This document shows, piece by piece, positions 1-64,000 of a stretch of DNA of 64,000 nt. A program made the translations under genes and the position numbers. The notes under the pieces were generated by a model. The model had not been told where the DNA came from and did no database searches. It saw only the letters and a program-made list of their open reading frames with translations. How positions within the stretch are numbered: the first letter of the stretch is position 1; each line of letters begins with the position of its first letter. Location: NCBI GenBank assembly GCA_010015585.1, contig ML975157.1; one strand, 5' to 3'. Source of the stretch: Eremomyces bilateralis CBS 781.70 (lineage: Eukaryota).

Positions 1-827
1 GCGAGCACGCGGATGAAGTACCGGGATTGCGCCGGTCGTTCGACGCTGCCGTCCGGATTCGTCAATGCCGACATCGTAGTCTTCTCGCGCACCTGACCGA
101 CGGTCCGGTCGCCGGAAGGGAGGAGGACAATCACGGTCTCGCCGGGGAAGAAGTCTTCCTTGAACTCATCATACGCCAGTGTCACTGCAAGGGTGTATTA
201 GTCTTGCCATTACCCTAGAAAACCCATGTCAACCCACCTAAATCATCGATTCTGGAGATTGTCGAGAACTGGACCCGGCGCAGAACGGGCTCGCGAAGCG
301 GCTCGGGGAAATTGTCGTCGACGATGCGTGTCTCTTCCATCTGTAGCACGGTCAGACGTGGGTGGCCATTTTGGGCGGGGCAACCGACCTCGCTCTCCAG
401 CGCATCGAAGAAGCTGAGTCCGGAACGGCCGGTAATCTCGCAGGTGAATTTCTTCTATAATAATGGTTAGAGACATAATACAGTGAAAAAGAGGGTATGG
501 ACCACGCGTACTTGGAGGTAGAAATCGCGCCTGGAGGGGGATGTATTAGCCACTTTCTCTCTCCCACCACCTCATCGCATGCGAACGCACCTCTGTAGAT
601 ATGCCTCATAATCACGAAAGATTTCCCCCGTCTGCTGAATAAAGAACACCTAACCACACATTAGCCCTCCATGCATCTCCACACCTGCTATGAGCTCCGC
701 ACCTCGTCATTCTCTTTCAGCCGCTTGGGGTGCGGCACGTATTGCACCGGCTTCCTTTTGAATTGAACCTAGCGAACCCCATCAGCAACAGTCCTTCACC
801 GCGTCCCGTCTGCACTTCGCTCACCAT
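1..827 (-). CDS. ITC1: ISWI-complex subunit Itc1/ACF1-like WAC-domain protein, 5' part (runs off the window start)
   Basis: Manual splicing gives M|VQFKRKPVQYVPHPKRLKENDE|VFFIQQTGEIFRDYEAYLQR|RDFYLQ|KKFTCEITGRSGLSFFDALESE|MEETRIVDDNFPEPLREPVLRRVQFSTISRIDDL|...YDEFKEDFFPGE, a typical WAC domain. The first coding exon is only the ATG (825-827). Confidence 0.85.
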
Positions 828-2294
828 CCTCGCCTAGTCTCCCATACGACTCCCCAACAGCGAGCGAGCCTCCTGCAAGCCCGCCCCGCTGCTGAAGGAG
901 CTTCTACGCGCACGATCCCGCGCGGTCTCGAATGCGACGCGTCCTCCTGGCGTGTCGCAAACGCCTTTATGTCGTGTCTCGATGTCTCTCGCCCGTCCGA
1001 ACCGGTCTGGGTAAGATTGCGTGGATGGCAACTCGTCCGGTTCGCGTGGTGGTCGGGTCGGGTCGAAGGTGGGCAAACGGCGGTCCGCAACGGGGCAATA
1101 TCAAACGCGTCTTTCCAATCTCGGTCGACGTGTCGCGGGGTGTTGGCGGAAATGGAGGGGTGGATGGTGGAAGATGTGCGGTCGACGGGGTGGAGGGATC
1201 GGGAGGTGGAAAGGTACGCCTGGGAAGATTGGAGAAGAGGAAGAGAAAATGGCGAGAGGAATGGTGTTGGGTCATGGGCGGCGGCTTGGGTGGTTCCAGG
1301 TGGATACGGTACAGGAATCATGGAGGTGCAAGGGTCTCCCTCGCATGGTGAATGACGAAAGTGAAGGAGAATGCTCGTTCACGTTCGCGATAAATCCTCA
1401 TAGCAGAATACAGCAACGGTCAAATCATATTAGTACATAGTTGGTATGCTTCTCATTCAGATGCAGCTATAATAAGGCGCATTCAATTAGGTTTAACGCA
1501 TTCAATTGCACATGAATATTATTACGTCCATCCGACCAAAGTACCAGGAACATCGGCACTAGTCGCTTTAGGAAAGGTGCTTCGCCTTAGTCATGCGGAG
1601 CCACAACGGTTAGGACAACCTCACCACTCCACCAAACCGCCAACCTGCCGGTGAGCTGTGAAGTGTGAACTGCCTGGGGCTGTTGAGCGGCCTTTGGTCG
1701 TGGGAAATGCCAACTGGAAACATCTACTGAAGCGCAAAAAGCAATCTTCTTACTGAAAGATTGGATGCATCCTTCAGATCATGGTATTATATGCAGGGAT
1801 CAGATCACATCAACTATCTGCTATGCCATCAAGTACAGCTCTTTTAACAGCAACCACCACGACTGGGACTCGGGTAGACAATTTCACTTCTATCCGTGAA
1901 CAACGCGAATCACATACGCAATGGGGAAATCATGTGTCACCCAAGTTTTGTCTCATTTAACTATCCATCCTAGTTTACAGATATGCTGATTGGAAACCTG
2001 TCGAGTAGCTGGGGGAAAAGCATGCCGTTCATATTTGTGTTTGCTGATCTGCTGTCCTCCTGCATCGCCAAGCAAGGCAGACCGTGAGGGTAGGAAATGC
2101 AGCATATGGTGTTTTGGTGGATCATGTGCTGCGAAAACTCCGGAAACATCACTCTCCAACCTGGTCGGAGCGTAGCGTTGGGGGTACCATGTGGGTGATC
2201 TGTGGGAAATTGACTGGGAGTGGGGAAAAGGGGACTGGGTGACGAGCGCTTGGATGGAAGCTGAGACTTGACATGTCGAGCACCGACGATGACC

Positions 2295-3529
2295 CTACGC
2301 AGTGGCAGTGGCCGGGGCCTCGGTCGGGGCATCGGCGGTGGCAGTGGCCTCAGGCTCAACGTTCTCGCCGGCGGCTACCTGCTCACCGTTGAGATCGTCG
2401 TCCTCCTTGCCGGGGCTATCGATGGCAACCTTGACGGCAATCTCACGGCCTTCGATCTCCTTGCCGTTCATCTCATCACAAGCCTTCTGCTGCATCTCTT
2501 CGGTGGCCAGGGTGACGAAGCCGAAGCCACGTCCCTTGCGGGGCTCGCCACGGGCCTGGAGCTTCTTGACCATGAAGCGCGGGATCGGGCGAAGCGCAAT
2601 CTTGGCGGAGGACGGGGAGTACTCCGCGAAGATCTCCATCAGCTAGTGAGACGGGTTAGCGATTTCAAATGTTGGAACGTGACATCATGGCGAACCTTAT
2701 CCTCGCGCAGGTCATATGGCAAGTTGGCGACCATGACCTTGGTCTTGGATGGGACACCGTCCTCCGGGGGGCCACGCTGCTTGCGCTCCCTGGGGACTCG
2801 CGGCTTGCCAGCGTTCTCGGCATCGATAGCCTCGCCCTCGGTACCCTTGGATTCTGTGAGTGCTGTGTTCGTGACGTCGGTGAGAGGAAGGACTTGTCCG
2901 GGTACATTTTGGGGGCCGCCTTCAGTGGTGATGACTTCGCCAGCCTCATTGCGGACCTGGATGACATTAGTCGACAATCTGATGAAGTGAGTGGGTCAGA
3001 CTTACGGTTCGACCACCACGGGCCGCACGACCTCCACGGCCACGTGCACGACCACGTCCGCGCTGGGACGAACGACGAGTACCATCTTCGCCAATGGCGC
3101 CCTCGCCAGCCGGCTCAGGCTTGCGCGCAAGCTGAATGGACACCTTGCGATCCAAGATGGATTGTCCATTAAGCTCCGCGATGGCACGTTCAGCCTCGGA
3201 AGGAGTCGACAGGTCGACAAAGGCATAGCCAACGGGACGTTGGGTCCTGGGGTTGGTCGGGATGGAAGTCGACTCACTAGCAAAGAACGATAAGCAACAG
3301 ATCTGGAAACATCAGTGAGGGGAGCAACTTACACCAGGTAGTCCTTGAAGAACTCCTTCAACTCCTCCTCGGTGGTCGCATATGCGAGATTCCCAATGTA
3401 GAGGCGCCTTCCCTCGGCGGCGCTGGCGATGACGGCTTCATCCTTGGAAGCGTCAATATGATCGCCATTGGCCTTTTCGATGGAGGCGGTTGCCAACTGG
3501 GCGGTAACAGCTTCGACAGCGGCGGACAT
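2295..3529 (-). CDS. Two-RRM, RGG-box RNA-binding protein (Sbp1-like), 4 exons
   Basis: RRM1 has RLYIGNLAY and VGYAFVDL. The linker is RGRGRARGRGGRAARGGR. RRM2 has VMVANLPY and KGRGFGFVTL. ORF pieces 3329-3529, 2967-3155, 2639-2977 and 2295-2639 join through GT-AG introns. Confidence 0.85.
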
Positions 3530-4537
3530 GTTGATTAACGTTTATGGATTTTCTGACACGAGATTCTGAAAGAACTGGATTATGGATCTGCTGCTTCGGG
3601 GATGAAGGAGCAGGGTTCAGGAGCCGTGTGGAAGGTTGAGGAAACGGGGTTGTCCTGGTAGAGCCGAAATGGTCTGCCTGGTAAAGGGAGGATTGAGAAG
3701 GTGGTCTGGATGGATTGTCCGAAGAGACCGCCGCAAGCAGGGTGGGAAAAGGCTTGTCGAGGAGGAGTTGGAATTTGAGTGGGTAGCTAGGTGCCCGAAG
3801 GAAACTTGAAGAGCAGAAGTAGAAACTGGCGAATCAGCAAAGTTGTACTGGATCTTGGATGATGGAAGAGAAAGGGGAGAAGGAGAGCGAGAGGCGGAAG
3901 GGCGACTGAAATAATAATTCGGTGTTGTTTGGAGAGGGAGTGTGCGCACGGGCCTTAATGTGGCTGGAGGGAAGGGCGAGTCAGCGAGTGATTGGTGGTT
4001 TCTGTTAGGGGCGGCTGCACTCGCCACAGTCCACAGGAGCACGCGTGCGTCAGAGTGAAGGCGGCGATTCAGGCAGGAATCCAGGCCGACAGGGAAGCTA
4101 CGTCGAGATTCTGCGGGTCTGTGGGTCAATTATGGATTTGGTTCTTGTCACGTGCTATTACCCTCATTGCCCCCGTACCCCCAAAAAACCTGAGGCTGCA
4201 AGGCCACAACTTTTTGCCATCCTCACTAACTAGCCATGCGCCATAATTAGTATTGCTGTGGAGATAATATTCCGTAATTACGGATACAGCAGATCTAGTT
4301 TTAGAGGGCGTCTATAAGATCTAATTGGAGGATTGCAGTATTGACTATCCGCTTCTAGTCATTATGGCATGACAGAATACCGCCCTACTCGCTGCCCTAC
4401 GTCAACTGCAGCTTCACAAGATGGTTTCCGCCGTCATTGCTCCATGAGCACAATAGCAAAACTGCAAAAGGAGCTGCAGAAGGAATTGAACCGCTGCGCG
4501 TGTTGATTGGGACTACGTGACCGTGGGTCCCATCGTG

Positions 4538-6691
4538 ATGACTTCATCAGAAGACCTTCTCCGCAATCGCACTGCCCTCATCCTCTATGGCTCAGAGACC
4601 GGAAATGCCCACGATGTCGCCGAGCAAATCCGCGACACCGCCGAACGCCTACGGTTCAGCAGTCATCTATGCGAACTGGACAGTATTAATCTGGTTCGAC
4701 ACCTTCCCGACCACCGCATTGATTGTCCGGAGTTGACCGATCACAGAACGACCTCCTAAAACACCAGGTCGTCCTCTTCGCCATTTCCACCACCGGCCAG
4801 GGCGACTTGCCCGCCAACGCCCAGAAATTCTGGCGCTCGCTCCGCAGCGCCCGGCTCAAGCCGGGATGTCTCTACCCGCTTCAATTTATCTCCTTTGGGC
4901 TAGGAGACACTTCCTATCCGAAGTGAGTGCTCCCTGCCGCGTTGTGAAGTAGTTGGTGGTCGTTGACGAAGGCAGGTTCAATTGGGCGCATCGGAAGCTG
5001 CGCAATCGCCTCACGCAACTGGGCGCAATCGCGCTCTATGATAGAGGGGAGTCGGATGAGCAGCACCCCGAAGGGTGCGTAGACTCCTAACATGATGGAT
5101 TTGGGATGATCGAGTTCTGACGGATCTTTTCAGGGTGGATGGAACATTTGTTCCCTGGTTGACTGGCCTCCGCAGTACGCTCCTAGAGCTGTTTCCTCTC
5201 CCTAACGGAGTGGACGCGATACCCGATCAAGTGCTGTTGCAGCCGAAGTGGTTGTTGGCTCTGGATGATGCACCCGAGAGCACGACGAACAGAAAGGCAA
5301 ATTTCTTAGTGTCTGATCTACTGCCCATTACAGGGAGTGTGCCGGTGGAAGTGGTCTCCAATGATCGTGTCACTCCGGACGACCATTGGCAAGATGTTCG
5401 ACACCTGATTCTTTCTACTGACGAACAGTATGAGTATGGTCCAGGAGACGTTTTGGCGATTCAGCCCCAGAATTTCGCTGAGGACGTCTCCCGTCTCCTA
5501 GAGCTGTTAGGTTGGTCATCCATTGCCGACAAGTCCCTTAAATTCATTCCGAATGGTTCCATCCCACTCCCACCAAATTATCCACCGCCACCCATCCGCA
5601 CCGATTCCCTCATGACCCTCCGCACGCTTCTCACCTCCTACCTCGACCCCATCTCGATCCCCCGTCGTACATTCTTTGCCCTCCTAGCGCACTTCACCGA
5701 CGATCCCGACCACCAGGAGCGTCTCCTCGAATTCGCCGATCCAATCAACCTAGACGATCTATACGACTACACGACCCGCCCCCGTCGCTCCATCTTAGAG
5801 TCTCTCGCCGACTTCCCGTCCTTGAAACTCCCATGGGAATGGGCATGCGCGGTCTTCCCGCCCCTCCGACAGAGGCAGTTCAGTATCGCGAGTGGCGGCC
5901 AGCTCAAGTATCTGCAATCACAGGGACATGTTCCGGCAGGTGTTGCGAGCACCGGAACGCGGTTTGAGCTTTTGGTGGCGATCGTGAAGTACAAGACTGT
6001 GATCCGTCGCATACGAGAAGGTGTCTGTACGAGATACATTTCGTCCCTGCCGCCAGGATACAAACTCAACGTGGTGCTGCAAAAGGGTTCGTTGGCCATC
6101 AAGCCGGATGAACTGATGCAGAGACCGTTAATTATGGTCGGGCCGGGCACGGGAGTGGCGCCATGTCGGAGCCTGATCTGGGAGAAGCAGGCACTCCTTG
6201 CGAATCATAACAATGGTAACTCAGGTCTCTTGAAGACAAATGATGTGCTATTCTTTGGTTGTCGAAACGAAAGGTCGGATTATTTCTTTGGGGCAGAATG
6301 GCAGCGGATGAAGGAGCGGGGTGTTTTGGACGTCTTCGCAGCGTTCTCAAGGGACCAGGTAAACCAGGTCGCATTCCATGGCCGAAATATGCTAACAACG
6401 ACACAGAGGCAGAAAGTCTATGTGCAGGACCTTATCCGTGAGCAAGGCGAGCTAGTATACAAGCTTCTGGAAGAATGCAACGGGTTAATATACATCTGCG
6501 GGTAAGTTCTCCGTTCCTTTTGCGCACGACCAAAGCTCACGCTTCCAAGGTCATCTGGGAAAATGCCCCAAGCTATTCGAGAGGCACTGATAGAAGTGTT
6601 TCAGCGAGGAAACGCGCGATCTCGAGAAGAGGCGGAGGCAGTTCTGGTAAGGATGGAGAAAGAGGGACGATACAAACAGGAAACCTGGTAG
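4538..6691 (+). CDS. TAH18: NADPH-dependent diflavin oxidoreductase (Tah18/NDOR1), multi-exon
   Basis: Flavodoxin motifs LYGSETGNA, STTGQG and FGLGDTSYPKFN. FAD motif RQFSIAS, NADPH motifs MVGPGTGVAP and FFGCRN, and C-terminal RYKQETW* ending at 6691. Confidence 0.93.
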
Positions 6692-7236
6692 CTTGTTTGT
6701 GGCGAGGGAGAACAAGTTAAATAGAGATAGATGTACAACGGCAAATAGATGTTCGATCCTGATATCTAGGTGCCTGGCACATTTTTGTTTGATCTAATAC
6801 CTCCCATCCACAACCAGCTGATTCCAGTCATCAGGATGGTTAATATATTTCCTGTAAGTTACCATATGTGATGATGTTCGTGAGACCCACTTATTAACCT
6901 TAATTCGTGCATGCGATTGCGGCGTCTGACCAACGCTGCTCTCATTGGACCATTTGATACAATCCTCCCCCCTCCAACATCAGCGCTTCTATGCAAGTCA
7001 ACACTCTTCACAAATGTTCAATAATTCTACATCCAACCGCTGTGTGGTTATCCTTGAAGGATCTACATACTGAGTATTGAGGTACTCGGGGCTTTGGATT
7101 TTTCATAATAGAGTCAAATTCGACACCTGAGGCTCTTGCTCGGCTCTACGGTTATCCGGTGATGACCTGGCCCATCATCTAATTGCTTCGTCGGAGCAAG
7201 AATCTCGGACTGTTTATAGAAGGCAATCTAGTCATC

Positions 7237-9948
7237 ATGGGCACATTGACCGCCGGTCTCCCTCGCCTCGAGGAACATTGCCCTCATAAACTCCCCTCCT
7301 CCTGCCGACTTACCGCGACGCCGCGATGCTGCGCCTGTGACGACCGGCGACCCCATGCGGGATCATACCGCATCTACGTGGATGGGGTGGGATTCGTCTA
7401 CCGAGGGACGCGGTGGCAGAATTACTGTTGGTTTTGTAAAGGTTAGTCGCGAACTATTCTCAGCATCGATCCCTTGACTGCCGTTCTGTTCGTTCCCATG
7501 CCCGGTATTGCTCAGGATATCGTCCGCACCATAGGATGGATGACACTCGAGCGTGGATGGGAGTCGGGTTGACGTTCGTGCCACGCCATATGAGGGTAAT
7601 CAGTTGATACATAGCGTTTCTCCTATCCGGTACCTTGTTCCATGCACTTCTCCTTCACATTGATTTCCTTCCCGGTCGACTGCGTTCCTAGGCCTGGCTC
7701 CATTGCTCACTTGCCCGACTGCCGCATGGAGGCATTGATCGGTTTGACAAGTCAGATAAACTAGGCAGTTCTTGGTTGAATGCCATCATCAAGAGGATCG
7801 ATCCCAGTACACCAGTAGGATCGAGCTTGCATCGCTCCATGAATACTTATCAGCCGTCCCAGCCAGCTCATGTGAAATATATCTTTGAGCACCAGTTAAT
7901 ACACTCAGCCTGCATGGACCCCTCTAGGCACACTTCTCGTTAATCAGCTATCAACTCATGTGATGATGGTTTCGCTTACTGATGTCTTCACATAGTCTTT
8001 TGGGAAAACCGAGTTGCTGCCGCCCATCCTCGAGTGACCCCAAGTCTATCAAGGATTCCAGAATACCCCGATCAATCCGAGTTCTTGACTGCATGGTTCG
8101 AATTTCACCAGGGATACAGTGTGAGAACCGGTCCAAACGGAGACCAAACCCGCCATCCAATCCTTGGGGAATCCTTAGAAGACGTTTCTCCTGGACTTCT
8201 TCCACGAACTCTAGCAGAAATTCATACTGCACGACATAACGTCAACATGGATGCACCTCGACCGGATCTTCACCAAGATCAAATTATCAATGCCGCGGAA
8301 GAACCGAGCGTTTCAATCGAAGATACACTTGACCAGCTGATGTTAGAAGCCGATGGTGAATCACACCCTCAAACCTCAGGCACTAACACTTCAACATCTT
8401 CTGGACAACCTTCTTCCCACAACAGCTCGTCTGCCGCTCAACATTCCATGAATCCCAACACTACAACCAACGACGGTGTAAATCACCCCTCTCGCCGAGA
8501 AGACCGCCATCTCCGCCAGCTCCGTCAGCGGTTAACATCACTCCTCAGTCGCTCTCAGTCTTTACGCCATTCCATATCCATCACGGCCGCCTTCCCCGAT
8601 ATTGAGCAGGTAATCGAACAACTGAACCCATCCGAGATGGATTCCGACCAGTTGAATGAAGCCATGAACCGGCTGGAAATAGCCACTGTTCAACCCGACC
8701 GCAACCAGCAGCAGATGGCACGTGTCTTCGGCACGCGTGAAGATGTACAGTCGGATACTTACGTGAGTCCGATTACGGATATGTTTTCTAGGGCATATGC
8801 TCGATACCAAGATGCTGAAGCGCAACGTCAGGACGGTGAACCATCGACTTCACCAACTAACACTCAAGCTGCAACGCCTCCGTCAACTTCTGCCGTCACC
8901 AATGCCTCCAACACGGGCAATGGGGCAGCGACTACCCACGGTCCTAATCCATTCGACCCTCGAGTTGGCTACGATGAAATCGCCCGAATGATCGAACGGT
9001 TGGATGCGAGGGCGGAGAACTTCCTCGGTTCATCAACTGTCACTCCTTCACGAGCCGCTGATATCCCAGCAATGCCCGCCCTTGACCATCGCCCTTTGTT
9101 TGCGAGCATGCGTCGCGCGCGGATTGCTGCGTCCGGGAGCACTTCAAGTGTAATCTCCAATGCCGCCTCGAGTGCCACCCCTAACGTGACCTCTGATCCT
9201 ACCTCCGCTACTCCCTCCAGCGTGACCTCAACCACCACAACCATCCTCAACCGAGAAGGAGTCGAAGCATTTGCTACCCTGGATGCCCGTCGACGAGAGT
9301 TGCAGAACAGGCTGTCGGAGCGAACGGCTGGGTCTGCCGAGCTTACGCGACAATCTGAGCTGCTTCGGCAGTACGGTGACGGCCTTAACGGCATTTCCGA
9401 CCAGTGGATGCAGCAATACCTGGAGATATATCGGCAACAGCGCGACCTAAATCGTCGACACGATACTACCTCCAGCGCACCGGTCCTGGGACTCGACGAC
9501 GACAAGGCCCGACCGCCCCCAAAGTCCGATGAGCAGATGACCGTGACGCTCTGCTGCCGTGTCTGCCTCACGCAGATGGCGGATATCGTTCTACTACCCT
9601 GCGGTCACCTTGTTCTTTGCCAGTGGTGCGCGAAGCTGATGTACAAGACCCGCGACACCGATAGGACTATGCTCCTGGGAAAGAACCAGTGTCCGGTTTG
9701 CCGTCGTTCCATCAAGCGGAGGGTACGTTCTAACCACACCATCACACTTCCAACGTGACGAGTAACCTAGTTACTGACAGATAAGATAGGTACGAGTTTT
9801 CACTTCTGGCTTCGACACCGATGCGTCTGCCGAGGGTGATAGAGATGGGACTGAAGCTTTCTCTGCGCAGGATGGGAAGGTCAGAGCAAGCTCGGAAGAA
9901 GCTACGGCGGCAGCTGCTCCGAACGAGGGGTTGAACAGCGTCGACTGA
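7237..9948 (+). CDS. RING-finger (C3HC4-type) protein with a Cys/His-rich N-terminus and a disordered middle, 3 exons
   Basis: Exon 1 (7237-7441) encodes HCPH...CCAC...YCWFCK. A 554-nt intron (7442-7995) joins it in frame to ORF 8034-9758, which contains CRVC...LPCGHLVLCQWC...CPVCR. The last exon is 9790-9948. Confidence 0.78.
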
Positions 9949-10422
9949 AGGCACTCTCCATGTCAGCGGCATGGAACGCATGGATTTGCTGCTGGAGGGT
10001 TGATAATACATGGAAGGACGGAGGGCACCGGGGGATATTAGGCGTGGGACCACTACACGCGAAGGGTCGAGTTACGGCGAATCACGATTATGAAAGGGAT
10101 AGGGTACGGTTATGAAAATGCAATGCGTCTCTTAGAGCTAGCAAGTGCATTCTAAATTCAGCGGTCTATTACAATGCGATGCTCCACTTCCTCTGACTTG
10201 TGCTGATCTGTCTCCCACACGAGGTAATGATTCGCCTCAAAACGTCGATTCCAGGTTCTCTATCTAGTTCCAGGCGCGGTGCTTCCAGGTACGTCCTGGT
10301 AAGATATAGCATGGCTGGCGTGCCCGCTTCAGAGGGGTGTCGTTGGGACACTTCCGACGGTGTGGTGTGACACCGAATCGAACCGTTTGAATATAAGTAC
10401 GGGTAACTCGGGGTTAGATGGT

Positions 10423-11049
10423 TCAAGTCGCGAACAGAGTGTCCTCGTCTCTTAGGTATTCGCCATTATCCGCTTGTCTGAATGTCACGATGCCCGTGGG
10501 GTCTAAACGACGCGCATCCGCCGTCGCCTTCGCGGTGACACCGAAGCCCTATCATAGTTAATACCCATTCCCTAAGAAACCTGAGCGTGAAGAACGACTT
10601 ACCAATGGCGTATCATTCATCGCCATCACCACCACCCCCTGGTGCTCCGGACAATCCTCACTCCACCGCCCAACATGCGCCTTCAACACATTCCCCCCAT
10701 ACAAAAATGGCATCTCTCCGTTCGGCTTGACCCACACCTTATATCGCGCATGCGGCGCAATGATATCGAGCGCCGTGACATGCAGCCTGAACTTTCCGGT
10801 CTTGGTGAACTTCCCGATGCAGGTCCCTAGCGACAGGAGATTGTCGCGCGCGACGCTGGTGGCAAGGTTCGCGATCGATTCGCGCACGTAGTAGACGCGG
10901 CAGCCTTGGATGCGGAACACATGGCGGTCGGGTGTTTTGGAGTTGGGGGTGGTGATAGTTTCGGTGATGAGGTTGGTGAGGGATCGGCCGGTGTAGTTGG
11001 CGAGTTTGGTGAAGAGGGTTTGGGTTTCGGATTCTGTGAGGGGACGCAT
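10423..11049 (-). CDS. NIP7: 60S ribosome biogenesis protein Nip7 (PUA domain), 2 exons
   Basis: [21 protein letters not shown]...[19 protein letters not shown]...[11 protein letters not shown], spliced to GFGVTAK...[18 protein letters not shown]. Confidence 0.96.
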
Positions 11050-11318
11050 CTTGTAACGATAGGACTACGATTGTCTGAGATTCTTTCGGGGTGCTGTGAA
11101 GTTGTTCAGACTTCCGAAGGCGCATCACGATCTTCTGGTTCTGCTCATGAAAATTTAGGTGGGGAGGCACTGGGGCAAGTTTAACCGATAAGCTCGCGAA
11201 CTTTTGCCCTTTTGAGGTGGTGAAGGCCCTGCGTGTGGATCAGTCTCTCTCAAACTTCAGGCCGTCAAATTTATCGTCCTACAGGATTCACAAAACATCT
11301 CCATAACACAGCGGCACT
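11050..11318. promoter_or_regulatory. Bidirectional promoter of NIP7/NOC3 with an RRPE-like element
   Basis: 269 bp between divergent ATGs. TGAAAATTT at 11148-11156 resembles the yeast RRPE (TGAAAAWTTT). Confidence 0.55.
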
Positions 11319-13361
11319 ATGTCTTCACGATCAACGAAGCGCAGACGCCTCAATGGCGCCGCAAAGCAGTCATCTAAACCTACGACACATGATTCCCTTC
11401 CTGATGAACTTGGCGACCCATCGTTCTCCTTTGCCACGAACCTGTGGAACACCGAACAAGATTACGAACAGCGACCGCGAGCTCTCAAGAAAAAGGACAA
11501 AGCTGCGAGGCTGCCAATCCGGACGGATTCGGGATGGGTAGCCCAACCCAATGCAGAACCAGCTTCCGAAGGCGAATCATCGGATCTGCCAGATGCTGAT
11601 GAAGGAGTGCTGACTGGGTCAGAAGATGAGGAAACCGTTCCGGAGGAGCCAAAGATCCCGTTGAAACAGCTCATATTACAAACGAAGGAGGAATTGGCCA
11701 AGATTGCAAGTCAGATCAACGAAGATCCGGATGAGCACATTGGATCCTTGAAGCCCCTGGCAGCATTAGGAGAGACCGACAATGTACATGTGAAGCGGCT
11801 GGTCCTCGTGGCACAGTTGTCGATATACAAGGATTTGATTCCAGGTTACCGCATACGAGCACTTACTGAGGCCGAACGAAAAGAGAAGGTCACCAAGGAT
11901 ATCAGGAAGTTGCGAGCGTACGAACAGTCGCTCATGTCTGGCTATAAGGCATACATCGACGACTTGACCCGCCTGTCAAGGTCCCAAGCGGCGTCGGACA
12001 CGCCAGCGGGTACGCTTTCCGCCGTGGCTATACACTGCTCGACAATCTTGCTCGTCTCCGTTCCTCATTTCAACTTCCGCTCGGAGCTCATCAGGATCCT
12101 GACCCGGAAAGTAGCCATGATGCGTCAAGATGCGGAATGGTACAAGTGCATAGATGCGTTTGAGCAATTGTTCCGAGAAGACGAGGATGGCCATCAATCG
12201 TTCGAGGCGGTACAGATGCTGAGCAAGATGATCAAAGGGAAGTTCTACGCCGTTCACGAGGAGATCCTCAACACGTTTCTCCATCTACGATTGTTGTCCG
12301 AATTCTCGTCCAAGGCGTCGAACTCCAGGATCGACAAGGAGGACGACGAGGGGAGAATACATGGCAAGAAGCCGAGACAGAAGGAGGTGTTTCGCACAAA
12401 ACGTGAACGGAAGGTGTTGAAACAGCAAAAGACCCTCGATAATGAAATGAAGGAAGCGGACGCTGCCGTCAGTCATGAAGATCGTGACAAGATGCAAGGC
12501 GAAACGCTCAAGATTGTCTTGGGCATCTACTTCCGAATCTTGAAAACGAGAGAATCACGGTTAATGGGTGCGGTTCTTGAAGGGCTCGCACGATATGCGC
12601 ATCTCATCAACCAGGATTTCTTCGGTGATATTCTGGAGGTGTTGCGGGAACTGATCGCTCAGAGAGAGGCTTTGGTTGCTGCGGATGACAACGAAGAAGA
12701 TGAGGAAGAGAAGGCAGTCAGCTCCGCCACGGTAAGAAATACCACCCGAGAGTCGCTGTTGTGCTCGATCACGGCGTTCGCACTCCTCGAAGGCCAAGAT
12801 GCTTCGGCTTCAGCCTCATCTCTTGGACTTGACCTCAGTTTCTTCGTGGGACATCTCTATCGAACCTTGTACCCGGTTTCACTTGATGCAGACATCGAGT
12901 ACAGCTCCAAGTCCTTCCGGCTAGACGACCCCGGTTCCGAAACTCCCTCCCGTCCTCGCAAAGACAAAGTCAACGTCCAAACGACGATTGTCCTGCTCAT
13001 CCGGTGCCTCTCCTCCACCCTCATCCCTGAGACTGCGTTACGCTCCGTGCCGCCCGTTCGCATCGCCGCGTTCGTCAAACAGTTGCTGACCATCTCCCTG
13101 CAATTACCCGAGAAGTCCGCGCTGGCGATGCTCGGTCTGGGGACGCAGATCCTCAAGGCCCATGGACGGAAGATCGCCCCGTTGTGGCACACAGAGGAAC
13201 GCAAAGGTGATGGGGTTTTTGATCCGCTGAAGCCGGAGCTGGAGGCCAGCAATCCGTTTGCGAGTACCGTGTGGGAAGGTGAGATTTTGAGGCACCATTA
13301 CTGTCCGGCTGTGCGGGAAGCGGTCAGCGGTATTGAACGGGAAGCCATTGCGTCGAAGTAG
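11319..13361 (+). CDS. NOC3: Nucleolar complex-associated protein 3 (Noc3, CBF/Mak21 domain)
   Basis: Intronless 680-aa ORF with YKDLIPGYRIR, VPHFNFR, AVLEGLARYAHLINQDFFGD and LRHHYCP. Confidence 0.93.
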   Translation: MSSRSTKRRRLNGAAKQSSKPTTHDSLPDELGDPSFSFATNLWNTEQDYEQRPRALKKKDKAARLPIRTDSGWVAQPNAEPASEGESSDLPDADEGVLTGSEDEETVPEEPKIPLKQLILQTKEELAKIASQINEDPDEHIGSLKPLAALGETDNVHVKRLVLVAQLSIYKDLIPGYRIRALTEAERKEKVTKDIRKLRAYEQSLMSGYKAYIDDLTRLSRSQAASDTPAGTLSAVAIHCSTILLVSVPHFNFRSELIRILTRKVAMMRQDAEWYKCIDAFEQLFREDEDGHQSFEAVQMLSKMIKGKFYAVHEEILNTFLHLRLLSEFSSKASNSRIDKEDDEGRIHGKKPRQKEVFRTKRERKVLKQQKTLDNEMKEADAAVSHEDRDKMQGETLKIVLGIYFRILKTRESRLMGAVLEGLARYAHLINQDFFGDILEVLRELIAQREALVAADDNEEDEEEKAVSSATVRNTTRESLLCSITAFALLEGQDASASASSLGLDLSFFVGHLYRTLYPVSLDADIEYSSKSFRLDDPGSETPSRPRKDKVNVQTTIVLLIRCLSSTLIPETALRSVPPVRIAAFVKQLLTISLQLPEKSALAMLGLGTQILKAHGRKIAPLWHTEERKGDGVFDPLKPELEASNPFASTVWEGEILRHHYCPAVREAVSGIEREAIASK

Positions 13362-14226
13362 ATCATTTTTGTTAGACAAGCGAGTCGCCTGCGATAGTAT
13401 TCAACCAGGCCCTAAATCCGGCTGTACTGTCTTAGCCGATATGCCATGCACATACATTAGTCTGGAGTAATCTCATAAAAGGCTCCAATTACGGCTTTTC
13501 GGTTCAATTGTGTCCTGGTGGAATTCAATCCCGTCCCCACATCTCGCAATCCTTCTGTTCCTTCACGTGTTGTCAAAATCGAATTCTGCGGAGCCCCCTT
13601 GGGTCGAGGCGATACGTCCGTATCGTCGGTCTCTCTATTTTGAAGCTCCGATATGATTTTCATGTCAACGCATATATAATTCATACTTATGCTAGCTCTC
13701 CGATTATCGGCAGCGCCTGTCGCGCGGAAACGAACTTTCTTGAGATATTGTTTTTGATATTAAATGGCAGCTTTGTTCGAGCTTCATCACTCACCATATC
13801 ACGTCAACGTCGTATAATCCATGAAAACACGTCTTCATCTTGCGGAGTACCTGATGACGCCGATCCATGTTCCGTATACACTTACAGACCCAACATTCTT
13901 CCTCGTCATCCCAATGGTGGAAGAACCTCAGCGCTCTGCCAGGCACCATCTGGATGCGGGTAGGGATCAACACAGACCAGGTTTAATATCCGGGAAATTT
14001 CAACGAGGAGAGTTCCAGGGTACATCCGAGTTCGAAGCTCTAATCCTCTCCGGAAGAAATTGAATTGAAACGAAATTGAGTAAAGTTGTATAATAGTTTG
14101 CGGGTTCGTCATGGATGCCAGCATCTCCTTGCCTCAAATTCCTCCCGCGTCCTTTCATTTTCCTCTCCTCGAGCAGCAAGTCAGTCTTTCAATTGCGCTC
14201 TTGTCGTGTCAGAGAACGTCGTCAAT

Positions 14227-15485
14227 ATGAAAACAAGTCAATTAGTGTCGCTGTGCCTGGTGGCACTTACCAGCTGGAGTGTCGCCCATCCACAGGGTAA
14301 AGGTAACGGCCATGGGGAACATGGAGATGATGGAGGCCACGGAGGCCACGGAGGCGACGGAGGCCATGGAGATGGAGAACGATATCCACTCGTTGGGTTT
14401 GGGAAGGACAATCCTCTTGGCGAGACCACAGGAGGAGCAGGGGGACCAACGGTCACCGTCTCCACGGAAGAAGCATTGAGATCTGCGGTGGCGGTGAGTG
14501 GTGCTCCAAGCGCAACACTCCCTCTTAAGTCTTAACTGATCTTGTCCAGGGTGACGACAAGAAGGTCGTTTTGGTGAAGGGACATTACAACCTCACCGAG
14601 CGCCTCAAGGTCGGATCAAACAAGTCCATTCTTGGCCATGGGCGTGGAGCCTCGATCGTCAATGCCGGTATTACTGTGAACGGCCAAACCAATGTCATTA
14701 TCCGGAACTTGAAAGTTGGGCACGTTCCAGATAATGACGATGTCACTATCCAGAATACCACCCGAGTCTGGGTCGACCACTGCGAGTTTGAATCCAGGAT
14801 CTCACCCGAAATTGGACCTGATTTCTACGTACGTCTGGTCATCTAGCTTCTACAGCGAACCCCACTAACAGCCACACCAGGACGGCCAACTCGACATCGT
14901 CCGCGCCTCCGACTGGATCACCGTAAGCTGGACCTACTTCCACGACCACTGGAAGTCCTCTTTGATCGGCAACGCGGATAATCTCCGCGACGTCGACTTC
15001 GGCCACCTTCACATCACGTACCACCACAACTACTGGAGGAATTCCGGCACCCGCGGCCCCGCGGGCCGGTTCGGGCACCAGCACGTGTACAACAATCTGT
15101 ACGAGGACTTCCTGTACCAGGCGATCCACTCGCGGTCGGACAATCAGGTGCTGGTGGAGGGGAACGTGTTCACGGGGAAGACGAAGGAGGCGTTGAGCAC
15201 GTATGGACTGGTGATTCCGGCCGACAGCCCGAACACCAGCCCCGACGGTGATCCGGAGATTGATGGGTTTGCGAATCTGGGCGCAGGTGAGTGGATCCAC
15301 TCCGTTCAAATGGATTTCTAGTGATATAGGTGACTGATCAAATGATAGAGAACGACTTCGGTACCGCGACGACTAACATTACGCAAACGGGAAATTTCAC
15401 CAAAGCTCCGTACGAGTATAAACTGACGGAATTGAAAGCTGTGGCGTGGACAGTGAAGGCTGGCGTTGGTCTCGGGAAGATATAA
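14227..15485 (+). CDS. Secreted pectate lyase, polysaccharide lyase family 1, 4 exons
   Basis: Signal peptide, then TTGGAGG, VGSNKSILG, NVIIRNL, RVWVDH, DGQLDI, RGPAGRFG and NQVLVEGNVF. Ends AGVGLGKI*. Confidence 0.92.
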
Positions 15486-15668
15486 GTGTGAGAGATAATA
15501 GTTGAGCGCTGTATACGGAACGAGACGAGGACGCAAATATTCCTTTCTTAATGCTTCCAAAAGCTATCACTGTGTATATGAGCTTTGCCAACCAAATATG
15601 ACGCGTTGATCATAGTCCCAAACTCAGCCTCTGCTTGGTCTTTTCGCTTTGAACATTGTAGTTATATG

Positions 15669-17737
15669 TCACGAATCCCCTTGTAACCTTCTCATCCTTT
15701 CCTCCGCAGCCCTCGCCCTCCTCTCCCGCTCCACCCTCATCCTCATCTGCGCATCCATTCCCCTCATCTCCTCCTCCCTCCTCTCCTGCCCAGACTGATT
15801 CCTCCCCGCCGCAATCTTCCCCACTGCCTTCCCCGCCACCGTCGACCCCCTCCCCCACCGCGCCCCCTCCCTCTCCCTCTCCCGCCTCCCCTCCTCCTCC
15901 CGCTCCTGCTCAATCCGATCCATCTCCACCTTTCGCCGCTCCGTTTCCTCTGCCTCTGCCTCCGCCTTCTCCCGCGCCACCTGTGCTACCACCTCGGCTT
16001 TCGACAGCGGAGCGCCCACCGCCGCGGCGTCCCAGTTCCATTTCGTCTCGCCGATCTCGGCGCGTGCGATCCGAAAGGCGTCTTTGGTAGCGCGATCACT
16101 GGCGAGTTGGGCGGCGGTTTTGCCGTCGGCGTTGCGGGTGGTGGGGTTCGAGTTGCCTTTGACGAGGAGGGCTGATACGATGGCGGGGATGGAGAGCTTG
16201 GAGGCGAGGTGGAGCGGTGCGGCGAGGGAAGCGCGCTGGTGGGATGGGATGCCGGGGATGGCGACGTCGGGGTGGAGGTTGTAATCCGCGTCGAGAGAAT
16301 TGGATGAGAGATAGGATAGTAGAGCAGGCGCGCGTGCACGACGAATCAATGACGCGATCTGTGTCGTGTGATGCATCTGCATCTGCTCTTCTTCTGACAA
16401 CACCTTTTTCTCCGGTGCCGGCTTCCTCGACGGTGACTGTTTCCGTTGCGGCGCACCGAGCCCCGCCAACTGGTCCCGATGGGGTTCCTCCTCCACTTTC
16501 GCCACTTTCGCTTTTGTCACCTCCACGAACGCCCGCATCAACTCCCCCTGCGTCGCCCTCCGCGTACTAAACGGAAACCCACGTATCCTCGGATCATCCC
16601 TCCGGATCGCCTGCCCATGATGCTCCCCGAACAGCGTCGCGCGATTCGCCGTCCCCGCCGCGCGCACGAACAGCAGCTCCGCCGCATCGATCATCGGCTT
16701 CCACTCGACCAGCAGCGCGCGTATCTCGGCGATCAGCGCCGCTTCGTTGTAGCGGCGCAGCGAGGACCCGGCAGAGTGCGCTGCGCCTTTCGCGGCGTCG
16801 TTGGAGGATTGCCCGCCGCCTTGTTTGCGGCGCGTCGTGTACCGGTGGAAGGTCTTGTGCGCGAGGACGGTTGCGTGGCGGTCGGGGGCGCCGGTGTGGG
16901 TTTTGGCGCCGCTGGGCTTGGGGCGGAGGGACACGACCATGCCGGCGAAGTGGCCGCCGCCGATCATGCAGAGGAAATAGGTGGGAGAGTCGGCAGAGGA
17001 CGGGGTAGCTGAGGATTTCGGTTTTTTGGGCGGAAGTTTTGGCTCCAGTTGCTTTCGGCGGATGGTGTCGACTAGATGTGAGGGCTCATCTTGCTCAGCC
17101 TGGCTGAAAACAGCTCTATAGACGCTGAGCTTGGTGTCCGCTGGTAGAATCTTGCTCGAAAACCATATCACTGGCTGTTTCCCTAACCGTACGGTATGAT
17201 TCGTGGAGTCCTCGCTGCTCTCGGGTGATATCTTCGCCTGTTTCTTTAACAACAGACTCAAATTATCCCGCGTCTTGTCCGCCTCCTCTTGCTCTTCTGC
17301 ATCCGACTCATCGGACTCGCTTCCCGATATGCTTTCGTCCAAATCCCCGATTAATCGGTCGAATTCCGCCTCCGTGATAGCAGGCTGGGCTTTGATTTTG
17401 CGCTTGAGATTATATCGATGATAGTCCGACCGAACATGTTCGCGTTGTTCCTGTAGATTAGCGAACGTCTGGCTGCAGAGTCCACATGATGTGGATTTGA
17501 TTGTTTGGTCTGCCGCCTCCGATTTCAAGGGATCTGCTTTGGGTTTCGGGTGATATTCTGTCGTCGGTGATACTGCTGTGTATGTGGACGCCAAGGTCAA
17601 CGTCTCAAGGAGCTCCTTCGGTAGATCAAACACTGGACAGAGTTAGCAACGAACATGTCCAACAGGCCATGAGAGACTGAACGGTAGAGGTGGCGCCGGA
17701 CCAAATCGTCCTGCCTGGAACTTTGCGGTGACGCCAT
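15669..17737 (-). CDS. VMS1: Vms1/ANKZF1 ribosome quality-control factor (C2H2 finger, VLRF1 domain, ankyrin-like region, coiled coil, VIM)
   Basis: CGLC...HVRSDYHRYNLK, GGGHFAG, HKTFHRYTTRRKQGGGQS, AHSAGSSLRRYNE, PFSTRRAT and C-terminal RERRARAAEERM. A short first exon (ATG 17737) is spliced to LFDLP. Confidence 0.93.
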
Positions 17738-18287
17738 AGGAAAATCCGCTCAATGATCAGGGTGAAAATTTAGCTGAATACACATGTAGATGATTGTTTA
17801 TAAAGTACGCAAATTCTAGCCTTAGAGGAGATATGGGAGAGTGAGTCCAGACAATTCTTCGACGTTGCCGAACACATTCTGGGACACCGGCATGTGGGAA
17901 TGACTCAGACGTTGATCGACATCAGGAACACATGAGTCAGCTGTGGATCTAGCGGCGCTGTTTCCGAACATGACGTCGTTACATGAAATGTCGCCAGCCA
18001 TTGTAAGCAGCTGTCTATTGCGATGAAGATGGCATACAAAGGACACATTAGCAAAATATAGGCAATTAAGAAGTAGCGGTGTCAATAGTGGTTGTATTGT
18101 ATTTTGCTATATTGCTCTCCGTGGTAGCAACTCCTTCCAGACCGGATCTGAAGGTCTCGACATTGTTTGTCGAGGGGGTATCTCAATCCAATAATGGGCA
18201 GCTTCCTCTTCTCCCCTCGCTGAAATCCTATCGGCATACCAGTCTGTTTATCCTGGTATAACCGCAAATAACTCCCCAGCCCGCCCA

Positions 18288-19700
18288 CTAGACATGTGAA
18301 CCCACCGCACCGGACACACTTGCCTTCCTTGGAGCCAACGGCTGAGGTGCAATCTGCCTCGACGCCCCTCCTCCCGAGCTCATCCCCACGCTCGGCCGCC
18401 GCGACTGGCTATCATAAACACTCCCCGTGCCCGACGCTGCTTCATTCACACCCGCCTGTCCCCCGTCGTTTTCGTCGTCCCGGGCCGTGTTGAAGAGCGT
18501 GGACCCTCGCGCGCCACCCAGGGCGTTGATCAGCATTTCTTTGACGCGGTTGTATTGATATTTCCGCTTCATGTCGACGATGGCGGGTTGGTAGATCGGA
18601 CGGGGGTGGGCGCGGCGGAAGGCGTTGAGGACGGCTTCCTTCTCTTCGTCGGAGTCGACGGGGCCTTGGTTGTCGAACTCGTCGGCGAGAGGGGCGTTGG
18701 CATCCATCGCGGCCCCTAAATTGGTTGTCAGTGATGCGAGAGTAATAGTCGACGGAAACCAAAACTCACGTTGCTGCTTGGCCTGGTTCTTCTTCTGGTA
18801 TTGGGCGAGAAGCATATCATACGGCATGCTCCGACCCGTCACGCCCCGCTTGGCACCCATCGAATGGCTCTTACACGTGAGACTCCTCGCACACTGCGCA
18901 CCGTTGGGCAGGATAACGCCGCACTGCTTTTCGACATCGACAGGCTGCTTCGGCTTCGGCACCTTGGCCTTGGGCTCGTCCTTTTTCTTCTTCTTGGAGT
19001 TGGGCCCCTTGTCGGCATCCCCGTCCGCCTTCCGCTTCTTCCCCTTCTTCGCTCCAGATTCGTCAGCATTGGCCTTGACCGCGCTTTTCCGGGCGCCTTT
19101 CCCTTTCTCACCGGCATCGTCGTCTTCGCCTTTCTCCTTGCGGGCCGCGGCGTCCTTGGCTTCCTTGGCTTCCTTCTTCCGTTGCTGTTTTTCTTGCTTC
19201 TTTTTTAGGCAGTCGCGGATGTGGGCAGGGGCGAAGAGTCGGGCGACGGGTTTCTTGCAGTGTTTGCATTGGACGATGTCGGGGGTGTCATCCAAAGGTC
19301 TGCCATTGGGAAAGGCGGCCAGCGTACGATCATCTGGAGGGTTTATGAAAGGGGAGGTTGCTCGGCTGGCGTCAGACTTCTTGCTTGCAGGTTCTAGATA
19401 GCCCGAAGTAAGCACACATCCATAGCCTAGAGTAATATCGGAGTGTCTTGGACATACCAATGATTTCAGTATCCTTCCAGTTCCCTGGTTTTGTCTGTTT
19501 TGGAGCAGGTTTCTTGATCTTCAGGTCCTTCACTGGCTTCTTATCATCGTCCGTAAAGAGCCTGTCGTAGATTGATGGGTCGACGAGTCCATGTCCCGGA
19601 TACCTGGGTGCGGTGTTGGCTGGAGCTGCAATATGTCAATACGTTTCTCATGTCGGTGGGTAGTTGCGAAGGTACCTTTCTTGGCTCCGCCTGAAGACAT
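18288..19700 (-). CDS. SGF73: SAGA deubiquitination-module subunit Sgf73/ataxin-7 (SCA7 domain), multi-exon
   Basis: N-terminal Zn finger CKHCKKP...HIRDC and SCA7 domain VDVEKQCGV..PNGAQCARSLTCKSHSMGAKR. Upstream exons encode MSSGGAKK and KKPAPKQTKPGNWKD. Confidence 0.9.
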
Positions 19701-20175
19701 TGTAGAGGCAAAAGGTAGCAGACAAACCCCGTTGAAATGGCTTAGTTGGACAGGAGCTAGAGTCCGATATGGCGTGTCGAACGAATAGTAAGACGAAGAA
19801 GTGGGATTGGCGGTGATGGACTGGATGGCGATTCGGTTGTATGGGGTGTGCCGTAGTGGACTCCTAAGGTTGTGGGGTGCAGAGCCTCGAACAGTTAGGG
19901 GACCAGTGTAGGAGGGAGGAGGATTGGAATTCGTATGGGGACGGGTCGGGTAGATAGAGAGTCCTCCAAATTGAATAACTAGCGGATCCTCCAAAAGTCA
20001 AATCTAAGGCGGTTATGGTAAAAGTCGGAATATCACCAGAAATACCAGGAGGCGGAGGACGAAAAGTGACGAAGTATTTACGGCGGAGATGTTGCACTGG
20101 ACCGAAAGTGACAATGGGCAGATTTGGTGAGAGACGCCCGCATACGCCGAGAGATGCACGTGACTGGCTTCTCGA

Positions 20176-20212
20176 ATTTGCACGTGACAGACACCATCTG
20201 TCACGTGCAAAT
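20176..20212. repeat. Perfect 16-bp inverted repeat (5-nt loop), each arm carrying a CACGTGAC E-box
   Basis: ATTTGCACGTGACAGA-cacca-TCTGTCACGTGCAAAT. A third GCACGTGAC lies at about 20156-20164. Confidence 0.85.
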
Positions 20213-20689
20213 GGTGCCTTGGTGCCTTGGTGCCTCATCCTTATAACCATAACTGTAACTGTAACGTGTAGTTAACAGTCAAGTAACGTAACATAATCTG
20301 ATGTGAATCCCAGCCCCAGTCCTGCCTTCAGTTCAATATTCATTTGCCTATCTCATGAGGTATCTCCTATTATATTCGGAATTCAGGATGCCATTCTACA
20401 GGGAGATACTTGCATAAAGTGTCTGCCTGCGACCCAACCTCAAAACCTCTACGTGTTGTGCGTCTGTGTGCATCTCGTGCATCTTGCGCATCTTATGTAT
20501 CGTGTGCATCTGATATATTTTGTATGTCTTAGTTATGTATCTTTGGATTTTAGAATTCCTCACTTTCAGACCTCAAGTCCGTTGATGGATTGTTAACCCC
20601 ATCACTGAACCAGGAGCCCCTACAACGTACTGTGCAAGCATATTTTGGCTTTACTCCCGAAGGCAAATTCGGAACGCTGGGAACACTGG

Positions 20690-21501
20690 ACTGGAGCCTT
20701 CCAGCGATCTGGAATAAACACGACCGTTAAATTCATACCATCTATGGCCTAATGCCTGGAACCTACAGGACTTCTTTGGGCAACCTGGATATACTGCCTC
20801 TGGAGATCAACACGATCATCTCCGCTCTTGATATATCTAGTGTCAAAGGGTTGAAAGCTACCAACAGACACGCTTTTGATGTTATTCATTCCCATCCACT
20901 GTTCAAATTCATTGATTCCAAGGCCCAAAACGTTCTCCGTGACCTCCGAGCGAGCAAGGCAGCTGACAGAATCACTTCAAGGATTATTTGATAAGCTCAG
21001 CGAATGCACATGCTACGAATGCGGCGACTTTAGAGGGTACATATATCTCTTCGCCTTTGAGCGACTCTGTTATTGCTGCGTGAACGACAAGGGCAACAGT
21101 CTTTTCGATCAGCAGAAATACCTCCCGCTTCTACCATCTTATACGGTGATAGAGTCTGGGCAGACTCTGGATGCCCTGGACACTCTACCACCAATTTAGG
21201 GCTACCCGGGATCCTATGGGTTCAACCGCTTTTATACGGAAAAGGGTAATGGTCCACTGGTTGATCACGCATCGATATGCAATGCCGGGATCACGGTTCA
21301 CGGCTCCATATAGGTCATGTATGATTACGCCTTGAACCGCGATCCCGCGGACGTGAGGTCGTGCAGAAAAATGGTCAGACTGCGTGAAAAGCAGGCGGTT
21401 ACACAAATCATGGCACGGAGCGTCGCACGTCATCTGACGGAGTGGAAACTCATAGAGAAAATGCTCAGTTGGGAACTCCGAAAAATATATCGAGTTTTCT
21501 A
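20690..21501 (+). pseudogene. Decayed F-box-like protein gene
   Basis: F-box-like LGNLDILPLEI...LDISSV..LKATNR (20752-20991) shifts frame into CYECGDFRGYIYLFAFERLCYCC (20876-21199). Internal stops are present near 20730 and at 21197. Confidence 0.6.
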
Positions 21502-21974
21502 AGAGGCTGTCTGCACTGCACAGGCTCCTGACCTCTAGTATGGATCTTAAGATACTATGAGCCCCCTTGTTTTGTGCTGGAAACACTGAAGCTAATTCTT
21601 GAAAAGGGGATTATGCAACCACCCTTTCAGTTTGTGGCCCACAGCACCTCGCCTTGGCAGTATTTGCACGGATATCGAAATGGAACTCATCCGACGCCGC
21701 AACATAATCCAAGCACTCAAGTCTCAAACCGAAGCCATCCCTTCCAGTTTCTACACTTTCCATCCCATCACAGATACGGTGCTGCCTGCCCAAGTTCACG
21801 AAGATGGCGCTTCTTGTTTTACCCTCGGAATTTGTGGCCGCCATCATGAAAGATGTACTGGACACGATTGGGCTGCGTGAAGGCACCAAACTCCGAGTGG
21901 TCTGTAGTCAGTCCACTTTCATTTTCGTCTACTTCAACCCCTACTAAAATTGAAAAGGACAATTCAATGTATTC

Positions 21975-24133
21975 ATGTTGAATGCTATTTATGCCCTGCC
22001 AGCGTTCGAGGGTGAGCATGAACCGGGTCTCAAGTTTTTCAGGCGAGACTGCACAATGAGCGTCCGGATGACCGCCGGATTGATCCTTACGAGGATGAGA
22101 ACCGGAAATTCCATGAACCGCCCTCTTTGCTTTGCAATCAAACAAGCCGTAGCAATCCTTACCGATGTGCCGCACCAAACAGCGGGGACTCCTCATACCA
22201 CTTACTTCGAAGCCTTGGCTACGGCGGCTGCAAGAGCGATTCCTCTTCCACGGATTGTGCGCTTGCTATCGCCGGATTGCGGTATCAAAATTGAGCCAGA
22301 GGGGAGTATCAATGATGCAATCATTGCTGCAATATATGCCGGCAATAGCGGCCTTGTAGAGTGCCTTCTAGGGAGATGTCGTACTCTCTCAGCAAAGACT
22401 CAATTCTTCGGAGAATTCCTATCAGCAGCTGCCAGTATAGGTTCCTAAACCCCAGTGCAATCTCTCCTCAAACGACTGAACTCTAGAGATATCCCAGCAC
22501 TCTTACTCGAGCTCCATCGGATGAAATCTTTGGAAGCGGCCGCTGGAAATGGACACGATGATCTTGTATCGGTGTTATTAAGCATGGATGGCTTTGTCAT
22601 CTATCCAAGCTCTCTCTACGACCGAGCAATCAACGCCGCAACTGAAAATGGTCACGGTTCTACATCGCTCCTACTCCTCAAGCATCGACAATCCTTTTCA
22701 ACCTCCCCGGATGAAGAGAATTTTTGGAAACGTCTCCTCCCTTTGGCTACTCGGAGCAACCAAATCCAGATTGTTGACCATGCACTCCGCCGATGTGCCC
22801 TTGTCTCGGACGCTGCCGTCAAAATTTCGGTGGACCTCGCATGCCGCCATGGGTACCATCAGGTTCTGAGGTTTCTCCTGACTTCTAAATCCAACTGCCG
22901 CTACGATAGCGCTTCTTTTGGGCAGGACGCCGTGGAGATAAAGAAGCCTTTGATCTGTTAGCCAATCAAAACTGCGATACAGACGCACCTTTCATCCTAA
23001 ATGCGCTGGCTGGTGCGGAGAGTAGTGGAGACGAGGAAATGCTATCCTACATTTTGAACAAAGCCATCGGCTTATCACCCGGCGACCAGTCGCATGAGTT
23101 TGCGATGGTTAGGTGTCAAAGTCTAAAACTCGCTATCGACCTCTTGGTTTTGAAAAGCTCAGAGCAACGACGGAATAAAGATGACGGCCTTCCCCCACTG
23201 CCGTTACCGCCTCCGAGTAGCAACGGTCCAATCCTTCAATGGGTACCAAACTACCCTTCTCCTCCGGCCCCGTCACGATTCCCTACCCATTTGCATTACC
23301 TGAAGCGGTATATTCGGGAAGGAAATCTGATACAGCTCCACCGGATCTTGAAAAAGACATTGGAAGGGGACCCGAAACATGCGAAGCCCGTGATTTCCAG
23401 CGCCTGCACGTATGCGGCTAAAACGAATCATCCTGGTTTCCTTGCCTACTTGTTGTCACACCAGAATTCCCCGCCCCTCTCAATCCATGCGGAATTGGAG
23501 ATTTGGTGTACGGCCGTTTTTCAAGTCTATCTCGATTTTGGGTGGGACATCGACGAACCCCTTCACAGCACCAAGCCCCCAACTCTTGAGTACGTGACGT
23601 GCACTCTATCATTAAGTCCAGAGTGACTACTAACCTGGAGTAGATATTTTGTTCCGGATGAAGATCTTACAAGATGGTTCCTTGATCATGAGGCTGATCC
23701 CAACGCCGGCTCTGGAGGGAACTCCACCTTAATATCGATGGCAGCGCTGGATGCCCCAGCTTCCACCATTCGGTTTCTAGTTGAACATGGTGGCACACTT
23801 AGTAGAGGCTACCCTTTGCATTTTGCTATGTTCCGCGAGACTCCCGATCTGTTGGAAGTCATTGAGTTGTTGGTTGAACTGGGTGCCCCGATCGACGAAA
23901 TCATGAACGAAGGTGCTCCTGACAACTGGTTTGAGGGCCGGGATCGCCACGCCGAGACACCCTTGCATTTTGCGGTGCACCTGGAAAAGGAGGACATCGT
24001 CACGTACTTTCTCAAAAAGGGGGCGGACTATAACATTCGAAACTCGTCGGGAGAGACGGCGGTCGACATTGCCAAAGGCGCCGTGCTAGAGGAAATCATC
24101 AAGCACTGTGGCTCTAACAAACTTGCGGGCTAA
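21975..24133 (+). pseudogene. Ankyrin-repeat protein gene, disrupted (the 3' part may remain translatable)
   Basis: Ankyrin units AAIYAGNSGLVECLL, AAAGNGHDDLVSVLL, ACRHGYHQVLRFLL and TPLHFAVHLEKEDIVTYFLKKGAD. There is an in-frame TAA at 22446-22448, a frameshift near 22915 into the 23039 frame, and an intron at about 23590-23643. Confidence 0.65.
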
Positions 24134-24190
24134 CATGGGACGACTATTAGGACCAAACACCACTAGATGCAATTTACACGCACTCCAACC

Positions 24191-26704
24191 TCAAGGCGTC
24201 GGCGGCATATCATCCTGCCCGCCTAGTAATCCACCCGTCAGACCTTTCATGCGCCGACCCAGCAAGTCCTCCTCGCTCGCCAAACTCACCAAACTCCGGC
24301 GTTTATTCCTTCCGAGGCTATCATCTCCTCCTCTCCTCCTATTCGCATCCTTCTGCCTCTCCTGGATGCTCTTTCCTACTCCGTTAGGAACTCCATTCGC
24401 TTTCCTCGGCTCTTCCTGAGGAGCCGTCGACCCAGGTCGTCGCACAAAGCTCATCTCAAGAGGGAGGTCGTCCTCTCCTTCGCTCTCGGTTTTCTTACGA
24501 CGGTGATGCCGTCGGTCCCTTTCTTCAGGACTGTCAAAATACCCACTCTGCATATCCGCTTCCTCCCCCATGGCGGGTCCCGGCGTCACCGTCACCATGC
24601 CATCGCCATTGACAAAGTGATGCGGATACGCCGTCGTGCTACACGGCCCCGCTTCACTCTCCCTCGCCCACATCTCGCGGTCGTTCTCCGCGAATAGTTC
24701 CTCCATCCAGTGCGCGCACCGGTGGACGAACTTCCACCCCTCGGGAAAAACCCCGACGAAATTCAGGAATCCGTGCGAAATGCCTGGGATGAGCGTCACG
24801 CGGACGTGCCGGTCCGCCTCGGATCCCATGTCGGGCTTCGTTGGAGGTGGCCGTCCGCGACGAACGCCGTTCGTCAGCTGCGACGAGCTGGCCAGGGCGG
24901 TGAGGCCGAGCTCGCGTCGTTCGCGACCCCAGACCCGACGCGCCTGGCGGACGCGTCCGGCGAAGATGACGGTGTCGTCGACGAGGGGATCGCGCTCGCC
25001 GGTGAGGATGCGTAAAGGGGGAAAATGGCGGAGGAGAGTCTCAGGGGCGAGGACGGGGGAGAGGAGGTAGTCGGTAGAAAAGGAGGGGCGGTTGTGCGGA
25101 CCGATGTAGAGGATGATCATGGCGCGTAGCATCTCGGGTGTGAGGATGCGGTCATTGAAGTATGAAAGGAGAGACGGTGTTGCAACGCGGGTCCGAAGGA
25201 TCCTGTTGGGTTGTGCTTGTATCTCACCAGTACTGGTCTTTATTGTACGGTCGAGTTCGATTGACTGATCTGCTGGTGGTTTTGCCTGGGTATCGGTATT
25301 TGTGCGAGCAGCTGGGAGATGGATGGCTGTTTCGCTCTCCTTAATGCCCGCATCTTCGATTTTGTTGGCCGGTTTCATCTCTAGGTCAGTTTCTGGACCA
25401 TCATCCTCATCGTCGCTAGGAGCTGGCGTGTCTGGCGCAAGCTTCCGATATTCCGAACTTTTGCGTTTTAGAATGCTCTGGTTGGTCTGACGAGACCGGC
25501 GGTCCCTAATTAGAGACATTTGCTCGTCCGTCATCCAATTTCCGACGTTGACATCAAGCGCGGGATAAACGAGGACCACGCCTTCCGGAGGCGGAAGCAC
25601 TTTCTCGCCCAAAAGCCGTCTTGTGTCCGTCGAAGCGGCTTGCAGAATCATCAACACCATACCTGCAGCCAAGTTGCCCCCTGCACTATCGCCGGAGACG
25701 ATAACCCGCGGCACGTCGTCGCCCGACATGCCCACACATCGTCCTCTCGACGTAATCAGTGTATGATACACATCATAGCACTCGTTCAGAGCATAAGGGT
25801 AAGGGTACTCCGGTGCCTTGCGGTAATCAAGACTGAGAACCGCAATGCCCATCTTCCCGGCCCAAGCAATTAGCTTATCATCGTAAGTCCTCGGACTCAT
25901 CGAAACAAAGCCACCCCCTGGGATATCCAGTACAATCTTCGTCTGCCTCTTCAACGCCGAGACGGGTCCATCGAAGTACAGCCACGCGGAAATGGGCTCC
26001 TTGTACACACTTTGCTTCGGCCTCGGGATCCGAATTGCCCTCGGCGGATACCGCGTGAACCGCGGCCGCATCAAGTCGCCCAAAAACTTCAAGTACGGCG
26101 TCTGCGACTTATTCCAGCTTACCCGCAGATGATCCAACGTGAGCGCCCCCCTCACCTTCCGCACCTTCTCGTCCGCCTGCTGCGCGCAGATCAGGTAATA
26201 CACCGAGAAGACCATGGACAGCGAGTCACGGAGCCATTTCCGGCGGATGCGCATCGCGGTCCAGAACCCGGCGTCGAGGGCGGTCGTGACCCATGTTGCG
26301 CGGAAATAGGATCGAGAGTAGAGGTTGGCGAGGGGTTCTGGGGACTCGAGGCCGGCGAGGGGGGCGAGGTTGCGGCAGGTGTAGAGGTAGAGGAGGGTGA
26401 GAACTACGGTTCGGTACGCAGTGATCCGCGGGGTGAGGTAGTTTGAGATACGTCGGATGACCGGTGGTCCGTGGGGTCCGCCTCTGTGAAACGGTCAGCG
26501 CCACTCTTTCGATTCGTAAATATGGTGTCTTGGGACAACCTACTTGTATAGGAAGAGGGACCAGAAGCAGACAGCAGCAAGCACCTCATACTTCCGGTAC
26601 TTTACGGACGGACGACCAAGGACGTGGTCTATTCAGAACGAGGCAGTCAGCGCGTGTCTTTCATTCAGTATTGCAATTCTTTCTATGCTGTACGTACCAA
26701 TCAT
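24191..26704 (-). CDS. Hormone-sensitive-lipase-like alpha/beta hydrolase (Abhydrolase_3), multi-exon
   Basis: Spliced N-terminus MIDHVLGRPSVKYRK. Motifs DIPGGGF, DYRKAPEYPYP, GDSAGGNL, GERDPLVDD and ISHGFL. Confidence 0.88.
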
Positions 26705-27322
26705 ATCCACCTATCTACCGTGCACCGTGCAATGGGTATTAAAGTGCCATACCATTCACAAACCAAACTACTTCATCCCAAACTAACAATAGAAGTCGAC
26801 ATGAACTGTAATATCTCCAGAGCCGGAAACAGCACAAGTGATCGAGGAACGAAGACGGAAGAAGCGGAATTGGAGCAGCTGATCAGGTAAGACATGATGG
26901 AAATTATTCAGGCTGACATGTGAGAAAGTGTCGAGGGGGGGGTCGAGTGTCGAGTGGAGGGGGTAGATTGGTATGAAAGAATGTCTACGGATTGCCATGT
27001 GATTGTTCCAGGTCCTTTGTTTAGACCACGAATCCGGCCAATGACGTCGTACACAAGTGGCGCAGCGTCAGATTTGGTGCCTAAGGTGTTAACGCTGTTG
27101 AACATGGAACATGATGTGGCAGTGCATTGATACGTCGAATTCACCATACCATAGTATCCAGATCAACCCACAAACACTCGATGAATTCGATTGGTTCTGA
27201 TATCGCTAGCTCTGATTCAAGCATACGCTGCCCGTATTATCTCAACCCCAATTTATCCAACAATTTTCTAGTATCGAACAAATACAAGAACTCTCCGAGT
27301 CTATCATCTCGGCACCAACTCA

Positions 27323-30300
27323 CTACCCTCTTTGCGTGCCCACTTCCTCCATCCGTCCCCTAACCTCTCTCAACCAGCCCTCCTGATTGGACACTAGTTC
27401 AGAACCGTGCTCGGAGTCACCCCCACATCCTCCAACACCCGTCTTCCCCTGGTCCAGTCCCTTCATCCCCCTCTTTTCCTCCTCGCTCGCCACCCTCATC
27501 CCCCTCATCCACTCCCCAACCTCAAACCCCACCCTCCTCAACCACTTCTCCTCCACATCTTTCCCCGCCTCCCGCTTCAGCACTACCGTCCTCATCTCTT
27601 CCTTGACCTCGACCCCAATTCCAGGCGTGAGCCCCCCCGCCGCGCCGCCCACTCCACTGGACGATCCCGGCGGCGACGACGCGGCGCCACGGGGCAGATC
27701 CTTGATGTAGACGGTGATGTCTGCACTGGGGACCCCGCGCCAGAGGCTGGCCATCCACTGCCAGTGGTCCGGCGCGGCGTAGGAGTCGCGGATCGGGACG
27801 CGCGTGGCGAAGTGGTCGGATGCGGCGAGTTGGTAGGTCGGGAGCAGGAGGACCGGAATCGGGGGTTTGGTCTCGTGGGGCGGCTGCTGCGCAGTGTCTC
27901 GCTCGGTCGTCTCGTTTCCAATTTCAACTACCCCTTGTCCACTGTCATGCCTCTGCTGTCCCCGCTGCCCTGGGGCATCACCACTTCCTTCGTCAGTGAT
28001 ATCGGGGACGGTGCGATTCACCCAAGTGACCATCTCGTTGACCTTGGAATGCCAATTTTGCACCAAAGTGATATACTCTGCGAGCGACGCACCGCTCTTC
28101 TGACCGTCCGCGGTAGTGCTCCCACGGCGGGCCGCCATGACGGTACCCTCCGCAGCACGCACCTCGAAGTCACCATCGCTGCTGAGGAAGGTCTCCAGCC
28201 ACCGCGTAAGGGCCGCAACAGCTTCGATGTCGTCGCCCTCGATGGCTACAAGAGCACCACGGAACGGCTTGGTGGCAGTAGACCTCAATGAATTATTCTC
28301 TAGCGCGACGCCCTCGGGCTGTAAAGGGGGGGAGAAAACGGACGACGCCGGTTTAATGCTGGCGTGGTCTGGAAACGGCGCTGAAGGAGTAATGTAATGA
28401 AGCATTTTAATTCGGTTCAGGAAATGCATGTTGTTTCGGACCTGATCAGGCGGAGGACGATCGTTGGATGGTGGTACTTTTCCATGAGTGGCATTGCTCG
28501 AGGTGAAGGCCGATGTCTGTAAGGGAGGAAGCGTGAGGCTCTCAGCATCCAGCCCTGTAAGCGGTGCTGTTCGAACCATTGAATGTGCCGGCCCTGCAAC
28601 ACTTCCACGGTTGACGATGGTAAGTGGAGGCGGCAACGATTCGCGCCTACCATTTAAGCCTAGCCCCGGTGAACTGGTGGTGTGCAGGTGCATAGGACCT
28701 GGCCCAGCGGTGGTTCGAGAGGATTGAGGGAACGGGTATGGCGTTCGAATACCAACATCCCCACGAACATAGACCGACTGTCTGTCTCGACGGACATCGT
28801 ACTGGGTGTTGTATCGGCGTCGTTTCGGATCTGGTGAGAGAGGTCCTGGCGGTGGTTCGCTTGGATCGTCAAAGGCGCCATCGTATGTGGAATAACGTGC
28901 AGCAAACCGGGCCGATGGAGCAGGAGGAGGCCCCATTGCATGATGCGGCACGTGGATGGCGGGGAGGTCATGAGCGAGGGTACGCACGCGGCGAGGTGGA
29001 GTGTTCATCTCCGAGCCGGCCGGCGAAGGAGGAGGAAGAGTAGGACGGTTCCCATGTGAGTACGAAGGAGAGTTTAGGGACAGATTTGAAAGCATGGGAG
29101 GGAGTCTGGTGGTTGGAGTATTTAAACTCGGCGTGAGAGGAGTATTTAGCCCTGCAGGGATACGGAAGTGGGCGGATCCTGGAGTGGATAGTCCAGCGGA
29201 TGGCAGGCTGCTGTTTGTCGATGACGACGGAGGTCCGGCGGGAACTAGGGCTCGTTGATTGCCTGCGAAAGGGCTACCTGCTGAAATGATACTTCGCCCG
29301 CCGCACTTGTTGCAGCGGTACTTGTCGCTTGCATTGGTTGACGCGGTGCCAAAGTCTGTGGAACCACGGCGGGTAGCCGCGCGACGAGGTTGGTAGCGAT
29401 AGGTCGGATACTGTTGCTGATGGCGAACTTTCTCTTCCTATCATGGGCCGTCAGCATTGAACTTGGGCCCTGTCAAACGTGGAGCAGATAGATTTGGACC
29501 AGCAATGACTATCGTCAAACTGGTTCTAGGCGATTGGACTTTGTACATACTTCTGCAAGCAACTTCCACTGATTTTTCACTGCTGGGGTTTCTCGTCTCC
29601 ACCGTTCGCCAATTATTTTCGAAATTTCGGGATTTGGTAAACCAGGATACTGCGAGGCGACTGCCCCTTGATGATGTTGGCGATAGAGAATGAAAGCTAT
29701 TAATCCGTTGTCAGCAATTTGAAAGATGCCTCCCAAGGACTCCTGAGGCTCCATGAGAGAGAGAGAGAGAGCGCGAAGTTGTGCATAGAACCAAATGAGT
29801 ACACATCATATGTGAGGGCTTGGAGCGAGAAAGCTCACTGACTACAGACATGACAGATATTTGACTCACCATTTCTGGGTCTGGGGATTTTGGGATCTGG
29901 TTGACAAAGACACACATGGAGTCCAGCTTGTCCGCCACCACTGTCCCCTGAGCTCGCTCTCGTGTGTGTCGGACTGATCTCTTCCATGTCCATTTCGTCC
30001 ACTTCCACCGGCTTGCTTTCCACGGTTCGTTCGAATTCTTCTGCGGCTCGCTTCCTAGTTAAACGAAACGAAGGCGACTGCGATAGGGGGGGCGAGGCAT
30101 TGCTAGACTCTGTTGAGATTGCGTCCCCGCGTCCTCTGGAAGAGCGGGTGGCTATCAATGACCGCGACAACGAAAGTTGGGTAGGTGTCTCGGTCGTATC
30201 GCTGCGGGCGGAATGATTGGATTCGCTCGAATGAGATCGCCGAGACGAGTGTCGAGTGGGAGCGATACTTCCAGGTGAAACTTTGCCAAGAGTGGAAGAG

Positions 30301-30332
30301 TGATGAGAGGAAGTTATTGATCTTGCTGACAT
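27323..30332 (-). CDS. HMG-box transcription factor (MATA_HMG/Rox1-like), 3 exons
   Basis: KIPRPRN|AFILYRQHHQ...NPEISKIIGERWR..E....W..LAE|EEKVRHQQQYPTYRYQPRR, followed by RCNKCGG and a C-terminal region containing DHWQWMASLWRG. Confidence 0.88.
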
Positions 30333-32366
30333 GTTTCGGATCGGGTTTCTGTTTGATTTATCATGAACGGTTGCGTTTGAAGGACGTATATCCGCAATTT
30401 GCCGGAGAAATGGCTCTCATTTCCCCAATATCTATTGTCTTAGTGAAGTGGAAAGGGGGTTTAACCAACGACCTGTCCTGCGGGTTCCGTTTGGTTTTTG
30501 CAGCTCCGCAGGAATGTCGATGTTGAATTGGCTTGCTTCGTATACACTCGATCGCAACGATCGCAGGTAGAAAATAATGAGTTTGAGTCCTGTAAAAGAA
30601 CTTTCATTGACCTATTATGTTCTTTGAGCCTTCTTGAATGGCTTTGACTCCGTGGTCGACCAATATCAATAGGACGAGGCGCAATGACAGAGCGGCGAGG
30701 ATAGCGGAGCCATCCTTTAAGAGGTTGCCTTTGTTCCTATTATGCCACGCATCGCCGAACGGTCCTCATGTTGGGAGAGCAACAAGTAAGTATGATCGCC
30801 TTGCTTTGTCCCTTGCAAGAAAGAAGCCCACCTAATCGTTCCAAACATCGGCGTGGGATAAATGGCTGAGTCGTGTATGCAATTGTACCGCTGGACGTGG
30901 GAAGTAATTGTCCGGCATAAAACCGGGATGAGCGGGCCTATGGACGATGTACGACGGAAATTTCTTTGTTCGAACAGACGGGTGGCGGGTGCAGAAATAG
31001 CAGTCAGTGGAGGTCGTGAGACATTCTTTCTGTTCCCCCCAACGGACAGGCGGGCGACGCAAGGGACCAAAGATTGAGAGGAAATGCGAAGGAATGCAAG
31101 TTTCGATTGACCACGACGAATGGGTATGCGGAACAAGGACAAAGAGAACAAACGGAAGACTTGGTCATGGCTCCTCGGGACCTAGATTTTGACTAATTAC
31201 CAAAATGCGAGCATCTCGCGGGACCGGTGGAGAGGAAATTTGAAAGAGGGGAGCAGGAGTACGGTGCTTGATCTGCGCTATTGTTAAATCGTGCCGCTAT
31301 TGCAGCCCGAAATGGCCATCTACCGGCACACCAAGTTGCCAGAGATCTAGCTGTACAACGAATGGCCTCATCGGGGAAGAAACGTCTGGGACGTCCCCCC
31401 AGAGCTAGACAAGGTAGAGACCGTTTGGACGATCCACGGTCCGGCTCTCTCACCGCAAGTTACGATCTTTTGGCGCTGCAGCCATCCGAATGTCCCAGGC
31501 ATCTGGTAGATGAGGGTTTCGCGACAGCTGCAATTCGAAACGGGGACGATCAACACATTGCAGTCCAGATGCTTCCCGCTGGCCAGGTTGACATGCCGAT
31601 GACGTGCATTAGCCTATGACGGACCTGGAGGCCGACGAGCCACGGCCATTCGGTAGACAAGACCGAGCTCGTTCACTCCATAATGTGTCAGGTAAGGGTG
31701 CACGGCAGTCAGATGCAACATGATTGATGCAACACATAAAGAACATTGTACGAGCTTGATCTGAAGATTTGCATTTCCTGTTCATCGATCTGTCAAGCGG
31801 TAACAAGGGGGATGGGTACACTGTTTTTCATACCCGCAGAGGAAGTAGGGGAGATGTCCTCAATAACAATAATTGTATCATGTAGGTGGTACGGAATACA
31901 GTGTTAATAATAGATGAAGCATTATTGGAATGACAGGAAGGGATGGAGGGGAAGGAAGATGGATTATGTAAGCTTCCCAGCCACAAGCCTACAGCCCGTC
32001 TTGAGTCAGTCGCAGCTTTGCATTCCAGTCAAAACAACCGCCAAAATAACGGAAGTGGCTGCCTTAGTTACATATACATAGTCCCTGCCATTTAGGTAGA
32101 GATCTGCAGCTCAGCACTGATCGGAATATCGAATCGGTCCATTCCACAAATTACCTCATTCACATTTTCGACTGCATCAGGAAACAGCTCCCAGACTTTT
32201 GCTAATTTAATTAGTACTGCATTGGTTAAGGGCATCTCCAAGTATCGCCCAAACGAGACTGTGCTCTAGGTATATAGTTGCATTGGATGATATTCATTAC
32301 ACTACTTATCCTACTAACTTTGCTAGATATATGAACGTTGAATAGAAGTGTCCCAGGCGAACGGGA

Positions 32367-34139
32367 TCAGAGGATTGAATCGAACTCGGGGTTAACCCAA
32401 TTTGGTGCTCCGCTTGCCCTCCTAAGCTTCGATCCGAAGAAATGTACTCCGGCGAACAGTGGGATGCAGCCAAAGAAAGTGATGATGCCCTGAGCTGCGA
32501 AGGTCCATGTGTACCCACTCGCGTCGATCCACGGAGCGATGAAGAAAGGATTGATGAAGGCGCTCAAGTTAAGGAGGACGGAATAGAACGTGATGATGGC
32601 CATCGATTGCAGAGGATAGCAGTCGACGATGTACGCCGCCGTTACGGTGTTGCCGATTTGAATGCCAGCGGCGAACAGGAAGAAGGCAACCTGGCCGACC
32701 ATCCAGTGATACCCTCTGTCGATCGAGACTCCCCAGAGGATGAGACCAGCTTTCAAAAATATTAGGACACGATGACTGATGCAAGAGCTTGGGGACGAAA
32801 CTTACTGGAGCTGCTCAAGATGGCAGGATACACCAACCACAACCTCATCTCCGGAACTCGAACACCACCTTGCTTCTTTGCGAGCCTCAGAATTATCTTG
32901 TCGCTCAAGGTGCCGGAAAAGAAGATCTCGCCGACCAAGGTTCCGAGGATCAACCCGATGAAAAGTAGTCCCTGAATGTGCGGCTTGTAGTCTGGGTACG
33001 CGAACGGGATGAAGGTGATGACACTCAGGACCCACCAGTACCACACGTAGCAGAACGCGACGACGGTGATCGTGACTGGCAGATATTTCCAGGTGAGACA
33101 GAATCGGACCGCGCTGTCCCAAGGTGTGGGGTGCTTCATTCCCGGGACCGGCGTTATGTTGATGAACGGCAATGCCGTCGTCCTCTTCAGGTCGACCTCG
33201 TTCGCGACACTGTTCTTCCTCTCGATCTTCTCCATGTCCACCATGGCCCCCACGGCTTCGCTATCTACCTCGATCGTTTCGGGGCCCGTTTCCGTGTATG
33301 GCATCTGGATCAACATTTGGTTTCGCGGATACAGCGTCTCGGTCAGGAAGAAGACTTCTGCGATGAGAAGCACTCCCAAAAGAATTGCCGTGAGCCACTG
33401 GACCCACGCTTGGCCAGCCATAGCAGCGAAACCACCGATCAGCGGACCGACAAGGAGGCCCATGTCGATGGCCAACACCCACAGCCCGACCTTCTGGCCG
33501 CGTTCGTATTCGAAATACATATCGTTGATGATCGCGAGTCCAACCGTGGCGCCCGGTGATGTTCCCAATCCCTGGAAAAATCGTGCAGCCATGTATCCGC
33601 CGTAGTTGGGAGCGAGGCCCGCCCCAATTGTGGCAGCCAAGGCCACGACGGTGCCGATGATGAAGATGATACGACGACCGAATATGTCCGCAAGAGAAGA
33701 CCACAGGAGAGGGCCGGCTGCAAGACCTAGCGCGGGAATGGCTACGGTCCAGTTAAGCTGCTCATCAGTAATGTTGTAGAGCTCCTGGATTTCGAGGAAC
33801 GCTGGGACGGTGGTGGTGGTCACATATGTGAACATGAAATACCTGGTGAGTCCATATTAGGTTGATGGTTTACAGAGGAAGATGGGTCGAGACTTACAGT
33901 CCCATTACAATGGCAACAATGCGACCCTTCTTCCACTTCGACCAGTTCAAGGGATCCAGAGGATCACTCGTCGGCTGGGGATGCAGACGTATCCCATCTC
34001 TCATGATGGTAGGGATGGAAGACCCGACCACGATGTCGCCATGCTTTTCCAAGTCTAAGGCCTTCTTCTCTTCGGTCGTTTCAACTGCGCTCGACCGAGC
34101 GGGTATCTTTTCGTTCTGGTTAGGCTGCTCACTCGCCAT
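32367..34139 (-). CDS. MFS transporter (DHA1/HOL1-like), 3 exons
   Basis: PQPTSDPLDPLNWSKWKK, LADIFGRR, ARFFQGLG, DMYFEYERG, PEMRL and AYIVDCYP, with multiple hydrophobic segments. Confidence 0.9.
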
Positions 34140-35928
34140 TTTGTCGTTGTTTTTCCTCGTCAAAAGAGAAAGGTTCTAGTCAGAATTGGTCCGGGGCGCA
34201 CGTTGTCGACCAGGGGGAAATGTTTTGAAGAACAGGACAATTGATGGAGGAACACGAAAGAAAACAGATGCGAAGTGGGCATAGAGACACAAGGTTGGCA
34301 ATTAATATCCTCCTATGTGGATGGAAATCAATTCTCACAGGCTGTAAGTGGAAAGTCGACCGATGGCTTGAATTCACCTCTAGCAATTCGTGACCAAAGA
34401 GCAGAGATCGTATTATGGGTTCTAAACATCCAGAAAAGAGCAATCGAGGGACGTGTCGGCCACGGCAATGTGCATCGTATGAATATAGGAAACGCAAATG
34501 GCGATGCTCGCTGCACGTCACATCGGTTTCATCACATCGGTTTCACGGCATGAACCACTGCTCGGGTGGGGGTATCATCTTCTCACTACCATTCAGTTTA
34601 CTTATAGCGCCACATCCCTCTATGTTTAATGCTGAATGGAGGAATCATTAGCGTCAGACGCCTCGATCATACGTTCTATGGGTTGAGGATGACTCCTTAT
34701 CTTCAAAGCTGATGTTATCGTAGTTGGGATGCCATTCATTCTGATAATGGTCCAGGATCATTGTCCAGGGTTATCCGCTGGGGTCATTGTTTAGGGTCAT
34801 AGAACCCAACGTCCATGGCCCTGTAAGGAAAAGCCACGCGATATCCTTATCATCAATCTTCCATTCCCAATGCTTTTACCCGAGCATACTGCGAGTGGAC
34901 TAGCCGATTGCAATCACCAAGTATTACCAGAAAGTAACAGTCCAGTTGAGTGCGTCCAGGGCACCGCATGGCGATGATTGATCCAGAAACCAAGCCACAG
35001 GATCAATACAGCTGTTCCAACATTCTGGTTTGATCCCTCCACCCACTCGCTCGGTTCCTATTCCCTGCATTAAAAAAAAACAAATCAATTTCGCCGATTC
35101 GTATGATTGAGAGTCTCAACCCAAAATCAACCGCGTGCGAGATATAGCTTTCCCTCCACAACATATGGATTCGGAACTGCAGCTTCGTTCCATCTCTTGC
35201 ATACGGTAAATACCTGATCTACAGACCACGGATCGAAAGTTGAAGTTGTTGTTACGGATAGGTTGATGTCAATTCAGGGGCCACCAATGGAGTGGTCGTG
35301 ATAAGACCCACTAAGGCCCCTTCTGCATTAGCCAATCATCGTGCCGAGATACCAGGCATACGCCATAAGTAGCGTAATGTGCTGCTAAGCCTCACGCTAG
35401 CCCTTAGCTTACTAAACTTCGCCATGGCTTAAATCTCTGGCCTGGATTAACGCTCTATCTTCACATTTTATGCACCAACGTCCGACTATCGGAGTATGGC
35501 GGGGACCTCATCATCCCACTCTCCATGATTCGGCCGAGCAAAACGGAATGGTTCTAGGATGGGTCAACGGATAATGGACGACGCAGGCGATCCGAACAGC
35601 GAGGACGCCGCGGACGCTGTGGATCGTGGGCGGCTGCTGAGCTACGAGAGCTTCGTCTCGAATCCGGCTTGCCACAGACTCGTAGTCCATAATGGATAGT
35701 TTGCTATGCATACCTAAGGTAATGATGACTGAGCTATGGTACCTTATTTATTGTTCCTTTGACTATCCACCACAAGTCTTCGAAGCTATGTCATACCTCT
35801 AATTCGCAAGTCCTGTTTGCTGCATCTTTTCGAGAATTCCTATTTGCAGTACCGTTCCTCCCGCCGCATCTCAGTCGGTTCTAATCATTTTAAAGTCTCA
35901 ATTGACCCCGGTTGCTTCGTTGCTCGCC

Positions 35929-37560
35929 ATGGAGCGTCGCCAAAGCGATGCCTCGGGAGCCGCCCATCTCCTTCCACGCAATCTTCGTCCTCATGATCAC
36001 TGGCCGCCTCACACCGATGAAACCACTCCTCTCCTCCCTCCCACTGACTCCTCAGATGATGACAAGGACACAACAACATGGAGGTCCGTCCTTCACGAGC
36101 TCTGGGTGCTCTTCAATGGTTCCCTCCCCGTCATTCTCGCCTACGCCCTCCAAAACAGCCTACAGACCATCTCCGTCCTGATTGTGGGGCGCCTCTCCCC
36201 AGAAGCGCTCGCCACTGCGGCATTTGCTTATATGTTCGCCATGGCGACGGGGTGGCTGATCGCATTAGGAGGGACGACGGCGATCGATACCATTGCGAGC
36301 GCGAGCTTCACCGGGAGCAGCGATCCAAAGGATCTAGGGATTATTCTGCAGCGAGCCCTGCTCGTGTTGACCTTGTTTTATGTCCCTGTTGTCATACTCT
36401 GGGGGTTCTCCGAGTCGATATTCTTGGCCTTAGGTCAGGAGGATTATATCGCGCGAGACTCGGCGAGGTTTTTGCTGGTGTTGGCCCCGGGTGGATTAGG
36501 ATATATCTATTTCGAGTGCATGAAAAAGTACTTGCAGGCGCAGGGTATGTGGAATGCAGGAATAACAGGTTCTAAACGAATACTGAATAGTGCTCTAGAA
36601 ATCATGCGACCTGGAACATATGTTCTCCTAATCACCTCTCCCTTATCTGCCGCCCTCAATTACCTCTTCATATATCGTTTTAAACTCGGTCTCCTAGGCG
36701 CCCCCTTTGCAACCGGCATTGCCTACTGGGTGTCCTTCATCCTCCTTGTCCTATACACACGCTTCTTCTCCGGATCCAATGCTTGGGGTGGCTTCAACAA
36801 GGCCGCATTAGATATCGGTCGACTCAAAACCTTCGCTCGCCTTGCCTTCCTTGGCATTATCCATGTCGGGACGGAATGGTGGGCATTCGAAGTCGTGGCG
36901 ATCGTCGCCGGCCAACTTGGCACCATCCCGCTCGCCGCGCAGTCAGTGATCATGACCACCGACCAAGTCCTCAACACCATCCCCTTTGGCATCGGTGTTG
37001 CTGCTAGCTCTCGCGTCGGGAACTTGCTCGGGCGGCGCGATGCGAAGGGCGCCGCACTAGCGGCCAACACCGCCGCATGGCTCAGTATGATCCTCGGCGC
37101 CATCGTGCTCGCTGGGCTGATGGGCGTCAAGGACTTCTACGCGCGGATCTTCAACGATGACGAAAGGGTAGTCCGGCTGACTGCCGAGGTCATGCCATAT
37201 GTCGCCCTGTTCCAGATCGCGGATGGGTTAAACGGATCGTGTGGTGGGGCGCTCAGGGGAATGGGAAGGCAACATGTCGGTGCGGCGGTGAATCTCCTCA
37301 GCTATTACTGTGGAGCGTTGCCCCTGGGGATCTATCTGGCCTTCCATGGCTGGGGACTGGGTGGGCTATGGGTCGGCCAGTGCATCGCTTTGTACTTGGT
37401 GGGAGCACTGGAATGGGTGATCGTTGCATGGAGTAACTGGGAAAAGGAGGTGGTCAAAGCATTGGGGAGGTTGGATCATGATCCATTGGGGGTTGATAGC
37501 GCAATTGCCGAAGAGGACGAACGATTAGATCCGGAGTCCGGGGTAAACGGACATGCTTGA
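35929..37560 (+). CDS. MATE-family efflux transporter (Erc1-like)
   Basis: LPVILAYALQNSLQ, KKYLQAQ, EWWAFE, LAAQS, RVGNLLG and GALRGMGRQ. One 54-nt in-frame intron lies at about 36545-36598. Confidence 0.92.
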   Translation: MERRQSDASGAAHLLPRNLRPHDHWPPHTDETTPLLPPTDSSDDDKDTTTWRSVLHELWVLFNGSLPVILAYALQNSLQTISVLIVGRLSPEALATAAFAYMFAMATGWLIALGGTTAIDTIASASFTGSSDPKDLGIILQRALLVLTLFYVPVVILWGFSESIFLALGQEDYIARDSARFLLVLAPGGLGYIYFECMKKYLQAQGMWNAGITGSKRILNSALEIMRPGTYVLLITSPLSAALNYLFIYRFKLGLLGAPFATGIAYWVSFILLVLYTRFFSGSNAWGGFNKAALDIGRLKTFARLAFLGIIHVGTEWWAFEVVAIVAGQLGTIPLAAQSVIMTTDQVLNTIPFGIGVAASSRVGNLLGRRDAKGAALAANTAAWLSMILGAIVLAGLMGVKDFYARIFNDDERVVRLTAEVMPYVALFQIADGLNGSCGGALRGMGRQHVGAAVNLLSYYCGALPLGIYLAFHGWGLGGLWVGQCIALYLVGALEWVIVAWSNWEKEVVKALGRLDHDPLGVDSAIAEEDERLDPESGVNGHA

Positions 37561-39158
37561 GAAGTAAGATGGCAATATCTATGGTACTCCATATATCGGA
37601 TCTTATGTGTTACGAACTATGAGCTATAGATAAATTAGAGAATCGAGCTTTCCTTGATATCCATGAAGGCTCTCCAGAGGTAATAGAAGCATTCTAGACT
37701 CCATTTGTTACTGTGACGTAGTCATCAAACACGTAGTACCTATTTCTGCGGTGGCACTGTGGAAACTCGGTGGAATTTAGACTCGAGTGACGATTTCCGA
37801 CCAATCATTGGTGCTGCCCAGCTATTCTCTAACAAAGACGAGCATCCATTTAATATATATGAAGAGATAACCACATGAAAGTATTATCACGGCTTTGGAG
37901 GAAGTAAAATAAACTGCGCACATATAAGGCTGACAGTAGCATCCACTACAAAAATCCAAGTATTGGAAATATGAAGTTGACTATCATTTCCGGACTGGCT
38001 CTCCTGAGCCATTAAGTTTCTTCTCGTTGATTCGTCCAGCAAACCATAAACAACATCAGGAGATCAAGCCGGAGGAGTCAGCAGGTTGAATAATGCCCAG
38101 CATATGGGTGCCACATAGGTCGAAAATCAGAGGACTTTTGGGCTACATATTGAATGAATAAAAATATTGTAAGAAGTCCTCCGAAAATTAGCATGTGCGT
38201 ATCCCACCTCCGGCGCGGAATTTCGAGATGATACAATGAATGTGGTCATATTAGAATTCCGCTAACAATTGGTGGGGCATATCCTTATCAGAATTCCCAC
38301 TATACACACACTAAGTTAACCGCTACATATCGCACTAATGGCCCAAGGAACTCTTAGCGTGAGCTCATAATCTTTTTATGCGTAATTTTTCGACTCAGTG
38401 TGGGGTACGCTACTCCGGGTTGGTACTCGTGGTAAGTGGACTGCAGTCAGCAGTGTAAGGTGAATCCGTATCTGCCTGCATCGTGGTCGGATAAAACAAT
38501 GTGAAGACGCATCTCCGCTGCGTGTCAACTTCGCCCTCTCCTACCCCCCCCCCCGATATCGCACCGTTTGAATGCTATCGACACTCGGAAAAGATTGAAC
38601 GTTCGGAGTCAGGCTGTGGCAATTGAAATACCCGGTCTGAGTCGCCATACTCATGCCTAATGCGCTCGGCTCCGATTCAAAAGAGAAAAGCTCGGATCTG
38701 GTAACCTAGAGAACGCGGCCGTCAACAAGACTACTGCGGAGAGTTCTTTTGAATGGTGTCAGTAGAACTTCGCCGAGCATGGTCCGAAGGAGCTACAGCA
38801 GCGATTTTACATAACAGGAAACGCTACGATGATTGCGGCAAGCCATCAGAGTGATCAGAGTCATGCCATGCCGTAGCCGGCGAGACACAAGATCCAGACA
38901 ATTCGATCTCTCCAGTACTGGCTGGGAATGCCCCTCATACGTAGTAAGCACATGCGCTGATCTAGGACCCACAGGTTGTCGACACTTCGCTTTCGCTGTC
39001 TTGCTTTCCTCCTTCTTCATTCCTACTTATGAGAATCTCACTATCTATTGAAATATTTGATTGTTCCAATTGATTGCGCAGATACCGTCGCCATATCAAT
39101 CTCTTCTGAGTCTTACTGAACCGCTCCGTTTTCTTTCCGAACAGAACTTTGAGCAATC

Positions 39159-40849
39159 ATGAAGGTTTTCGCAGTCGCTGGGAGCTTGATTGCTTTTGCT
39201 GCTGCTCATGGCCACGGTGATGATCATGAACTTCCAATGGAGGGACCGCACAAGGGTTTGTGGTATAATACCTTGCCGGGTGATGGCGGCAAACAGGTAC
39301 GTGAATAAAACCCAGTGGCGCGGGGCAGTGGGCGCATTGCCGCACCTAAGTCCAACACCAAACGATGATCGCGGACAGCCCCCTGGTGATAAATTTCTCC
39401 CATGAGGCTTCTGTAGACTGGCGTTGGGGAGTATAGGTAGCCAGACATACCCTAGACTCGGCGAGCTGGAAGTCTTGGTAGGCGGTGGCTCTAACGTGAT
39501 GAACAATAGGCAGATTCAGTCTTCTCTGGAATCTCAACTTTCGGCCGCCTCGACTACCAACCCTGCCTGAATACCGACAGGGCCAAGTACGACATAGCAT
39601 TCATCGGTACCACTACCCTCCCAAAGCTTCGGGTAATAAGCTAATGTAGCCAGGCGCTCCCTTCGACACTGGCACTTCGTACCGTCCTGGTGCTCGCTTT
39701 GGCCCATCTGGAATCAGGCAAGGTTCTCGGCGCCTCAATCTTTAGTACGTTTGGACGCTCGAGGAAGTTGCTTACAAATGTTTGAATATGAAGGCTCACG
39801 AAAACTCGGGTTTAGCGGAGGCTACAATGTCCCAATGGAAGCCAACCCATTCAACAGCTGGGCCAAGGTTTTGGATTGCGGAGACATTCCTGTGACCTCG
39901 TAAGTTCACTTGTTAGACCAGGATATATGGCCATGATCCTTGTAGCGTATCGACTGACAGTGTTGGCGAAGGTACGACAACGCATATGCGCTCAAGCAGA
40001 TTGAAGAGGGCCATCACTCTATCCTCTCCCGCGCTCCAGCTACACATGCGAACGAGATGGGACCATCCAAGCATGGAAAGACTCTTCCTCGTGTGATCAC
40101 CCTGGGTGGTGACCATACTATCACTTTGCCCCTGCTGAGGAGCATCAACAAGGAGTACGGTCCTGTTAGCGTTATTCACTTCGACAGCCATCTGTAAGTG
40201 ACCTGCTAATTGAATCCGGATGTGATTGCATTGTGGCTGACCGAGCGCTTAAAATAGCGACACGTGGAAGCCAACTGTCTTCGGTGGAGCACCCTCGTCT
40301 CAAGCCTCCATCAACCATGGTACTTACTTCTTCCACGCCGCTCAGGAGGGTCTTCTCCGTAATGACTCCAATATCCACGCTGGTATCCGAACCACACTCT
40401 CTGGCCCGTCCGATTACGAAAACGATGGCTACTGTGGTTTCCAGATCGTCGAGGCTCGCGAGATCGATAAGATCGGCACCGAAGGCATCATCCAGAAGAT
40501 CCGCGAGCGCGTTGGCACCAAGAACCCGGTTTATCTGAGCATCGACATCGACACCCTCGATCCCGCTTTCGCCCCGGCCACGGGTACCCCGGAAACCGGG
40601 GGCTGGAGCACGAGGGAGTTAAGGACCATCGTCCGGGGTTTGGAGGGCATCAACCTCATCGGTGCGGATATCGTCGAGGTAGCGCCCGCGTATGACACAA
40701 ACGCAGAGCTGACCACCATGGCTGCTGCGGATGTGCTTTACGAGGTTATGACCATTATGGTCAAGAGAGGTCCCTTGAGCATGATGGACTGGGAGGAGGG
40801 CACAAACGTCGAGACTGTGGACTCTGGCAGGATCAATGTAGAATTGTAA
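39159..40849 (+). CDS. Ureohydrolase (agmatinase/guanidinobutyrase-like) with signal peptide, 6 exons
   Basis: GAPFDTGTSYRPGARFGP, LGGDHTI, HFDSHLD, SIDIDTLDP, PATGTPE and GADIVEVAPAYD. Hydrophobic N-terminus MKVFAVAGSLIAFAAA. Confidence 0.92.
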
Positions 40850-41656
40850 ATCAGGGTCGGATGTAACCGATTGGGATAGCCTAGGAGATGGAGGAAAGAA
40901 GAGAGAAGGATGCAACACTAAGTTAGCCATGTTGGTGCTGGAAATCTGTTGATAACATCGATCTGGTAACGAAGGCGTTGCAACTAACGGGAAAATCTCA
41001 GATTCACAACTTGAAATATGAGAATAATGAAACTTGACGCCATTTATTGTGATTTAATCAGCAAGTGTTGAATAATAACCTACTCAAAATGGTTTAAAAA
41101 GCACCTAGGAGGTGAACTTCTGTGTTAATTGGGCTAGAACCTTTAATTTCGAACACTAATTACAGGTAGCAATGTCGAGGCTGAAAGCCATCGAATGAGG
41201 ATGATTGGGAAAATAAAACTGGACTTTAACACTTCAAGAACCTTAAATAACACTGAGCAATCCTATCCTTCAATAGGCCATTACAAGTTCTTTATGTGGC
41301 CATACAGTATTCGTCACTAAAATGATCGAGGATTGCCCAATTTAATATTTCCTCTTATAAAAAATGACCAGATATTCCAATCCCAACAAATACCTTTGCA
41401 GATCTAGGCACCCGAAAACCATCATATTCCGAACGGGTAGAACATATATGCGGGCATGGACCTAGAAAAATACAGACAGCAGGGCTACTAGTCACGGAGA
41501 TGCAGGCTATGAGGGCATCTGTAGAACAGGCGATGAGGGGGACTGTTCGGGGGCTTGCAGGTGGTAAGGGAGGCACAGACCGGGCAATCACGGAGGCTCA
41601 CGCAGGGGCCTACACTAAGCCAAGCAACTAACTATCAATGTATAACTAATTAGTTA

Positions 41657-42080
41657 ACGTATTCCACAAGCGAGCGGCCCATACAGGCGAGCGGCCCACC
41701 CCATTTTACTAGTAAATTCGATAAAATTCGATATCAATATCTCAACAACCACTGGATAATATAGTCTGAAAACTTAGAATTAGGTTTTCCTAGCCATTTC
41801 TAGCTTACTATTGAAATCTTAAAACCCTAGCTTTTACAGGTATAGAGATACCTACTTCTTGGCAAGATTTAGAGACCAAATCTCTATATCTTTATAACTA
41901 TAAAAGATAAAGCTCTAAGATTCTAATAATAAGCTAGAAATCGATAGGAAAACCTAATTCTAAGTTTTCAGACTATATTACCCAGTGGTTGTTGAGATAT
42001 TGATGTCGAATTTTGTCGAATTTACTAGTAAAATGAGCTGGGCCACTCGCTTGTACGGGCCACTCGCTTGTGGAATACGT
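41657..42080. mobile_element. Non-autonomous Tc1/mariner (Fot1/pogo-type, Vader-like) fold-back MITE, 424 bp
   Basis: TA|ACGTATTCCACAAGCGAGCGGCCC ... GGGCCACTCGCTTGTGGAATACGT|TA. Each TIR contains two ~14-bp direct repeats. The inverted arms extend about 190 bp, the interior is AT-rich, and there is no ORF. Confidence 0.9.
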
Positions 42081-42364
42081 TACTCTTTACAGTGGGCTAA
42101 AAGCAAAGTCATTTTAATCACTAATTCATAAACGAACTAACCAGGGGTAGGATTTCTATGTTACATGATAGGGTGCGGATGTAATGCTTCCCATTTCATT
42201 GTATGAATAGTGCTCAGTGTGACAGATTCTAGATAAGACTGCAAAGGTGCAAACAGCATTGAATGAAAAGACCTAACCCTGATCGTCCAAGCGCGAGCGG
42301 TCATTGCCCTTACAATAGTACTAAAGTCTAATGAGACTAAGGCTTGTTTCGTTCCACTAACTAG

Positions 42365-43310
42365 TTAAGCCTTCAGTTGATTTGATAGAGCACCAACGTC
42401 TAGAGGGTGAGGAAGTGGATTGCCTGCCCACTCCGCAACCTCAGTACAGATTTTGGCCACCTCGGTCACAACACCCTCTCCGTTTCCCATTGCAAGGCTA
42501 GCTTTAAGATGGCTTCTTGCTTGTCTGGTGGAGCCACTCGCAGTAATAGCTGTTGCAATTAATAGCTGCGTTTGATGTTCGGCGAGCACACCCGATTTAT
42601 TTGCGCCTGCAACGCTGTAGCCCCATACCACTGTGTTTGTAGCCAGCCTCATCTCAGGAAACCCGATCGAAAGCAGTTCCCGCACTTCAGGATTGTTGAC
42701 CTTTTCGTATGTCCTAGCAATCATGGCTTTTCCTTCTTCTAGATGTACCCCCGCATCCAAGTCGCCCCTAATTGAATTAACACTTTTCCAGGGAATCGTT
42801 GAACGATAGTCCGGCTCCTAGCCTTTCGTTTCAACATACCGCACTTTCTGAGCCCCAATAAATTCAATATTTCTTCGCTGGAGGACATTTACAATGCCCA
42901 GGCCCGCAGGTACTGTCCATGGAATGCCAACGAATGGCCAGATAACCGTGATACATTCTCTTATTTTGTAGAATATCGCCTTGATTTCTTCAATATCTGT
43001 CGTACCTTCAATTGCTTCTTCAAAAAGCTTGGACGCACAGTCTCCTCTATGCGTGCCGACAAAGACCGCGGCCTATATCTCCTTGTCAGTGGGATGCATA
43101 TCACCGCAGGTTGTCTTGTCTTTGGTGAAAACGTACCAAGACAGCATAGCTGTAATACTTCCATTCGTCCTCTCCAAATGAGAGCAGACGCTTCCTTAGC
43201 GACGTCACCAATTCCGATGAAAAACCAGGTGCCCCGGGTCTGATATTCGCCGAAACATACCGCGCTTCAAATTCCGCTTGCTCATCGCCAGTTGGCTTTG
43301 ATTGTGCCAT
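42365..43310 (-). CDS. AhpD/carboxymuconolactone-decarboxylase-like helical protein (paralog A), 3 exons
   Basis: Spliced: MAQSKP...RPGAPGF...YAVL|AAVFVGTHRGD...IRECITVIWPFVGIPWTVPAGLG...KVR|GDLDAG...QLLIATAITASGSTRQARSHLKASLAMGN. The all-helical pattern resembles fungal AhpD-like proteins. Confidence 0.7.
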
Positions 43311-43543
43311 GTTGAAAAAGTAGCATACAATTTTATGCCTTGCTAATTGTTGCAGTGGTGGAGATGTGGCAGCTCGAGGAATTCGACTAAATGTACATGG
43401 GAAAGGCCAGAAAATATCCCGTAGTAGCTAGGCTAGTGGGATGATTTGGCGCATATTTGAGAGTGCACTCTTTCTCTTTGAGAGGCGGTCCCTTATTCTC
43501 GCGGAGTGGGACGTAGACCTAGTGAGTGAGTGAGTCTGGGCTA

Positions 43544-43589
43544 CGGAAGTGCGGGGAGCGGACCCGGTTTGTGCTACGGAAGAACGGGG
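43544..43589 (+). promoter_or_regulatory. Two CGG-N5-CGGGG sites in the AhpD-A/FMO1 divergent promoter
   Basis: CGGAAGTGCGGGG (43544-43556) and CGGAAGAACGGGG (43577-43589), each preceded by GCTA. Confidence 0.65.
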
Positions 43590-43801
43590 GTCTCATGCAT
43601 GGGCGATTCCATTGTTGGCTCACGGTGGAGCAGAGTAAAAAGCATGAGCAAATAAGCGGTCAGTTCGAGTTAAGTACTAGGTGTGGCACCGTGAGGCTGA
43701 AATACAGCAGGAGGTGCGTAGTACGATTCAGATCTCAGGCGAGGAAAATTAACCTTCAGAGCAGCTGTCATTTGCCGCTCATCACGACTGCTTCCATCCA
43801 A

Positions 43802-45490
43802 ATGGATCCTTATATTCCCTCTTTCGATGTCCTCGTTATAGGATGCGGTCCAGTTGGCCTTTTTGCAGCATATCTTCTGGGACAGCGCGGAGTTCAAACC
43901 TTGATTATCGACAAACACGTAACAAGAAGGGGTCAACCCAAAGCCCATGCTATAAATCCACGTTCGTTGGAGATTTTTCGTCAGACCGGCCTGGACGTTC
44001 CTTGTTTACGTCGTGCCGGACTTCATCCACAAGATGTCGACTTGGTCCGCTTTGTTTCTTCCTTTTACGGGTGGGAGTTCGGTAATCTTCCGTACGAGCG
44101 ACAGTTGGACGACGTCAAGGATGTTACCCCTGAGCCGCTGTTCAACATTGATCAGCCCAGTCTGGAAGAGTACCTGCTTTCGGAAGCTCTCGAGTCCCCG
44201 TATGTCATAATTCAAAAGCCAGTCGAGTGGAGGGCGGCTCGAAGCATCGCAAACGGCGATGTAATTTCAACCTTGTACGACCGACAAACGGACAAGTCTT
44301 TTGAAGTCCAATCACGCTACATTATTGCTTGCGATGGATCGCGCTCTACCGCACGAGAAGTTTTGAAGTTCAAGCTCAACCCTCTTCCCGATGTCGAGTG
44401 CAAAACAACGGACTATGTCACTACTCATTTCAAAGCCGACCTGTCGGGTGGGCGCTCCGGTATTCTCTTCTTTATAATGCAGCCCGATGGCTTGAGAACA
44501 TTTATCCGCTATGGTGCGGTTGACTGGGTGCTCGTCTACAGGTTCAATCCCGAAAAAGTTCAGCCTTCGACATTCACTGAAGAAGAGTGTTCCCGCCACA
44601 TTCAGGCAGCTCTAGGAAAAGACGTTGAGTTTGAGATCTTGAGCATCACTATCTGGTCCACCACGCCTCGCATCGTGGAGTCCTACCGCTCCTCCCTGGT
44701 CAAAAATGCGTTCCTTGCTGGCGACTCGGCGCACACATTCTCTCCAACCGGTGGACTGGGTCAAAACACAGGCTTCGGCGATGTCCATAACCTGGTATGG
44801 AAGCTTCTGATGGTCATGAACGGCCATGCTTTGGATATCCTGATGGACTCATATGACGAAGAGCGCATAACAGTAGCAGTTGCGAACGCACGTCAAAGCA
44901 CCGTCAATGAAGCCAAAATGGATGTTTTAGGACAGACTATCAATCCGGCGAGCGAACGCGGCCATGGTAGCCAAGAATGGGAGAATGAAGACTTTCAGTA
45001 CAAAGTTCGAGAAGCGATCCAGCACAATGCCGACCACTTTGACTCGCTTGATCTGCAACTTGGCATGATTTACAACAAGCTGCCGCGACCGACGGACCAG
45101 AATGTTTCCAAATTTGTTCAAAAAGCAGTTCCTGGAGCCCGATTGCCTCATGCTTGGGTCGAATTTGGTGGAAAGGTTGATGCTTCATCCCTGGACCTTG
45201 TGGGCTATTCGGACCTCACTCTACTATGCCCCGACCTCGTGCTTGCCCATGAGCTAGAGTCCCGACTTTCCGCAAATGTACGAGAATTGGTACAAATCAA
45301 GATTCTCGGTAGTCATTTTACCACCAACAATACCGACTGGCTCGATATGCTTTTTACCACGCAAAGGAATCGGGCAGTGCTCGTACGTCCAGATCAGCAT
45401 ATCGCCAGCCTTCTTGATTCTACATCATCTATGGTTCAAGCTTTCAGGTCTATCAACCTCGAAGTCCCCAATCCTCCTTCCTTCTCGTGA
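43802..45490 (+). CDS. FAD-dependent aromatic hydroxylase (FAD_binding_3, TfdB/PheA-type) FMO1, intronless
   Basis: VLVIGCGPVG, ACDGSRS, FLAGDSAHTFSPTGGLGQNTG, PGARLPHAW and LVRPDQHI. The likely start is MDPYIPS at 43802. Confidence 0.9.
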   Translation: MDPYIPSFDVLVIGCGPVGLFAAYLLGQRGVQTLIIDKHVTRRGQPKAHAINPRSLEIFRQTGLDVPCLRRAGLHPQDVDLVRFVSSFYGWEFGNLPYERQLDDVKDVTPEPLFNIDQPSLEEYLLSEALESPYVIIQKPVEWRAARSIANGDVISTLYDRQTDKSFEVQSRYIIACDGSRSTAREVLKFKLNPLPDVECKTTDYVTTHFKADLSGGRSGILFFIMQPDGLRTFIRYGAVDWVLVYRFNPEKVQPSTFTEEECSRHIQAALGKDVEFEILSITIWSTTPRIVESYRSSLVKNAFLAGDSAHTFSPTGGLGQNTGFGDVHNLVWKLLMVMNGHALDILMDSYDEERITVAVANARQSTVNEAKMDVLGQTINPASERGHGSQEWENEDFQYKVREAIQHNADHFDSLDLQLGMIYNKLPRPTDQNVSKFVQKAVPGARLPHAWVEFGGKVDASSLDLVGYSDLTLLCPDLVLAHELESRLSANVRELVQIKILGSHFTTNNTDWLDMLFTTQRNRAVLVRPDQHIASLLDSTSSMVQAFRSINLEVPNPPSFS

Positions 45491-45762
45491 CAGCTTCCTA
45501 GCTTATCAAAAGCTCTGGTAGTAGCTGAACCAGATACATAAACCAAGTTGGGCCCATGATAGAGAGAGAGTAGACAGATAAAATGATAACTGGCAATTCA
45601 TGAAATGACTCAATGAGTCGTCTTAAATAGTAAAGTCGAGTTGATGCCGTATTGAAGTGACATGTTTGGGACTCGGCAGGGTCCTATCGCACTTGTCACT
45701 GGTTCAAGCAACTTCGGGAAAGGATTTTCTCTTGCGGCAAGCAAATCTATTGATACAAATTT

Positions 45763-47493
45763 TTAGACGCAGAGACTCAAGCACTCTACAAGGTCCTCTT
45801 TCGATCCAATGAATCCCATGATGTGTTGATCTGGTCTCACTAAGAGCGCCGCCGATGGAGACAAATGTGCGGCCCTTATCCAAGCCGCAGGAATTCGCCG
45901 CTCCTTCACATCGACAACTACCACAAGATCCTTCAGATCTTCAATCCAAGAGGAGTGGAATTTAACTGCAAAAAGCGTCAGTTTCCTTTCGGATACTAAG
46001 TCAAGCGTTGACGCCTTCCTTCCAACGCCATCGATCTGAAGCAGCCACGCGTGGGGTAATCGTGCACCACACTCGAAACTCGGTTCGTATAGGGAGCAAT
46101 CTTTGCGAAGAAGCTCTTGCGGAGACTTCGAAGCCTCGACATCATTGTATACGTATCCCAATTGAAGACCAAGACTGTCAAAATGATCTCGATTCCGCTC
46201 AATCGCCGTGGTGATATCGTTCTTGACCTGAGATTGGAGCATAAGCTCGGGTAATGCCGCTGACATATTTGAGACCGTCTCCAGAACCACCGCATCCAGC
46301 TGCCGCATATGTTGTTCGTTTACGGCAGATTGAATAGAGTTGGCCACCGCGACGGGTCTCCGTTCGGTGGTGTAAGTTTTAAGAAGACGTTGAGGAGTAG
46401 CTGTCAAGCCATCCAAAACAAATCTCATCTTCCAGACGAGGTTATGTGCGTCGGCAATGCCGGTGTTGACTCCGAGCCCTCCCATCGGTGGAAATGTGTG
46501 CGCTGCGTCTCCCGCTAGGAAAATTCGTTGATGACTATCAGAGTAGGAGCTCGCCGTTCTCGGCCACGTTGACCAGATTTGCACAGAATGAATCTTGATA
46601 TCGCTCAGAACGCCCGGACCGATGGCAGTTTTAATCTCTTTTTTGCACCTCTCGACGGTAAAGTAGCCCAAAGGTTCCTGAGTTATATCAGGAACTGGCC
46701 GAGCATATACCCATTCCGGATTTTTGTATCCGATGAAACCGCCATGCCTCGTATCTGGCGAACAAAAGAAGTACAACTGAGCCACTCGTCCATTGGTATA
46801 TGAAGAGAGGTCCATCGTGCAATGTACGGAAACGTAGTTCATCAGACCTCTATCGTCGTCGATCGCCTCCAGCTGGACTCCAGGGATTCGTGACCTAACA
46901 GTGGAATTCGTGCCATCTGCTCCAACGACAAACTTCGACTCCACTTCCAACACCTCGTTATGCCCTCGTTGCTTGATTCTGGACCTCACAATCTGTCTTT
47001 CTGCGTCGTATTCATAGCTTTGCCAATCGTGAGATCGATGAATCGTAACGCGGCCAGTTCCAAGGACCTCTTCTTGCAGTGCTTGCTCCAGAATCGGCTG
47101 TGAAAGATTGAAAAGAGGTTCCGGAGTCAATTCCTCCACGGCTTTATCTTGCCTCTCATAGGGCAAACACCCTATTTCATCTCCCGTTAGGTGTGTTAAA
47201 AACCTGACACGATCGCCTTCCTCCACAGGAACGCCCTTCTGTCTCAATTCGTCCAGGTCAATGCCAGCCTGCCGTAATATCTCGAGTGATCGCGCGTTGA
47301 TAGCATGTGCCTTAGGCTGCCCAAGTCGAAGGGCATGCCGTTCAACAATGGTACTATTGATTCCTTGTCTCGCCAGCAGTAGTGCAGTGACCAATCCAAC
47401 AGGACCCAGTCCCACCACCAGCACAGGTGTAGACAGTGGCGATTTGCTGAAGAGCCTTTCATCCCGCGTGGGAAGTGGATCAAAGTAGGCCAT
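45763..47493 (-). CDS. FAD-dependent aromatic hydroxylase (TfdB/PheA-type) FMO2, intronless paralog of FMO1
   Basis: VLVVGLGPVG, GADGTNS, FLAGDAAHTFPPMGGLGVNTG, GARLPHAW and LVRPDQHI. ATG 47493 is preferred because a TATA-like element at about 47560 is too close to the alternative ATG at 47529. Confidence 0.9.
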   Translation of the reverse strand: MAYFDPLPTRDERLFSKSPLSTPVLVVGLGPVGLVTALLLARQGINSTIVERHALRLGQPKAHAINARSLEILRQAGIDLDELRQKGVPVEEGDRVRFLTHLTGDEIGCLPYERQDKAVEELTPEPLFNLSQPILEQALQEEVLGTGRVTIHRSHDWQSYEYDAERQIVRSRIKQRGHNEVLEVESKFVVGADGTNSTVRSRIPGVQLEAIDDDRGLMNYVSVHCTMDLSSYTNGRVAQLYFFCSPDTRHGGFIGYKNPEWVYARPVPDITQEPLGYFTVERCKKEIKTAIGPGVLSDIKIHSVQIWSTWPRTASSYSDSHQRIFLAGDAAHTFPPMGGLGVNTGIADAHNLVWKMRFVLDGLTATPQRLLKTYTTERRPVAVANSIQSAVNEQHMRQLDAVVLETVSNMSAALPELMLQSQVKNDITTAIERNRDHFDSLGLQLGYVYNDVEASKSPQELLRKDCSLYEPSFECGARLPHAWLLQIDGVGRKASTLDLVSERKLTLFAVKFHSSWIEDLKDLVVVVDVKERRIPAAWIRAAHLSPSAALLVRPDQHIMGFIGSKEDLVECLSLCV

Positions 47494-47640
47494 GATTTCT
47501 TGTTTGGAGGTATCGCAGGGCGGTAACATGCATTCGATGACAAGGGCGAGGAATTACTATATAAACCCCTGTTGGCTTGTGCACTCTCGCGGGCTACCTT
47601 TAGCCTTCCGCCTTCGCGGCACCAGCGACTGGGCTAGCTT

Positions 47641-47653
47641 CGGCAAAACGGGG
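47641..47653 (+). promoter_or_regulatory. CGG-N5-CGGGG site upstream of FMO2
   Basis: CGGCAAAACGGGG. Confidence 0.55.
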
Positions 47654-48130
47654 CAGAGAGCAAGAGCGGAGCTTCGAGGCAGCGCGGCGGGCCGCTTGGC
47701 TAGGGGTAAAAGCGCCCGGTAGGTGCGTGCCGGGAGAGCACCGTCGGTAGAGTGGCGTGGAAGGACGTCATTCGGCAAGGGCAAAGGCGGACCGAGAAAT
47801 GAACGCCCTATATGGTACGGAGTACGGAATATCACCACGCTATCTCAATCAGCTTTTCTACAATAGGTAGCGTTCCCTAACTTAGGTCATCGGAGACATA
47901 GATAGTGGACTATCCCCTTGAAATATCACCAGAAAATTTGAGCACGCAATCCCTATTGGCCATCATATGCTTATCAACCAGACAGTCTGAGCATTTGAAT
48001 TTGAACGCGATGATGCTTCTAAACAGTTCTATATCTCGAACATAAAATAACACACTTTCAATCTGGTTTCCGGGCCCCCTGATGTAAAATAGGGTTATAG
48101 AGCGTCACCTCTTTACTGCTCACCCAAAAA

Positions 48131-49445
48131 TTACGTCAGTCTAGCTTCGCGTGGTCGCAACGCGTTGCCGTAGTCGCCAGCATTGGGAGCTCTTTGGATG
48201 GAGTGAATGTGATACTTTTCCGGATTCTTGTTATTCAAGAAAACTCCAGAGTGGTGGTCAAACTCGACAACTACTACCGGACTCTGAATTCGGTAGTAAA
48301 AAGGATCCTCATCACCGTAGCCTCCGACCCAGCTAAACCATGTGTCCTGGAGATGTTTTTGTATCTGCTCTTTTCTCTTCTCCCAAACCGTATCGGGTAG
48401 GTAGATGAGCATTTCGCGCAAGATAGAGAACACGAGCGAGATCTGTGACTCAGACATCGCTGTTAGCCGGATACCCTCATATGGAACAATGCGGTTGTCC
48501 TGGAAGGCACCGCATAAGTGGCGCTGATCAGCTTCGTTCCAACGCCCTGGCTCACAACCTTCCATGCGTGGATCTTTGTACACTTGCGCTGTGCGCTTTA
48601 GGGAATCAGGAAGACTCTGCATCAGAGCAAGCCCAAGCTGCTCTTCTGGACGCATCATGGTAGTGCCCTCCCATATACCCTCATCAATCTCGTTGGGTTC
48701 CGCCCCTATGAAGACGGGTGCAGCCATCATCCAACGTCGGTCCAGATAAACACACATGCAAACATGGTGGCCCCAGAAGTTCCATCCCCAAGCTTTATCG
48801 GCGGATGGCTCTCCGAAAAGGATAAAGTTGTAAGATCGTTGATTAAGTACTTTTGGACCATGGGTCAGTTGTCCGAGGAAGTGGTTGGCTCGCATCGCGT
48901 TAACTAGCTTGGCATATCCCGCAGGTGACAAGGTAGCTTTGATAATTCCAAGGATTGCATCGCTAAGCTGCTCCGAAACTTCGTCCAAACGAAGCCCGTA
49001 CTTCGAGATATATATCTCTGGATTCGACCAGCTCCTCCACTGTCGAGCATTGACAGGATATGTCAATGCCTTTGACTCAGCGGGGGTGCACAACGTAAGA
49101 GCTTGCTCCGCAGCCGTGACAATGGTCTCCGATTGGACACCTTGATCTTCATATTCGTACAAGTTTGGGACGAGGTTTCCTTCAATAGGGTGTTAGCCGC
49201 TTTGCTTAGCGCGAACACATGGAACTCGGGTAACTTATACCGTCAGAAGTCAGGCCTTTGTAGGGTTCTTCCCATAATTTCAGCCACGTCTCAGTAAGCT
49301 TCTTCGCAAAGGGGTTCTTGTAGAACTCGTCTGCCCACGTATGAGCGTCATGATGCGGCAACGCTTCGAATTTTCCGCTCGTCAGGTCAGGTAAGTAAGC
49401 ACGGTATTTGCCCGTTGGGCGTGTATCAACACTTTCATCCTTCAT
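48131..49445 (-). CDS. DUF3500-family protein, 2 exons
   Basis: MKDESV...EPYKGLTSDG|NLVPNLYE..., with RQWRSWSNPE, WGWNFWGHHVC, PVFIGAEP, YYRIQSPVVVVEFDHH and HIHSIQRAPNAGDYG, all characteristic of DUF3500. Confidence 0.85.
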
Positions 49446-49767
49446 CTTTTGATAACAAGTAGCTGCGTGCACAGCGGACTTCGCGCGTGTACCAGATGCA
49501 GTGGTGTAGTAAACTATGCTCGCCTGGTTGCGTTGCTTCGCAACTGGTCCGCTTTGAGCCAGATTTGGGAAAATGAGAGTTGTGTACGGAACAGATTAGA
49601 GCAATTTTAGCAACGCTATTGGAACCACAAGACAGTCACAATCCGAAGGGCCTTGATGCCGGGAATCATAGCCGAATTATAGATGACAAGGGTAGGCCAG
49701 AGGATCCCTTTGAGAAACTGCCTCAGAAACAGGTATGAGGTGTCATGATTAGCATGTTGGCCATTTC

Positions 49768-49854
49768 CGGTTGTCTGGGGGAGGTCGGCCCCCGCTGCGC
49801 CGCAAGTCGTAGGTTGTACCGGCTTCAAGGTTTGATCAAACCCCCACAGAGCCG
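49768..49854. promoter_or_regulatory. Three CGG-N5-YGGGG sites in the DUF3500/AhpD-B divergent promoter
   Basis: + CGGTTGTCTGGGG 49768-49780; - CGGCGCAGCGGGG 49790-49802; - CGGCTCTGTGGGG 49842-49854. Confidence 0.65.
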
Positions 49855-50057
49855 ACAACGGCGAGCCATGTCGGCAATCAAGAACGAGAACGAGCGAAGC
49901 AGCTATCCGTTCATTTCCGATGGGATGCTAGCATTGACTCTACACAGGTATTTGTATGACTGGTAGACTGGTAGAGTACTGATACGTTGCTCTTCAGGCG
50001 ATTCGAAAATCGAAATAGCACTGAAAGCAGCTCCCACCTCCAAGTACATCCAGCACC

Positions 50058-50907
50058 ATGTCCGATTTCGACTCCAAGTACGTCACTACCAATAACCGGC
50101 CAGGTGCACCGCAGTATGATGATGCATTCGTCAATTCGTTGAAAGAAGATATGCTATCGGAGGCACCAGACCTAGCGCTAATAGCCGACGCGGTCCTGGT
50201 ATGTTCTTGACAAGCCACGAGACATCCATTGAAATTGTGCTGATTACATCCTGTATCAGTCATCTTGCGCTATTGGGGCGCATCGAGCGGATTTCGTGCC
50301 ACGATTGCTTGATGCCGCACTCCAGACCATTCACCAAGATATCGAGAAATCAAAGGTGTGCTTTGAGCAGTTCAGGGCCGTGGTCATGATATGCTGGCCA
50401 TTCATTGGCATTCCATGGTGTGTCCCGGCCTGTTTGGGCATGGTAAATGTCCTAGAAAAGTATAACCTGCTTTCAATTGCGTACGGTCGCGCCCAGCCTC
50501 CGTTGAGCGATGCACACATCGCCATGGGCCAGGAGCTTCAACAGCGCACCTACGCAAATGTGCAGAATTCCGAAGTGCAAGCCATGCTCCAGAACTGTTT
50601 TGCAGACTTTACATTAACGACTTGGGGGGTCGTGTTCGGCTATTCGCTTGCAGAGACGACGAATAGAGGCATTTTCGAAGCCCACCAGTCGCAGTTGATT
50701 CTTGCCGCGTCCATTGCCTCAAGCGGAGCGACAAGGCAAGCGAGGTCGCATATGACAGGTGCATTGGGCCTCGGGCTTTCAGTGGCTGCAGCCAAGGCTA
50801 TATTGAAGGCTGCGAAGAGACTAAATGAGTGGAACGGTGTCGAAATCAGCGACATTGATGCCGGAGAATTGAATCGACAAATGGAAGCAGCCCAAGCTGC
50901 AAAGTAA
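50058..50907 (+). CDS. AhpD/CMD-like protein (paralog B), 2 exons
   Basis: MSDFDSKYVTTNNRPGAP...ADAVL|SSCAIGAHRAD...ICWPFIGIPWCVPACLGMVNVL...QLILAASIASSGATRQARSHM. It is clearly homologous to 42365-43310 and shares the position of intron 1. Confidence 0.72.
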
Positions 50908-51087
50908 CGAGATAGATAAACAATCCTATAAGAACTTTGTTCTTGAACCTTAAAAATCTGTACTGGCAAAAACGGAATGCAATTTCTTGCGTACATTGAA
51001 TATGCCAATACCCTTTTGCTATCCAACTGCTGTAACTGCCCTATGCCTTTGAGCCTGGACCAAAATGCCACCTACTGCTTGACTTTA

Positions 51088-53032
51088 TCAGCCCTGAGGA
51101 ATGAATGGTACAAGTAAAAGGCTGTCATATTCGCCGCCAGCATGAATTAAGATTCTGCCGTTGTTCAGTGTTTTGGGAGCATCCACCCAGGGTAACAACT
51201 CAGGTCGCAGGTTGAAGCCAGCAACCGAGAGTTGCATTTTCTCGCCTCGCTCCCAGATCATTCCATGTGGCCACATTTCTATCTCCACTGGCACAATCTC
51301 ACCCTCGCTCTTTAAGGTTTGGATATTGCGATGAGTGTAGTGGGGCTGGTGCGGCGTTGATCGCTCGATGTCCAGTTCCCTATGGCTGACCCGGAGGCGA
51401 CCATGTGCACCTTCAGAGAAGAATACATTTACACGCGGATCTCCTGCTGCATGCATCTCTCGAAGTTTCTCCTTGGCAACCTCGGGATTATCTTGGAGAT
51501 ATCCAACATCAACACACTCAGTTTCAACAAGGCCGCCATTGGCGTCCAACTTCGAGAACTTCGTGAAAAGATCAATGTCGTCGTTTCCGATGGCCTGGAC
51601 CCAAAGCTTCAGTTTGAAATAACCTGTCAGCTCAGCCTTGCAGGGAAAGGTGTAAGTAAACTTGGCAATGTCCTTCCTGCTGTCTAGGTTAACTGTATCC
51701 GGGTTCGTTGGTTTATTCCCCCATTCCAGACAGGATGTCGATGCATTCAGGTAGAGAGGTATTGATTGTTGCCTCGTGAGAGGAAATTCAAGCTCCGGCC
51801 GATTGACAATGTCCTGATTCCCTGGGTTGAGGATGGACAAGCGGACCTTGGGTGTAAATTCCCAGCCGTTGGATTTGTCCTTCATGAAGTGGTCGTAGAA
51901 CTTTCGAAGATCTTCAACATTTTGAGGGTAGTACAGATCTAAGATCGTTAGCGTCAAGCTAAACTTGGTTAGAGCATGCGGATCTACCCGGCCATTCATG
52001 ACTATTGTGAACCCTCAACCACTTCTTCGGGCTACTCGATTCGGACCATCCGCGGAATGTACCCCGTGTGTGCAACATATTAGTCCAGCTTGCAACAACG
52101 TACAGTGGTATCTTAATGTTTTCCACCTTAGCTCGACGGTCTTCCCAATAATCGTTCCAAGTTGGGTACTTCGCAGTCATTGCGGACACGTCTTCCGTGC
52201 GACCTAACCCTACAAAGCAATTATCCAGAAGATTTTGTTGAAACTCCGCATCTGGAATGCCACCACGTTGGACGGTGTCATTGTACAAATCATTCCATCC
52301 TTCCCACGGAGCCAGACAGGTCAGATGAGGAGGCGATTCCGCACCGACCCACCACTGGGTTTGTGCGAGATATGAGTTGCCAGCCATAGTCACTCTGACA
52401 TGTCGTAAGTTCTTTGTTAAATATGATGGAATTGTCATTACTAACCGCTTATTGGACCACGGCTGCTCAGCAATCCATTCAACAATGTCGTATCCATCCT
52501 TGCCGTCTAATGTGGAATTGATGTATACATCACCTTCGGACATCCACGTACCCCGGGTATCTTTACTTGAGACTTAATACGAATCTGATCTGTTTGAGTA
52601 GGATAGCAACTTACCTGGGTGAACCAAAGCATAGCCATGCAAACACCAGTATGCCGGATCTAGGGCTTCGAACTTCTCCAATGAACTGACAGTCTTTTGA
52701 GGGATTCCATTGCGCCACGGAGCGCGGTCGGTCCCCATGCGGTTCAAGCCACCCTGCTTTCCAAAACCAGCACTCGATATGATCGCAGGAATTATTTTGC
52801 CGCCATTGGGTGGCCGAAAGACGTCTGTGTATATCGTGGTCCCGTCTCGAAGCCTCAACTCGACATCCTTTTCCCAGAGGATATCGCAAGGCAGCGCCAA
52901 TGCTCCATCTTTCAGAATAGAACCCTTTGTAAGGAGTTCAGTCTCTTGTTTGAACCCCAGATAGAGGGCATGGCCTTGAGTAGTTGAGGGGGACTCTTTC
53001 AGAATAATATCAATCTCACCGATCTTGTCCAT
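51088..53032 (-). CDS. CocE/NonD family (peptidase S15) serine hydrolase, 4 exons
   Basis: LRDGTTIYTDVFRP, FEALDPAYWC..GY, DGYDIVEWIAEQPWSN, nucleophile elbow GNSYLA, PPHLTCLAPWEG, and a C-terminal PepX_C-type domain containing GRLRVSHRELD. Confidence 0.9.
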
Positions 53033-53187
53033 TCTTGTGGATCTTGAATGAAAAATCAGTTATATTTAAGCCGAAGTAGAGGGAAATAATCAGACTGAGA
53101 AATGCTAGCTAAAACAAACCTTTTGAACTAGACCCTAATGGCTAGATACTAATGTAGGAATATGGTAAGCCATGAGCAAATCAGGAT

Positions 53188-53200
53188 CGGAAGCGTGGGG
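53188..53200 (+). promoter_or_regulatory. CGG-N5-TGGGG site in the CocE/FAH divergent promoter
   Basis: CGGAAGCGTGGGG. An N6 variant, CGGAAGTGGTGGGG, follows at about 53210. Confidence 0.6.
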
Positions 53201-53358
53201 CCGGCCTATCGGAAGTGGTGGGGTGGCACATTGTTTACTAACTGCTCTTCACTGCTCGGTGCTCCTTTCCAGCTTCGACCCATACTGGCAGTCATCAATC
53301 ACATTCTAGTTTCGGAAATCACTCTGAACAAAATCTTGCTCTTGTTCAAACCTACGCG

Positions 53359-54281
53359 ATGGCAAGTTGGTCAAAGCTAGTTCGTTTCACGGATTTAGCA
53401 GGCAATATCCATTTTGGAGAGCCGACAGATGACTTCAGTCACGCCAAAGTCTGGGAAGGAATTTCGCTCTTCAGCCTTGCAAGAACTGACCGGGTCGAAA
53501 GGATTGCAGCTGTAGGTTCCCAAAGCAATTACACAATGACCAGTTTTCTCACTGTACCAAGCTTTTGCCGCCTTATCAACCCGATTCGATCCTTTGCATA
53601 GGCCTCAACTACCTAGATCATGCAAAAGAATGCGTAAGGCTCTTGTTCCCAACACCCAACAACTGAATGTCTGGTAACCTCTGGCAATAGAACCGCCCTA
53701 TACCCAGCTATCCAGTCCTATTCTACAAGCCGAAACTCACCGTGAATGGACCTTTCTCTGATGTTGTGGTTCCACAACACTGTAAGAGCCTGGACTACGA
53801 AAATGAGCTTTGCGTTGTGATGGCACGAGATGCAAAAGATGTCGCTGAGAGTGACGCCATTGACTATATCTTGGGCTATACTGTTGGCAATGACGTGTCA
53901 TCCCGGGAATGGCAGCAACAGGAGCGTAGTGGTGGTCAGTTTTCGTTTGCGAAGTCGTGCGATGGTTTCCTGCCATTTGGTCCAGCAATCGTCTCGGCTC
54001 GTCTCGTCCCGGATCCTCAAAATCTGGCTCTCGTAACTAGGGTTAACGGAGAGGTTGTGCAAGATGGTTCTACATGTAATATGATTTTCAGCGTTGCGAA
54101 GATTATATCATTCTTATCTCAGGGAACCACAATTCCAGCAGGAGCCCTGATTATGACTGGTACTCCAGCAGGAGTTGCAGCCTTCAAAACATCACCCCCT
54201 GTTTGGCTAAGGAATGGCGACGTGGTCGAGTGTGCTATCTCGGGTATAGGTTTCATCAAGAACAAGATGGTCACCCAATAG
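53359..54281 (+). CDS. Fumarylacetoacetate hydrolase family protein (FAHD/acylpyruvase-like), 3 exons
   Basis: CIGLNYLDHAKE, PVLFYKP, LDYENEL, GYTVGNDVSSR, AKSCDGFLPFGP and IMTGTPAGV. Confidence 0.92.
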
Positions 54282-54779
54282 ACTAGTGTAGGATCGGAAG
54301 CACTACTTGAGCTAAAGGCTTGCTATTACAGATTCATCAAACTTCCATGATTCGATCCAAGAGTTGAACAGTTAGCTGCATAGACATCAATAGTCTCGCG
54401 ACCTTACCTCAGTTGCCAACATTGGCGACGGAAACCCATCGGATCGGAACGCTACGACCTACCTGCTCTCGTTAGGTGCCGCAATGGACGAATTTAGCTT
54501 TGTACCAGGTAGCGTGCTCAAGCTGTACGATTTCATAGTATATTACATATATGCAGATTATTTTGGATTGAGTGGAGAAGGTACAATGTTATTGAATTGG
54601 CTACTCAGTGAAGCACACAGCAGAGCGACCTACTGGGTACCTTATCGGATAATTCATGTAGAGCCGGGGATTACAGTTTGCTTGTGCGCGCATATTCATA
54701 CTATAACGTTAAGTTAACTAGTGGTTGTTGTTAACTAAGTTATAACTAACTATATTATGTGAGTGACTAACAGTCGTCC

Positions 54780-56299
54780 TCAGCGAAGCTCGGGTGCATC
54801 ATACTCCTTGGACCAGCCCACTGCTTTTGATATCGTGGTGAATGCACCTCCAACATTCAATGCCGCCGCCATAAAGTACAGAAATAGCTTCCCGCAGACT
54901 GAGTCTGTGTCTGGGAACTATATGAAGTCAGCAAATTCATCACAGATGAAGCTCTGCTACTTACACTTTGAGATGTCCCTCCGCTTTTTTTAACCCACTC
55001 GAAAGCACGGGGAACCATCTTATCCTCGTAATCTGTGACAGCCCTCTCATAGTCCTCATATTCTAGTGCTCTAGTCGATTTAAGTTCTGCCAATTGTAAA
55101 AGGGGCTCCAGAGCATCTGCGCAGTCATGTAAAGCCTGATTTGCACCCATGCCACGAGATGGTAGCATTGGATGGATTGCATCACCAAGCAGCCACACTT
55201 GAGGATGCCCGACCTCGAAATTTCCCGGTGAAGCAGCTTTAGCTTTCTTTCTCCACCCTAGAGAGATAGGAGTGGACACACGGGGTTTGACAATGTAGAT
55301 GTCGTCTTCGCTCACGACGTTAACGATATCGGTGAAACCTGGATGCCAATTTTTGACTTTTTCGAGCATCAGAGACTTTCTATCCACGACTGCCTCTAGG
55401 TTGGGGATGTCTGGTGTAGATGCCCAGTTGAACCCTACCATGATAGAGGCTTCTTCTTCATTGTAAATTGACTGCTTCTTCAAGGTGTCAGTGTCGTTCC
55501 CCCGGTCATCCATGTTCACTTGTTTGTCAGGCATATAGACTACGCAGTCAGTAAGACGCTGGCAACAGATTAAGGGGCTTGGGTAAGTGTGAGGTATATT
55601 CGTACCGGACATGAATGCCATAACGCCTTTGGAAGCGCATGCAATGCTCCCAGATTCGATCAATTGCTGGGGCAGGGTGCTCAACAACGACGGCGGCAGG
55701 GCTCCTTTCGATAGAAAGCCTTGTCTATCAGTCAACTCGACAAGATTTGACGCTCCGATCTGTGTATTGGAGCTGCTCCGGTTGCCATCAGCTGCAATGA
55801 GAATATCCGCATCATCCGTCGTTCCGTCCGCAAAGTGTGCCCTAACTCCCGATAGACCTTGCGTAACGCTATCGAGGGCCTCGTAGCGAACAAACTTTTT
55901 GCCGTACTGTAGGATGTTTCTTTCTCTCAACAGCTGTTGCAACAAGTCTCGGAGAAGTGCTCGATTGATAGGGGCTGACTTCGTGTACGCCGAATACTTG
56001 CGGAGGTCGAGAACGAGACTGAGCTGCGAGTCATAGAACACAGGTGCGGATGGCACGACACCTCCCGATCTTCCGAAACGCTGAAGCACAGAATTGTACT
56101 GCTCCTTAGTAAGGCATGCTCGAAAGCCAGTTAAAGCAGCAGCACCTAACCGGATTTGATATCCCCCTCGATTGGCGTCGTACTCGTCGCGTTCATAAAC
56201 CACGACATCTATCGGGGCTTTGCTGTGATTGATAAGGCCGTTCGCAATAAGAGATCCTGAAAGACCGCCACCAATGACTATTACCTTGAGAGGCGCCAT
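54780..56299 (-). CDS. FAD-dependent monooxygenase FMO3 (different subfamily from FMO1/2), 3 exons
   Basis: VIVIGGGLSG, GGYQIRLG, IAADGNRS and WLLGDAIHPMLPSRGMGANQA. The spliced last exon is FPDTDS...YDAPELR* with the stop at 54780-54782. Confidence 0.88.
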
Positions 56300-56412
56300 G
56301 GCTCAGAAAGATTGAACAAAGATATATTTTCACGCCTCTTTGTGAAGAAGAAACATACACATTTGTATCCGCTGCTGGAAACCAGCATGAAACATGCTCC
56401 AAAATAGTGCCT

Positions 56413-56425
56413 CGGTTGTGTGGGG
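56413..56425 (+). promoter_or_regulatory. CGG-N5-TGGGG site upstream of FMO3
   Basis: CGGTTGTGTGGGG, about 115 bp from the ATG. Confidence 0.55.
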
Positions 56426-56575
56426 TGGTGTGTAGGAAGCAACAAAGAGCTCGCCGCAGTGGAGTAAAACGGAAGGACACTCCCATCTTTAAAGAAGAGA
56501 CAAGAGAATAGAGTGTAGATGCAGATAACCCGGTATATATATTTAATTATAATATTCAGATAACTTAGTTAACTA

Positions 56576-56640
56576 TTGATTGATTGATTGATTCCTGCAC
56601 CCGTTCGGGCCAACATCGGCTAGCCCACTTGGGGAACTAA
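56576..56640 (-). mobile_element. Possible 3' tail remnant of a non-LTR retroelement
   Basis: On the minus strand a short GC-rich unit (CCCCAAGTGGGCTAGCCGATGTTGGCCCGAACGGGTGCAGG) ends in an (AATC)n tail inside (AGTT)-rich flanks. Confidence 0.3.
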
Positions 56641-57165
56641 CTAACTTATTATTCTTTCGTCTTCCTCTAGTTATTTTCTTTATCCCTTTTTTCCTTGTGC
56701 ATAAAGTCTTTAAGCCCACTGATCTGACTGAATTAGATGTCTAGTTTCCAATCTCAACAAGTATTAATATAGGAAGAATCGCGAAATATATGTACGTATA
56801 TAGACGGTAATACTGGACCGATATTCTGCTGCCTTGGTAGGCGGTCATTACGATAGCAGCATTTCGCTAACATTATATTGAAGTGGAAACCAAGTTGACT
56901 AATATCGTGTTATATGAAAATGAAACTCGATGGAACTCTCTAGAGAGTTCTTGAATGTTTGCGCAAGCTATTATTACAATTATCTCCGAGTGTTATGGTT
57001 CCAGGCCTGTGGCTTGTCTCCTGAATGGTAGTCACGTGACTAAGTCAACTGTCGAAGTCTTCGACATCGCGCACGCGTCGTAGATAGCTCTTCTTCTTTA
57101 GCTTTGCAGTAAATGAAAGTGGTTCTCGTAACTTCTGCGATCAAACCGTCTCACCGAGGACATAA

Positions 57166-59280
57166 CTAGCGCCTGGTTTGCCCATGACCTGATTCAAATC
57201 TCGCACCTCGCGAGCGCCGAAACCGCCAAGTGCTCATCGACTGGCGAAGAGCTTTGCCTTTGATATAGAATGGAATTCCAAGGAGGCCCAAAAGGCTCAT
57301 AATACCAGCATATGTACCAAAACATCCATCGAACCCAGCTCTGGTGACAAAGTCGACAACGCCATAACTGATACCAAACCCGACGATGTTACGGTAAGCA
57401 CCGACGGCAATAACTATTGGACCAGCCAAGTCTGGAAAGCACTCGATACCGTACGTGGTAGATATTACGTTAGCTGCTATGAATCCGAACTGCTGGACCC
57501 CTGTCATGACTAGCGGAACAGCCCAATGGAATCGATCAGCGTGACTGCATGATATTCCGAAGATGAGCGTGCCAACAGCGCCACAAATGACGGGGAGGAT
57601 CAAGTTTGGAAGTTGATGCTCGGGCTGTCGTTAAAAATGTCAGCATGGAGTATTTAGACCAACTGGCTAGGTTAAGTACTGACCTCGTGTACCCCGTTAT
57701 TCCTCTTGGCTAGGAATTGGATAACCCTATCCCCACCAAAACCTATAACAGGGATCGCGACCAAGCTAGAAACAGCAAGGGGGATAGTGGACAGCCCAAT
57801 TTTATCCGGACTCCAGCCATAGTTGATGACAAGAACATTGCCTAGGACAAGACCAGACGACAGAACCACGCCAATGAAGCATGCATTTAGGCATACAAGC
57901 TTACGATGTTGTTAGATAAGTACATGTACAAAGCCGAAAGGAGCGCCTACCCATATGATGTTCGGGAAGAGAGCACACCGGAGAAGGTCCGTGCAAGTCT
58001 CCCACATTTTCTGGGCGCCAGTTTCGCTCGAAGTAAGTCGAAGGCTGTAGAGGTAGGACCGATCCCGACCGCTCGGACGTACAGGCTCAACGAAGCCATC
58101 CGTTCCTTTAGGAGATAGGCCCGCTGGATATGTTAGCTCTTCGGAATATGCCGATAAATTGCAGTAACTCACCAAGGTCGGCTTCCGTTCGAGCCCAGCT
58201 AGTCTCGGGTATAACAAGGCCTATCAACACTAATGCAGTGGCTCCGATGAAAGCCAGAATCCAGTAATACCACCTCCAAGATAGAGCGGAAACGATATAC
58301 GTGGACGCAATACCAAGTCCTGTCCCAACAATCCCACCGGTGGACCATAGGACGGCGAGTTTAGAATTACGATTGTGAACGTAGTTGATGTCTTGAATAA
58401 TGAGCGGCGCCAGTGACTCGACTGCTCCCACACCGAGACCTAGTACACAACGTGCTCCAATATGAGAGTAGAGTCCGTGATCTTTGCCATTGGATGCTGC
58501 TGCCCAGCACAGGCATACGACTACGATAGCCGCATCGAGGACCATCATCAACCTTGTACCAGTTAATTGTGCCCCGAGGATCGACAATATTCCGCCCAGG
58601 CCAACAAATAGCGATGGAAGTGTCCCAAGCTGACTAATGGTCTGTTGACTCGGCTTTCCAGGCACAGATGGAAAGGATATGCCTTCGTAATGAGTCTCGC
58701 GGCGAATGAGTGCACCACTGGGCGGAATGCCACCAGGGGGTAGACCGCTCGGAGGAAGACCATCCGATGGCAGAACACCAGGAGGCAGACCACCAGGGGG
58801 CAGACCATTAGGAGGAAGACCACCTGGCGGCATGCCAGCGGAACCCATGGACATCATGTTCGGATCTAAGTCTTGATAATAGAGACTAACGGTTGGTAAG
58901 ATGGCTGCAATAGATTGCACAGCTGTCAATCCAGCAGCAGCAACTGAGACTATTAGAAAGGCGCCCCAAGAGATGATGATACTCTTACAAAGGCAAATCG
59001 TGAATAGAACCGCCCACTTGCGCCTCTCTGGGATTCTCAATGGATCTGAAGACTTTGTCAGCATGGTGGTCGCTGAAATTCTATCGTGGTATCTCCGCGC
59101 TGTAGTACCATTGGGATCCGATGATGGAACTGGAATCAACTGGATGGTTCCCGTGGAGTCATAGAGGTTGATAGTGCCATCAGCAACTTCCTCCCTATCG
59201 CCTCGCGTGGTCATATCTCTTCCTGCCGATGCAGTTCTTTCCTCTTGGTGGACCACACTGGGTTCTTTCTCGGGGTCCAT
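57166..59280 (-). CDS. MFS transporter with a Gly/Pro-repeat insertion in its first loop, multi-exon
   Basis: PVPSSDPN|DPLRIPERRKW, ARCVLGLGVG, IQDINYVHNRN, LSWRWYYW, IPETSW, PEHQL and YGIECFP, with about 12 hydrophobic segments across the exons. Confidence 0.85.
58714..58836 (-). repeat. 15-nt coding tandem repeat (G-[LMI]-P-P-x, about 8 copies)
   Basis: GMPPG GLPPN GLPPG GLPPG VLPSD GLPPS GLPPG GIPPS in ORF 58108-59280. Confidence 0.85.
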
Positions 59281-59725
59281 TGTAACGGCAAGTCAAAGTT
59301 GTCCACCACGGTAAAAGAGAATGAATGAGCCAAAATACCAACGAGAGTTATATGCGATGTTCTCTATGACCCAAGTCCGCAGCACTGAGCGATCGGCCTT
59401 TGCGGGGTACATATCATGTTTATGTACAAGGTGTTAATGACGTTCTTCTAACCTGACACAAGGTTCACCTCTGTATTCCTATGGGCCAAAGGATAGAAAA
59501 AGGGCAATATTTGTGGCGCTTCATATCATAGCGATCAGCTATCATCCGTACCTCACTTAACTTGGTGCCATACGGAGGCAATGAGCCGGTCGATTAAGCA
59601 CAAATTACTCTATCCAAGATCCACATTGTCTCAGGCAATAGGCCAGGGTTGATTTCCGAGAAGAGATGGCCTTGAATTGGGGCGAGGTCGGATATCGAAG
59701 TCGGCATTGTGGGCATACTCACTGT

Positions 59726-59738
59726 CCCCGCACAGCCG
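59726..59738 (-). promoter_or_regulatory. CGG-N5-CGGGG site in the MFS/MBL divergent promoter
   Basis: - CGGCTGTGCGGGG. Near matches are CGGCATTGTGGGC (59702) and an N6 variant at about 59394. Confidence 0.55.
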
Positions 59739-60010
59739 ATATCTGGCGGGGAGTATGATCTTTATTGCTCGCGTTCATACGCCACCAAAATCCGACGTGC
59801 TGGTGTTTACTGTGCACTCTGCATTAGCTGGGGTTAATTGTCACAAGCAAGAGTGGAGCACCCTACCGCTTCTACTAGTTATATGTCATGCGCTCGTGCG
59901 CTATCTTGAGCTCTTAACTCCTGGACGGTCGGCTTCACACGAACAAATTGTTGCATCCTGCTCACCATTCGAGAAGATAGACATCAGTCCGTCCCCCAGG
60001 TTCGGAAAAA

Positions 60011-61144
60011 ATGGTCGAAAAGCAAACAATCGAATGGTTTGGTATGGCTGATATGGGTTGATTATATCGCCGTCATTGCTGATGAAACCAAGGCGCCACC
60101 ACTTTTCGACTTAGAGCTAAAGGCTTGACAATCTTTCTTGACACGTGGTTGGAGAGGCCGTCAAACATACCAACATATGCCTCCATTGACGATATTGATG
60201 AATGCGATTACATCTTTATCAGCCATGCGCATTTCGATCAGTATGAATTATGAACTGACGCAAGACGCCCTGAACTGACTCTTTGCAGTCTCCCTGGCGC
60301 TGATCGCCTAGCGAAAAAGACCGGCGCAACTATAGTTGGAAACGGCGAGGCCGTGAGTGTCATGCGTGCGGCTGGCGTACCAGAAGAACAGCTTCTGCCC
60401 GTTGCCGGCGGAGAAAGGATACCTCTTTTCTCAAAGTCTATCAGGGACGAAGTGCGATCGCAGTTCAGGGAGTTTCCAAGAAGTCGCGGGCCCCCAGGTC
60501 CGCCTAGGCCAGATGTATCCAAAGCTTCACTGTCGGTGCATGTATACCCCAGTCTTCACTGCCTCATGCCTGGGCCGCCAGGTCAACATCTCGATTTCAT
60601 CGACACAGCAACTGAGTACATTGGCGGCTCTGATCCATATGCTGGCACAATCGACATTACTATGGGGATGCGATATGGCTTGCTGGCTGCTGCGAAAGCT
60701 CCTCTGAGCGCCCGTGCTCAAATGCCTCCAGATTTCAGGCCATTTGTCGAATACATAGCGGATGAGAGAAACAAGTTCTCTAACTTTGACGGAGGCCAAA
60801 TGATGTATAACTTTTTTCTCGGCGAAAAGACACTATTATATATGTCACATCTAGGCGGATATTCGGGTATCCTGAAAGAGCTCGAACCACAACCCGACAT
60901 TCTTGTTATGGGCATCGCTGGGCGCGGCAATATCAATGGCCGGCCTTTTGATGGCTCAGCTGCACAGTGTGCGACGAACATCATCAAGTGGCTGGGTGAG
61001 CCGGAAAAAATTATATGGTGTCTGCACGATAAGGCTCCAATCAAACCATTCCGCGTGGAAACCGAGGCAGCAGCGAAGATGGTAGAGGCCGAAACTCGTT
61101 CGCGAGTTTTGACTTTGGAACATGCAACTGTGTATGATCTATAG
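60011..61144 (+). CDS. Metallo-beta-lactamase-fold hydrolase (UlaG/Lactamase_B_3-like), 3 exons
   Basis: Spliced MVEKQTIEWF|GATTFRL...IFLDTWL...YIFISHAHFDH|LPGADRLA provides HxHxDH. Later motifs are PSLHC and WCLHD. Confidence 0.88.
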
Positions 61145-61678
61145 CTGTTTGTAGACGAGTTGGGAGAATCATTATGCAGCAGTGCCCGACCTTGGGACAT
61201 TCTCCGAGCACTTGCAATCCCTTTCCCGTGTTTGGGCGCACAGAATTTCGCGTTGATGACCCCGGATCTGGCAGCTGAATTGAGTTGCTGGCGAATTACG
61301 GCTTACGGCAAATAATAATAATAATTCAATTTAACGTGCTATCCGGTTCCCGTTATGGTCTATGAACACGGACATTTGACTATTTAGTATGTCGCGGGTA
61401 AAAGTTTCCCCATTGCCAGGGCTATGGGTACGTAAAACCCCACCTCCTCCTTTGTGGTAGTAATTGTCCTTTCGTTTTTGCCTTCGTGGCTCTCCTTCTT
61501 GGTCGGTGCTTCCGCGGCGTGGTGGAGCAATACAGCAATATTGCTCCCCGTCGCAAGTTATCTCTTGGTTGATTTTTGGGCTGGCTGAGCCCTTTTTGTC
61601 CGTTGGGGTTATTATCCCTCACTCCGCTTTGGTTTTTTCGTTTTTGGAAAATGTCTGTTGCCGAAAATGTCCGTTGTA

Positions 61679-61851
61679 CAGTCAAACACCGCTATAACGA
61701 TTACCGCTACAGCGATATTCGCGTTATAGCGATAAGAAACCCTGCACGGATTCTCAATCAATGCTGCTAATAAAATTCGTTTTAGCGATATCCGCGTTAT
61801 TCCGATTGGATTCACCTGTACAGATTCAATCGTTATAGCAAAGGTTGACTG
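61679..61851. mobile_element. Tc1/mariner (pogo/Tigger-like) MITE, 173 bp
   Basis: TA|CAGTCAAACACCGCTATAACGAT ... ATCGTTATAGCAAAGGTTGACTG|TA (19/23 TIR match). Internal repeats of AGCGATAT(T/C)CGCGTTAT. Confidence 0.8.
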
Positions 61852-64000
61852 TATTTGTTTTTGGTCAATTGAGGAGTCGTCGTGAGGGCTTGTGGAAAAG
61901 TGTTCCGGGGGGCATCCCTGGGCGGTGTGACAGAAGATTTCCTGTAACTAGTGACTTTGCACAGATTCGAACTTAGTTCCTCTGAGTCTTTCTGTGCACC
62001 TATCACTCCAGTTACCATTCCACCATCGTCCCAGGGACACGGCTTACGGCAAAGGCTGTGGTATCCGAGGATAAAGGGCGAGTACCAAAATCCCACGCCG
62101 CATAAACGAAACGCTGGTATTCCCGTGGGATGAAGCGCCGTGCCAGATTCACGAGCAGCGCAGCTCAAACAAAGTTCTATTCGTGACGCAGGACTTCTCA
62201 CAGAAATCCCTCCTGAAAAGGGGCTTAGATAAGAAGACGCGGGTGGAGCCTGGTCATCACATGACACTCCGTGAAGGAATACATCATCAGCAAATTCGCC
62301 AGCCGAATTGTCGAAGAGACAAGATCTCTCTATGCGGTGTAAATGGGCTAAAGACATGGATCGGTGACTGTGCACCGCCCATTCATATCTTCGCTTAATC
62401 ACCGAATAAGGAGCCGCGTCATCGAGACGTTGTACCTCATGTAGGAAGAGTTGGGTAGTCGACAGTGGCGCAAGCTGGGTGCCGTGTCATGCAATCTTCG
62501 GGTCGCATTGCTGGCTACTACCATCTGAGTGTCTGTAATCTAGAACGGCCTAGCGCTAGAAAGAAGTGCTCATTGACAGTTGTACTGAGAGGATTCACTT
62601 CGAATCTGGAGCGGAGTCCGCTCGAAGAGTCGTGGATAGGGTACTGATATAACCATCCTGATTCAGGCAGCTTCTTCATCCGAATATTCTGGCGATCCAG
62701 ATACGCGCAGCATCCGGATAGAGCGGAATCTTGCAGGATCCAGTCATATCCACTGATTTTTTTATTGGAAGGGCAGCCACGTCGTATAATGGACAGGTCT
62801 CACGACTGCCGCAATGACGAGCGAGGCGCCTTCCAAAGGGGCAGCTGGAGACTTCGCACAATACACAGCCTTTATTTCCGTTTCGCCGTGGACCGTGGTT
62901 TGATTGCGACTCATGAGACGTACTGTCGCTGGCGATAAGGGGGTGCGGCAGGATGCGGCATGCATTAATTTTAGTAATTGGAGCCCGACGTGGCCCAACA
63001 TGAATCCGGATGGAGGTCATATGTTCAGTTGCGGCCAGTTCATATAACATTGCGCCTCCAGAATCCAGGGTAGAGAAGATCGGATATGTTGATAATACGT
63101 GAATGGACCACAGCGGTGGACCGTGGCGTGGCAGAGCAGCCGGATATCTGAGGGACAAAACGCAAGCCCGACGTGGAATTGCCCTGTATCAAGGAGAACC
63201 GGTAAACCAGGCCAGATTGCGCTGATCGTGTTGCCGAAGGGGAGGACAGCTCCAGCGTTGAGGGTGCCGTGCGTGGTCAAAAAGGTAGTCAGTAAGAGAG
63301 TGAGTATTTGCGGCCACCCAGGCCATTTCAGCATTCGTCAAGCGCCTCCCCTCGAGTCCGTGCTAAAGGAGCAGCGGTATCGTGAGAGAAATCGGGGAAA
63401 GGGAAATGCGTGGGCTGGCTCCGAACAAGACATTCGTATCCAAAGGCGAAGCCGACTATTGTACCGACGGTTGGCTCTGGAGGGTCCCATAATGCCTTCG
63501 AAAAGCGGGGTTGAAGCCGGCGGTTCCAGTTAGGCCAGGAAGTGGTGATAGATCTGGAAAAGAAGGGTGTGGGAGCGGTAGGGAGGACGGCGCATTTATG
63601 TAGGAAAATGACTAGAACGAGGTGGGGTCGACGGGGGATGGGCAGCTGAGAAACGATGGCGCAGAGATAGCGCTAAGTCAGAGGCGGTTCGACGAGCCCC
63701 CTAAACCCAAAGAGGCAGCGTACCTAAAGTCCTGGACAGATTTTACGATAGTACCGTAGATACTCTCCCAGAGTGCCCATGACATTATTCCTCGGAGTCG
63801 TCGCGGTATTGCGAGGTAGTTGAAGCGGGCCCCGGACTTCGATTTGGATGGTAGCCGACGGAACCCCCATCGGTTCGAGACGAACCGATATGTCCGCTGA
63901 CTGGTTCGGAGTGTCGGACGTGGTGGAGTGGGCTTGCTCTCCATGTCCTATGGAATGGGGAATTGCAGTGGAAGCCTTGAGTTTGGAGATAGAGGCTGGG

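Follow-up and report, generated by a model that had tools for sequence, protein, structure and literature searches.

Gene content of the cluster

The window, that is, the whole 64-kb stretch of DNA analysed here, is fungal and its genes bear introns. Within it, ten genes occupy 18.8 kb from position 42365 (stop of CMD/AhpD-like gene a) to 61144 (stop of the MBL-fold hydrolase gene), coding bounds which coincide with the span of the original prediction. All ten have catabolic-type products, with no housekeeping gene among them. Housekeeping and unrelated genes lie on the left flank (below 42 kb), and the right end of the window is only 2.9 kb past the MBL gene. The families predicted for the ten genes were recovered at their places, seven through strong Pfam matches (41 ORFs scanned) and three through weaker, profile, model or annotation evidence. 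The arrangement had been described as mostly divergent, and four divergent pairs take in eight of the genes. As also claimed, neither a PKS, NRPS or terpene synthase nor a Zn2Cys6/Fungal_trans domain or regulator gene was found in the 41 + 37 + 27 ORFs scanned across the window.

Splicing was established with contigs of run X1 which carry intron-less joined forms (15 joints listed). Canonical GT..AG joints occur in seven genes, and the resulting gene models match the annotated lengths of 262, 417 and 344 aa.

Flavin monooxygenases

FMO1 (43595..45490, plus strand) is a TfdB/PheA-type protein with a C-terminal Rng_hyd_C domain, encoded by one exon that could yield up to 631 aa. Translation more probably begins at a downstream Met near 43799, immediately ahead of the GxGxxG motif. 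The underlying ORF (43526-45487, plus) matches Pfam FAD_binding_3 (E 4.3e-63) and Rng_hyd_C (3.5e-5). FMO2 (45763..47529, minus strand; 588 aa, single exon) is of the TfdB/HbpA type, lies in tandem with the DUF3500 gene and is 38% identical to FMO1; its ORF (45766-47553, minus) matches FAD_binding_3 and Rng_hyd_C with E 7.6e-68. One unspliced contig of run X1 spans 43767-47538. Over its whole length FMO2 matches TfdB (PDB 6u0p, E 1.8e-47, residues 32-571) and also HbpA, in keeping with the TfdB/PheA-type hydroxylase role which had been proposed, and it shares 29-32% identity with the TfdB-type hydroxylases adjoining bacterial DUF3500 genes.

The third enzyme, FMO3 (54780..56299, minus strand), is a salicylate-hydroxylase-like class A protein of 468 aa with three exons (introns 54918-54964 and 55540-55605). 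Its ORF (54860-56302, minus) matches FAD_binding_3 with E 5.9e-11. PDB matches include 4hb9 (1.2e-19) and the salicylate hydroxylase 5evy (8.3e-12), and all NCBIfam matches fall under their cut-offs.

The DUF3500 protein

The putative ring-cleavage enzyme of the cluster is a DUF3500 protein of 417 aa (48131..49445, minus strand; two exons, intron 49179-49239) which is 100% identical to E. bilateralis P152DRAFT_435813. Its ORF (48134-49192, minus) matches Pfam DUF3500 with E 2.2e-104, and the protein matches 9x86 'Amc20' in the PDB (E 1.2e-19). Of the residues invariant across 43 DUF3500s from fungi and bacteria, the protein retains all: six histidines (H206, H207, H377, H378, H392, H394) and the acidic residues E229, D296, E303, E374, D376 and D404.

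In a tree rooted with 19 bacterial sequences, the fungal DUF3500s group together (SH-aLRT 100) and fall into two clades. The first holds A. terreus and most Dothideomycetes. The second (eight rows, SH-aLRT 98) holds the window protein together with two A. pseudoustus copies, Neopestalotiopsis, Leptodontidium and three metagenome sequences. On these sequences, the window DUF3500 belongs to a separate fungal paralogue clade, kept only sporadically, apart from that of the A. terreus sequence. To our knowledge, no enzyme activity has been demonstrated for any DUF3500 protein. The ring-cleavage assignment is based on mutant phenotypes in A. nidulans rather than on an enzyme assay (PMC10832562).

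Hydrolases and transporter

The CocE/NonD (S15) serine hydrolase gene (51088..53032, ends approximate, minus strand) has at least three exons. Its ORF (51091-52573, minus) matches Peptidase_S15 (1e-24) and PepX_C (4.5e-19), with further matches to TIGR00976 (2.8e-27) and PDB 3ib3 (2.5e-34), and a GNSYLA nucleophile motif is present. The FAH-family hydrolase (53359..54281, plus strand; 271 aa) is encoded by three exons (introns 53512-53561 and 53634-53690), and its ORF (53691-54278, plus) matches FAA_hydrolase with E 1.2e-63. PDB matches are HpcE (1gtt, 1.2e-48) and FAHD1-type enzymes, and the protein is about 40% identical to FAH genes adjoining bacterial DUF3500 genes. The roles originally assigned to both hydrolases fit these relatives. 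The MFS transporter (57166..59280, minus strand; 615 aa, six exons, five run X1 joints) carries a Pro/Gly-rich insert; its ORF (58111-59292, minus) matches MFS_1 with E 4.3e-13.

The MBL-fold metallo-hydrolase (60011..61144, plus strand; 344 aa) has three exons with introns at 60041-60091 and 60241-60288. The large exon has no Pfam match and the N-terminal exon matches Lactamase_B_3 with E 0.0018. The spliced product contains an HAHFDH motif and is 100% identical to an annotated protein (P0130) bearing PF12706/PF13483/PF00753. A profile of its family is nearest to UPF0173 metal-dependent hydrolases (7e3v, 1.2e-8), in the N-terminal part only.

The CMD/AhpD-like proteins

CMD/AhpD-like gene a (42365..43310, minus strand) encodes 269 aa in three exons (introns 42767-42838 and 43072-43135, run X1 joints); gene b (50058..50907, plus strand) encodes 262 aa in two exons (intron 50198-50258). 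The two proteins are true paralogues with 37% identity. The nearest relative of a is an A. pseudoustus protein (P0255, 46% identity), and b is identical to E. bilateralis P152DRAFT_458395 (P0001). The family is small, with 106 representatives.

Its relation to CMD is distant. Pfam CMD matches one exon of a with E 0.037, below the Pfam cut-off, and it matches 7 of 11 and 11 of 27 family members, also below cut-off, with best E values of 4.4e-4 and 9.7e-6. The sole sequence match of the family profile in the PDB is the gamma-CMD decarboxylase 2af7 (E 0.017). The three nearest structural neighbours of an ESM Atlas model (pTM 0.90) are CMD clusters, with TM 0.59-0.70 by query, so that, by this model, protein b would have a CMD-like fold.

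Linkage in other genomes

The MBL gene adjoins a CMD-like gene in three other fungi. On the metagenome contig L001 the two are divergent neighbours (74-78% and 64% identity), next to a Zn2Cys6 factor for which the window holds no homologue, and their locus tags follow directly on each other in Sporothrix stenoceras (002396/002397) and in S. bragantina (002668/002667). The only species common to the lists of DUF3500 paralogues and CMD-like proteins is A. pseudoustus, where the homologues are on separate contigs (DUF3500 paralogue on contigs of 51,114 and 162,626 bp, CMD-like a 18,788 bp, MBL 36,272 bp).

For the bacterial linkage test, 216 DUF3500 relatives were found and 80 loci retained, and neighbours within a reach of about 8 kb were counted by tblastn with the window proteins. 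FAH relatives occur at 27 of the 80 loci, TfdB-type FMOs at 20 and CocE/NonD at 3; relatives of the CMD-like proteins, MBL, FMO3 and MFS occur at none of the 80. In five of these genomes (4.8-9.8 Mb) we found 9-28 FAA_hydrolase matches, which corresponds to about 0.03 expected per locus of 17 kb; chance alone would give some 3 among the 80 loci, versus the 27 observed. Clustering of the neighbours combined with Pfam gave, over the same loci, SDR at 30, FAH at 17, a small DUF4440/SnoaL protein at 16, TfdB-type FMO at 14, dienelactone hydrolase at 13 and a small class A FMO at 12. Examples of operons read MFS, DLH, DUF3500, DUF4440, FAH ... FMO (L055, Pseudomonas) or CocE/NonD, DUF3500, FAH, DUF4440 (L021, Myxococcales).

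These uncharacterised loci, which include L050 of Streptomyces, encode DUF3500 proteins 37-48% identical to the window protein over the full length. As in the window cluster, FAH, MFS and both TfdB-type and small class A FMOs are linked to DUF3500, with CocE/NonD joining them occasionally. Unlike it, they use a dienelactone hydrolase (13 loci) and a DUF4440/SnoaL protein (16 loci), and MBL and CMD-like relatives are absent from all 80.

Comparison with known pathways

A cluster for the central pathway of 1,2,3,5-tetrahydroxybenzene (THB) in gallate degradation has been described in A. terreus (ATEG_04855-58, ATEG_05726b, ATEG_08219-22) and A. nidulans (AN4576, AN10530, AN0331, AN12484) (Martins et al. 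2023, Microb Biotechnol; PMC10832562). According to that paper, Ascomycota conserve clusters of FMO, FAH-like, DUF3500, a short protein, MFS and a transcription factor. Gallate induces the four THB genes (log2FC 7.5-10.7), and strains deleted for them fail to grow on gallate, 2,4,6-trihydroxybenzoate or tannic acid. Loss of DUF3500 leads to a build-up of 1,2,3,5-THB and loss of the short protein to one of 5-hydroxydienelactone; a mutant in FAH yields acetopyruvate-related products. DUF3500 is the proposed ring-cleavage enzyme. The terms 'carboxymuconolactone', 'CocE' and 'lactamase' do not occur in the main text of the paper.

As far as the THB cluster is described there, both clusters combine a class A FMO (~440-470 aa), DUF3500, an FAH-like protein and MFS (likened by family), both are without a classical intradiol or extradiol dioxygenase, and they would share a logic of hydroxylation, ring opening by DUF3500, lactone formation and FAH hydrolysis. 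They differ in the paralogue clade of their DUF3500. The short no-domain protein and transcription factor of the THB cluster were not found in the window, nor were the dienelactone hydrolase and DUF4440 homologue that were also searched for. In turn, the window adds two TfdB/HbpA-type hydroxylases (~590 aa), CocE/NonD, the MBL-fold hydrolase and two CMD-like genes, none of them mentioned by name in the main text of PMC10832562.

In the bacterial protocatechuate branch, PcaC (gamma-carboxymuconolactone decarboxylase) and PcaD (enol-lactone hydrolase) are paired and also occur fused. The window may likewise provide a CMD-fold protein and a lactone-opening hydrolase for steps after ring fission. 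However, its CMD relation is weak and under the Pfam cut-off, the protein is longer (262 aa versus 125 aa for 2af7), and its partner is an MBL-fold enzyme instead of the alpha/beta hydrolase PcaD.

Proposed pathway and alternatives

We propose, with a probability of roughly 60%, that the cluster is catabolic for a plant or microbial polyphenol and works like the fungal THB central pathway on a paralogous DUF3500. Its substrate, the sequence of reactions and all enzyme activities are predictions. After uptake by the MFS transporter, the CocE/NonD hydrolase may, as an optional step, split an ester or amide and liberate a phenol or phenolic acid. Hydroxylation by both TfdB/HbpA-type enzymes and by FMO3, the latter possibly also decarboxylating, would then yield a tri- or tetrahydroxybenzene. 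This would be THB or an analogue with further substituents, and phloroglucinol, pyrogallol or resorcinol-type compounds are examples of what it might be made from. The earlier suggestion that the substrate is a polyhydroxybenzene (resorcinol/phloroglucinol type, possibly ester-released) is compatible with all findings. Ring opening would fall to the DUF3500 paralogue and its product would cyclise to a hydroxy-dienelactone-type intermediate. The original prediction included a ring-fission step, which we retain; it had left the step without an enzyme, whereas PMC10832562 supplies DUF3500. The MBL-fold hydrolase and both CMD/AhpD-like proteins might process the lactone by hydrolysis and by isomerisation or decarboxylation, replacing the dienelactone hydrolase of the bacterial loci and the canonical fungal 'short no-domain protein'. 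Finally, the FAH-family enzyme would split a diketo acid of the acylpyruvate type to central metabolites.

The genes could instead be a mosaic of two or three independent catabolic or detoxification modules that adjoin one another in a region of subtelomere-like or accessory character: FMO2-DUF3500-(FAH/FMO3/MFS), MBL with CMD-like, and CocE/NonD with a hydroxylase. The MBL/CMD-like pair, which in L001 stands alone beside a Zn2Cys6 factor of its own and which recurs in two Sporothrix species, the scattered A. pseudoustus contigs and the absence of this pair from the bacterial DUF3500 loci all favour such a view, as does the finding that no word common to six promoter regions exceeded shuffled controls. 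Against it stand the compact, purely catabolic gene content and the MBL and CMD-like genes being interspersed through the cluster, not set in a separate block. Moreover, bacterial operons unite hydroxylase, DUF3500, lactone hydrolase, FAH and sometimes CocE/NonD; therefore the mix of functions in the window would reflect the needs of one pathway. We regard a mosaic as rather unlikely.

Detoxification of a lactam or lactone xenobiotic or phytoanticipin, in which MBL opens the heterocycle and hydroxylases and hydrolases degrade the product, appears improbable. Its model is the BOA-induced FDB1 cluster of F. verticillioides, which holds MBL, amidases, a dienelactone hydrolase, an FAD-binding monooxygenase and a transporter, while another BOA-induced cluster has an FAH gene (PMC10512309). 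Both FDB1 and the window are backbone-less and share an MBL-fold hydrolase, other hydrolases, FAD monooxygenase and transporter, and the window's CocE/NonD (ester/amide hydrolase) and FAH would suit such a task. Nevertheless, FDB1 has amidases, NmrA and a transcription factor, and the window genes include no amidase, NAT or NmrA; DUF3500, FAH and CMD-like genes are absent from FDB1 as described, and DUF3500, CMD and CocE do not occur in PMC10512309. The MBL profile points to UPF0173-type enzymes, and DUF3500 with FAH indicates aromatic ring fission (PMC10832562). That these are tailoring genes of a secondary-metabolite cluster with its backbone synthase beyond the window is very unlikely. The right flank does continue outside it, and the dearomatising hydroxylases AfoD and SorC are among the PDB relatives of FMO3; yet the scanned ORFs hold no backbone domain, the left flank is housekeeping, FAH and DUF3500 belong to a ring-fission pathway in the sole studied case (PMC10832562), and the bacterial counterparts lie in operons of catabolic appearance that also encode transporters and IclR/TetR regulators.

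The catabolic reading of this backbone-less cluster, as first put forward, is supported. The combination had not been recognised as a described cluster, but its core of DUF3500, FAH-like, flavin monooxygenase and MFS is already known (PMC10832562). What is new is the paralogous DUF3500, the extra hydroxylases and hydrolases, and the module of MBL plus CMD-like proteins.

Gene content and organization of the cluster

The window is fungal and its introns are short, with GT..AG ends. Between 40.6 and 64 kb, 41 stop-to-stop ORFs were searched with Pfam, which recognizes seven genes of the cluster (42365..61144): two monooxygenases with FAD_binding_3 and Rng_hyd_C domains (FMO1 and FMO2), a DUF3500 protein, a Peptidase_S15 and PepX_C protein (CocE/NonD), an FAA_hydrolase (the FAH-like gene), a shorter third FAD_binding_3 protein (FMO3) and an MFS transporter. 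The CMD-like a, CMD-like b and MBL genes were missed by this first Pfam pass, yet they are upheld by later evidence. All ten genes of the original prediction are thus confirmed. Eight of the ten are arranged in four divergent pairs, which agrees with the layout proposed initially.

Gene models were built from splice joints in contigs of X1, a public sequencing run of presumed RNA type; these contigs served for the joints only and not for expression levels. Intron-less joined forms with canonical splice ends are observed for seven genes (at least 15 joints), and the CocE/NonD introns were left out of the models. Comparison with annotated proteins of E. bilateralis CBS 781.70 gives 98% identity for the CMD-like b exon, 100% for the DUF3500 protein (417 aa) and 100% for the MBL exon (344 aa).

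The left flank of the cluster contains NIP7, NOC3, VLRF1-type and SCA7 genes, an HMG-box gene, transporters and an arginase-family gene (Pfam/ORF scan). No PKS, NRPS, terpene synthase or DMATS is encoded by the ORFs scanned across the 64-kb window, and Zn2Cys6, C2H2 and Fungal_trans domains are absent from both the cluster and the rest of the window. At this level, the predicted lack of a biosynthetic backbone and of a transcription factor stands. No DNA-binding domain other than an HMG-box (29518-29805, E 4.3e-12) was found in the window; this one is located 13 kb from the cluster inside a large gene (27326-31181, minus strand) which also has a 704-aa ORF devoid of Pfam domains. Scans for Rfam families and tRNA genes gave no match in the window, NCBIfam offers no equivalog-level name for any cluster protein, and a simple word search over six promoter regions found no shared word above shuffled controls.

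Several sequence features accompany the right half of the cluster. The N-terminal part of the MFS transporter (58.9-59.1 kb) harbors a Pro/Gly-rich repeat insert of about 50 residues, with (G)LPP(G/S)-like units, which precedes the first clear transmembrane block. Two stretches, 57028-57109 and 61372-61442, are covered by very deep X1 contigs (depth 1182 and 1864) with several base differences from the window; a dispersed repeat, or a relative that is highly expressed from another genomic site, may lie behind them. A repeat occupies 61310-61335 and was skipped in the X1 comparison. Lastly, the 2.8 kb beyond the MBL gene (61200-64000) contain minus-strand ORFs of at most 217 aa without Pfam match, and the GC skew is raised; this stretch may be a gene, a relic or non-coding sequence.

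Monooxygenases and hydrolases

FMO1 and FMO2 combine FAD_binding_3 with a C-terminal Rng_hyd_C domain and belong to the TfdB/PheA/HbpA type. The two proteins share 38% identity, and in a PDB comparison carried out for FMO2 only, TfdB is matched over the full length (E 1.8e-47). FMO3 (468 aa) is salicylate-hydroxylase-like; the core monooxygenases of canonical clusters for 1,2,3,5-tetrahydroxybenzene (THB) breakdown measure ~435-450 aa and comprise three types. The CocE/NonD protein displays the S15 alpha/beta and PepX_C domains, a nucleophile motif of the GxSYxG type (GNSYLA) and, in its middle exon, a TIGR00976 match of 96 bits for a cut-off of 66.3. The FAH-like gene is assigned by a domain-level match to FAA_hydrolase (E 1.2e-63), and the MFS transporter by Pfam. 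Inspection of ORFs and Pfam matches revealed no credible small gene for a short domain-less protein in the cluster. One ORF, 54484-54717 (+), is the sole candidate; it lacks a Pfam match and is located in stop-rich, AT-rich sequence.

The DUF3500 protein

The DUF3500 domain (PF12006) is recognized with a Pfam E-value of 2.2e-104. A tree of 40 fungal DUF3500 proteins puts the window protein in a clade of eight sequences (SH-aLRT 99), which it shares with Neopestalotiopsis, Leptodontidium, two copies from A. pseudoustus and three sequences from metagenomes. The opposite clade of 32 sequences holds A. terreus, A. fumigatus and further Aspergillus sequences as well as the Dothideomycetes other than the window's own. 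Addition of 19 bacterial sequences leaves the fungal proteins together in a single group (100) with this split intact, the eight-sequence clade having a support of 98. Both trees are quick searches with SH-aLRT support only, and their sequences were picked by hand among the 120 matches listed.

The window protein is separated from the A. terreus sequence P0094 and is thus not orthologous to the enzyme that was studied in A. terreus (ATEG_08221-22) and A. nidulans (AN10530). We infer that P0094 is ATEG_08221-22, since the text of PMC10832562 describes A. terreus as having no second copy. Given the two-clade split in both trees, the window DUF3500 is an old paralogue of that enzyme. Every residue that is invariant over 43 fungal and bacterial sequences is retained in it, six histidines included. 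A DUF3500 relative of solved structure is available: PDB 9x86_A, named 'Amc20' (297 aa), is matched with an E-value of 1.2e-19 and could show how these proteins fold and where they bind metal.

The CMD-like proteins and the MBL-fold enzyme

CMD-like a and b are paralogues with 37% identity. Neither reaches the 23-bit cut-off of the Pfam CMD family (PF02627): CMD-like a scores 14.4 bits and CMD-like b has no match. Among relatives, a CMD match is obtained for 7 of 11 and, at E<=0.1, for 11 of 27 (best 9.7e-6). In addition, the profile of the family matches 2af7 (E 0.017). An all-helical AhpD/CMD fold is also predicted: the three nearest structural neighbours of an Atlas model (pTM 0.90) are CMD clusters with TM scores by query of 0.59-0.70, predicted models being compared on both sides. 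These links to CMD are weak but repeated.

The family is small, with 106 representatives at E<=1e-3, 61 at 1e-10 and 16 at 1e-30 among 1.84 billion proteins; a search by shared sequence words yields nine matches. Its members are about twice as long as the classical CMD domain, and the named ones are apparently all from ascomycetes. The invariant positions in alignment A4 are P99, G137, N150, G174, G203, R206, Q207 and H211, with the motif SGATRQARSH. The gallate-induced, domain-less A. terreus gene ATEG_02274-75_new was considered as a homologue and ruled out, as it spans only 258 bp.

The MBL-fold protein contains the HAHFDH motif, and Pfam MBL domains (PF12706/PF13483) are precomputed on P0130, the identical annotated protein. 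Residues H55, H57, D59 and H150 are invariant in 36 relatives.

The association of MBL and CMD-like genes recurs in other genomes. On a 5.5-kb metagenome contig (L001), the one contig returned by a single metagenome scan, a homologue of CMD-like b (64%) lies next to, and diverges from, an MBL homologue (74-78%) that is truncated where the contig ends. A Zn2Cys6 factor adjoins them and has no homologue in the window. By locus tags, MBL and CMD-like genes are adjacent in Sporothrix stenoceras and S. bragantina and not adjacent in Cudoniella acicularis. In Talaromyces proteolyticus each lies on an equal-sized contig, which says nothing about their distance.

DUF3500 loci in bacteria

A scan of genome contigs found 216 bacterial relatives of the DUF3500 protein, of which 80 loci were kept (37-48% identity over nearly the full length). 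Using the window proteins as tblastn queries, FAH is found in 27 of the 80 loci, TfdB-type FMO in 20 and CocE/NonD in three. For a rough control, FAA_hydrolase matches were counted in five of these genomes: there are 9-28 in 4.8-9.8 Mb, from which about 3 of 80 loci would be expected to contain one by chance. One of the three CocE/NonD loci, the myxococcal L021, is an apparent operon of CocE/NonD, DUF3500, FAH and DUF4440 genes. Relatives of the CMD-like, MBL, FMO3 and MFS proteins were detected by tblastn in none of the 80 loci.

A second view comes from clustering 1,139 neighbour ORFs in an unbiased way and running Pfam on 30 representatives. It yields SDR (30 loci), FAH (17), a small DUF4440/SnoaL protein (16), TctC (16), TfdB-type FMO (14), dienelactone hydrolase (DLH, 13) and small class A FMO (12). 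The DUF3500 ORF itself was dropped by the ORF filter in 16 of 80 loci, and these counts are therefore lower bounds. Searches with the bacterial DLH and DUF4440 proteins reveal no homologue among the window sequences (best E 0.22). Apparent operons are seen in L055, L050, L021, L047, L064 and other loci (Pseudomonas, Streptomyces, Leifsonia, Myxococcales and more), where DUF3500 is accompanied by DLH, FAH, DUF4440/SnoaL, TfdB-type or small class A monooxygenases, Amidohydro_2 and MFS or TctC transporters.

Relation to the tetrahydroxybenzene pathway

In fungi, gallate and 2,4,6-trihydroxybenzoate are broken down via THB (Martins et al. 2023, PMC10832562). According to the text of that work, four genes take part: a decarboxylating flavin monooxygenase, DUF3500, which is the likely ring-cleavage enzyme, a short domain-less protein (118 aa in A. 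terreus) involved in the conversion of 5-hydroxydienelactone, and an FAH-like enzyme. Many Ascomycota have these genes grouped with those for an MFS transporter and a transcription factor, in clusters of three types that are distinguished by their monooxygenase. The route counts among eight fungal central aromatic pathways (2025 review; 2026 database paper PMC13094099), is the newest of them in FAMeDB and is described there as seemingly restricted to fungi at present (PMC13094099).

The bacterial operons look like a counterpart of this pathway. Their combination of DLH, DUF3500, DUF4440, FAH and FMO genes suggests that this pathway type is not confined to fungi, and the frequent DLH fits the dienelactone intermediate of PMC10832562. 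The same source reports that a bacterial phloroglucinol route runs via THB and acetopyruvate.

The window cluster shares DUF3500, the FAH-like gene and the MFS transporter with the canonical THB cluster, whereas its DUF3500 belongs to a clade different from the A. terreus type. Furthermore, canonical clusters carry the short domain-less protein and a transcription factor, neither of which was found in the window (for the short protein, by ORF and Pfam inspection). Six window genes, namely the two TfdB/HbpA-type hydroxylases, CocE/NonD, MBL and the two CMD-like genes, do not occur in the text of PMC10832562, whose Figure 3 may show further neighbours. Its Table S6 lists one E. bilateralis cluster (NW_022985088.1:150774-157422, 6,648 bp, score 4.17). 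None of the natural combinations of gene bounds within the window gives 6,648 bp; the closest, measured from low to low coordinates, are 6,649 and 6,652 bp long.

These comparisons modify the original prediction of a complete aromatic catabolic pathway. Its catabolic interpretation is partly supported, but the core had already been described: it is that of the canonical THB cluster (PMC10832562). DUF3500, which had found no place in the predicted scheme, is the proposed ring-opening enzyme in that work. What is known is the THB core; what is new is a paralogous DUF3500 with different partners.

A possible second ring-fission pathway

TfdB-type hydroxylases act on phenols and do not remove a carboxyl group. 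For this reason, compounds of the phloroglucinol, pyrogallol or resorcinol type are attractive as substrates. After uptake, the substrate might undergo an optional ester or amide hydrolysis. Hydroxylation would then yield a tri- or tetra-hydroxybenzene whose ring would be opened by DUF3500. The MBL-fold enzyme and the CMD-like proteins would process the lactone, and cleavage by FAH would come last. We place MBL and CMD-like proteins at the lactone steps by analogy with PcaD/PcaC, a role also suggested by their conserved pairing and by the lack of a DLH or short-protein gene among those found in the window.

Taken as a whole, the cluster may encode a second DUF3500-dependent fungal ring-fission pathway for non-carboxylated or acylated polyphenols. 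We regard this reading as tentative, with a probability of about 0.3. Its substrates could be of the phloroglucinol, pyrogallol or resorcinol type, acylphloroglucinols or depsides; we know of no fungal genes for the breakdown of these compounds. The TfdB-type phenol hydroxylases would make tetrahydroxybenzene, which the paralogous DUF3500 would open, and a putative MBL-fold lactonase together with the new AhpD-like family (signature G..RQ...H) would replace the DLH/short-protein step. A serious alternative is that the ten genes are a mosaic of neighbouring modules instead of one pathway. The A. pseudoustus homologues of the relevant cluster genes lie on different contigs; the pairing of MBL with CMD-like genes recurs in L001 and in the two Sporothrix species.

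Two of the four THB enzymes are without known chemistry. A paralogous cluster with TfdB-type, CocE/NonD, MBL and CMD-like partners is a natural comparison for DUF3500 chemistry and for lactone processing. In A. nidulans, the canonical genes are dispensable for phloroglucinol and resorcinol (PMC10832562); the cluster could point to the route for compounds of this kind. If a second pathway does exist, it would provide the first functions for two protein families. The main value of the cluster lies in the access it offers to DUF3500 chemistry, to the lactone steps and to these two poorly known families.

Follow-up and report, generated by a model that had tools for sequence, protein, structure and literature searches.

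Does a short sequence word that recurs along a gene cluster mark a common regulatory site, and by what kind of protein would it be read? The question is raised by nine copies of a 13-base motif, CGG-N5-YGGGG, which lie within the six intergenic regions of a ten-gene cluster of approximately 19 kb (Table 1), itself contained in the 64-kb stretch of DNA analyzed here (the window). Judged from their sequences, the ten genes probably constitute an aromatic-compound degradation cluster. Matches to PF01494 were obtained for three of them (flavoprotein monooxygenases), and the protein of gene C was 51-58% identical to named DUF3500 proteins from Aspergillus and elsewhere, with 53% identity to one named from A. 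terreus. Genes of the cluster are transcribed, as demonstrated by RNA contigs which derive from a single RNA-type run and whose depths cannot rank expression. The two introns of gene 1 are putative and do not appear in the RNA table. Intergenic limits were set by gene models based on spliced RNA contigs and translations, giving four bidirectional and two unidirectional regions with a summed length of 3508 bp.

Table 1. Genes of the cluster and copies of the motif, in order of position within the window.
Feature	Position	Strand	Sequence	Description
Gene 1	42365..43310	-		~270 aa; resembles carboxymuconolactone decarboxylase (CMD, E=0.037, below cut-off); paralogue of gene D
Copy 1	43544..43556	+	CGGAAGTGCGGGG	bidirectional gene 1/monooxygenase A region; 234 bp to gene 1 ATG, 246 bp to A ATG
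Copy 2	43577..43589	+	CGGAAGAACGGGG	33 bp past copy 1; 178 bp upstream of gene A RNA contig 5' end (43767)
Gene A	43802..45490	+		FAD aromatic-ring hydroxylase, 562 aa, intronless
Gene B	45763..47529	-		FAD aromatic-ring hydroxylase, 588 aa; paralogue of A
Copy 3	47641..47653	+	CGGCAAAACGGGG	103 bp upstream of monooxygenase B RNA contig 5' end (47538)
Gene C	48131..49445	-		DUF3500 protein, 417 aa; intron 49179-49239; PF12006 E=2.2e-104
Copy 4	49768..49780	+	CGGTTGTCTGGGG	bidirectional DUF3500/CMD-like D region; 72 bp beyond DUF3500 RNA contig end (49696)
Copy 5	49790..49802	-	CGGCGCAGCGGGG	faces copy 4, GGGG ends 9 bp apart
Copy 6	49842..49854	-	CGGCTCTGTGGGG	154 bp upstream of gene D RNA contig start (50008)
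Gene D	50058..50907	+		CMD-like, 262 aa; intron 50198-50258; Atlas score 0.96 to CMD-like fungal clusters
Gene E	51088..53032	-		S15/CocE-NonD-type hydrolase, ~615 aa; two introns, exact positions uncertain
Copy 7	53188..53200	+	CGGAAGCGTGGGG	bidirectional region, S15 hydrolase E (ATG 53032)/FAH-like F (ATG 53359)
6-bp-spacer variant	53210..53223	+	CGGAAGTGGTGGGG	22 bp past copy 7; local duplication of copy 7
Gene F	53359..54281	+		fumarylacetoacetate-hydrolase-like (FAH), 271 aa; introns 53512-53561, 53634-53690; PF01557 E=1.2e-63
Gene G	54857..56299	-		salicylate-hydroxylase-like FAD monooxygenase, 462 aa; two introns
Copy 8	56413..56425	+	CGGTTGTGTGGGG	114 bp upstream of monooxygenase G ATG (56299)
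MFS transporter	57166..59280	-		615 aa; five introns
6-bp-spacer variant	59394..59407	+	CGGCCTTTGCGGGG	114 bp from MFS ATG
Copy 9	59726..59738	-	CGGCTGTGCGGGG	bidirectional region, MFS transporter (ATG 59280)/gene J (ATG 60011)
Gene J	60011..61144	+		344 aa; HxHxDH stretch; weak metallo-beta-lactamase-fold (MBL) match (E=0.009, below cut-off)

A pattern search of the window returned 12 exact matches to CGGNNNNNYGGGG, and at least 12 were found in none of 100 dinucleotide shuffles of the window (mean 4.8 matches, maximum 11). Nine of the matches fell in the cluster's intergenic regions, and these were the same nine, in coordinate and strand, which an earlier note on this DNA had listed. The chance expectation for 3508 bp was 0.136 copies by 5000 dinucleotide shuffles (maximum 3) and 0.17 copies by the rest-of-window rate, so that the figure of ~0.2 given previously was sound. 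No copies were present in the cluster coding sequence (~15 kb), and the 60.5 kb outside the six regions contained only three (19834+, 27635- and 27682+), each within a long open frame outside the cluster. Sites were present in 6/6 intergenic regions, which serve ten genes; as four of the regions are bidirectional and two unidirectional, at least one copy lies upstream of every cluster gene, as had been proposed. For genes A, B, C and D, copies were located 72-228 bp outside the ends of the spliced RNA contigs. The copy at 56413 lies within the RNA contig of its own gene, G, which extends to 56519, and copy 9 is separated from the transporter ATG by 446 bp; the MFS-J intergenic region is spanned entirely by one RNA contig. 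Copies 1 and 2 belong to a 23-nt local duplication, copy 7 and its 6-bp-spacer variant also arise from a local duplication, and the sites therefore represent approximately seven independent loci rather than nine. No flanking similarity was observed among the copies apart from these two local duplications.

To correct for the post-hoc definition of the motif, all dyads of a 3-mer and a 4-mer separated by N0-12 (~213,000) were enumerated without bias. By count, CGG-N6-GGGG ranked first with nine hits, and no other dyad occurred in 6/6 regions. When 1000 shuffled sets were analyzed in this way, the best dyad reached nine hits in three sets and some dyad occurred in all six regions in 20. With 1000 sets of real segments taken from positions 1-42000 of the window, at least nine hits together with 6/6 regions were produced by a dyad in 5 sets, while some dyad with at least nine hits, regardless of coverage, was found in 157.

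The two halves of the motif are coupled, and neither is enriched alone in the cluster promoters. A CGG was positioned exactly at -8 (8 bases upstream) of 9/16 YGGGG words in cluster promoters versus 3/224 elsewhere (Fisher's p=3.7e-10), and within the window this contradicts the possibility, raised in the earlier note as one which would count against a joint motif, that only the SYGGRG half matters. Densities per kb in cluster promoters were 4.56 for YGGGG and 27.6 for CGG, versus 3.70 and 32.3 elsewhere in the window; for SYGGRG the values were 5.13 versus 4.86 in the rest of the window. With respect to spacing, an N4 spacer was found in 10 copies in the window with none between 42 and 62 kb, and an N6 spacer in six copies, two of these in cluster promoters. 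Replacement of Y by R gave four copies in the window and none in the cluster, and a window scan for CGG with single base changes detected none in any cluster promoter. Alignment of the nine copies demonstrated an invariant first CGG (9/9) and a second half which is CGG in five and TGG in four. Every copy had at least one T at -2 or -1 relative to the CGG (hand-estimated chance ~6e-4 at T=0.25). Spacer preferences were mild, positions 6 and 8 being G in 6/9 copies and position 7 being T in 5/9. Positions 8-13 fit SYGGRG in seven copies, the remaining two being ACGGGG. We judge the motif to be a real cis-element, far above chance and confined within the cluster to promoters.

At the level of sequence, this architecture (CGG, a 5-bp spacer, CGG or TGG, and a T immediately 5') corresponds to that of the direct-repeat sites bound by the Zn2Cys6 factor TerR from Aspergillus terreus. 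As described by Gressler et al. 2015 (PMC4360782), TerR sites (CGGHHHBNCGG / TCGGHHWYHCGG) occur in nearly all promoters of the terrein cluster, a 4-bp spacer is not bound and a 5' T increases affinity. Like the TerR sites (TCGGHHWYHCGGH), the copies reported here are direct CGG-type repeats exactly 5 bp apart with the 4-bp spacer unused (nine N5 versus no N4 in cluster promoters); they carry one or two T 5' of the first CGG and are spread over almost all promoters of a single cluster, several of them bidirectional. The 5' CGG is likewise the invariant and, by prediction here, the essential half. The 3' half differs, being C/TGG followed by invariant GG here and CGG followed by H in the TerR sites. 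The cluster here is catabolic while that of terrein is a polyketide cluster, and terR is located inside its own cluster whereas no regulator gene was found in the cluster or window here. A CGG-N5-CGG core is also shared with the motif of CLR-1 from Neurospora crassa, given as CGGN5CGGNCCG in PMC4620465. CLR-1 is a Zn2Cys6 protein which governs a catabolic regulon, and its gene is distant from most of those it controls. It requires a third triplet, CCG, and this is absent here; the CLR-1 regulon is moreover cellulolytic and dispersed in the genome. Relative to the CreA/Mig1 sites of PMC8844935, SYGGGG is present in 7/9 copies and those with Y=C contain the CGGG core, but the CreA word alone is not enriched here and a fixed CGG 5 bp upstream is not known from any CreA consensus.

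Regarding the protein which reads the motif, a six-frame regular-expression search of the 64-kb window for a Zn2Cys6 domain (C-X2-C-X6-C...C), which an intron-split domain could escape, gave no hits, and no match to the Zn_clus or Fungal_trans Pfam models was obtained in 83 scanned ORFs (19, plus 64 from a set of 160 with lengths of 100 aa or more). The absence of a regulator from the cluster, as claimed earlier, was therefore borne out within the window. A trans-acting factor is the natural reading of this result, which also leaves site and factor without a positional link. The previous attribution of the motif to a Zn2Cys6 protein held in part: the strict 5-bp spacer and the 5' T match the TerR site type, while only the first CGG is invariant and the second half is TGG in 4/9 copies. 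These last features were counted against the reading which follows, as were the invariant GG after the second half, the SYGGRG fit of seven copies, the missing positional link, the RNA contigs that cover copy 8 and the MFS-J region, the local duplications and the post-hoc definition of the motif. We consider, with a probability of roughly 0.6, that (T)-CGG-N5-(C/T)GGGG serves all ten genes as a functional upstream activating site, read most likely by a Zn(II)2Cys6 activator which is specific to the pathway and whose gene lies beyond the window. In the manner of TerR on the terrein cluster, such a factor would recognize direct CGG-type half-sites exactly 5 bp apart: the invariant 5' CGG would be contacted by one zinc-cluster module, with the 5' T contributing, and the C/TGG on the 3' side by another. 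Where copies are clustered (two in the gene 1/A region, three in the C/D region, and two in the E/F region), cooperative, inducer-dependent activation may result, the targets of which would be the four bidirectional and two unidirectional promoters. We infer that the factor would be of the Zn2Cys6 class, that it would activate rather than repress in response to gallate-type or other hydroxy-aromatics, and that the ten genes would form one regulon.

Since 7/9 copies fit SYGGRG, the 3' half could be a target for a C2H2 protein, and the site may be composite or of a non-Zn2Cys6 type. In this unlikely though credible case, either a multi-finger C2H2 protein would cover all 13 bp, or two proteins would be placed in fixed geometry, with a zinc-cluster monomer at the CGG and, at YGGGG, CreA or a different C2H2 protein that binds GGGG, and one word would integrate induction and carbon-catabolite repression. 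Consistent with this, SYGGRG with a CGGG core is the word derived from CreA ChIP-seq, and CreA and AlcR summits are less than 50 bp apart at ~80% of co-occupied promoters, according to PMC8844935. The invariant GGGG run differs from the 3' half of the TerR sites given in PMC4360782, and the mild spacer preferences also favor a composite site. Against it, the two ACGGGG copies lie outside SYGGRG, competition for binding is reported not to be a general mode of CreA action (PMC8844935), and the combination of a strict 5-bp spacer and a 5' T has been documented for a zinc-cluster protein (PMC4360782). Neither SYGGRG nor YGGGG is enriched in the cluster promoters, and CreA sites alone thus fail to explain the pattern. 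The overlap with CreA sites suggested in the earlier note is no more than a match of words in seven copies.

That the copies are ordinary CreA/Mig1 sites which mediate carbon-catabolite repression only, with the upstream CGG incidental, is already disfavored and we regard it as extremely improbable. Glucose repression is common for catabolic clusters, which was counted in favor of this explanation along with the SYGGRG fit of seven copies, but the position of CGG at exactly -8 (9/16 versus 3/224), the lack of N4-spacer and R variants in the cluster, and a SYGGRG density equal to background all argue against it. It is also very unlikely that the motif is a chance, post-hoc pattern or a functionless by-product of duplicated promoter DNA. 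The motif was picked after viewing the sequence, two copy pairs are local duplications, genes A and B as well as genes 1 and D are paralogue pairs, and some dyad reached at least nine hits in 157/1000 real-sequence sets. Such hits were, however, combined with 6/6 regions in only 5/1000 of these sets, and the Y at position 9 and the 5'-flank T, each present in 9/9 copies, lay outside the dyad test. In addition, the copies share no flanking similarity beyond the two local duplications, and ~15 kb of cluster coding DNA is free of them.

In its gene content, the cluster resembles those of the 1,2,3,5-tetrahydroxybenzene (gallate) pathway of Ascomycota (Martins et al. 2023, PMC10832562), as judged from sequence. 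In common with these clusters and the TanR/TanX module (PMC10512348), it contains genes for flavoprotein monooxygenases, an FAH-like protein, a DUF3500 protein and an MFS transporter, which were assigned here by domain. It differs by the additional presence of two CMD-like genes, an S15 hydrolase gene and an MBL-like gene, and by having no transcription-factor gene in the cluster. Transcription-factor genes are present in related clusters of other fungi (Figure 3 legend of PMC10832562), which was counted in favor of the proposed activating site and its regulator. No gene for the conserved 'short protein', which has no domains, was recognized in a search conducted without a reference sequence; a single short ORF adjoins the FAH-like gene (54394-54717), and it was unlike a conserved protein. 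A metagenome scan recovered relatives at 26-42% identity only, with no orthologous cluster among them. A term search of the text of PMC10832562 and PMC10512348 found no regulator DNA motif for the pathway. The 13-mer may, although we consider this quite doubtful, be an obligate composite operator, with a zinc-cluster monomer on T-CGG and CreA or another GGGG-reading C2H2 protein on YGGGG at a fixed 5 bp. Were this the case, each cluster promoter would compute 'aromatic inducer present AND glucose absent' at one site, and the motif would be the first DNA target described for a regulator of the recently discovered 1,2,3,5-tetrahydroxybenzene pathway.

An exact search for the 13-bp element CGG-N5-YGGGG, written as CGGNNNNNYGGGG, returned 12 matches within the 64-kb window, against a mean of 4.8 and a maximum of 11 in 100 dinucleotide shuffles. 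Nine of these were the copies, numbered 1 to 9 by position from 43544 to 59726, which the earlier note had assigned to a ten-gene cluster; each coordinate and strand was confirmed, and the cluster is a putative aromatic-catabolism one. All nine lie in the six intergenic regions between the cluster genes (3508 bp in total, four of the six bidirectional), and none was found in the approximately 15 kb of cluster coding DNA. Intergenic DNA of the window beyond 43.5-59.7 kb contains no copy, and the three off-cluster copies (19834+, 27635- and 27682+) each fall within a long open frame far from the cluster. The number expected in the six regions was 0.136 on average from 5000 dinucleotide shuffles, which never gave more than three, and 0.17 from the rate in the rest of the window.

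Genes were identified by Pfam scans of open frames combined with a language-model look-up. Ten were placed between 42.4 and 61.1 kb, with starts and spliced translations derived for the models, and are presented in the table. The RNA-type run X3, labelled 'RNA?', was used solely for gene models; no covering run is on record as RNA. It displayed 13 canonical GT..AG or CT..AC spliced joints which were absent from the DNA run X1, and runs X4 and X5 provided next to nothing. The model of C, at 417 aa, is as long as a named protein at NCBI whose sequence over the queried exon is 100% identical. Two paralogue pairs are present, gene 1/D with common stretches such as WPF-GIPW-VPA-LG and A/B at approximately 38% identity, and their sequences suggest an old internal duplication. 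Two stretches, 56576-57128 and 61344-62000, showed a several-fold to about 10-fold depth excess in X1 and very high depth in X3, with numerous loose ends at their borders in the read data. Both resemble either dispersed repeats or elements with high expression that flank cluster genes. Neither is similar to the other or to any other DNA of the window, and scanning the window against Rfam and for tRNAs gave no match, these stretches included.

Genes of the cluster and 6-bp-spacer (N6) variants of the element
Feature	Coordinates	Strand	Description
Gene 1	42365-43310	-	CMD-like (from a single exon), D paralogue
A	43802-45490		phenol-hydroxylase-type FAD monooxygenase, convergent with B
B	45763-47529		phenol-hydroxylase-type FAD monooxygenase, convergent with A
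C		-	DUF3500
D	50058-50907	+	CMD-like (from a single exon), gene 1 paralogue
E		-	S15/CocE-NonD hydrolase
F		+	fumarylacetoacetate-hydrolase-like
G		-	salicylate-hydroxylase-like monooxygenase
MFS transporter		-	
J		+	weakly MBL-like (from a single exon)
N6 variant	53210-53223		CGGAAGTGGTGGGG, in a cluster promoter
N6 variant	59394-59407		CGGCCTTTGCGGGG, in a cluster promoter

With respect to placement, both strands are used among the cluster copies, and the copies at genes A, B, C and D are located 72-228 bp beyond the RNA contig ends, which is the usual position of a fungal upstream activating site. Contrary to this clean upstream picture, copy 8 (56413) lies within the RNA contig of gene G; the MFS-J intergenic region is spanned entirely by one RNA contig. 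The region between gene 1 and A holds two copies 33 bp apart inside a 23-nt local duplication, that between E and F has a copy 22 bp from its N6 variant, both inside a 20-nt duplication, and that between C and D has three copies, of which two face one another. Once local duplications are counted singly, about seven independent loci remain. The start-to-start distances of neighbouring copies (33, 22 and 22 bp at 43534-43589, 53186-53227 and 49768-49802) are multiples of about 11 and may place the copies on the same helix face, although coincidence is possible and the first two pairs belong to the 23-nt and 20-nt duplications.

The off-cluster copy at 19834-19846 (TTCGGTTGTATGGGG) is full-strength, is flanked by TT, takes third place in the window by position weight matrix (PWM) score, and has nearly the same spacer as copies 4 and 8. 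It lies in an open frame upstream of an ORF with an SCA7 domain and is probably a chance occurrence, since chance alone should supply about 4.5 copies across the rest of the window. The other two off-cluster copies are held by a 704-codon minus-strand open frame (27326-29437), which is G+C-rich where they lie and had no match in the Pfam scan.

No component word was enriched in the cluster promoters over the DNA elsewhere: per kb, YGGGG occurred at 4.56 versus 3.70, SYGGRG at 5.13 versus 4.86, and CGG at 27.6 versus 32.3. What distinguishes the cluster promoters is the geometry of both halves. A CGG exactly 8 bases upstream accompanied 9 of the 16 YGGGG words in cluster promoters and 3 of 224 elsewhere (Fisher's p 3.7e-10), and another 2 of the 16, the N6 variants, have the CGG one base farther; only four N6 copies occur elsewhere in the window. 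None of the 10 N4-spacer variants in the window lies between 42 and 62 kb, none of its four R-for-Y variants lies in the cluster, and no single-base change in CGG was present within any cluster promoter. That the copies are plain CreA sites was therefore rejected on this geometry together with the spacer and base controls.

Because the element had been defined after it was seen, all dyads of a 3-mer, an N0-12 spacer and a 4-mer (approximately 213,000) were enumerated. CGG-N6-GGGG had the highest count (9) and was the sole dyad present in all six regions. Shuffling 1000 times gave three sets whose best dyad reached 9, and 20 in which some dyad covered all six regions. A null drawn from real sequence (1000 sets of six random segments of matched lengths from window positions 1-42000) reached at least 9 in 157 sets, and at least 9 together with all six regions in 5. 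Two regularities fall outside the dyad test: Y at position 9, and a T in one or both of the two positions immediately 5' of CGG, each in 9/9 copies. In a leave-one-out PWM the held-out copies ranked 4th to 29th among approximately 128,000 positions, which adds little to the exact-match tests.

Zinc-cluster proteins recognise CGG triplets at fixed spacing. The closest documented case is TerR of the terrein cluster, for which PMC4360782 describes a motif finder run on intergenic regions that returned CGGHHHBNCGG in nearly all promoters. In SPR, according to the same paper, the 5' CGG was essential, the second monomer was recruited by the 3' CGG, a 4-bp spacer was unbound, and a T before the 5' CGG gave a 6.5-fold gain in affinity. 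The motif core of Neurospora CLR-1 is likewise CGGN5CGG (PMC4620465). Like TerR sites, the element has an invariant 5' CGG, a strict 5-bp spacer, a 5' T and a one-cluster distribution; unlike them, it accepts TGG in its 3' half (4/9 copies) and has an invariant GG after that triplet in all copies. From the features in common with TerR and CLR-1 sites, the element is read as the predicted site of a pathway-specific Zn2Cys6 activator (probability about 0.6), which would bind it. Within literature containing CGGN5-type strings only TerR-related and CLR-1 work was pertinent, the Zn2Cys6 binding-motif literature made no mention of gallate among the matches listed, and term searches of PMC10832562 and the TanR/TanX paper PMC10512348 gave no regulator motif.

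The main rival, which we consider unlikely, assigns the G-rich half, or the entire word, to a C2H2 protein. The recognition word of CreA is SYGGRG, with CGGG as its core, and CreA often lies no more than 50 bp from the activator AlcR, although binding competition is not general (PMC8844935). As for the preferred Zn2Cys6 activator, the earlier statement that the cluster encodes no regulator was upheld: the Zn2Cys6 signature is absent from all frames of the window, and Zn_clus and Fungal_trans were absent from the 83 ORFs scanned (19, plus 64 of the 160 that reach 100 aa or more). The factor must therefore be encoded elsewhere and work in trans.

The gene set resembles the 1,2,3,5-tetrahydroxybenzene pathway clusters for gallate and related aromatics, a route described as recently as 2023, whose clusters comprise flavoprotein monooxygenase, FAH-like, DUF3500, short-protein, MFS and transcription-factor genes (PMC10832562). 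No short-protein gene was recognised in the present cluster. A 107-codon open frame (54394-54717) between the FAH-like gene and G lies where such a gene could be predicted by analogy with A. terreus; it is probably 3' untranslated sequence, and its translation is unlike a conserved protein. The closest relatives of gene A are merely about 50-53% identical, and named proteins from Aspergillus and other ascomycetes match C at 51-58% identity. Protein searches placed A-like and DUF3500 relatives (pairs P0009/P0126, P0002/P0158 and P0098/P0134) on equally long contigs, taken as shared, in Aspergillus pseudoustus, Leptodontidium sp. and Pseudogymnoascus sp., with neighbouring locus tags in the last. 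Distant ascomycetes therefore share the A-DUF3500 pairing, even though the best relatives of gene A reach only about 50% identity. A metagenome scan with an alignment of gene A and its 11 closest relatives matched 168 stretches, of which 108 were confirmed and 80 kept; these relatives were 26-42% identical, and no orthologous fungal cluster was among them.

These data indicate that the element is a real, sharply defined cis-element. It provides a handle on an unstudied regulator, yet is unsurprising in principle and otherwise a typical instance of fungal gene cluster wiring. Occurring in every one of the six promoters of a cluster related to those of the 1,2,3,5-tetrahydroxybenzene route, it offers a bait for a regulator search by DNA pull-down, one-hybrid or DAP-seq, a word for scanning the genome for unlinked regulon members, the regulator's own gene included, and a sequence-level criterion for the borders of the cluster.

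Follow-up and report, generated by a model that had tools for sequence, protein, structure and literature searches.

The window, by which we mean the whole 64,000-nucleotide stretch of DNA that was analysed, has a eukaryotic look, with sparse open reading frames and short GT..AG introns. Within it, a gene for a DUF3500 protein lies on the minus strand. Exon 1 (49241..49445; 205 nt) begins with the ATG at 49445 and encodes residues 1-68 together with the first base of codon 69. A 61-nt GT..AG intron (49180..49240) of the form GTATAAGT...CTAAC...AG follows, and exon 2 (48131..49179; 1049 nt) runs to a TAA stop at 48131-48133 and carries the whole Pfam domain as well as the motifs GHH, GAEP, EFDHH and HIH. 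The spliced product is 100% identical to P0001, a hypothetical protein of 417 aa whose source is the Dothideomycete Eremomyces bilateralis CBS 781.70.

This gene structure could be compared with the contigs of one public run (X1), which is presumed to be RNA (its label 'RNA?' is a guess) and in which contig depth cannot rank expression. One contig joins 49178 to 49240 in the DUF3500 gene, with 61 nt skipped and with CT..AC ends on the plus strand; because exactly the 61-nt intron is skipped, the gene model is right and a spliced copy exists. Spliced contigs with GT..AG joints were also found for six neighbours, namely both CMD/AhpD-like genes, the FAH-like gene, flavin monooxygenase 3, the MFS gene and the last gene of the cluster. 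The DUF3500 gene is real, consists of two exons on the minus strand and sits in a transcribed cluster for aromatic breakdown.

The first-pass annotation had described upstream hydroxylases, a downstream FAH hydrolase and an AhpD-like pair, and the neighbours agree with it: three flavin monooxygenases, one FAA_hydrolase gene and a CMD/AhpD-like pair are present. CMD/AhpD-like gene A (42368..43277, minus strand; introns 42767-42838 and 43072-43135, with joints in X1) has only a sub-threshold match to PF02627 (E=0.037). Flavin monooxygenase 1 (43526..45490, plus strand) and flavin monooxygenase 2 (45763..47529, minus strand), the latter adjoining the DUF3500 gene, are both of the phenol-hydroxylase type and combine FAD_binding_3 with Rng_hyd_C in Pfam; the closest solved relatives of monooxygenase 2 are 2,4-dichlorophenol 6-monooxygenase and 2-hydroxybiphenyl 3-monooxygenase. 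On the other side of the DUF3500 gene, a divergent intergenic region of 612 bp (49446..50057) separates it from CMD/AhpD-like gene B (50058..50907, plus strand; P0121, 262 aa), whose intron at about 50198-50258 is supported by a spliced contig. Beyond gene B lie a CocE/NonD-type alpha/beta hydrolase with several exons (51088..53059, minus strand; Peptidase_S15 and PepX_C in Pfam; PDB 3ib3 at E=1.5e-32) and the FAH-like gene (53359..54281, plus strand; introns 53512-53561 and 53634-53690, with X1 joints; PF01557 at E=1.2e-63), assigned to the HpcE/FAHD1 (acylpyruvase) type with the help of its PDB relatives. The row continues with the salicylate-hydroxylase-like flavin monooxygenase 3 (54857..56299, minus strand; introns 54918-54964 and 55540-55605) and a multi-exon MFS transporter (57166..59292, minus strand) recognised by Pfam and by X1 joints. 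A possible metallo-beta-lactamase-fold gene (60086..61144, plus strand; introns 60041-60091 and 60241-60288) has a SHAHFDQ motif and matches Lactamase_B_3 weakly, at E=0.0018, which is below the cut-off. Altogether, the DUF3500 gene has three FAD_binding_3 genes and one FAA_hydrolase gene no more than 8 kb away.

The same annotation had remarked that the cluster holds no canonical ring-cleavage dioxygenase, and this agrees with our Pfam scans, in which no intradiol, VOC, LigB or cupin family appeared among 14 + 54 + 42 ORFs of the window (the 42 being a subset of the 110 ORFs that reach 95 aa in the 1-32.7 kb portion). Its statement that the shared promoter bears three copies of a motif, which it left undefined, could not be reproduced: k-mer and repeat scans of 49446-50057 revealed no three-copy k-mer, the best being CATTTCCG with two copies, at 49762 and 49912. 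Across the intergenic regions of the cluster, no k-mer enrichment went beyond multiple testing (~2000 tests), and 49446-50057 contained only two-copy 8-mers.

The pathway hole left by the missing dioxygenase had also raised the idea that the CMD/AhpD-like pair performs the ring fission. The two genes are paralogous (34% identity over 232 aa; tblastn E=3.8e-31), and their presence in the cluster next to this hole is the sole argument for such a role. Carboxymuconolactone decarboxylases act after ring cleavage, and it is to these enzymes that the pair bears a weak likeness: the best Foldseek match of the gene B model is 4g9q, a 4-carboxymuconolactone decarboxylase (E=4.4e-3), PDB 2af7 is matched at E=0.76, and a source names gene B carboxymuconolactone decarboxylase-like. 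Since only 9 homologues were found at E<=1e-5, gene B is a rare accessory gene. The one metagenomic relative that was found (L083) points in the same direction. Its genes stand in the order MFS, flavin monooxygenase, CocE/NonD hydrolase and DUF3500, with no CMD-like gene separating the hydrolase from the DUF3500 gene. We thus regard ring fission by the CMD-like pair as scarcely credible. The DUF3500 protein of L083 is 71% identical to that of the window, and the CocE/NonD hydrolase (58-83% identity) adjoins the DUF3500 gene there too. The link between DUF3500 and the CocE/NonD hydrolase is new here and is kept in this 71%-identical relative.

The DUF3500 protein belongs to a large family. The exon-2 ORF matches PF12006 (DUF3500) over profile positions 2-297 of 297 with E=2.2e-104 (349.6 bits, cut-off 27.2), and Pfam gave no other family at E<=0.01; the family comprises 3075 representatives at 50% identity with E<=1e-3, and 1281 with E<=1e-10. 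All four motifs noticed in the first reading as potential metal ligands were found in P0001, as G205-H206-H207, G227-A228-E229-P230, E374-F375-D376-H377-H378 and H392-I393-H394. In an alignment (A1) of 49 diverse DUF3500 sequences with identities as low as 26%, conservation of the key His/Glu residues in these motifs reaches 96-100%: the conserved fraction is 0.96 for H206, 0.98 for H207 and for E229, 1.00 for E374, and 0.98 for both H392 and H394. The remaining EFDHH positions vary more (D376 0.86, H377 0.82, H378 0.61). Outside the motifs, D296, R398, D404 and Y405 reach 1.00, R117 reaches 0.98 and R365 reaches 0.96. Such a conserved His/Glu set makes a metal plausible in the DUF3500 protein.

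A ring-opening oxygenase could also work without a metal or any other cofactor, the conserved His, Asp, Glu and Arg residues deprotonating an electron-rich, auto-oxidisable substrate and steering O2. Cofactor-independent oxygenases exist for substrates of this kind, and the three invariant or near-invariant arginines (R117, R365 and R398) suggest the binding of an anion. The substrate of the published fungal pathway, 1,2,3,5-tetrahydroxybenzene, auto-oxidises readily according to Martins et al. (2023; PMC10832562). Four histidines and two carboxylates, each at least 96% conserved, would nevertheless be more typical of a metal site, and we consider the metal-free alternative unlikely.

The role of a DUF3500 protein in aromatic breakdown has a precedent in fungi. 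Martins et al. (2023; PMC10832562) describe four genes that are induced by gallate in Aspergillus terreus and required for growth of A. nidulans on gallate: a decarboxylating monooxygenase, the DUF3500 gene (AN10530; ATEG_08221-22 in A. terreus), a short protein without a known domain (ATEG_04855 / AN0331) and a FAH-like gene. Deletion of AN10530 in A. nidulans leads to no or poor growth on gallate and to poor growth on tannic acid and 2,4,6-trihydroxybenzoate, and 1,2,3,5-tetrahydroxybenzene accumulates transiently. The next mutant of the pathway, which lacks the short protein, accumulates 5-hydroxydienelactone (Martins et al., 2023). A 2025 review refers to AN10530 as a 'putative dioxygenase' whose homologues 'remain to be studied', and reports that A. 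niger still grows on gallic acid when 17 dioxygenase genes are deleted. A 2026 database paper places the family in an eighth central pathway of fungi, as the step that opens the ring. In the literature searched on DUF3500, PF12006 and tetrahydroxybenzene, we found no report of a DUF3500 protein being assayed as an enzyme. The first-pass annotation had put forward the window protein as a candidate for a novel ring-cleavage enzyme. The role is supported by the AN10530 genetics (PMC10832562) and by bacterial fusions described below, but the idea is not novel, because the hypothesis was already published in 2023 and reappears in the 2025 and 2026 papers; the earlier interpretation is an independent rediscovery of a published hypothesis.

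The window resembles the fungal clusters described by Martins et al. (PMC10832562), where the DUF3500 gene likewise occurs with a flavin monooxygenase, a FAH-like gene and an MFS gene. The A. terreus protein P0080 and P0001 belong to the same Pfam family, are 53% identical and share the same conserved residues. The window differs from these clusters in that P0001 falls into a separate, patchily distributed paralogue clade and in that a CocE/NonD hydrolase and two CMD-like genes are linked to it. A tblastn search of the window for the short protein, with the non-DUF3500 segments of longer homologues, gave no match at E<=1.

An AlphaFold2 model of P0001, built from A1 (pLDDT 95.0, pTM 0.93), allowed the predicted fold to be compared with known structures. 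Foldseek returned a single PDB match at E<=0.001, namely 9x86 (E=2.9e-17), which phmmer also recovers with P0001 (E=2.4e-19). Via exhaustive alignment against 48,161 chains, 9x86 was again the only one at Z>=5 (Z 20.9, rmsd 3.2 Å, 254 residues, 28% identity), with the next best chain at Z 3.6. As only 9x86 matched across the 48,161 chains, the predicted fold of P0001 appears to be that of no known dioxygenase; a relationship can exist even when no match in fold is seen. The canonical ring-cleavage dioxygenases (intradiol hydroxyquinol or catechol 1,2-dioxygenases, VOC, LigB and cupin enzymes) occupy the same slot as is proposed for P0001, between hydroxylases and lactone or acylpyruvate hydrolases; P0001 differs from them in that Pfam finds only PF12006 in it and in that it has no fold match above Z 3.6 except 9x86.

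The entry 9x86 is titled 'Crystal Structure of dehydratase ApmL in Amipurimycin biosynthesis', its chain is named Amc20, and no paper on the reaction of Amc20/ApmL was found in the literature searched. ApmL has 297 aa and comes from a bacterial sugar-nucleoside pathway; it is titled a dehydratase, not an oxygenase. It has the fold predicted for P0001 in common and, in the HMMER alignment, retains GHH, E374, D376 and HIH. In the same alignment, E229 is replaced by N, H377-H378 by N-T, and the segment with D296-N297 is deleted; the match starts only at P0001 residue 84-127, so the N-terminal part of P0001 is without a counterpart. Because ApmL lacks several residues that are near-invariant in the clade of P0001, its reaction may differ from that of P0001.

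The dehydratase title of the only solved relative nonetheless lends some weight to a role of DUF3500 just after cleavage, as a hydro-lyase or lactonising enzyme that converts dihydroxymuconate to hydroxy-dienelactone, with the ring opened by a canonical dioxygenase encoded elsewhere or by non-enzymic oxidation. By atom count, going from muconate to 5-hydroxydienelactone formally removes water. The count for the pathway as published, C6H6O4 + O2 - H2O = C6H4O5 (the published lactone), favours oxygenative cleavage. Formation of a lactone would be just as compatible with the fusion of DUF3500 to a dienelactone hydrolase, and cupin-fused relatives, namely P0149 (a eukaryotic gene model) and P0216, could provide the dioxygenase partner. 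Against this reading stand the AN10530 mutant, for which PMC10832562 reports accumulation of the aromatic substrate and not of a muconate, the growth on gallic acid of A. niger with 17 dioxygenase genes deleted, as stated in the 2025 review, and the absence from ApmL of counterparts of E229, H377-H378 and D296-N297. Taken with these observations, a purely post-cleavage function seems improbable to us.

Ring opening by the DUF3500 protein itself agrees with the architecture of bacterial relatives. P0135 (974 aa, a length shared by 12 of the 14 members of its cluster; its sources name Mycolicibacter arupensis) combines FAD_binding_3, Rng_hyd_C and DUF3500 in one polypeptide, P0142 (691 aa, Curtobacterium) joins DUF3500 to a dienelactone hydrolase (DLH) domain (PF01738), and P0164 joins it to Abhydrolase_1. 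Both P0135 and P0142 retain 10/10 of the residues H206, H207, E229, D296, E374, D376, H377, H378, H392 and H394; in P0164, 8/10 are retained, with D376 replaced by V and H378 by Q. P0135 and P0142 are 36-39% identical to P0001, with the same conserved residues and the same implied order of steps as the window cluster, and differ from it in being fused polypeptides of Actinomycetota and, for P0142, in a partner hydrolase of the DLH and not the CocE/NonD type. The implied order, as judged from these domain arrangements, would be hydroxylase, DUF3500 and lactone hydrolase, as predicted for a ring opening that yields a dienelactone. Since the fusions imply that a lactone hydrolase follows DUF3500, they suggest that the CocE/NonD hydrolase of the window takes the role of a lactone or ester hydrolase. 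A search of the ESM Atlas by features without PF12006 gave no usable match.

The wider bacterial family looks different. Eighty bacterial DUF3500 loci were collected with an alignment of 12 bacterial rows (A2), and the 753 neighbour ORFs within ±6 kb were compared with the window proteins (phmmer, E<=1e-3): none was a FAH or FAD_binding_3 relative, and one Peptidase_S15-like ORF matched. The sole recurrent neighbour is a sulfatase fused to a PQQ-type propeller, present at 17/80 loci, and the neighbours in general include sulfatases, PQQ dehydrogenases and transporters. In a second phylum, 70/401 genomes matched DUF3500 at E<=1e-20, among them G454, which carries an unpublished flag; at 20 loci of this phylum (±8 kb), tblastn at E<=1e-5 found no match to the FAH, monooxygenase, hydrolase, CMD-like or MFS proteins of the window or to the DLH part of P0142, and the 37 annotated neighbours are heterogeneous, with 0 dioxygenases. 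In a sample of 401 genomes from the G001 phylum, the centre genome alone gave a match (1/401). The first reading had proposed to survey DUF3500 neighbourhoods for enrichment of flavin monooxygenase and FAH genes and for absence of known dioxygenases; the enrichment was not seen (0/100 bacterial loci). Because none of the 100 bacterial loci had FAH or flavin monooxygenase neighbours, the aromatic association appears to hold in the fungal clade and in a handful of closely related actinobacterial proteins but not across the whole family. For the loci sampled here, this differs from a remark in PMC10832562, made with data not shown, that bacterial DUF3500 genes are often near a FAH-like gene.

These neighbourhoods also bear on the possibility that DUF3500 is an accessory of the cluster with a role unrelated to ring fission, for instance on a cyclitol- or sugar-like polyol. 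The lack of aromatic-pathway neighbours at all 100 sampled loci and the sulfatase/PQQ-propeller neighbours at 17/80 of them would fit such a role, as would the fusions to an inositol-monophosphatase domain (P0151, in an Atlas cluster of 55 members) and the origin of ApmL in a sugar-nucleoside pathway. It is hard to reconcile with the fungal genetics of AN10530 as described in PMC10832562, with the flavin monooxygenase and DLH fusions in precisely those bacterial proteins that are closest to the fungal clade (36-39% identity), and with the linkage to a flavin monooxygenase and the hydrolase that is kept in L083. We therefore rate such an unrelated role of the window protein as very unlikely.

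Within the fungi, the window protein stands apart from the published branch of the family. In a tree of 57 rows, P0001 groups with two proteins of Aspergillus pseudoustus, one each of Neopestalotiopsis and Leptodontidium and further sequences in an 8-row clade (SH-aLRT 99), apart from a 37-row clade that contains A. terreus and several Dothideomycetes. A second DUF3500 protein is named for Eremomyces bilateralis CBS 781.70 on another contig (P0352). P0352 shares 48% identity with P0001, 56% with the A. terreus protein and 60% with P0018, and in a tree of 33 rows it lies in the canonical clade (a 9-row set, SH-aLRT 99). Both trees come from quick IQ-TREE searches, with rows picked by hand from the matches listed. 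P0001 thus does not group as an orthologue within the AN10530/ATEG_08221-22 orthogroup, being outside the clade of the A. terreus protein and P0352. These placements identify the window gene as an extra, cluster-embedded paralogue in a distinct clade, with a canonical-clade copy elsewhere in the same named organism. In our reading, the organism's housekeeping enzyme for 1,2,3,5-tetrahydroxybenzene is not the one encoded by the window gene; as this gene is an additional paralogue within a cluster, its protein probably acts on another polyhydroxy-aromatic that is related to that compound. The published genetics concern the canonical clade and not the paralogue clade of P0001.

We propose, with a probability of about 0.6, that the cytosolic DUF3500 enzyme opens the ring of a tri- or tetrahydroxybenzene supplied by the neighbouring flavin monooxygenases, and that the rest of the pathway is carried out by the hydrolases next to it, the CMD-like proteins and the FAH of acylpyruvase type. 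The monooxygenases would make the tri- or tetrahydroxybenzene, and the DUF3500 enzyme would open it, probably with consumption of O2, to yield a hydroxymuconate or a hydroxy-dienelactone. This ring-opened product would be handled by the CocE/NonD hydrolase, the CMD-like pair and possibly the MBL-fold protein, and the FAH-like acylpyruvase of the HpcE/FAHD1 type would finish the pathway. Our analysis shows how the gene is built and spliced, its family and paralogy, the conservation of its residues, its linkage and the fusions; the reaction itself is inferred, as are its substrate, a part played by O2 and any metal.

The observations that speak for ring opening are of several kinds: the AN10530 genetics, the fusions, the local context without a canonical dioxygenase in the ORFs scanned, the linkage in L083, the paralogy, the transcription and the atom count. 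Those that speak against it are the dehydratase title of the solved relative 9x86, a fold unlike the known dioxygenases, an aromatic link that is not general in bacteria, the cupin and inositol-monophosphatase fusions, the origin of the published genetics in the canonical clade, the short protein not being located in the window, and the literature searches, which brought up no enzyme assay.

Ring cleavage is the committed step in the turnover of aromatic and lignin-derived carbon, and to our knowledge all textbook ring-cleavage enzymes fall into a few folds. If DUF3500 proteins open rings, they would represent a further enzyme class, and one that is very widespread in Ascomycota. Since this hypothesis was published in 2023, our finding raises no new question in that respect; what the window adds is a gene from a separate paralogue clade of a family that is known but whose biochemistry is unsolved. 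New here are the paralogue status, the CocE/NonD hydrolase linkage, the bacterial fusions, the fold match to 9x86 only and the result for the bacterial loci (0/100).

We speculate, as a possibility that we hold tentatively and with more doubt than belief, that DUF3500 proteins form a structurally new class of enzymes for opening aromatic rings, with a His/Glu site of their own, and that the paralogue clade, always accompanied by a CocE/NonD-type hydrolase, marks a further central pathway built on DUF3500. This second pathway would serve a different polyhydroxy-aromatic, which might be set free from an ester or depside. All members of the family may use a common chemistry on six-membered rings that are polyhydroxylated, acting on aromatics in fungi and on cyclitols or sugars in its bacterial, inositol-phosphatase-fused and ApmL members; if this is true, one enediolate-type catalysis would lead either to ring opening or to dehydration. 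The window offers a second, separately clustered and transcribed DUF3500 copy, and its comparison with P0352 could reveal the basis of substrate choice. The bacterial fusions of a hydroxylase with DUF3500 and of DUF3500 with a dienelactone hydrolase provide intron-free constructs for a first enzymatic test.

The two CMD/AhpD-like genes of the window, gene A (42368-43277, minus strand) and gene B (50058-50907, plus strand, divergent from the DUF3500 gene), are paralogues that share 34% identity. Only nine homologues of gene B were recovered at E<=1e-5 from a collection of 5.8 billion proteins. The pair represents a rare family, and its members are located on either side of the cluster core.

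Contigs from X1, a public sequencing run tentatively labelled as RNA, match parts of the window. A single unspliced contig of 3820 nt covers 43767-47538 and spans the convergent genes of flavin monooxygenases 1 and 2; it may reflect read-through, antisense transcription or residual DNA. At 56990-57160, an intergenic or 3' stretch adjoining the MFS gene, X1 contigs reach a very high word depth of about 1182, carry four base differences and terminate with loose ends; the likely cause is overlap of this stretch with a similar, very abundant sequence that originates elsewhere.

Several homologous DUF3500 proteins carry additional domains. C-terminal cupin domains are present on P0149, named as from Aspergillus karnatakaensis, and on P0216 (a 10-member cluster). 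Either genuine fusion or the merging of neighbouring gene models could account for them; genuine fusions would bear on whether DUF3500 proteins need a separate dioxygenase partner. According to precomputed Pfam assignments, the fungal protein P0369 (715 aa) combines FAD_binding_3 and DUF3500; its source labels it 'partial' and assigns it to Chaetothyriales sp. CBS 132003. It would be either a eukaryotic counterpart of the hydroxylase-DUF3500 fusion of Mycolicibacter or, again, a merged gene model. The fusion of DUF3500 with an inositol-monophosphatase-family domain is recurrent (P0151, P0302 and a 55-member ESM Atlas cluster from Actinomycetota), which hints that part of the DUF3500 family is tied to cyclitol or sugar-phosphate metabolism.

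Among the 80 bacterial loci surveyed at ±6 kb, 17 place the DUF3500 gene near a protein of about 1000 aa with a PQQ-type beta-propeller and a sulfatase domain (for example L024:2116-5163), and no aromatic-pathway genes were found there. At L058:5301-9068 (plus strand), also one of these 80 loci, MacB/FtsX permease domains and an entire DUF3500 domain are encoded in one open frame of 1255 aa. In the second survey, which covered 20 loci of another phylum at ±8 kb, MacB/FtsX genes lie close to DUF3500 in five.
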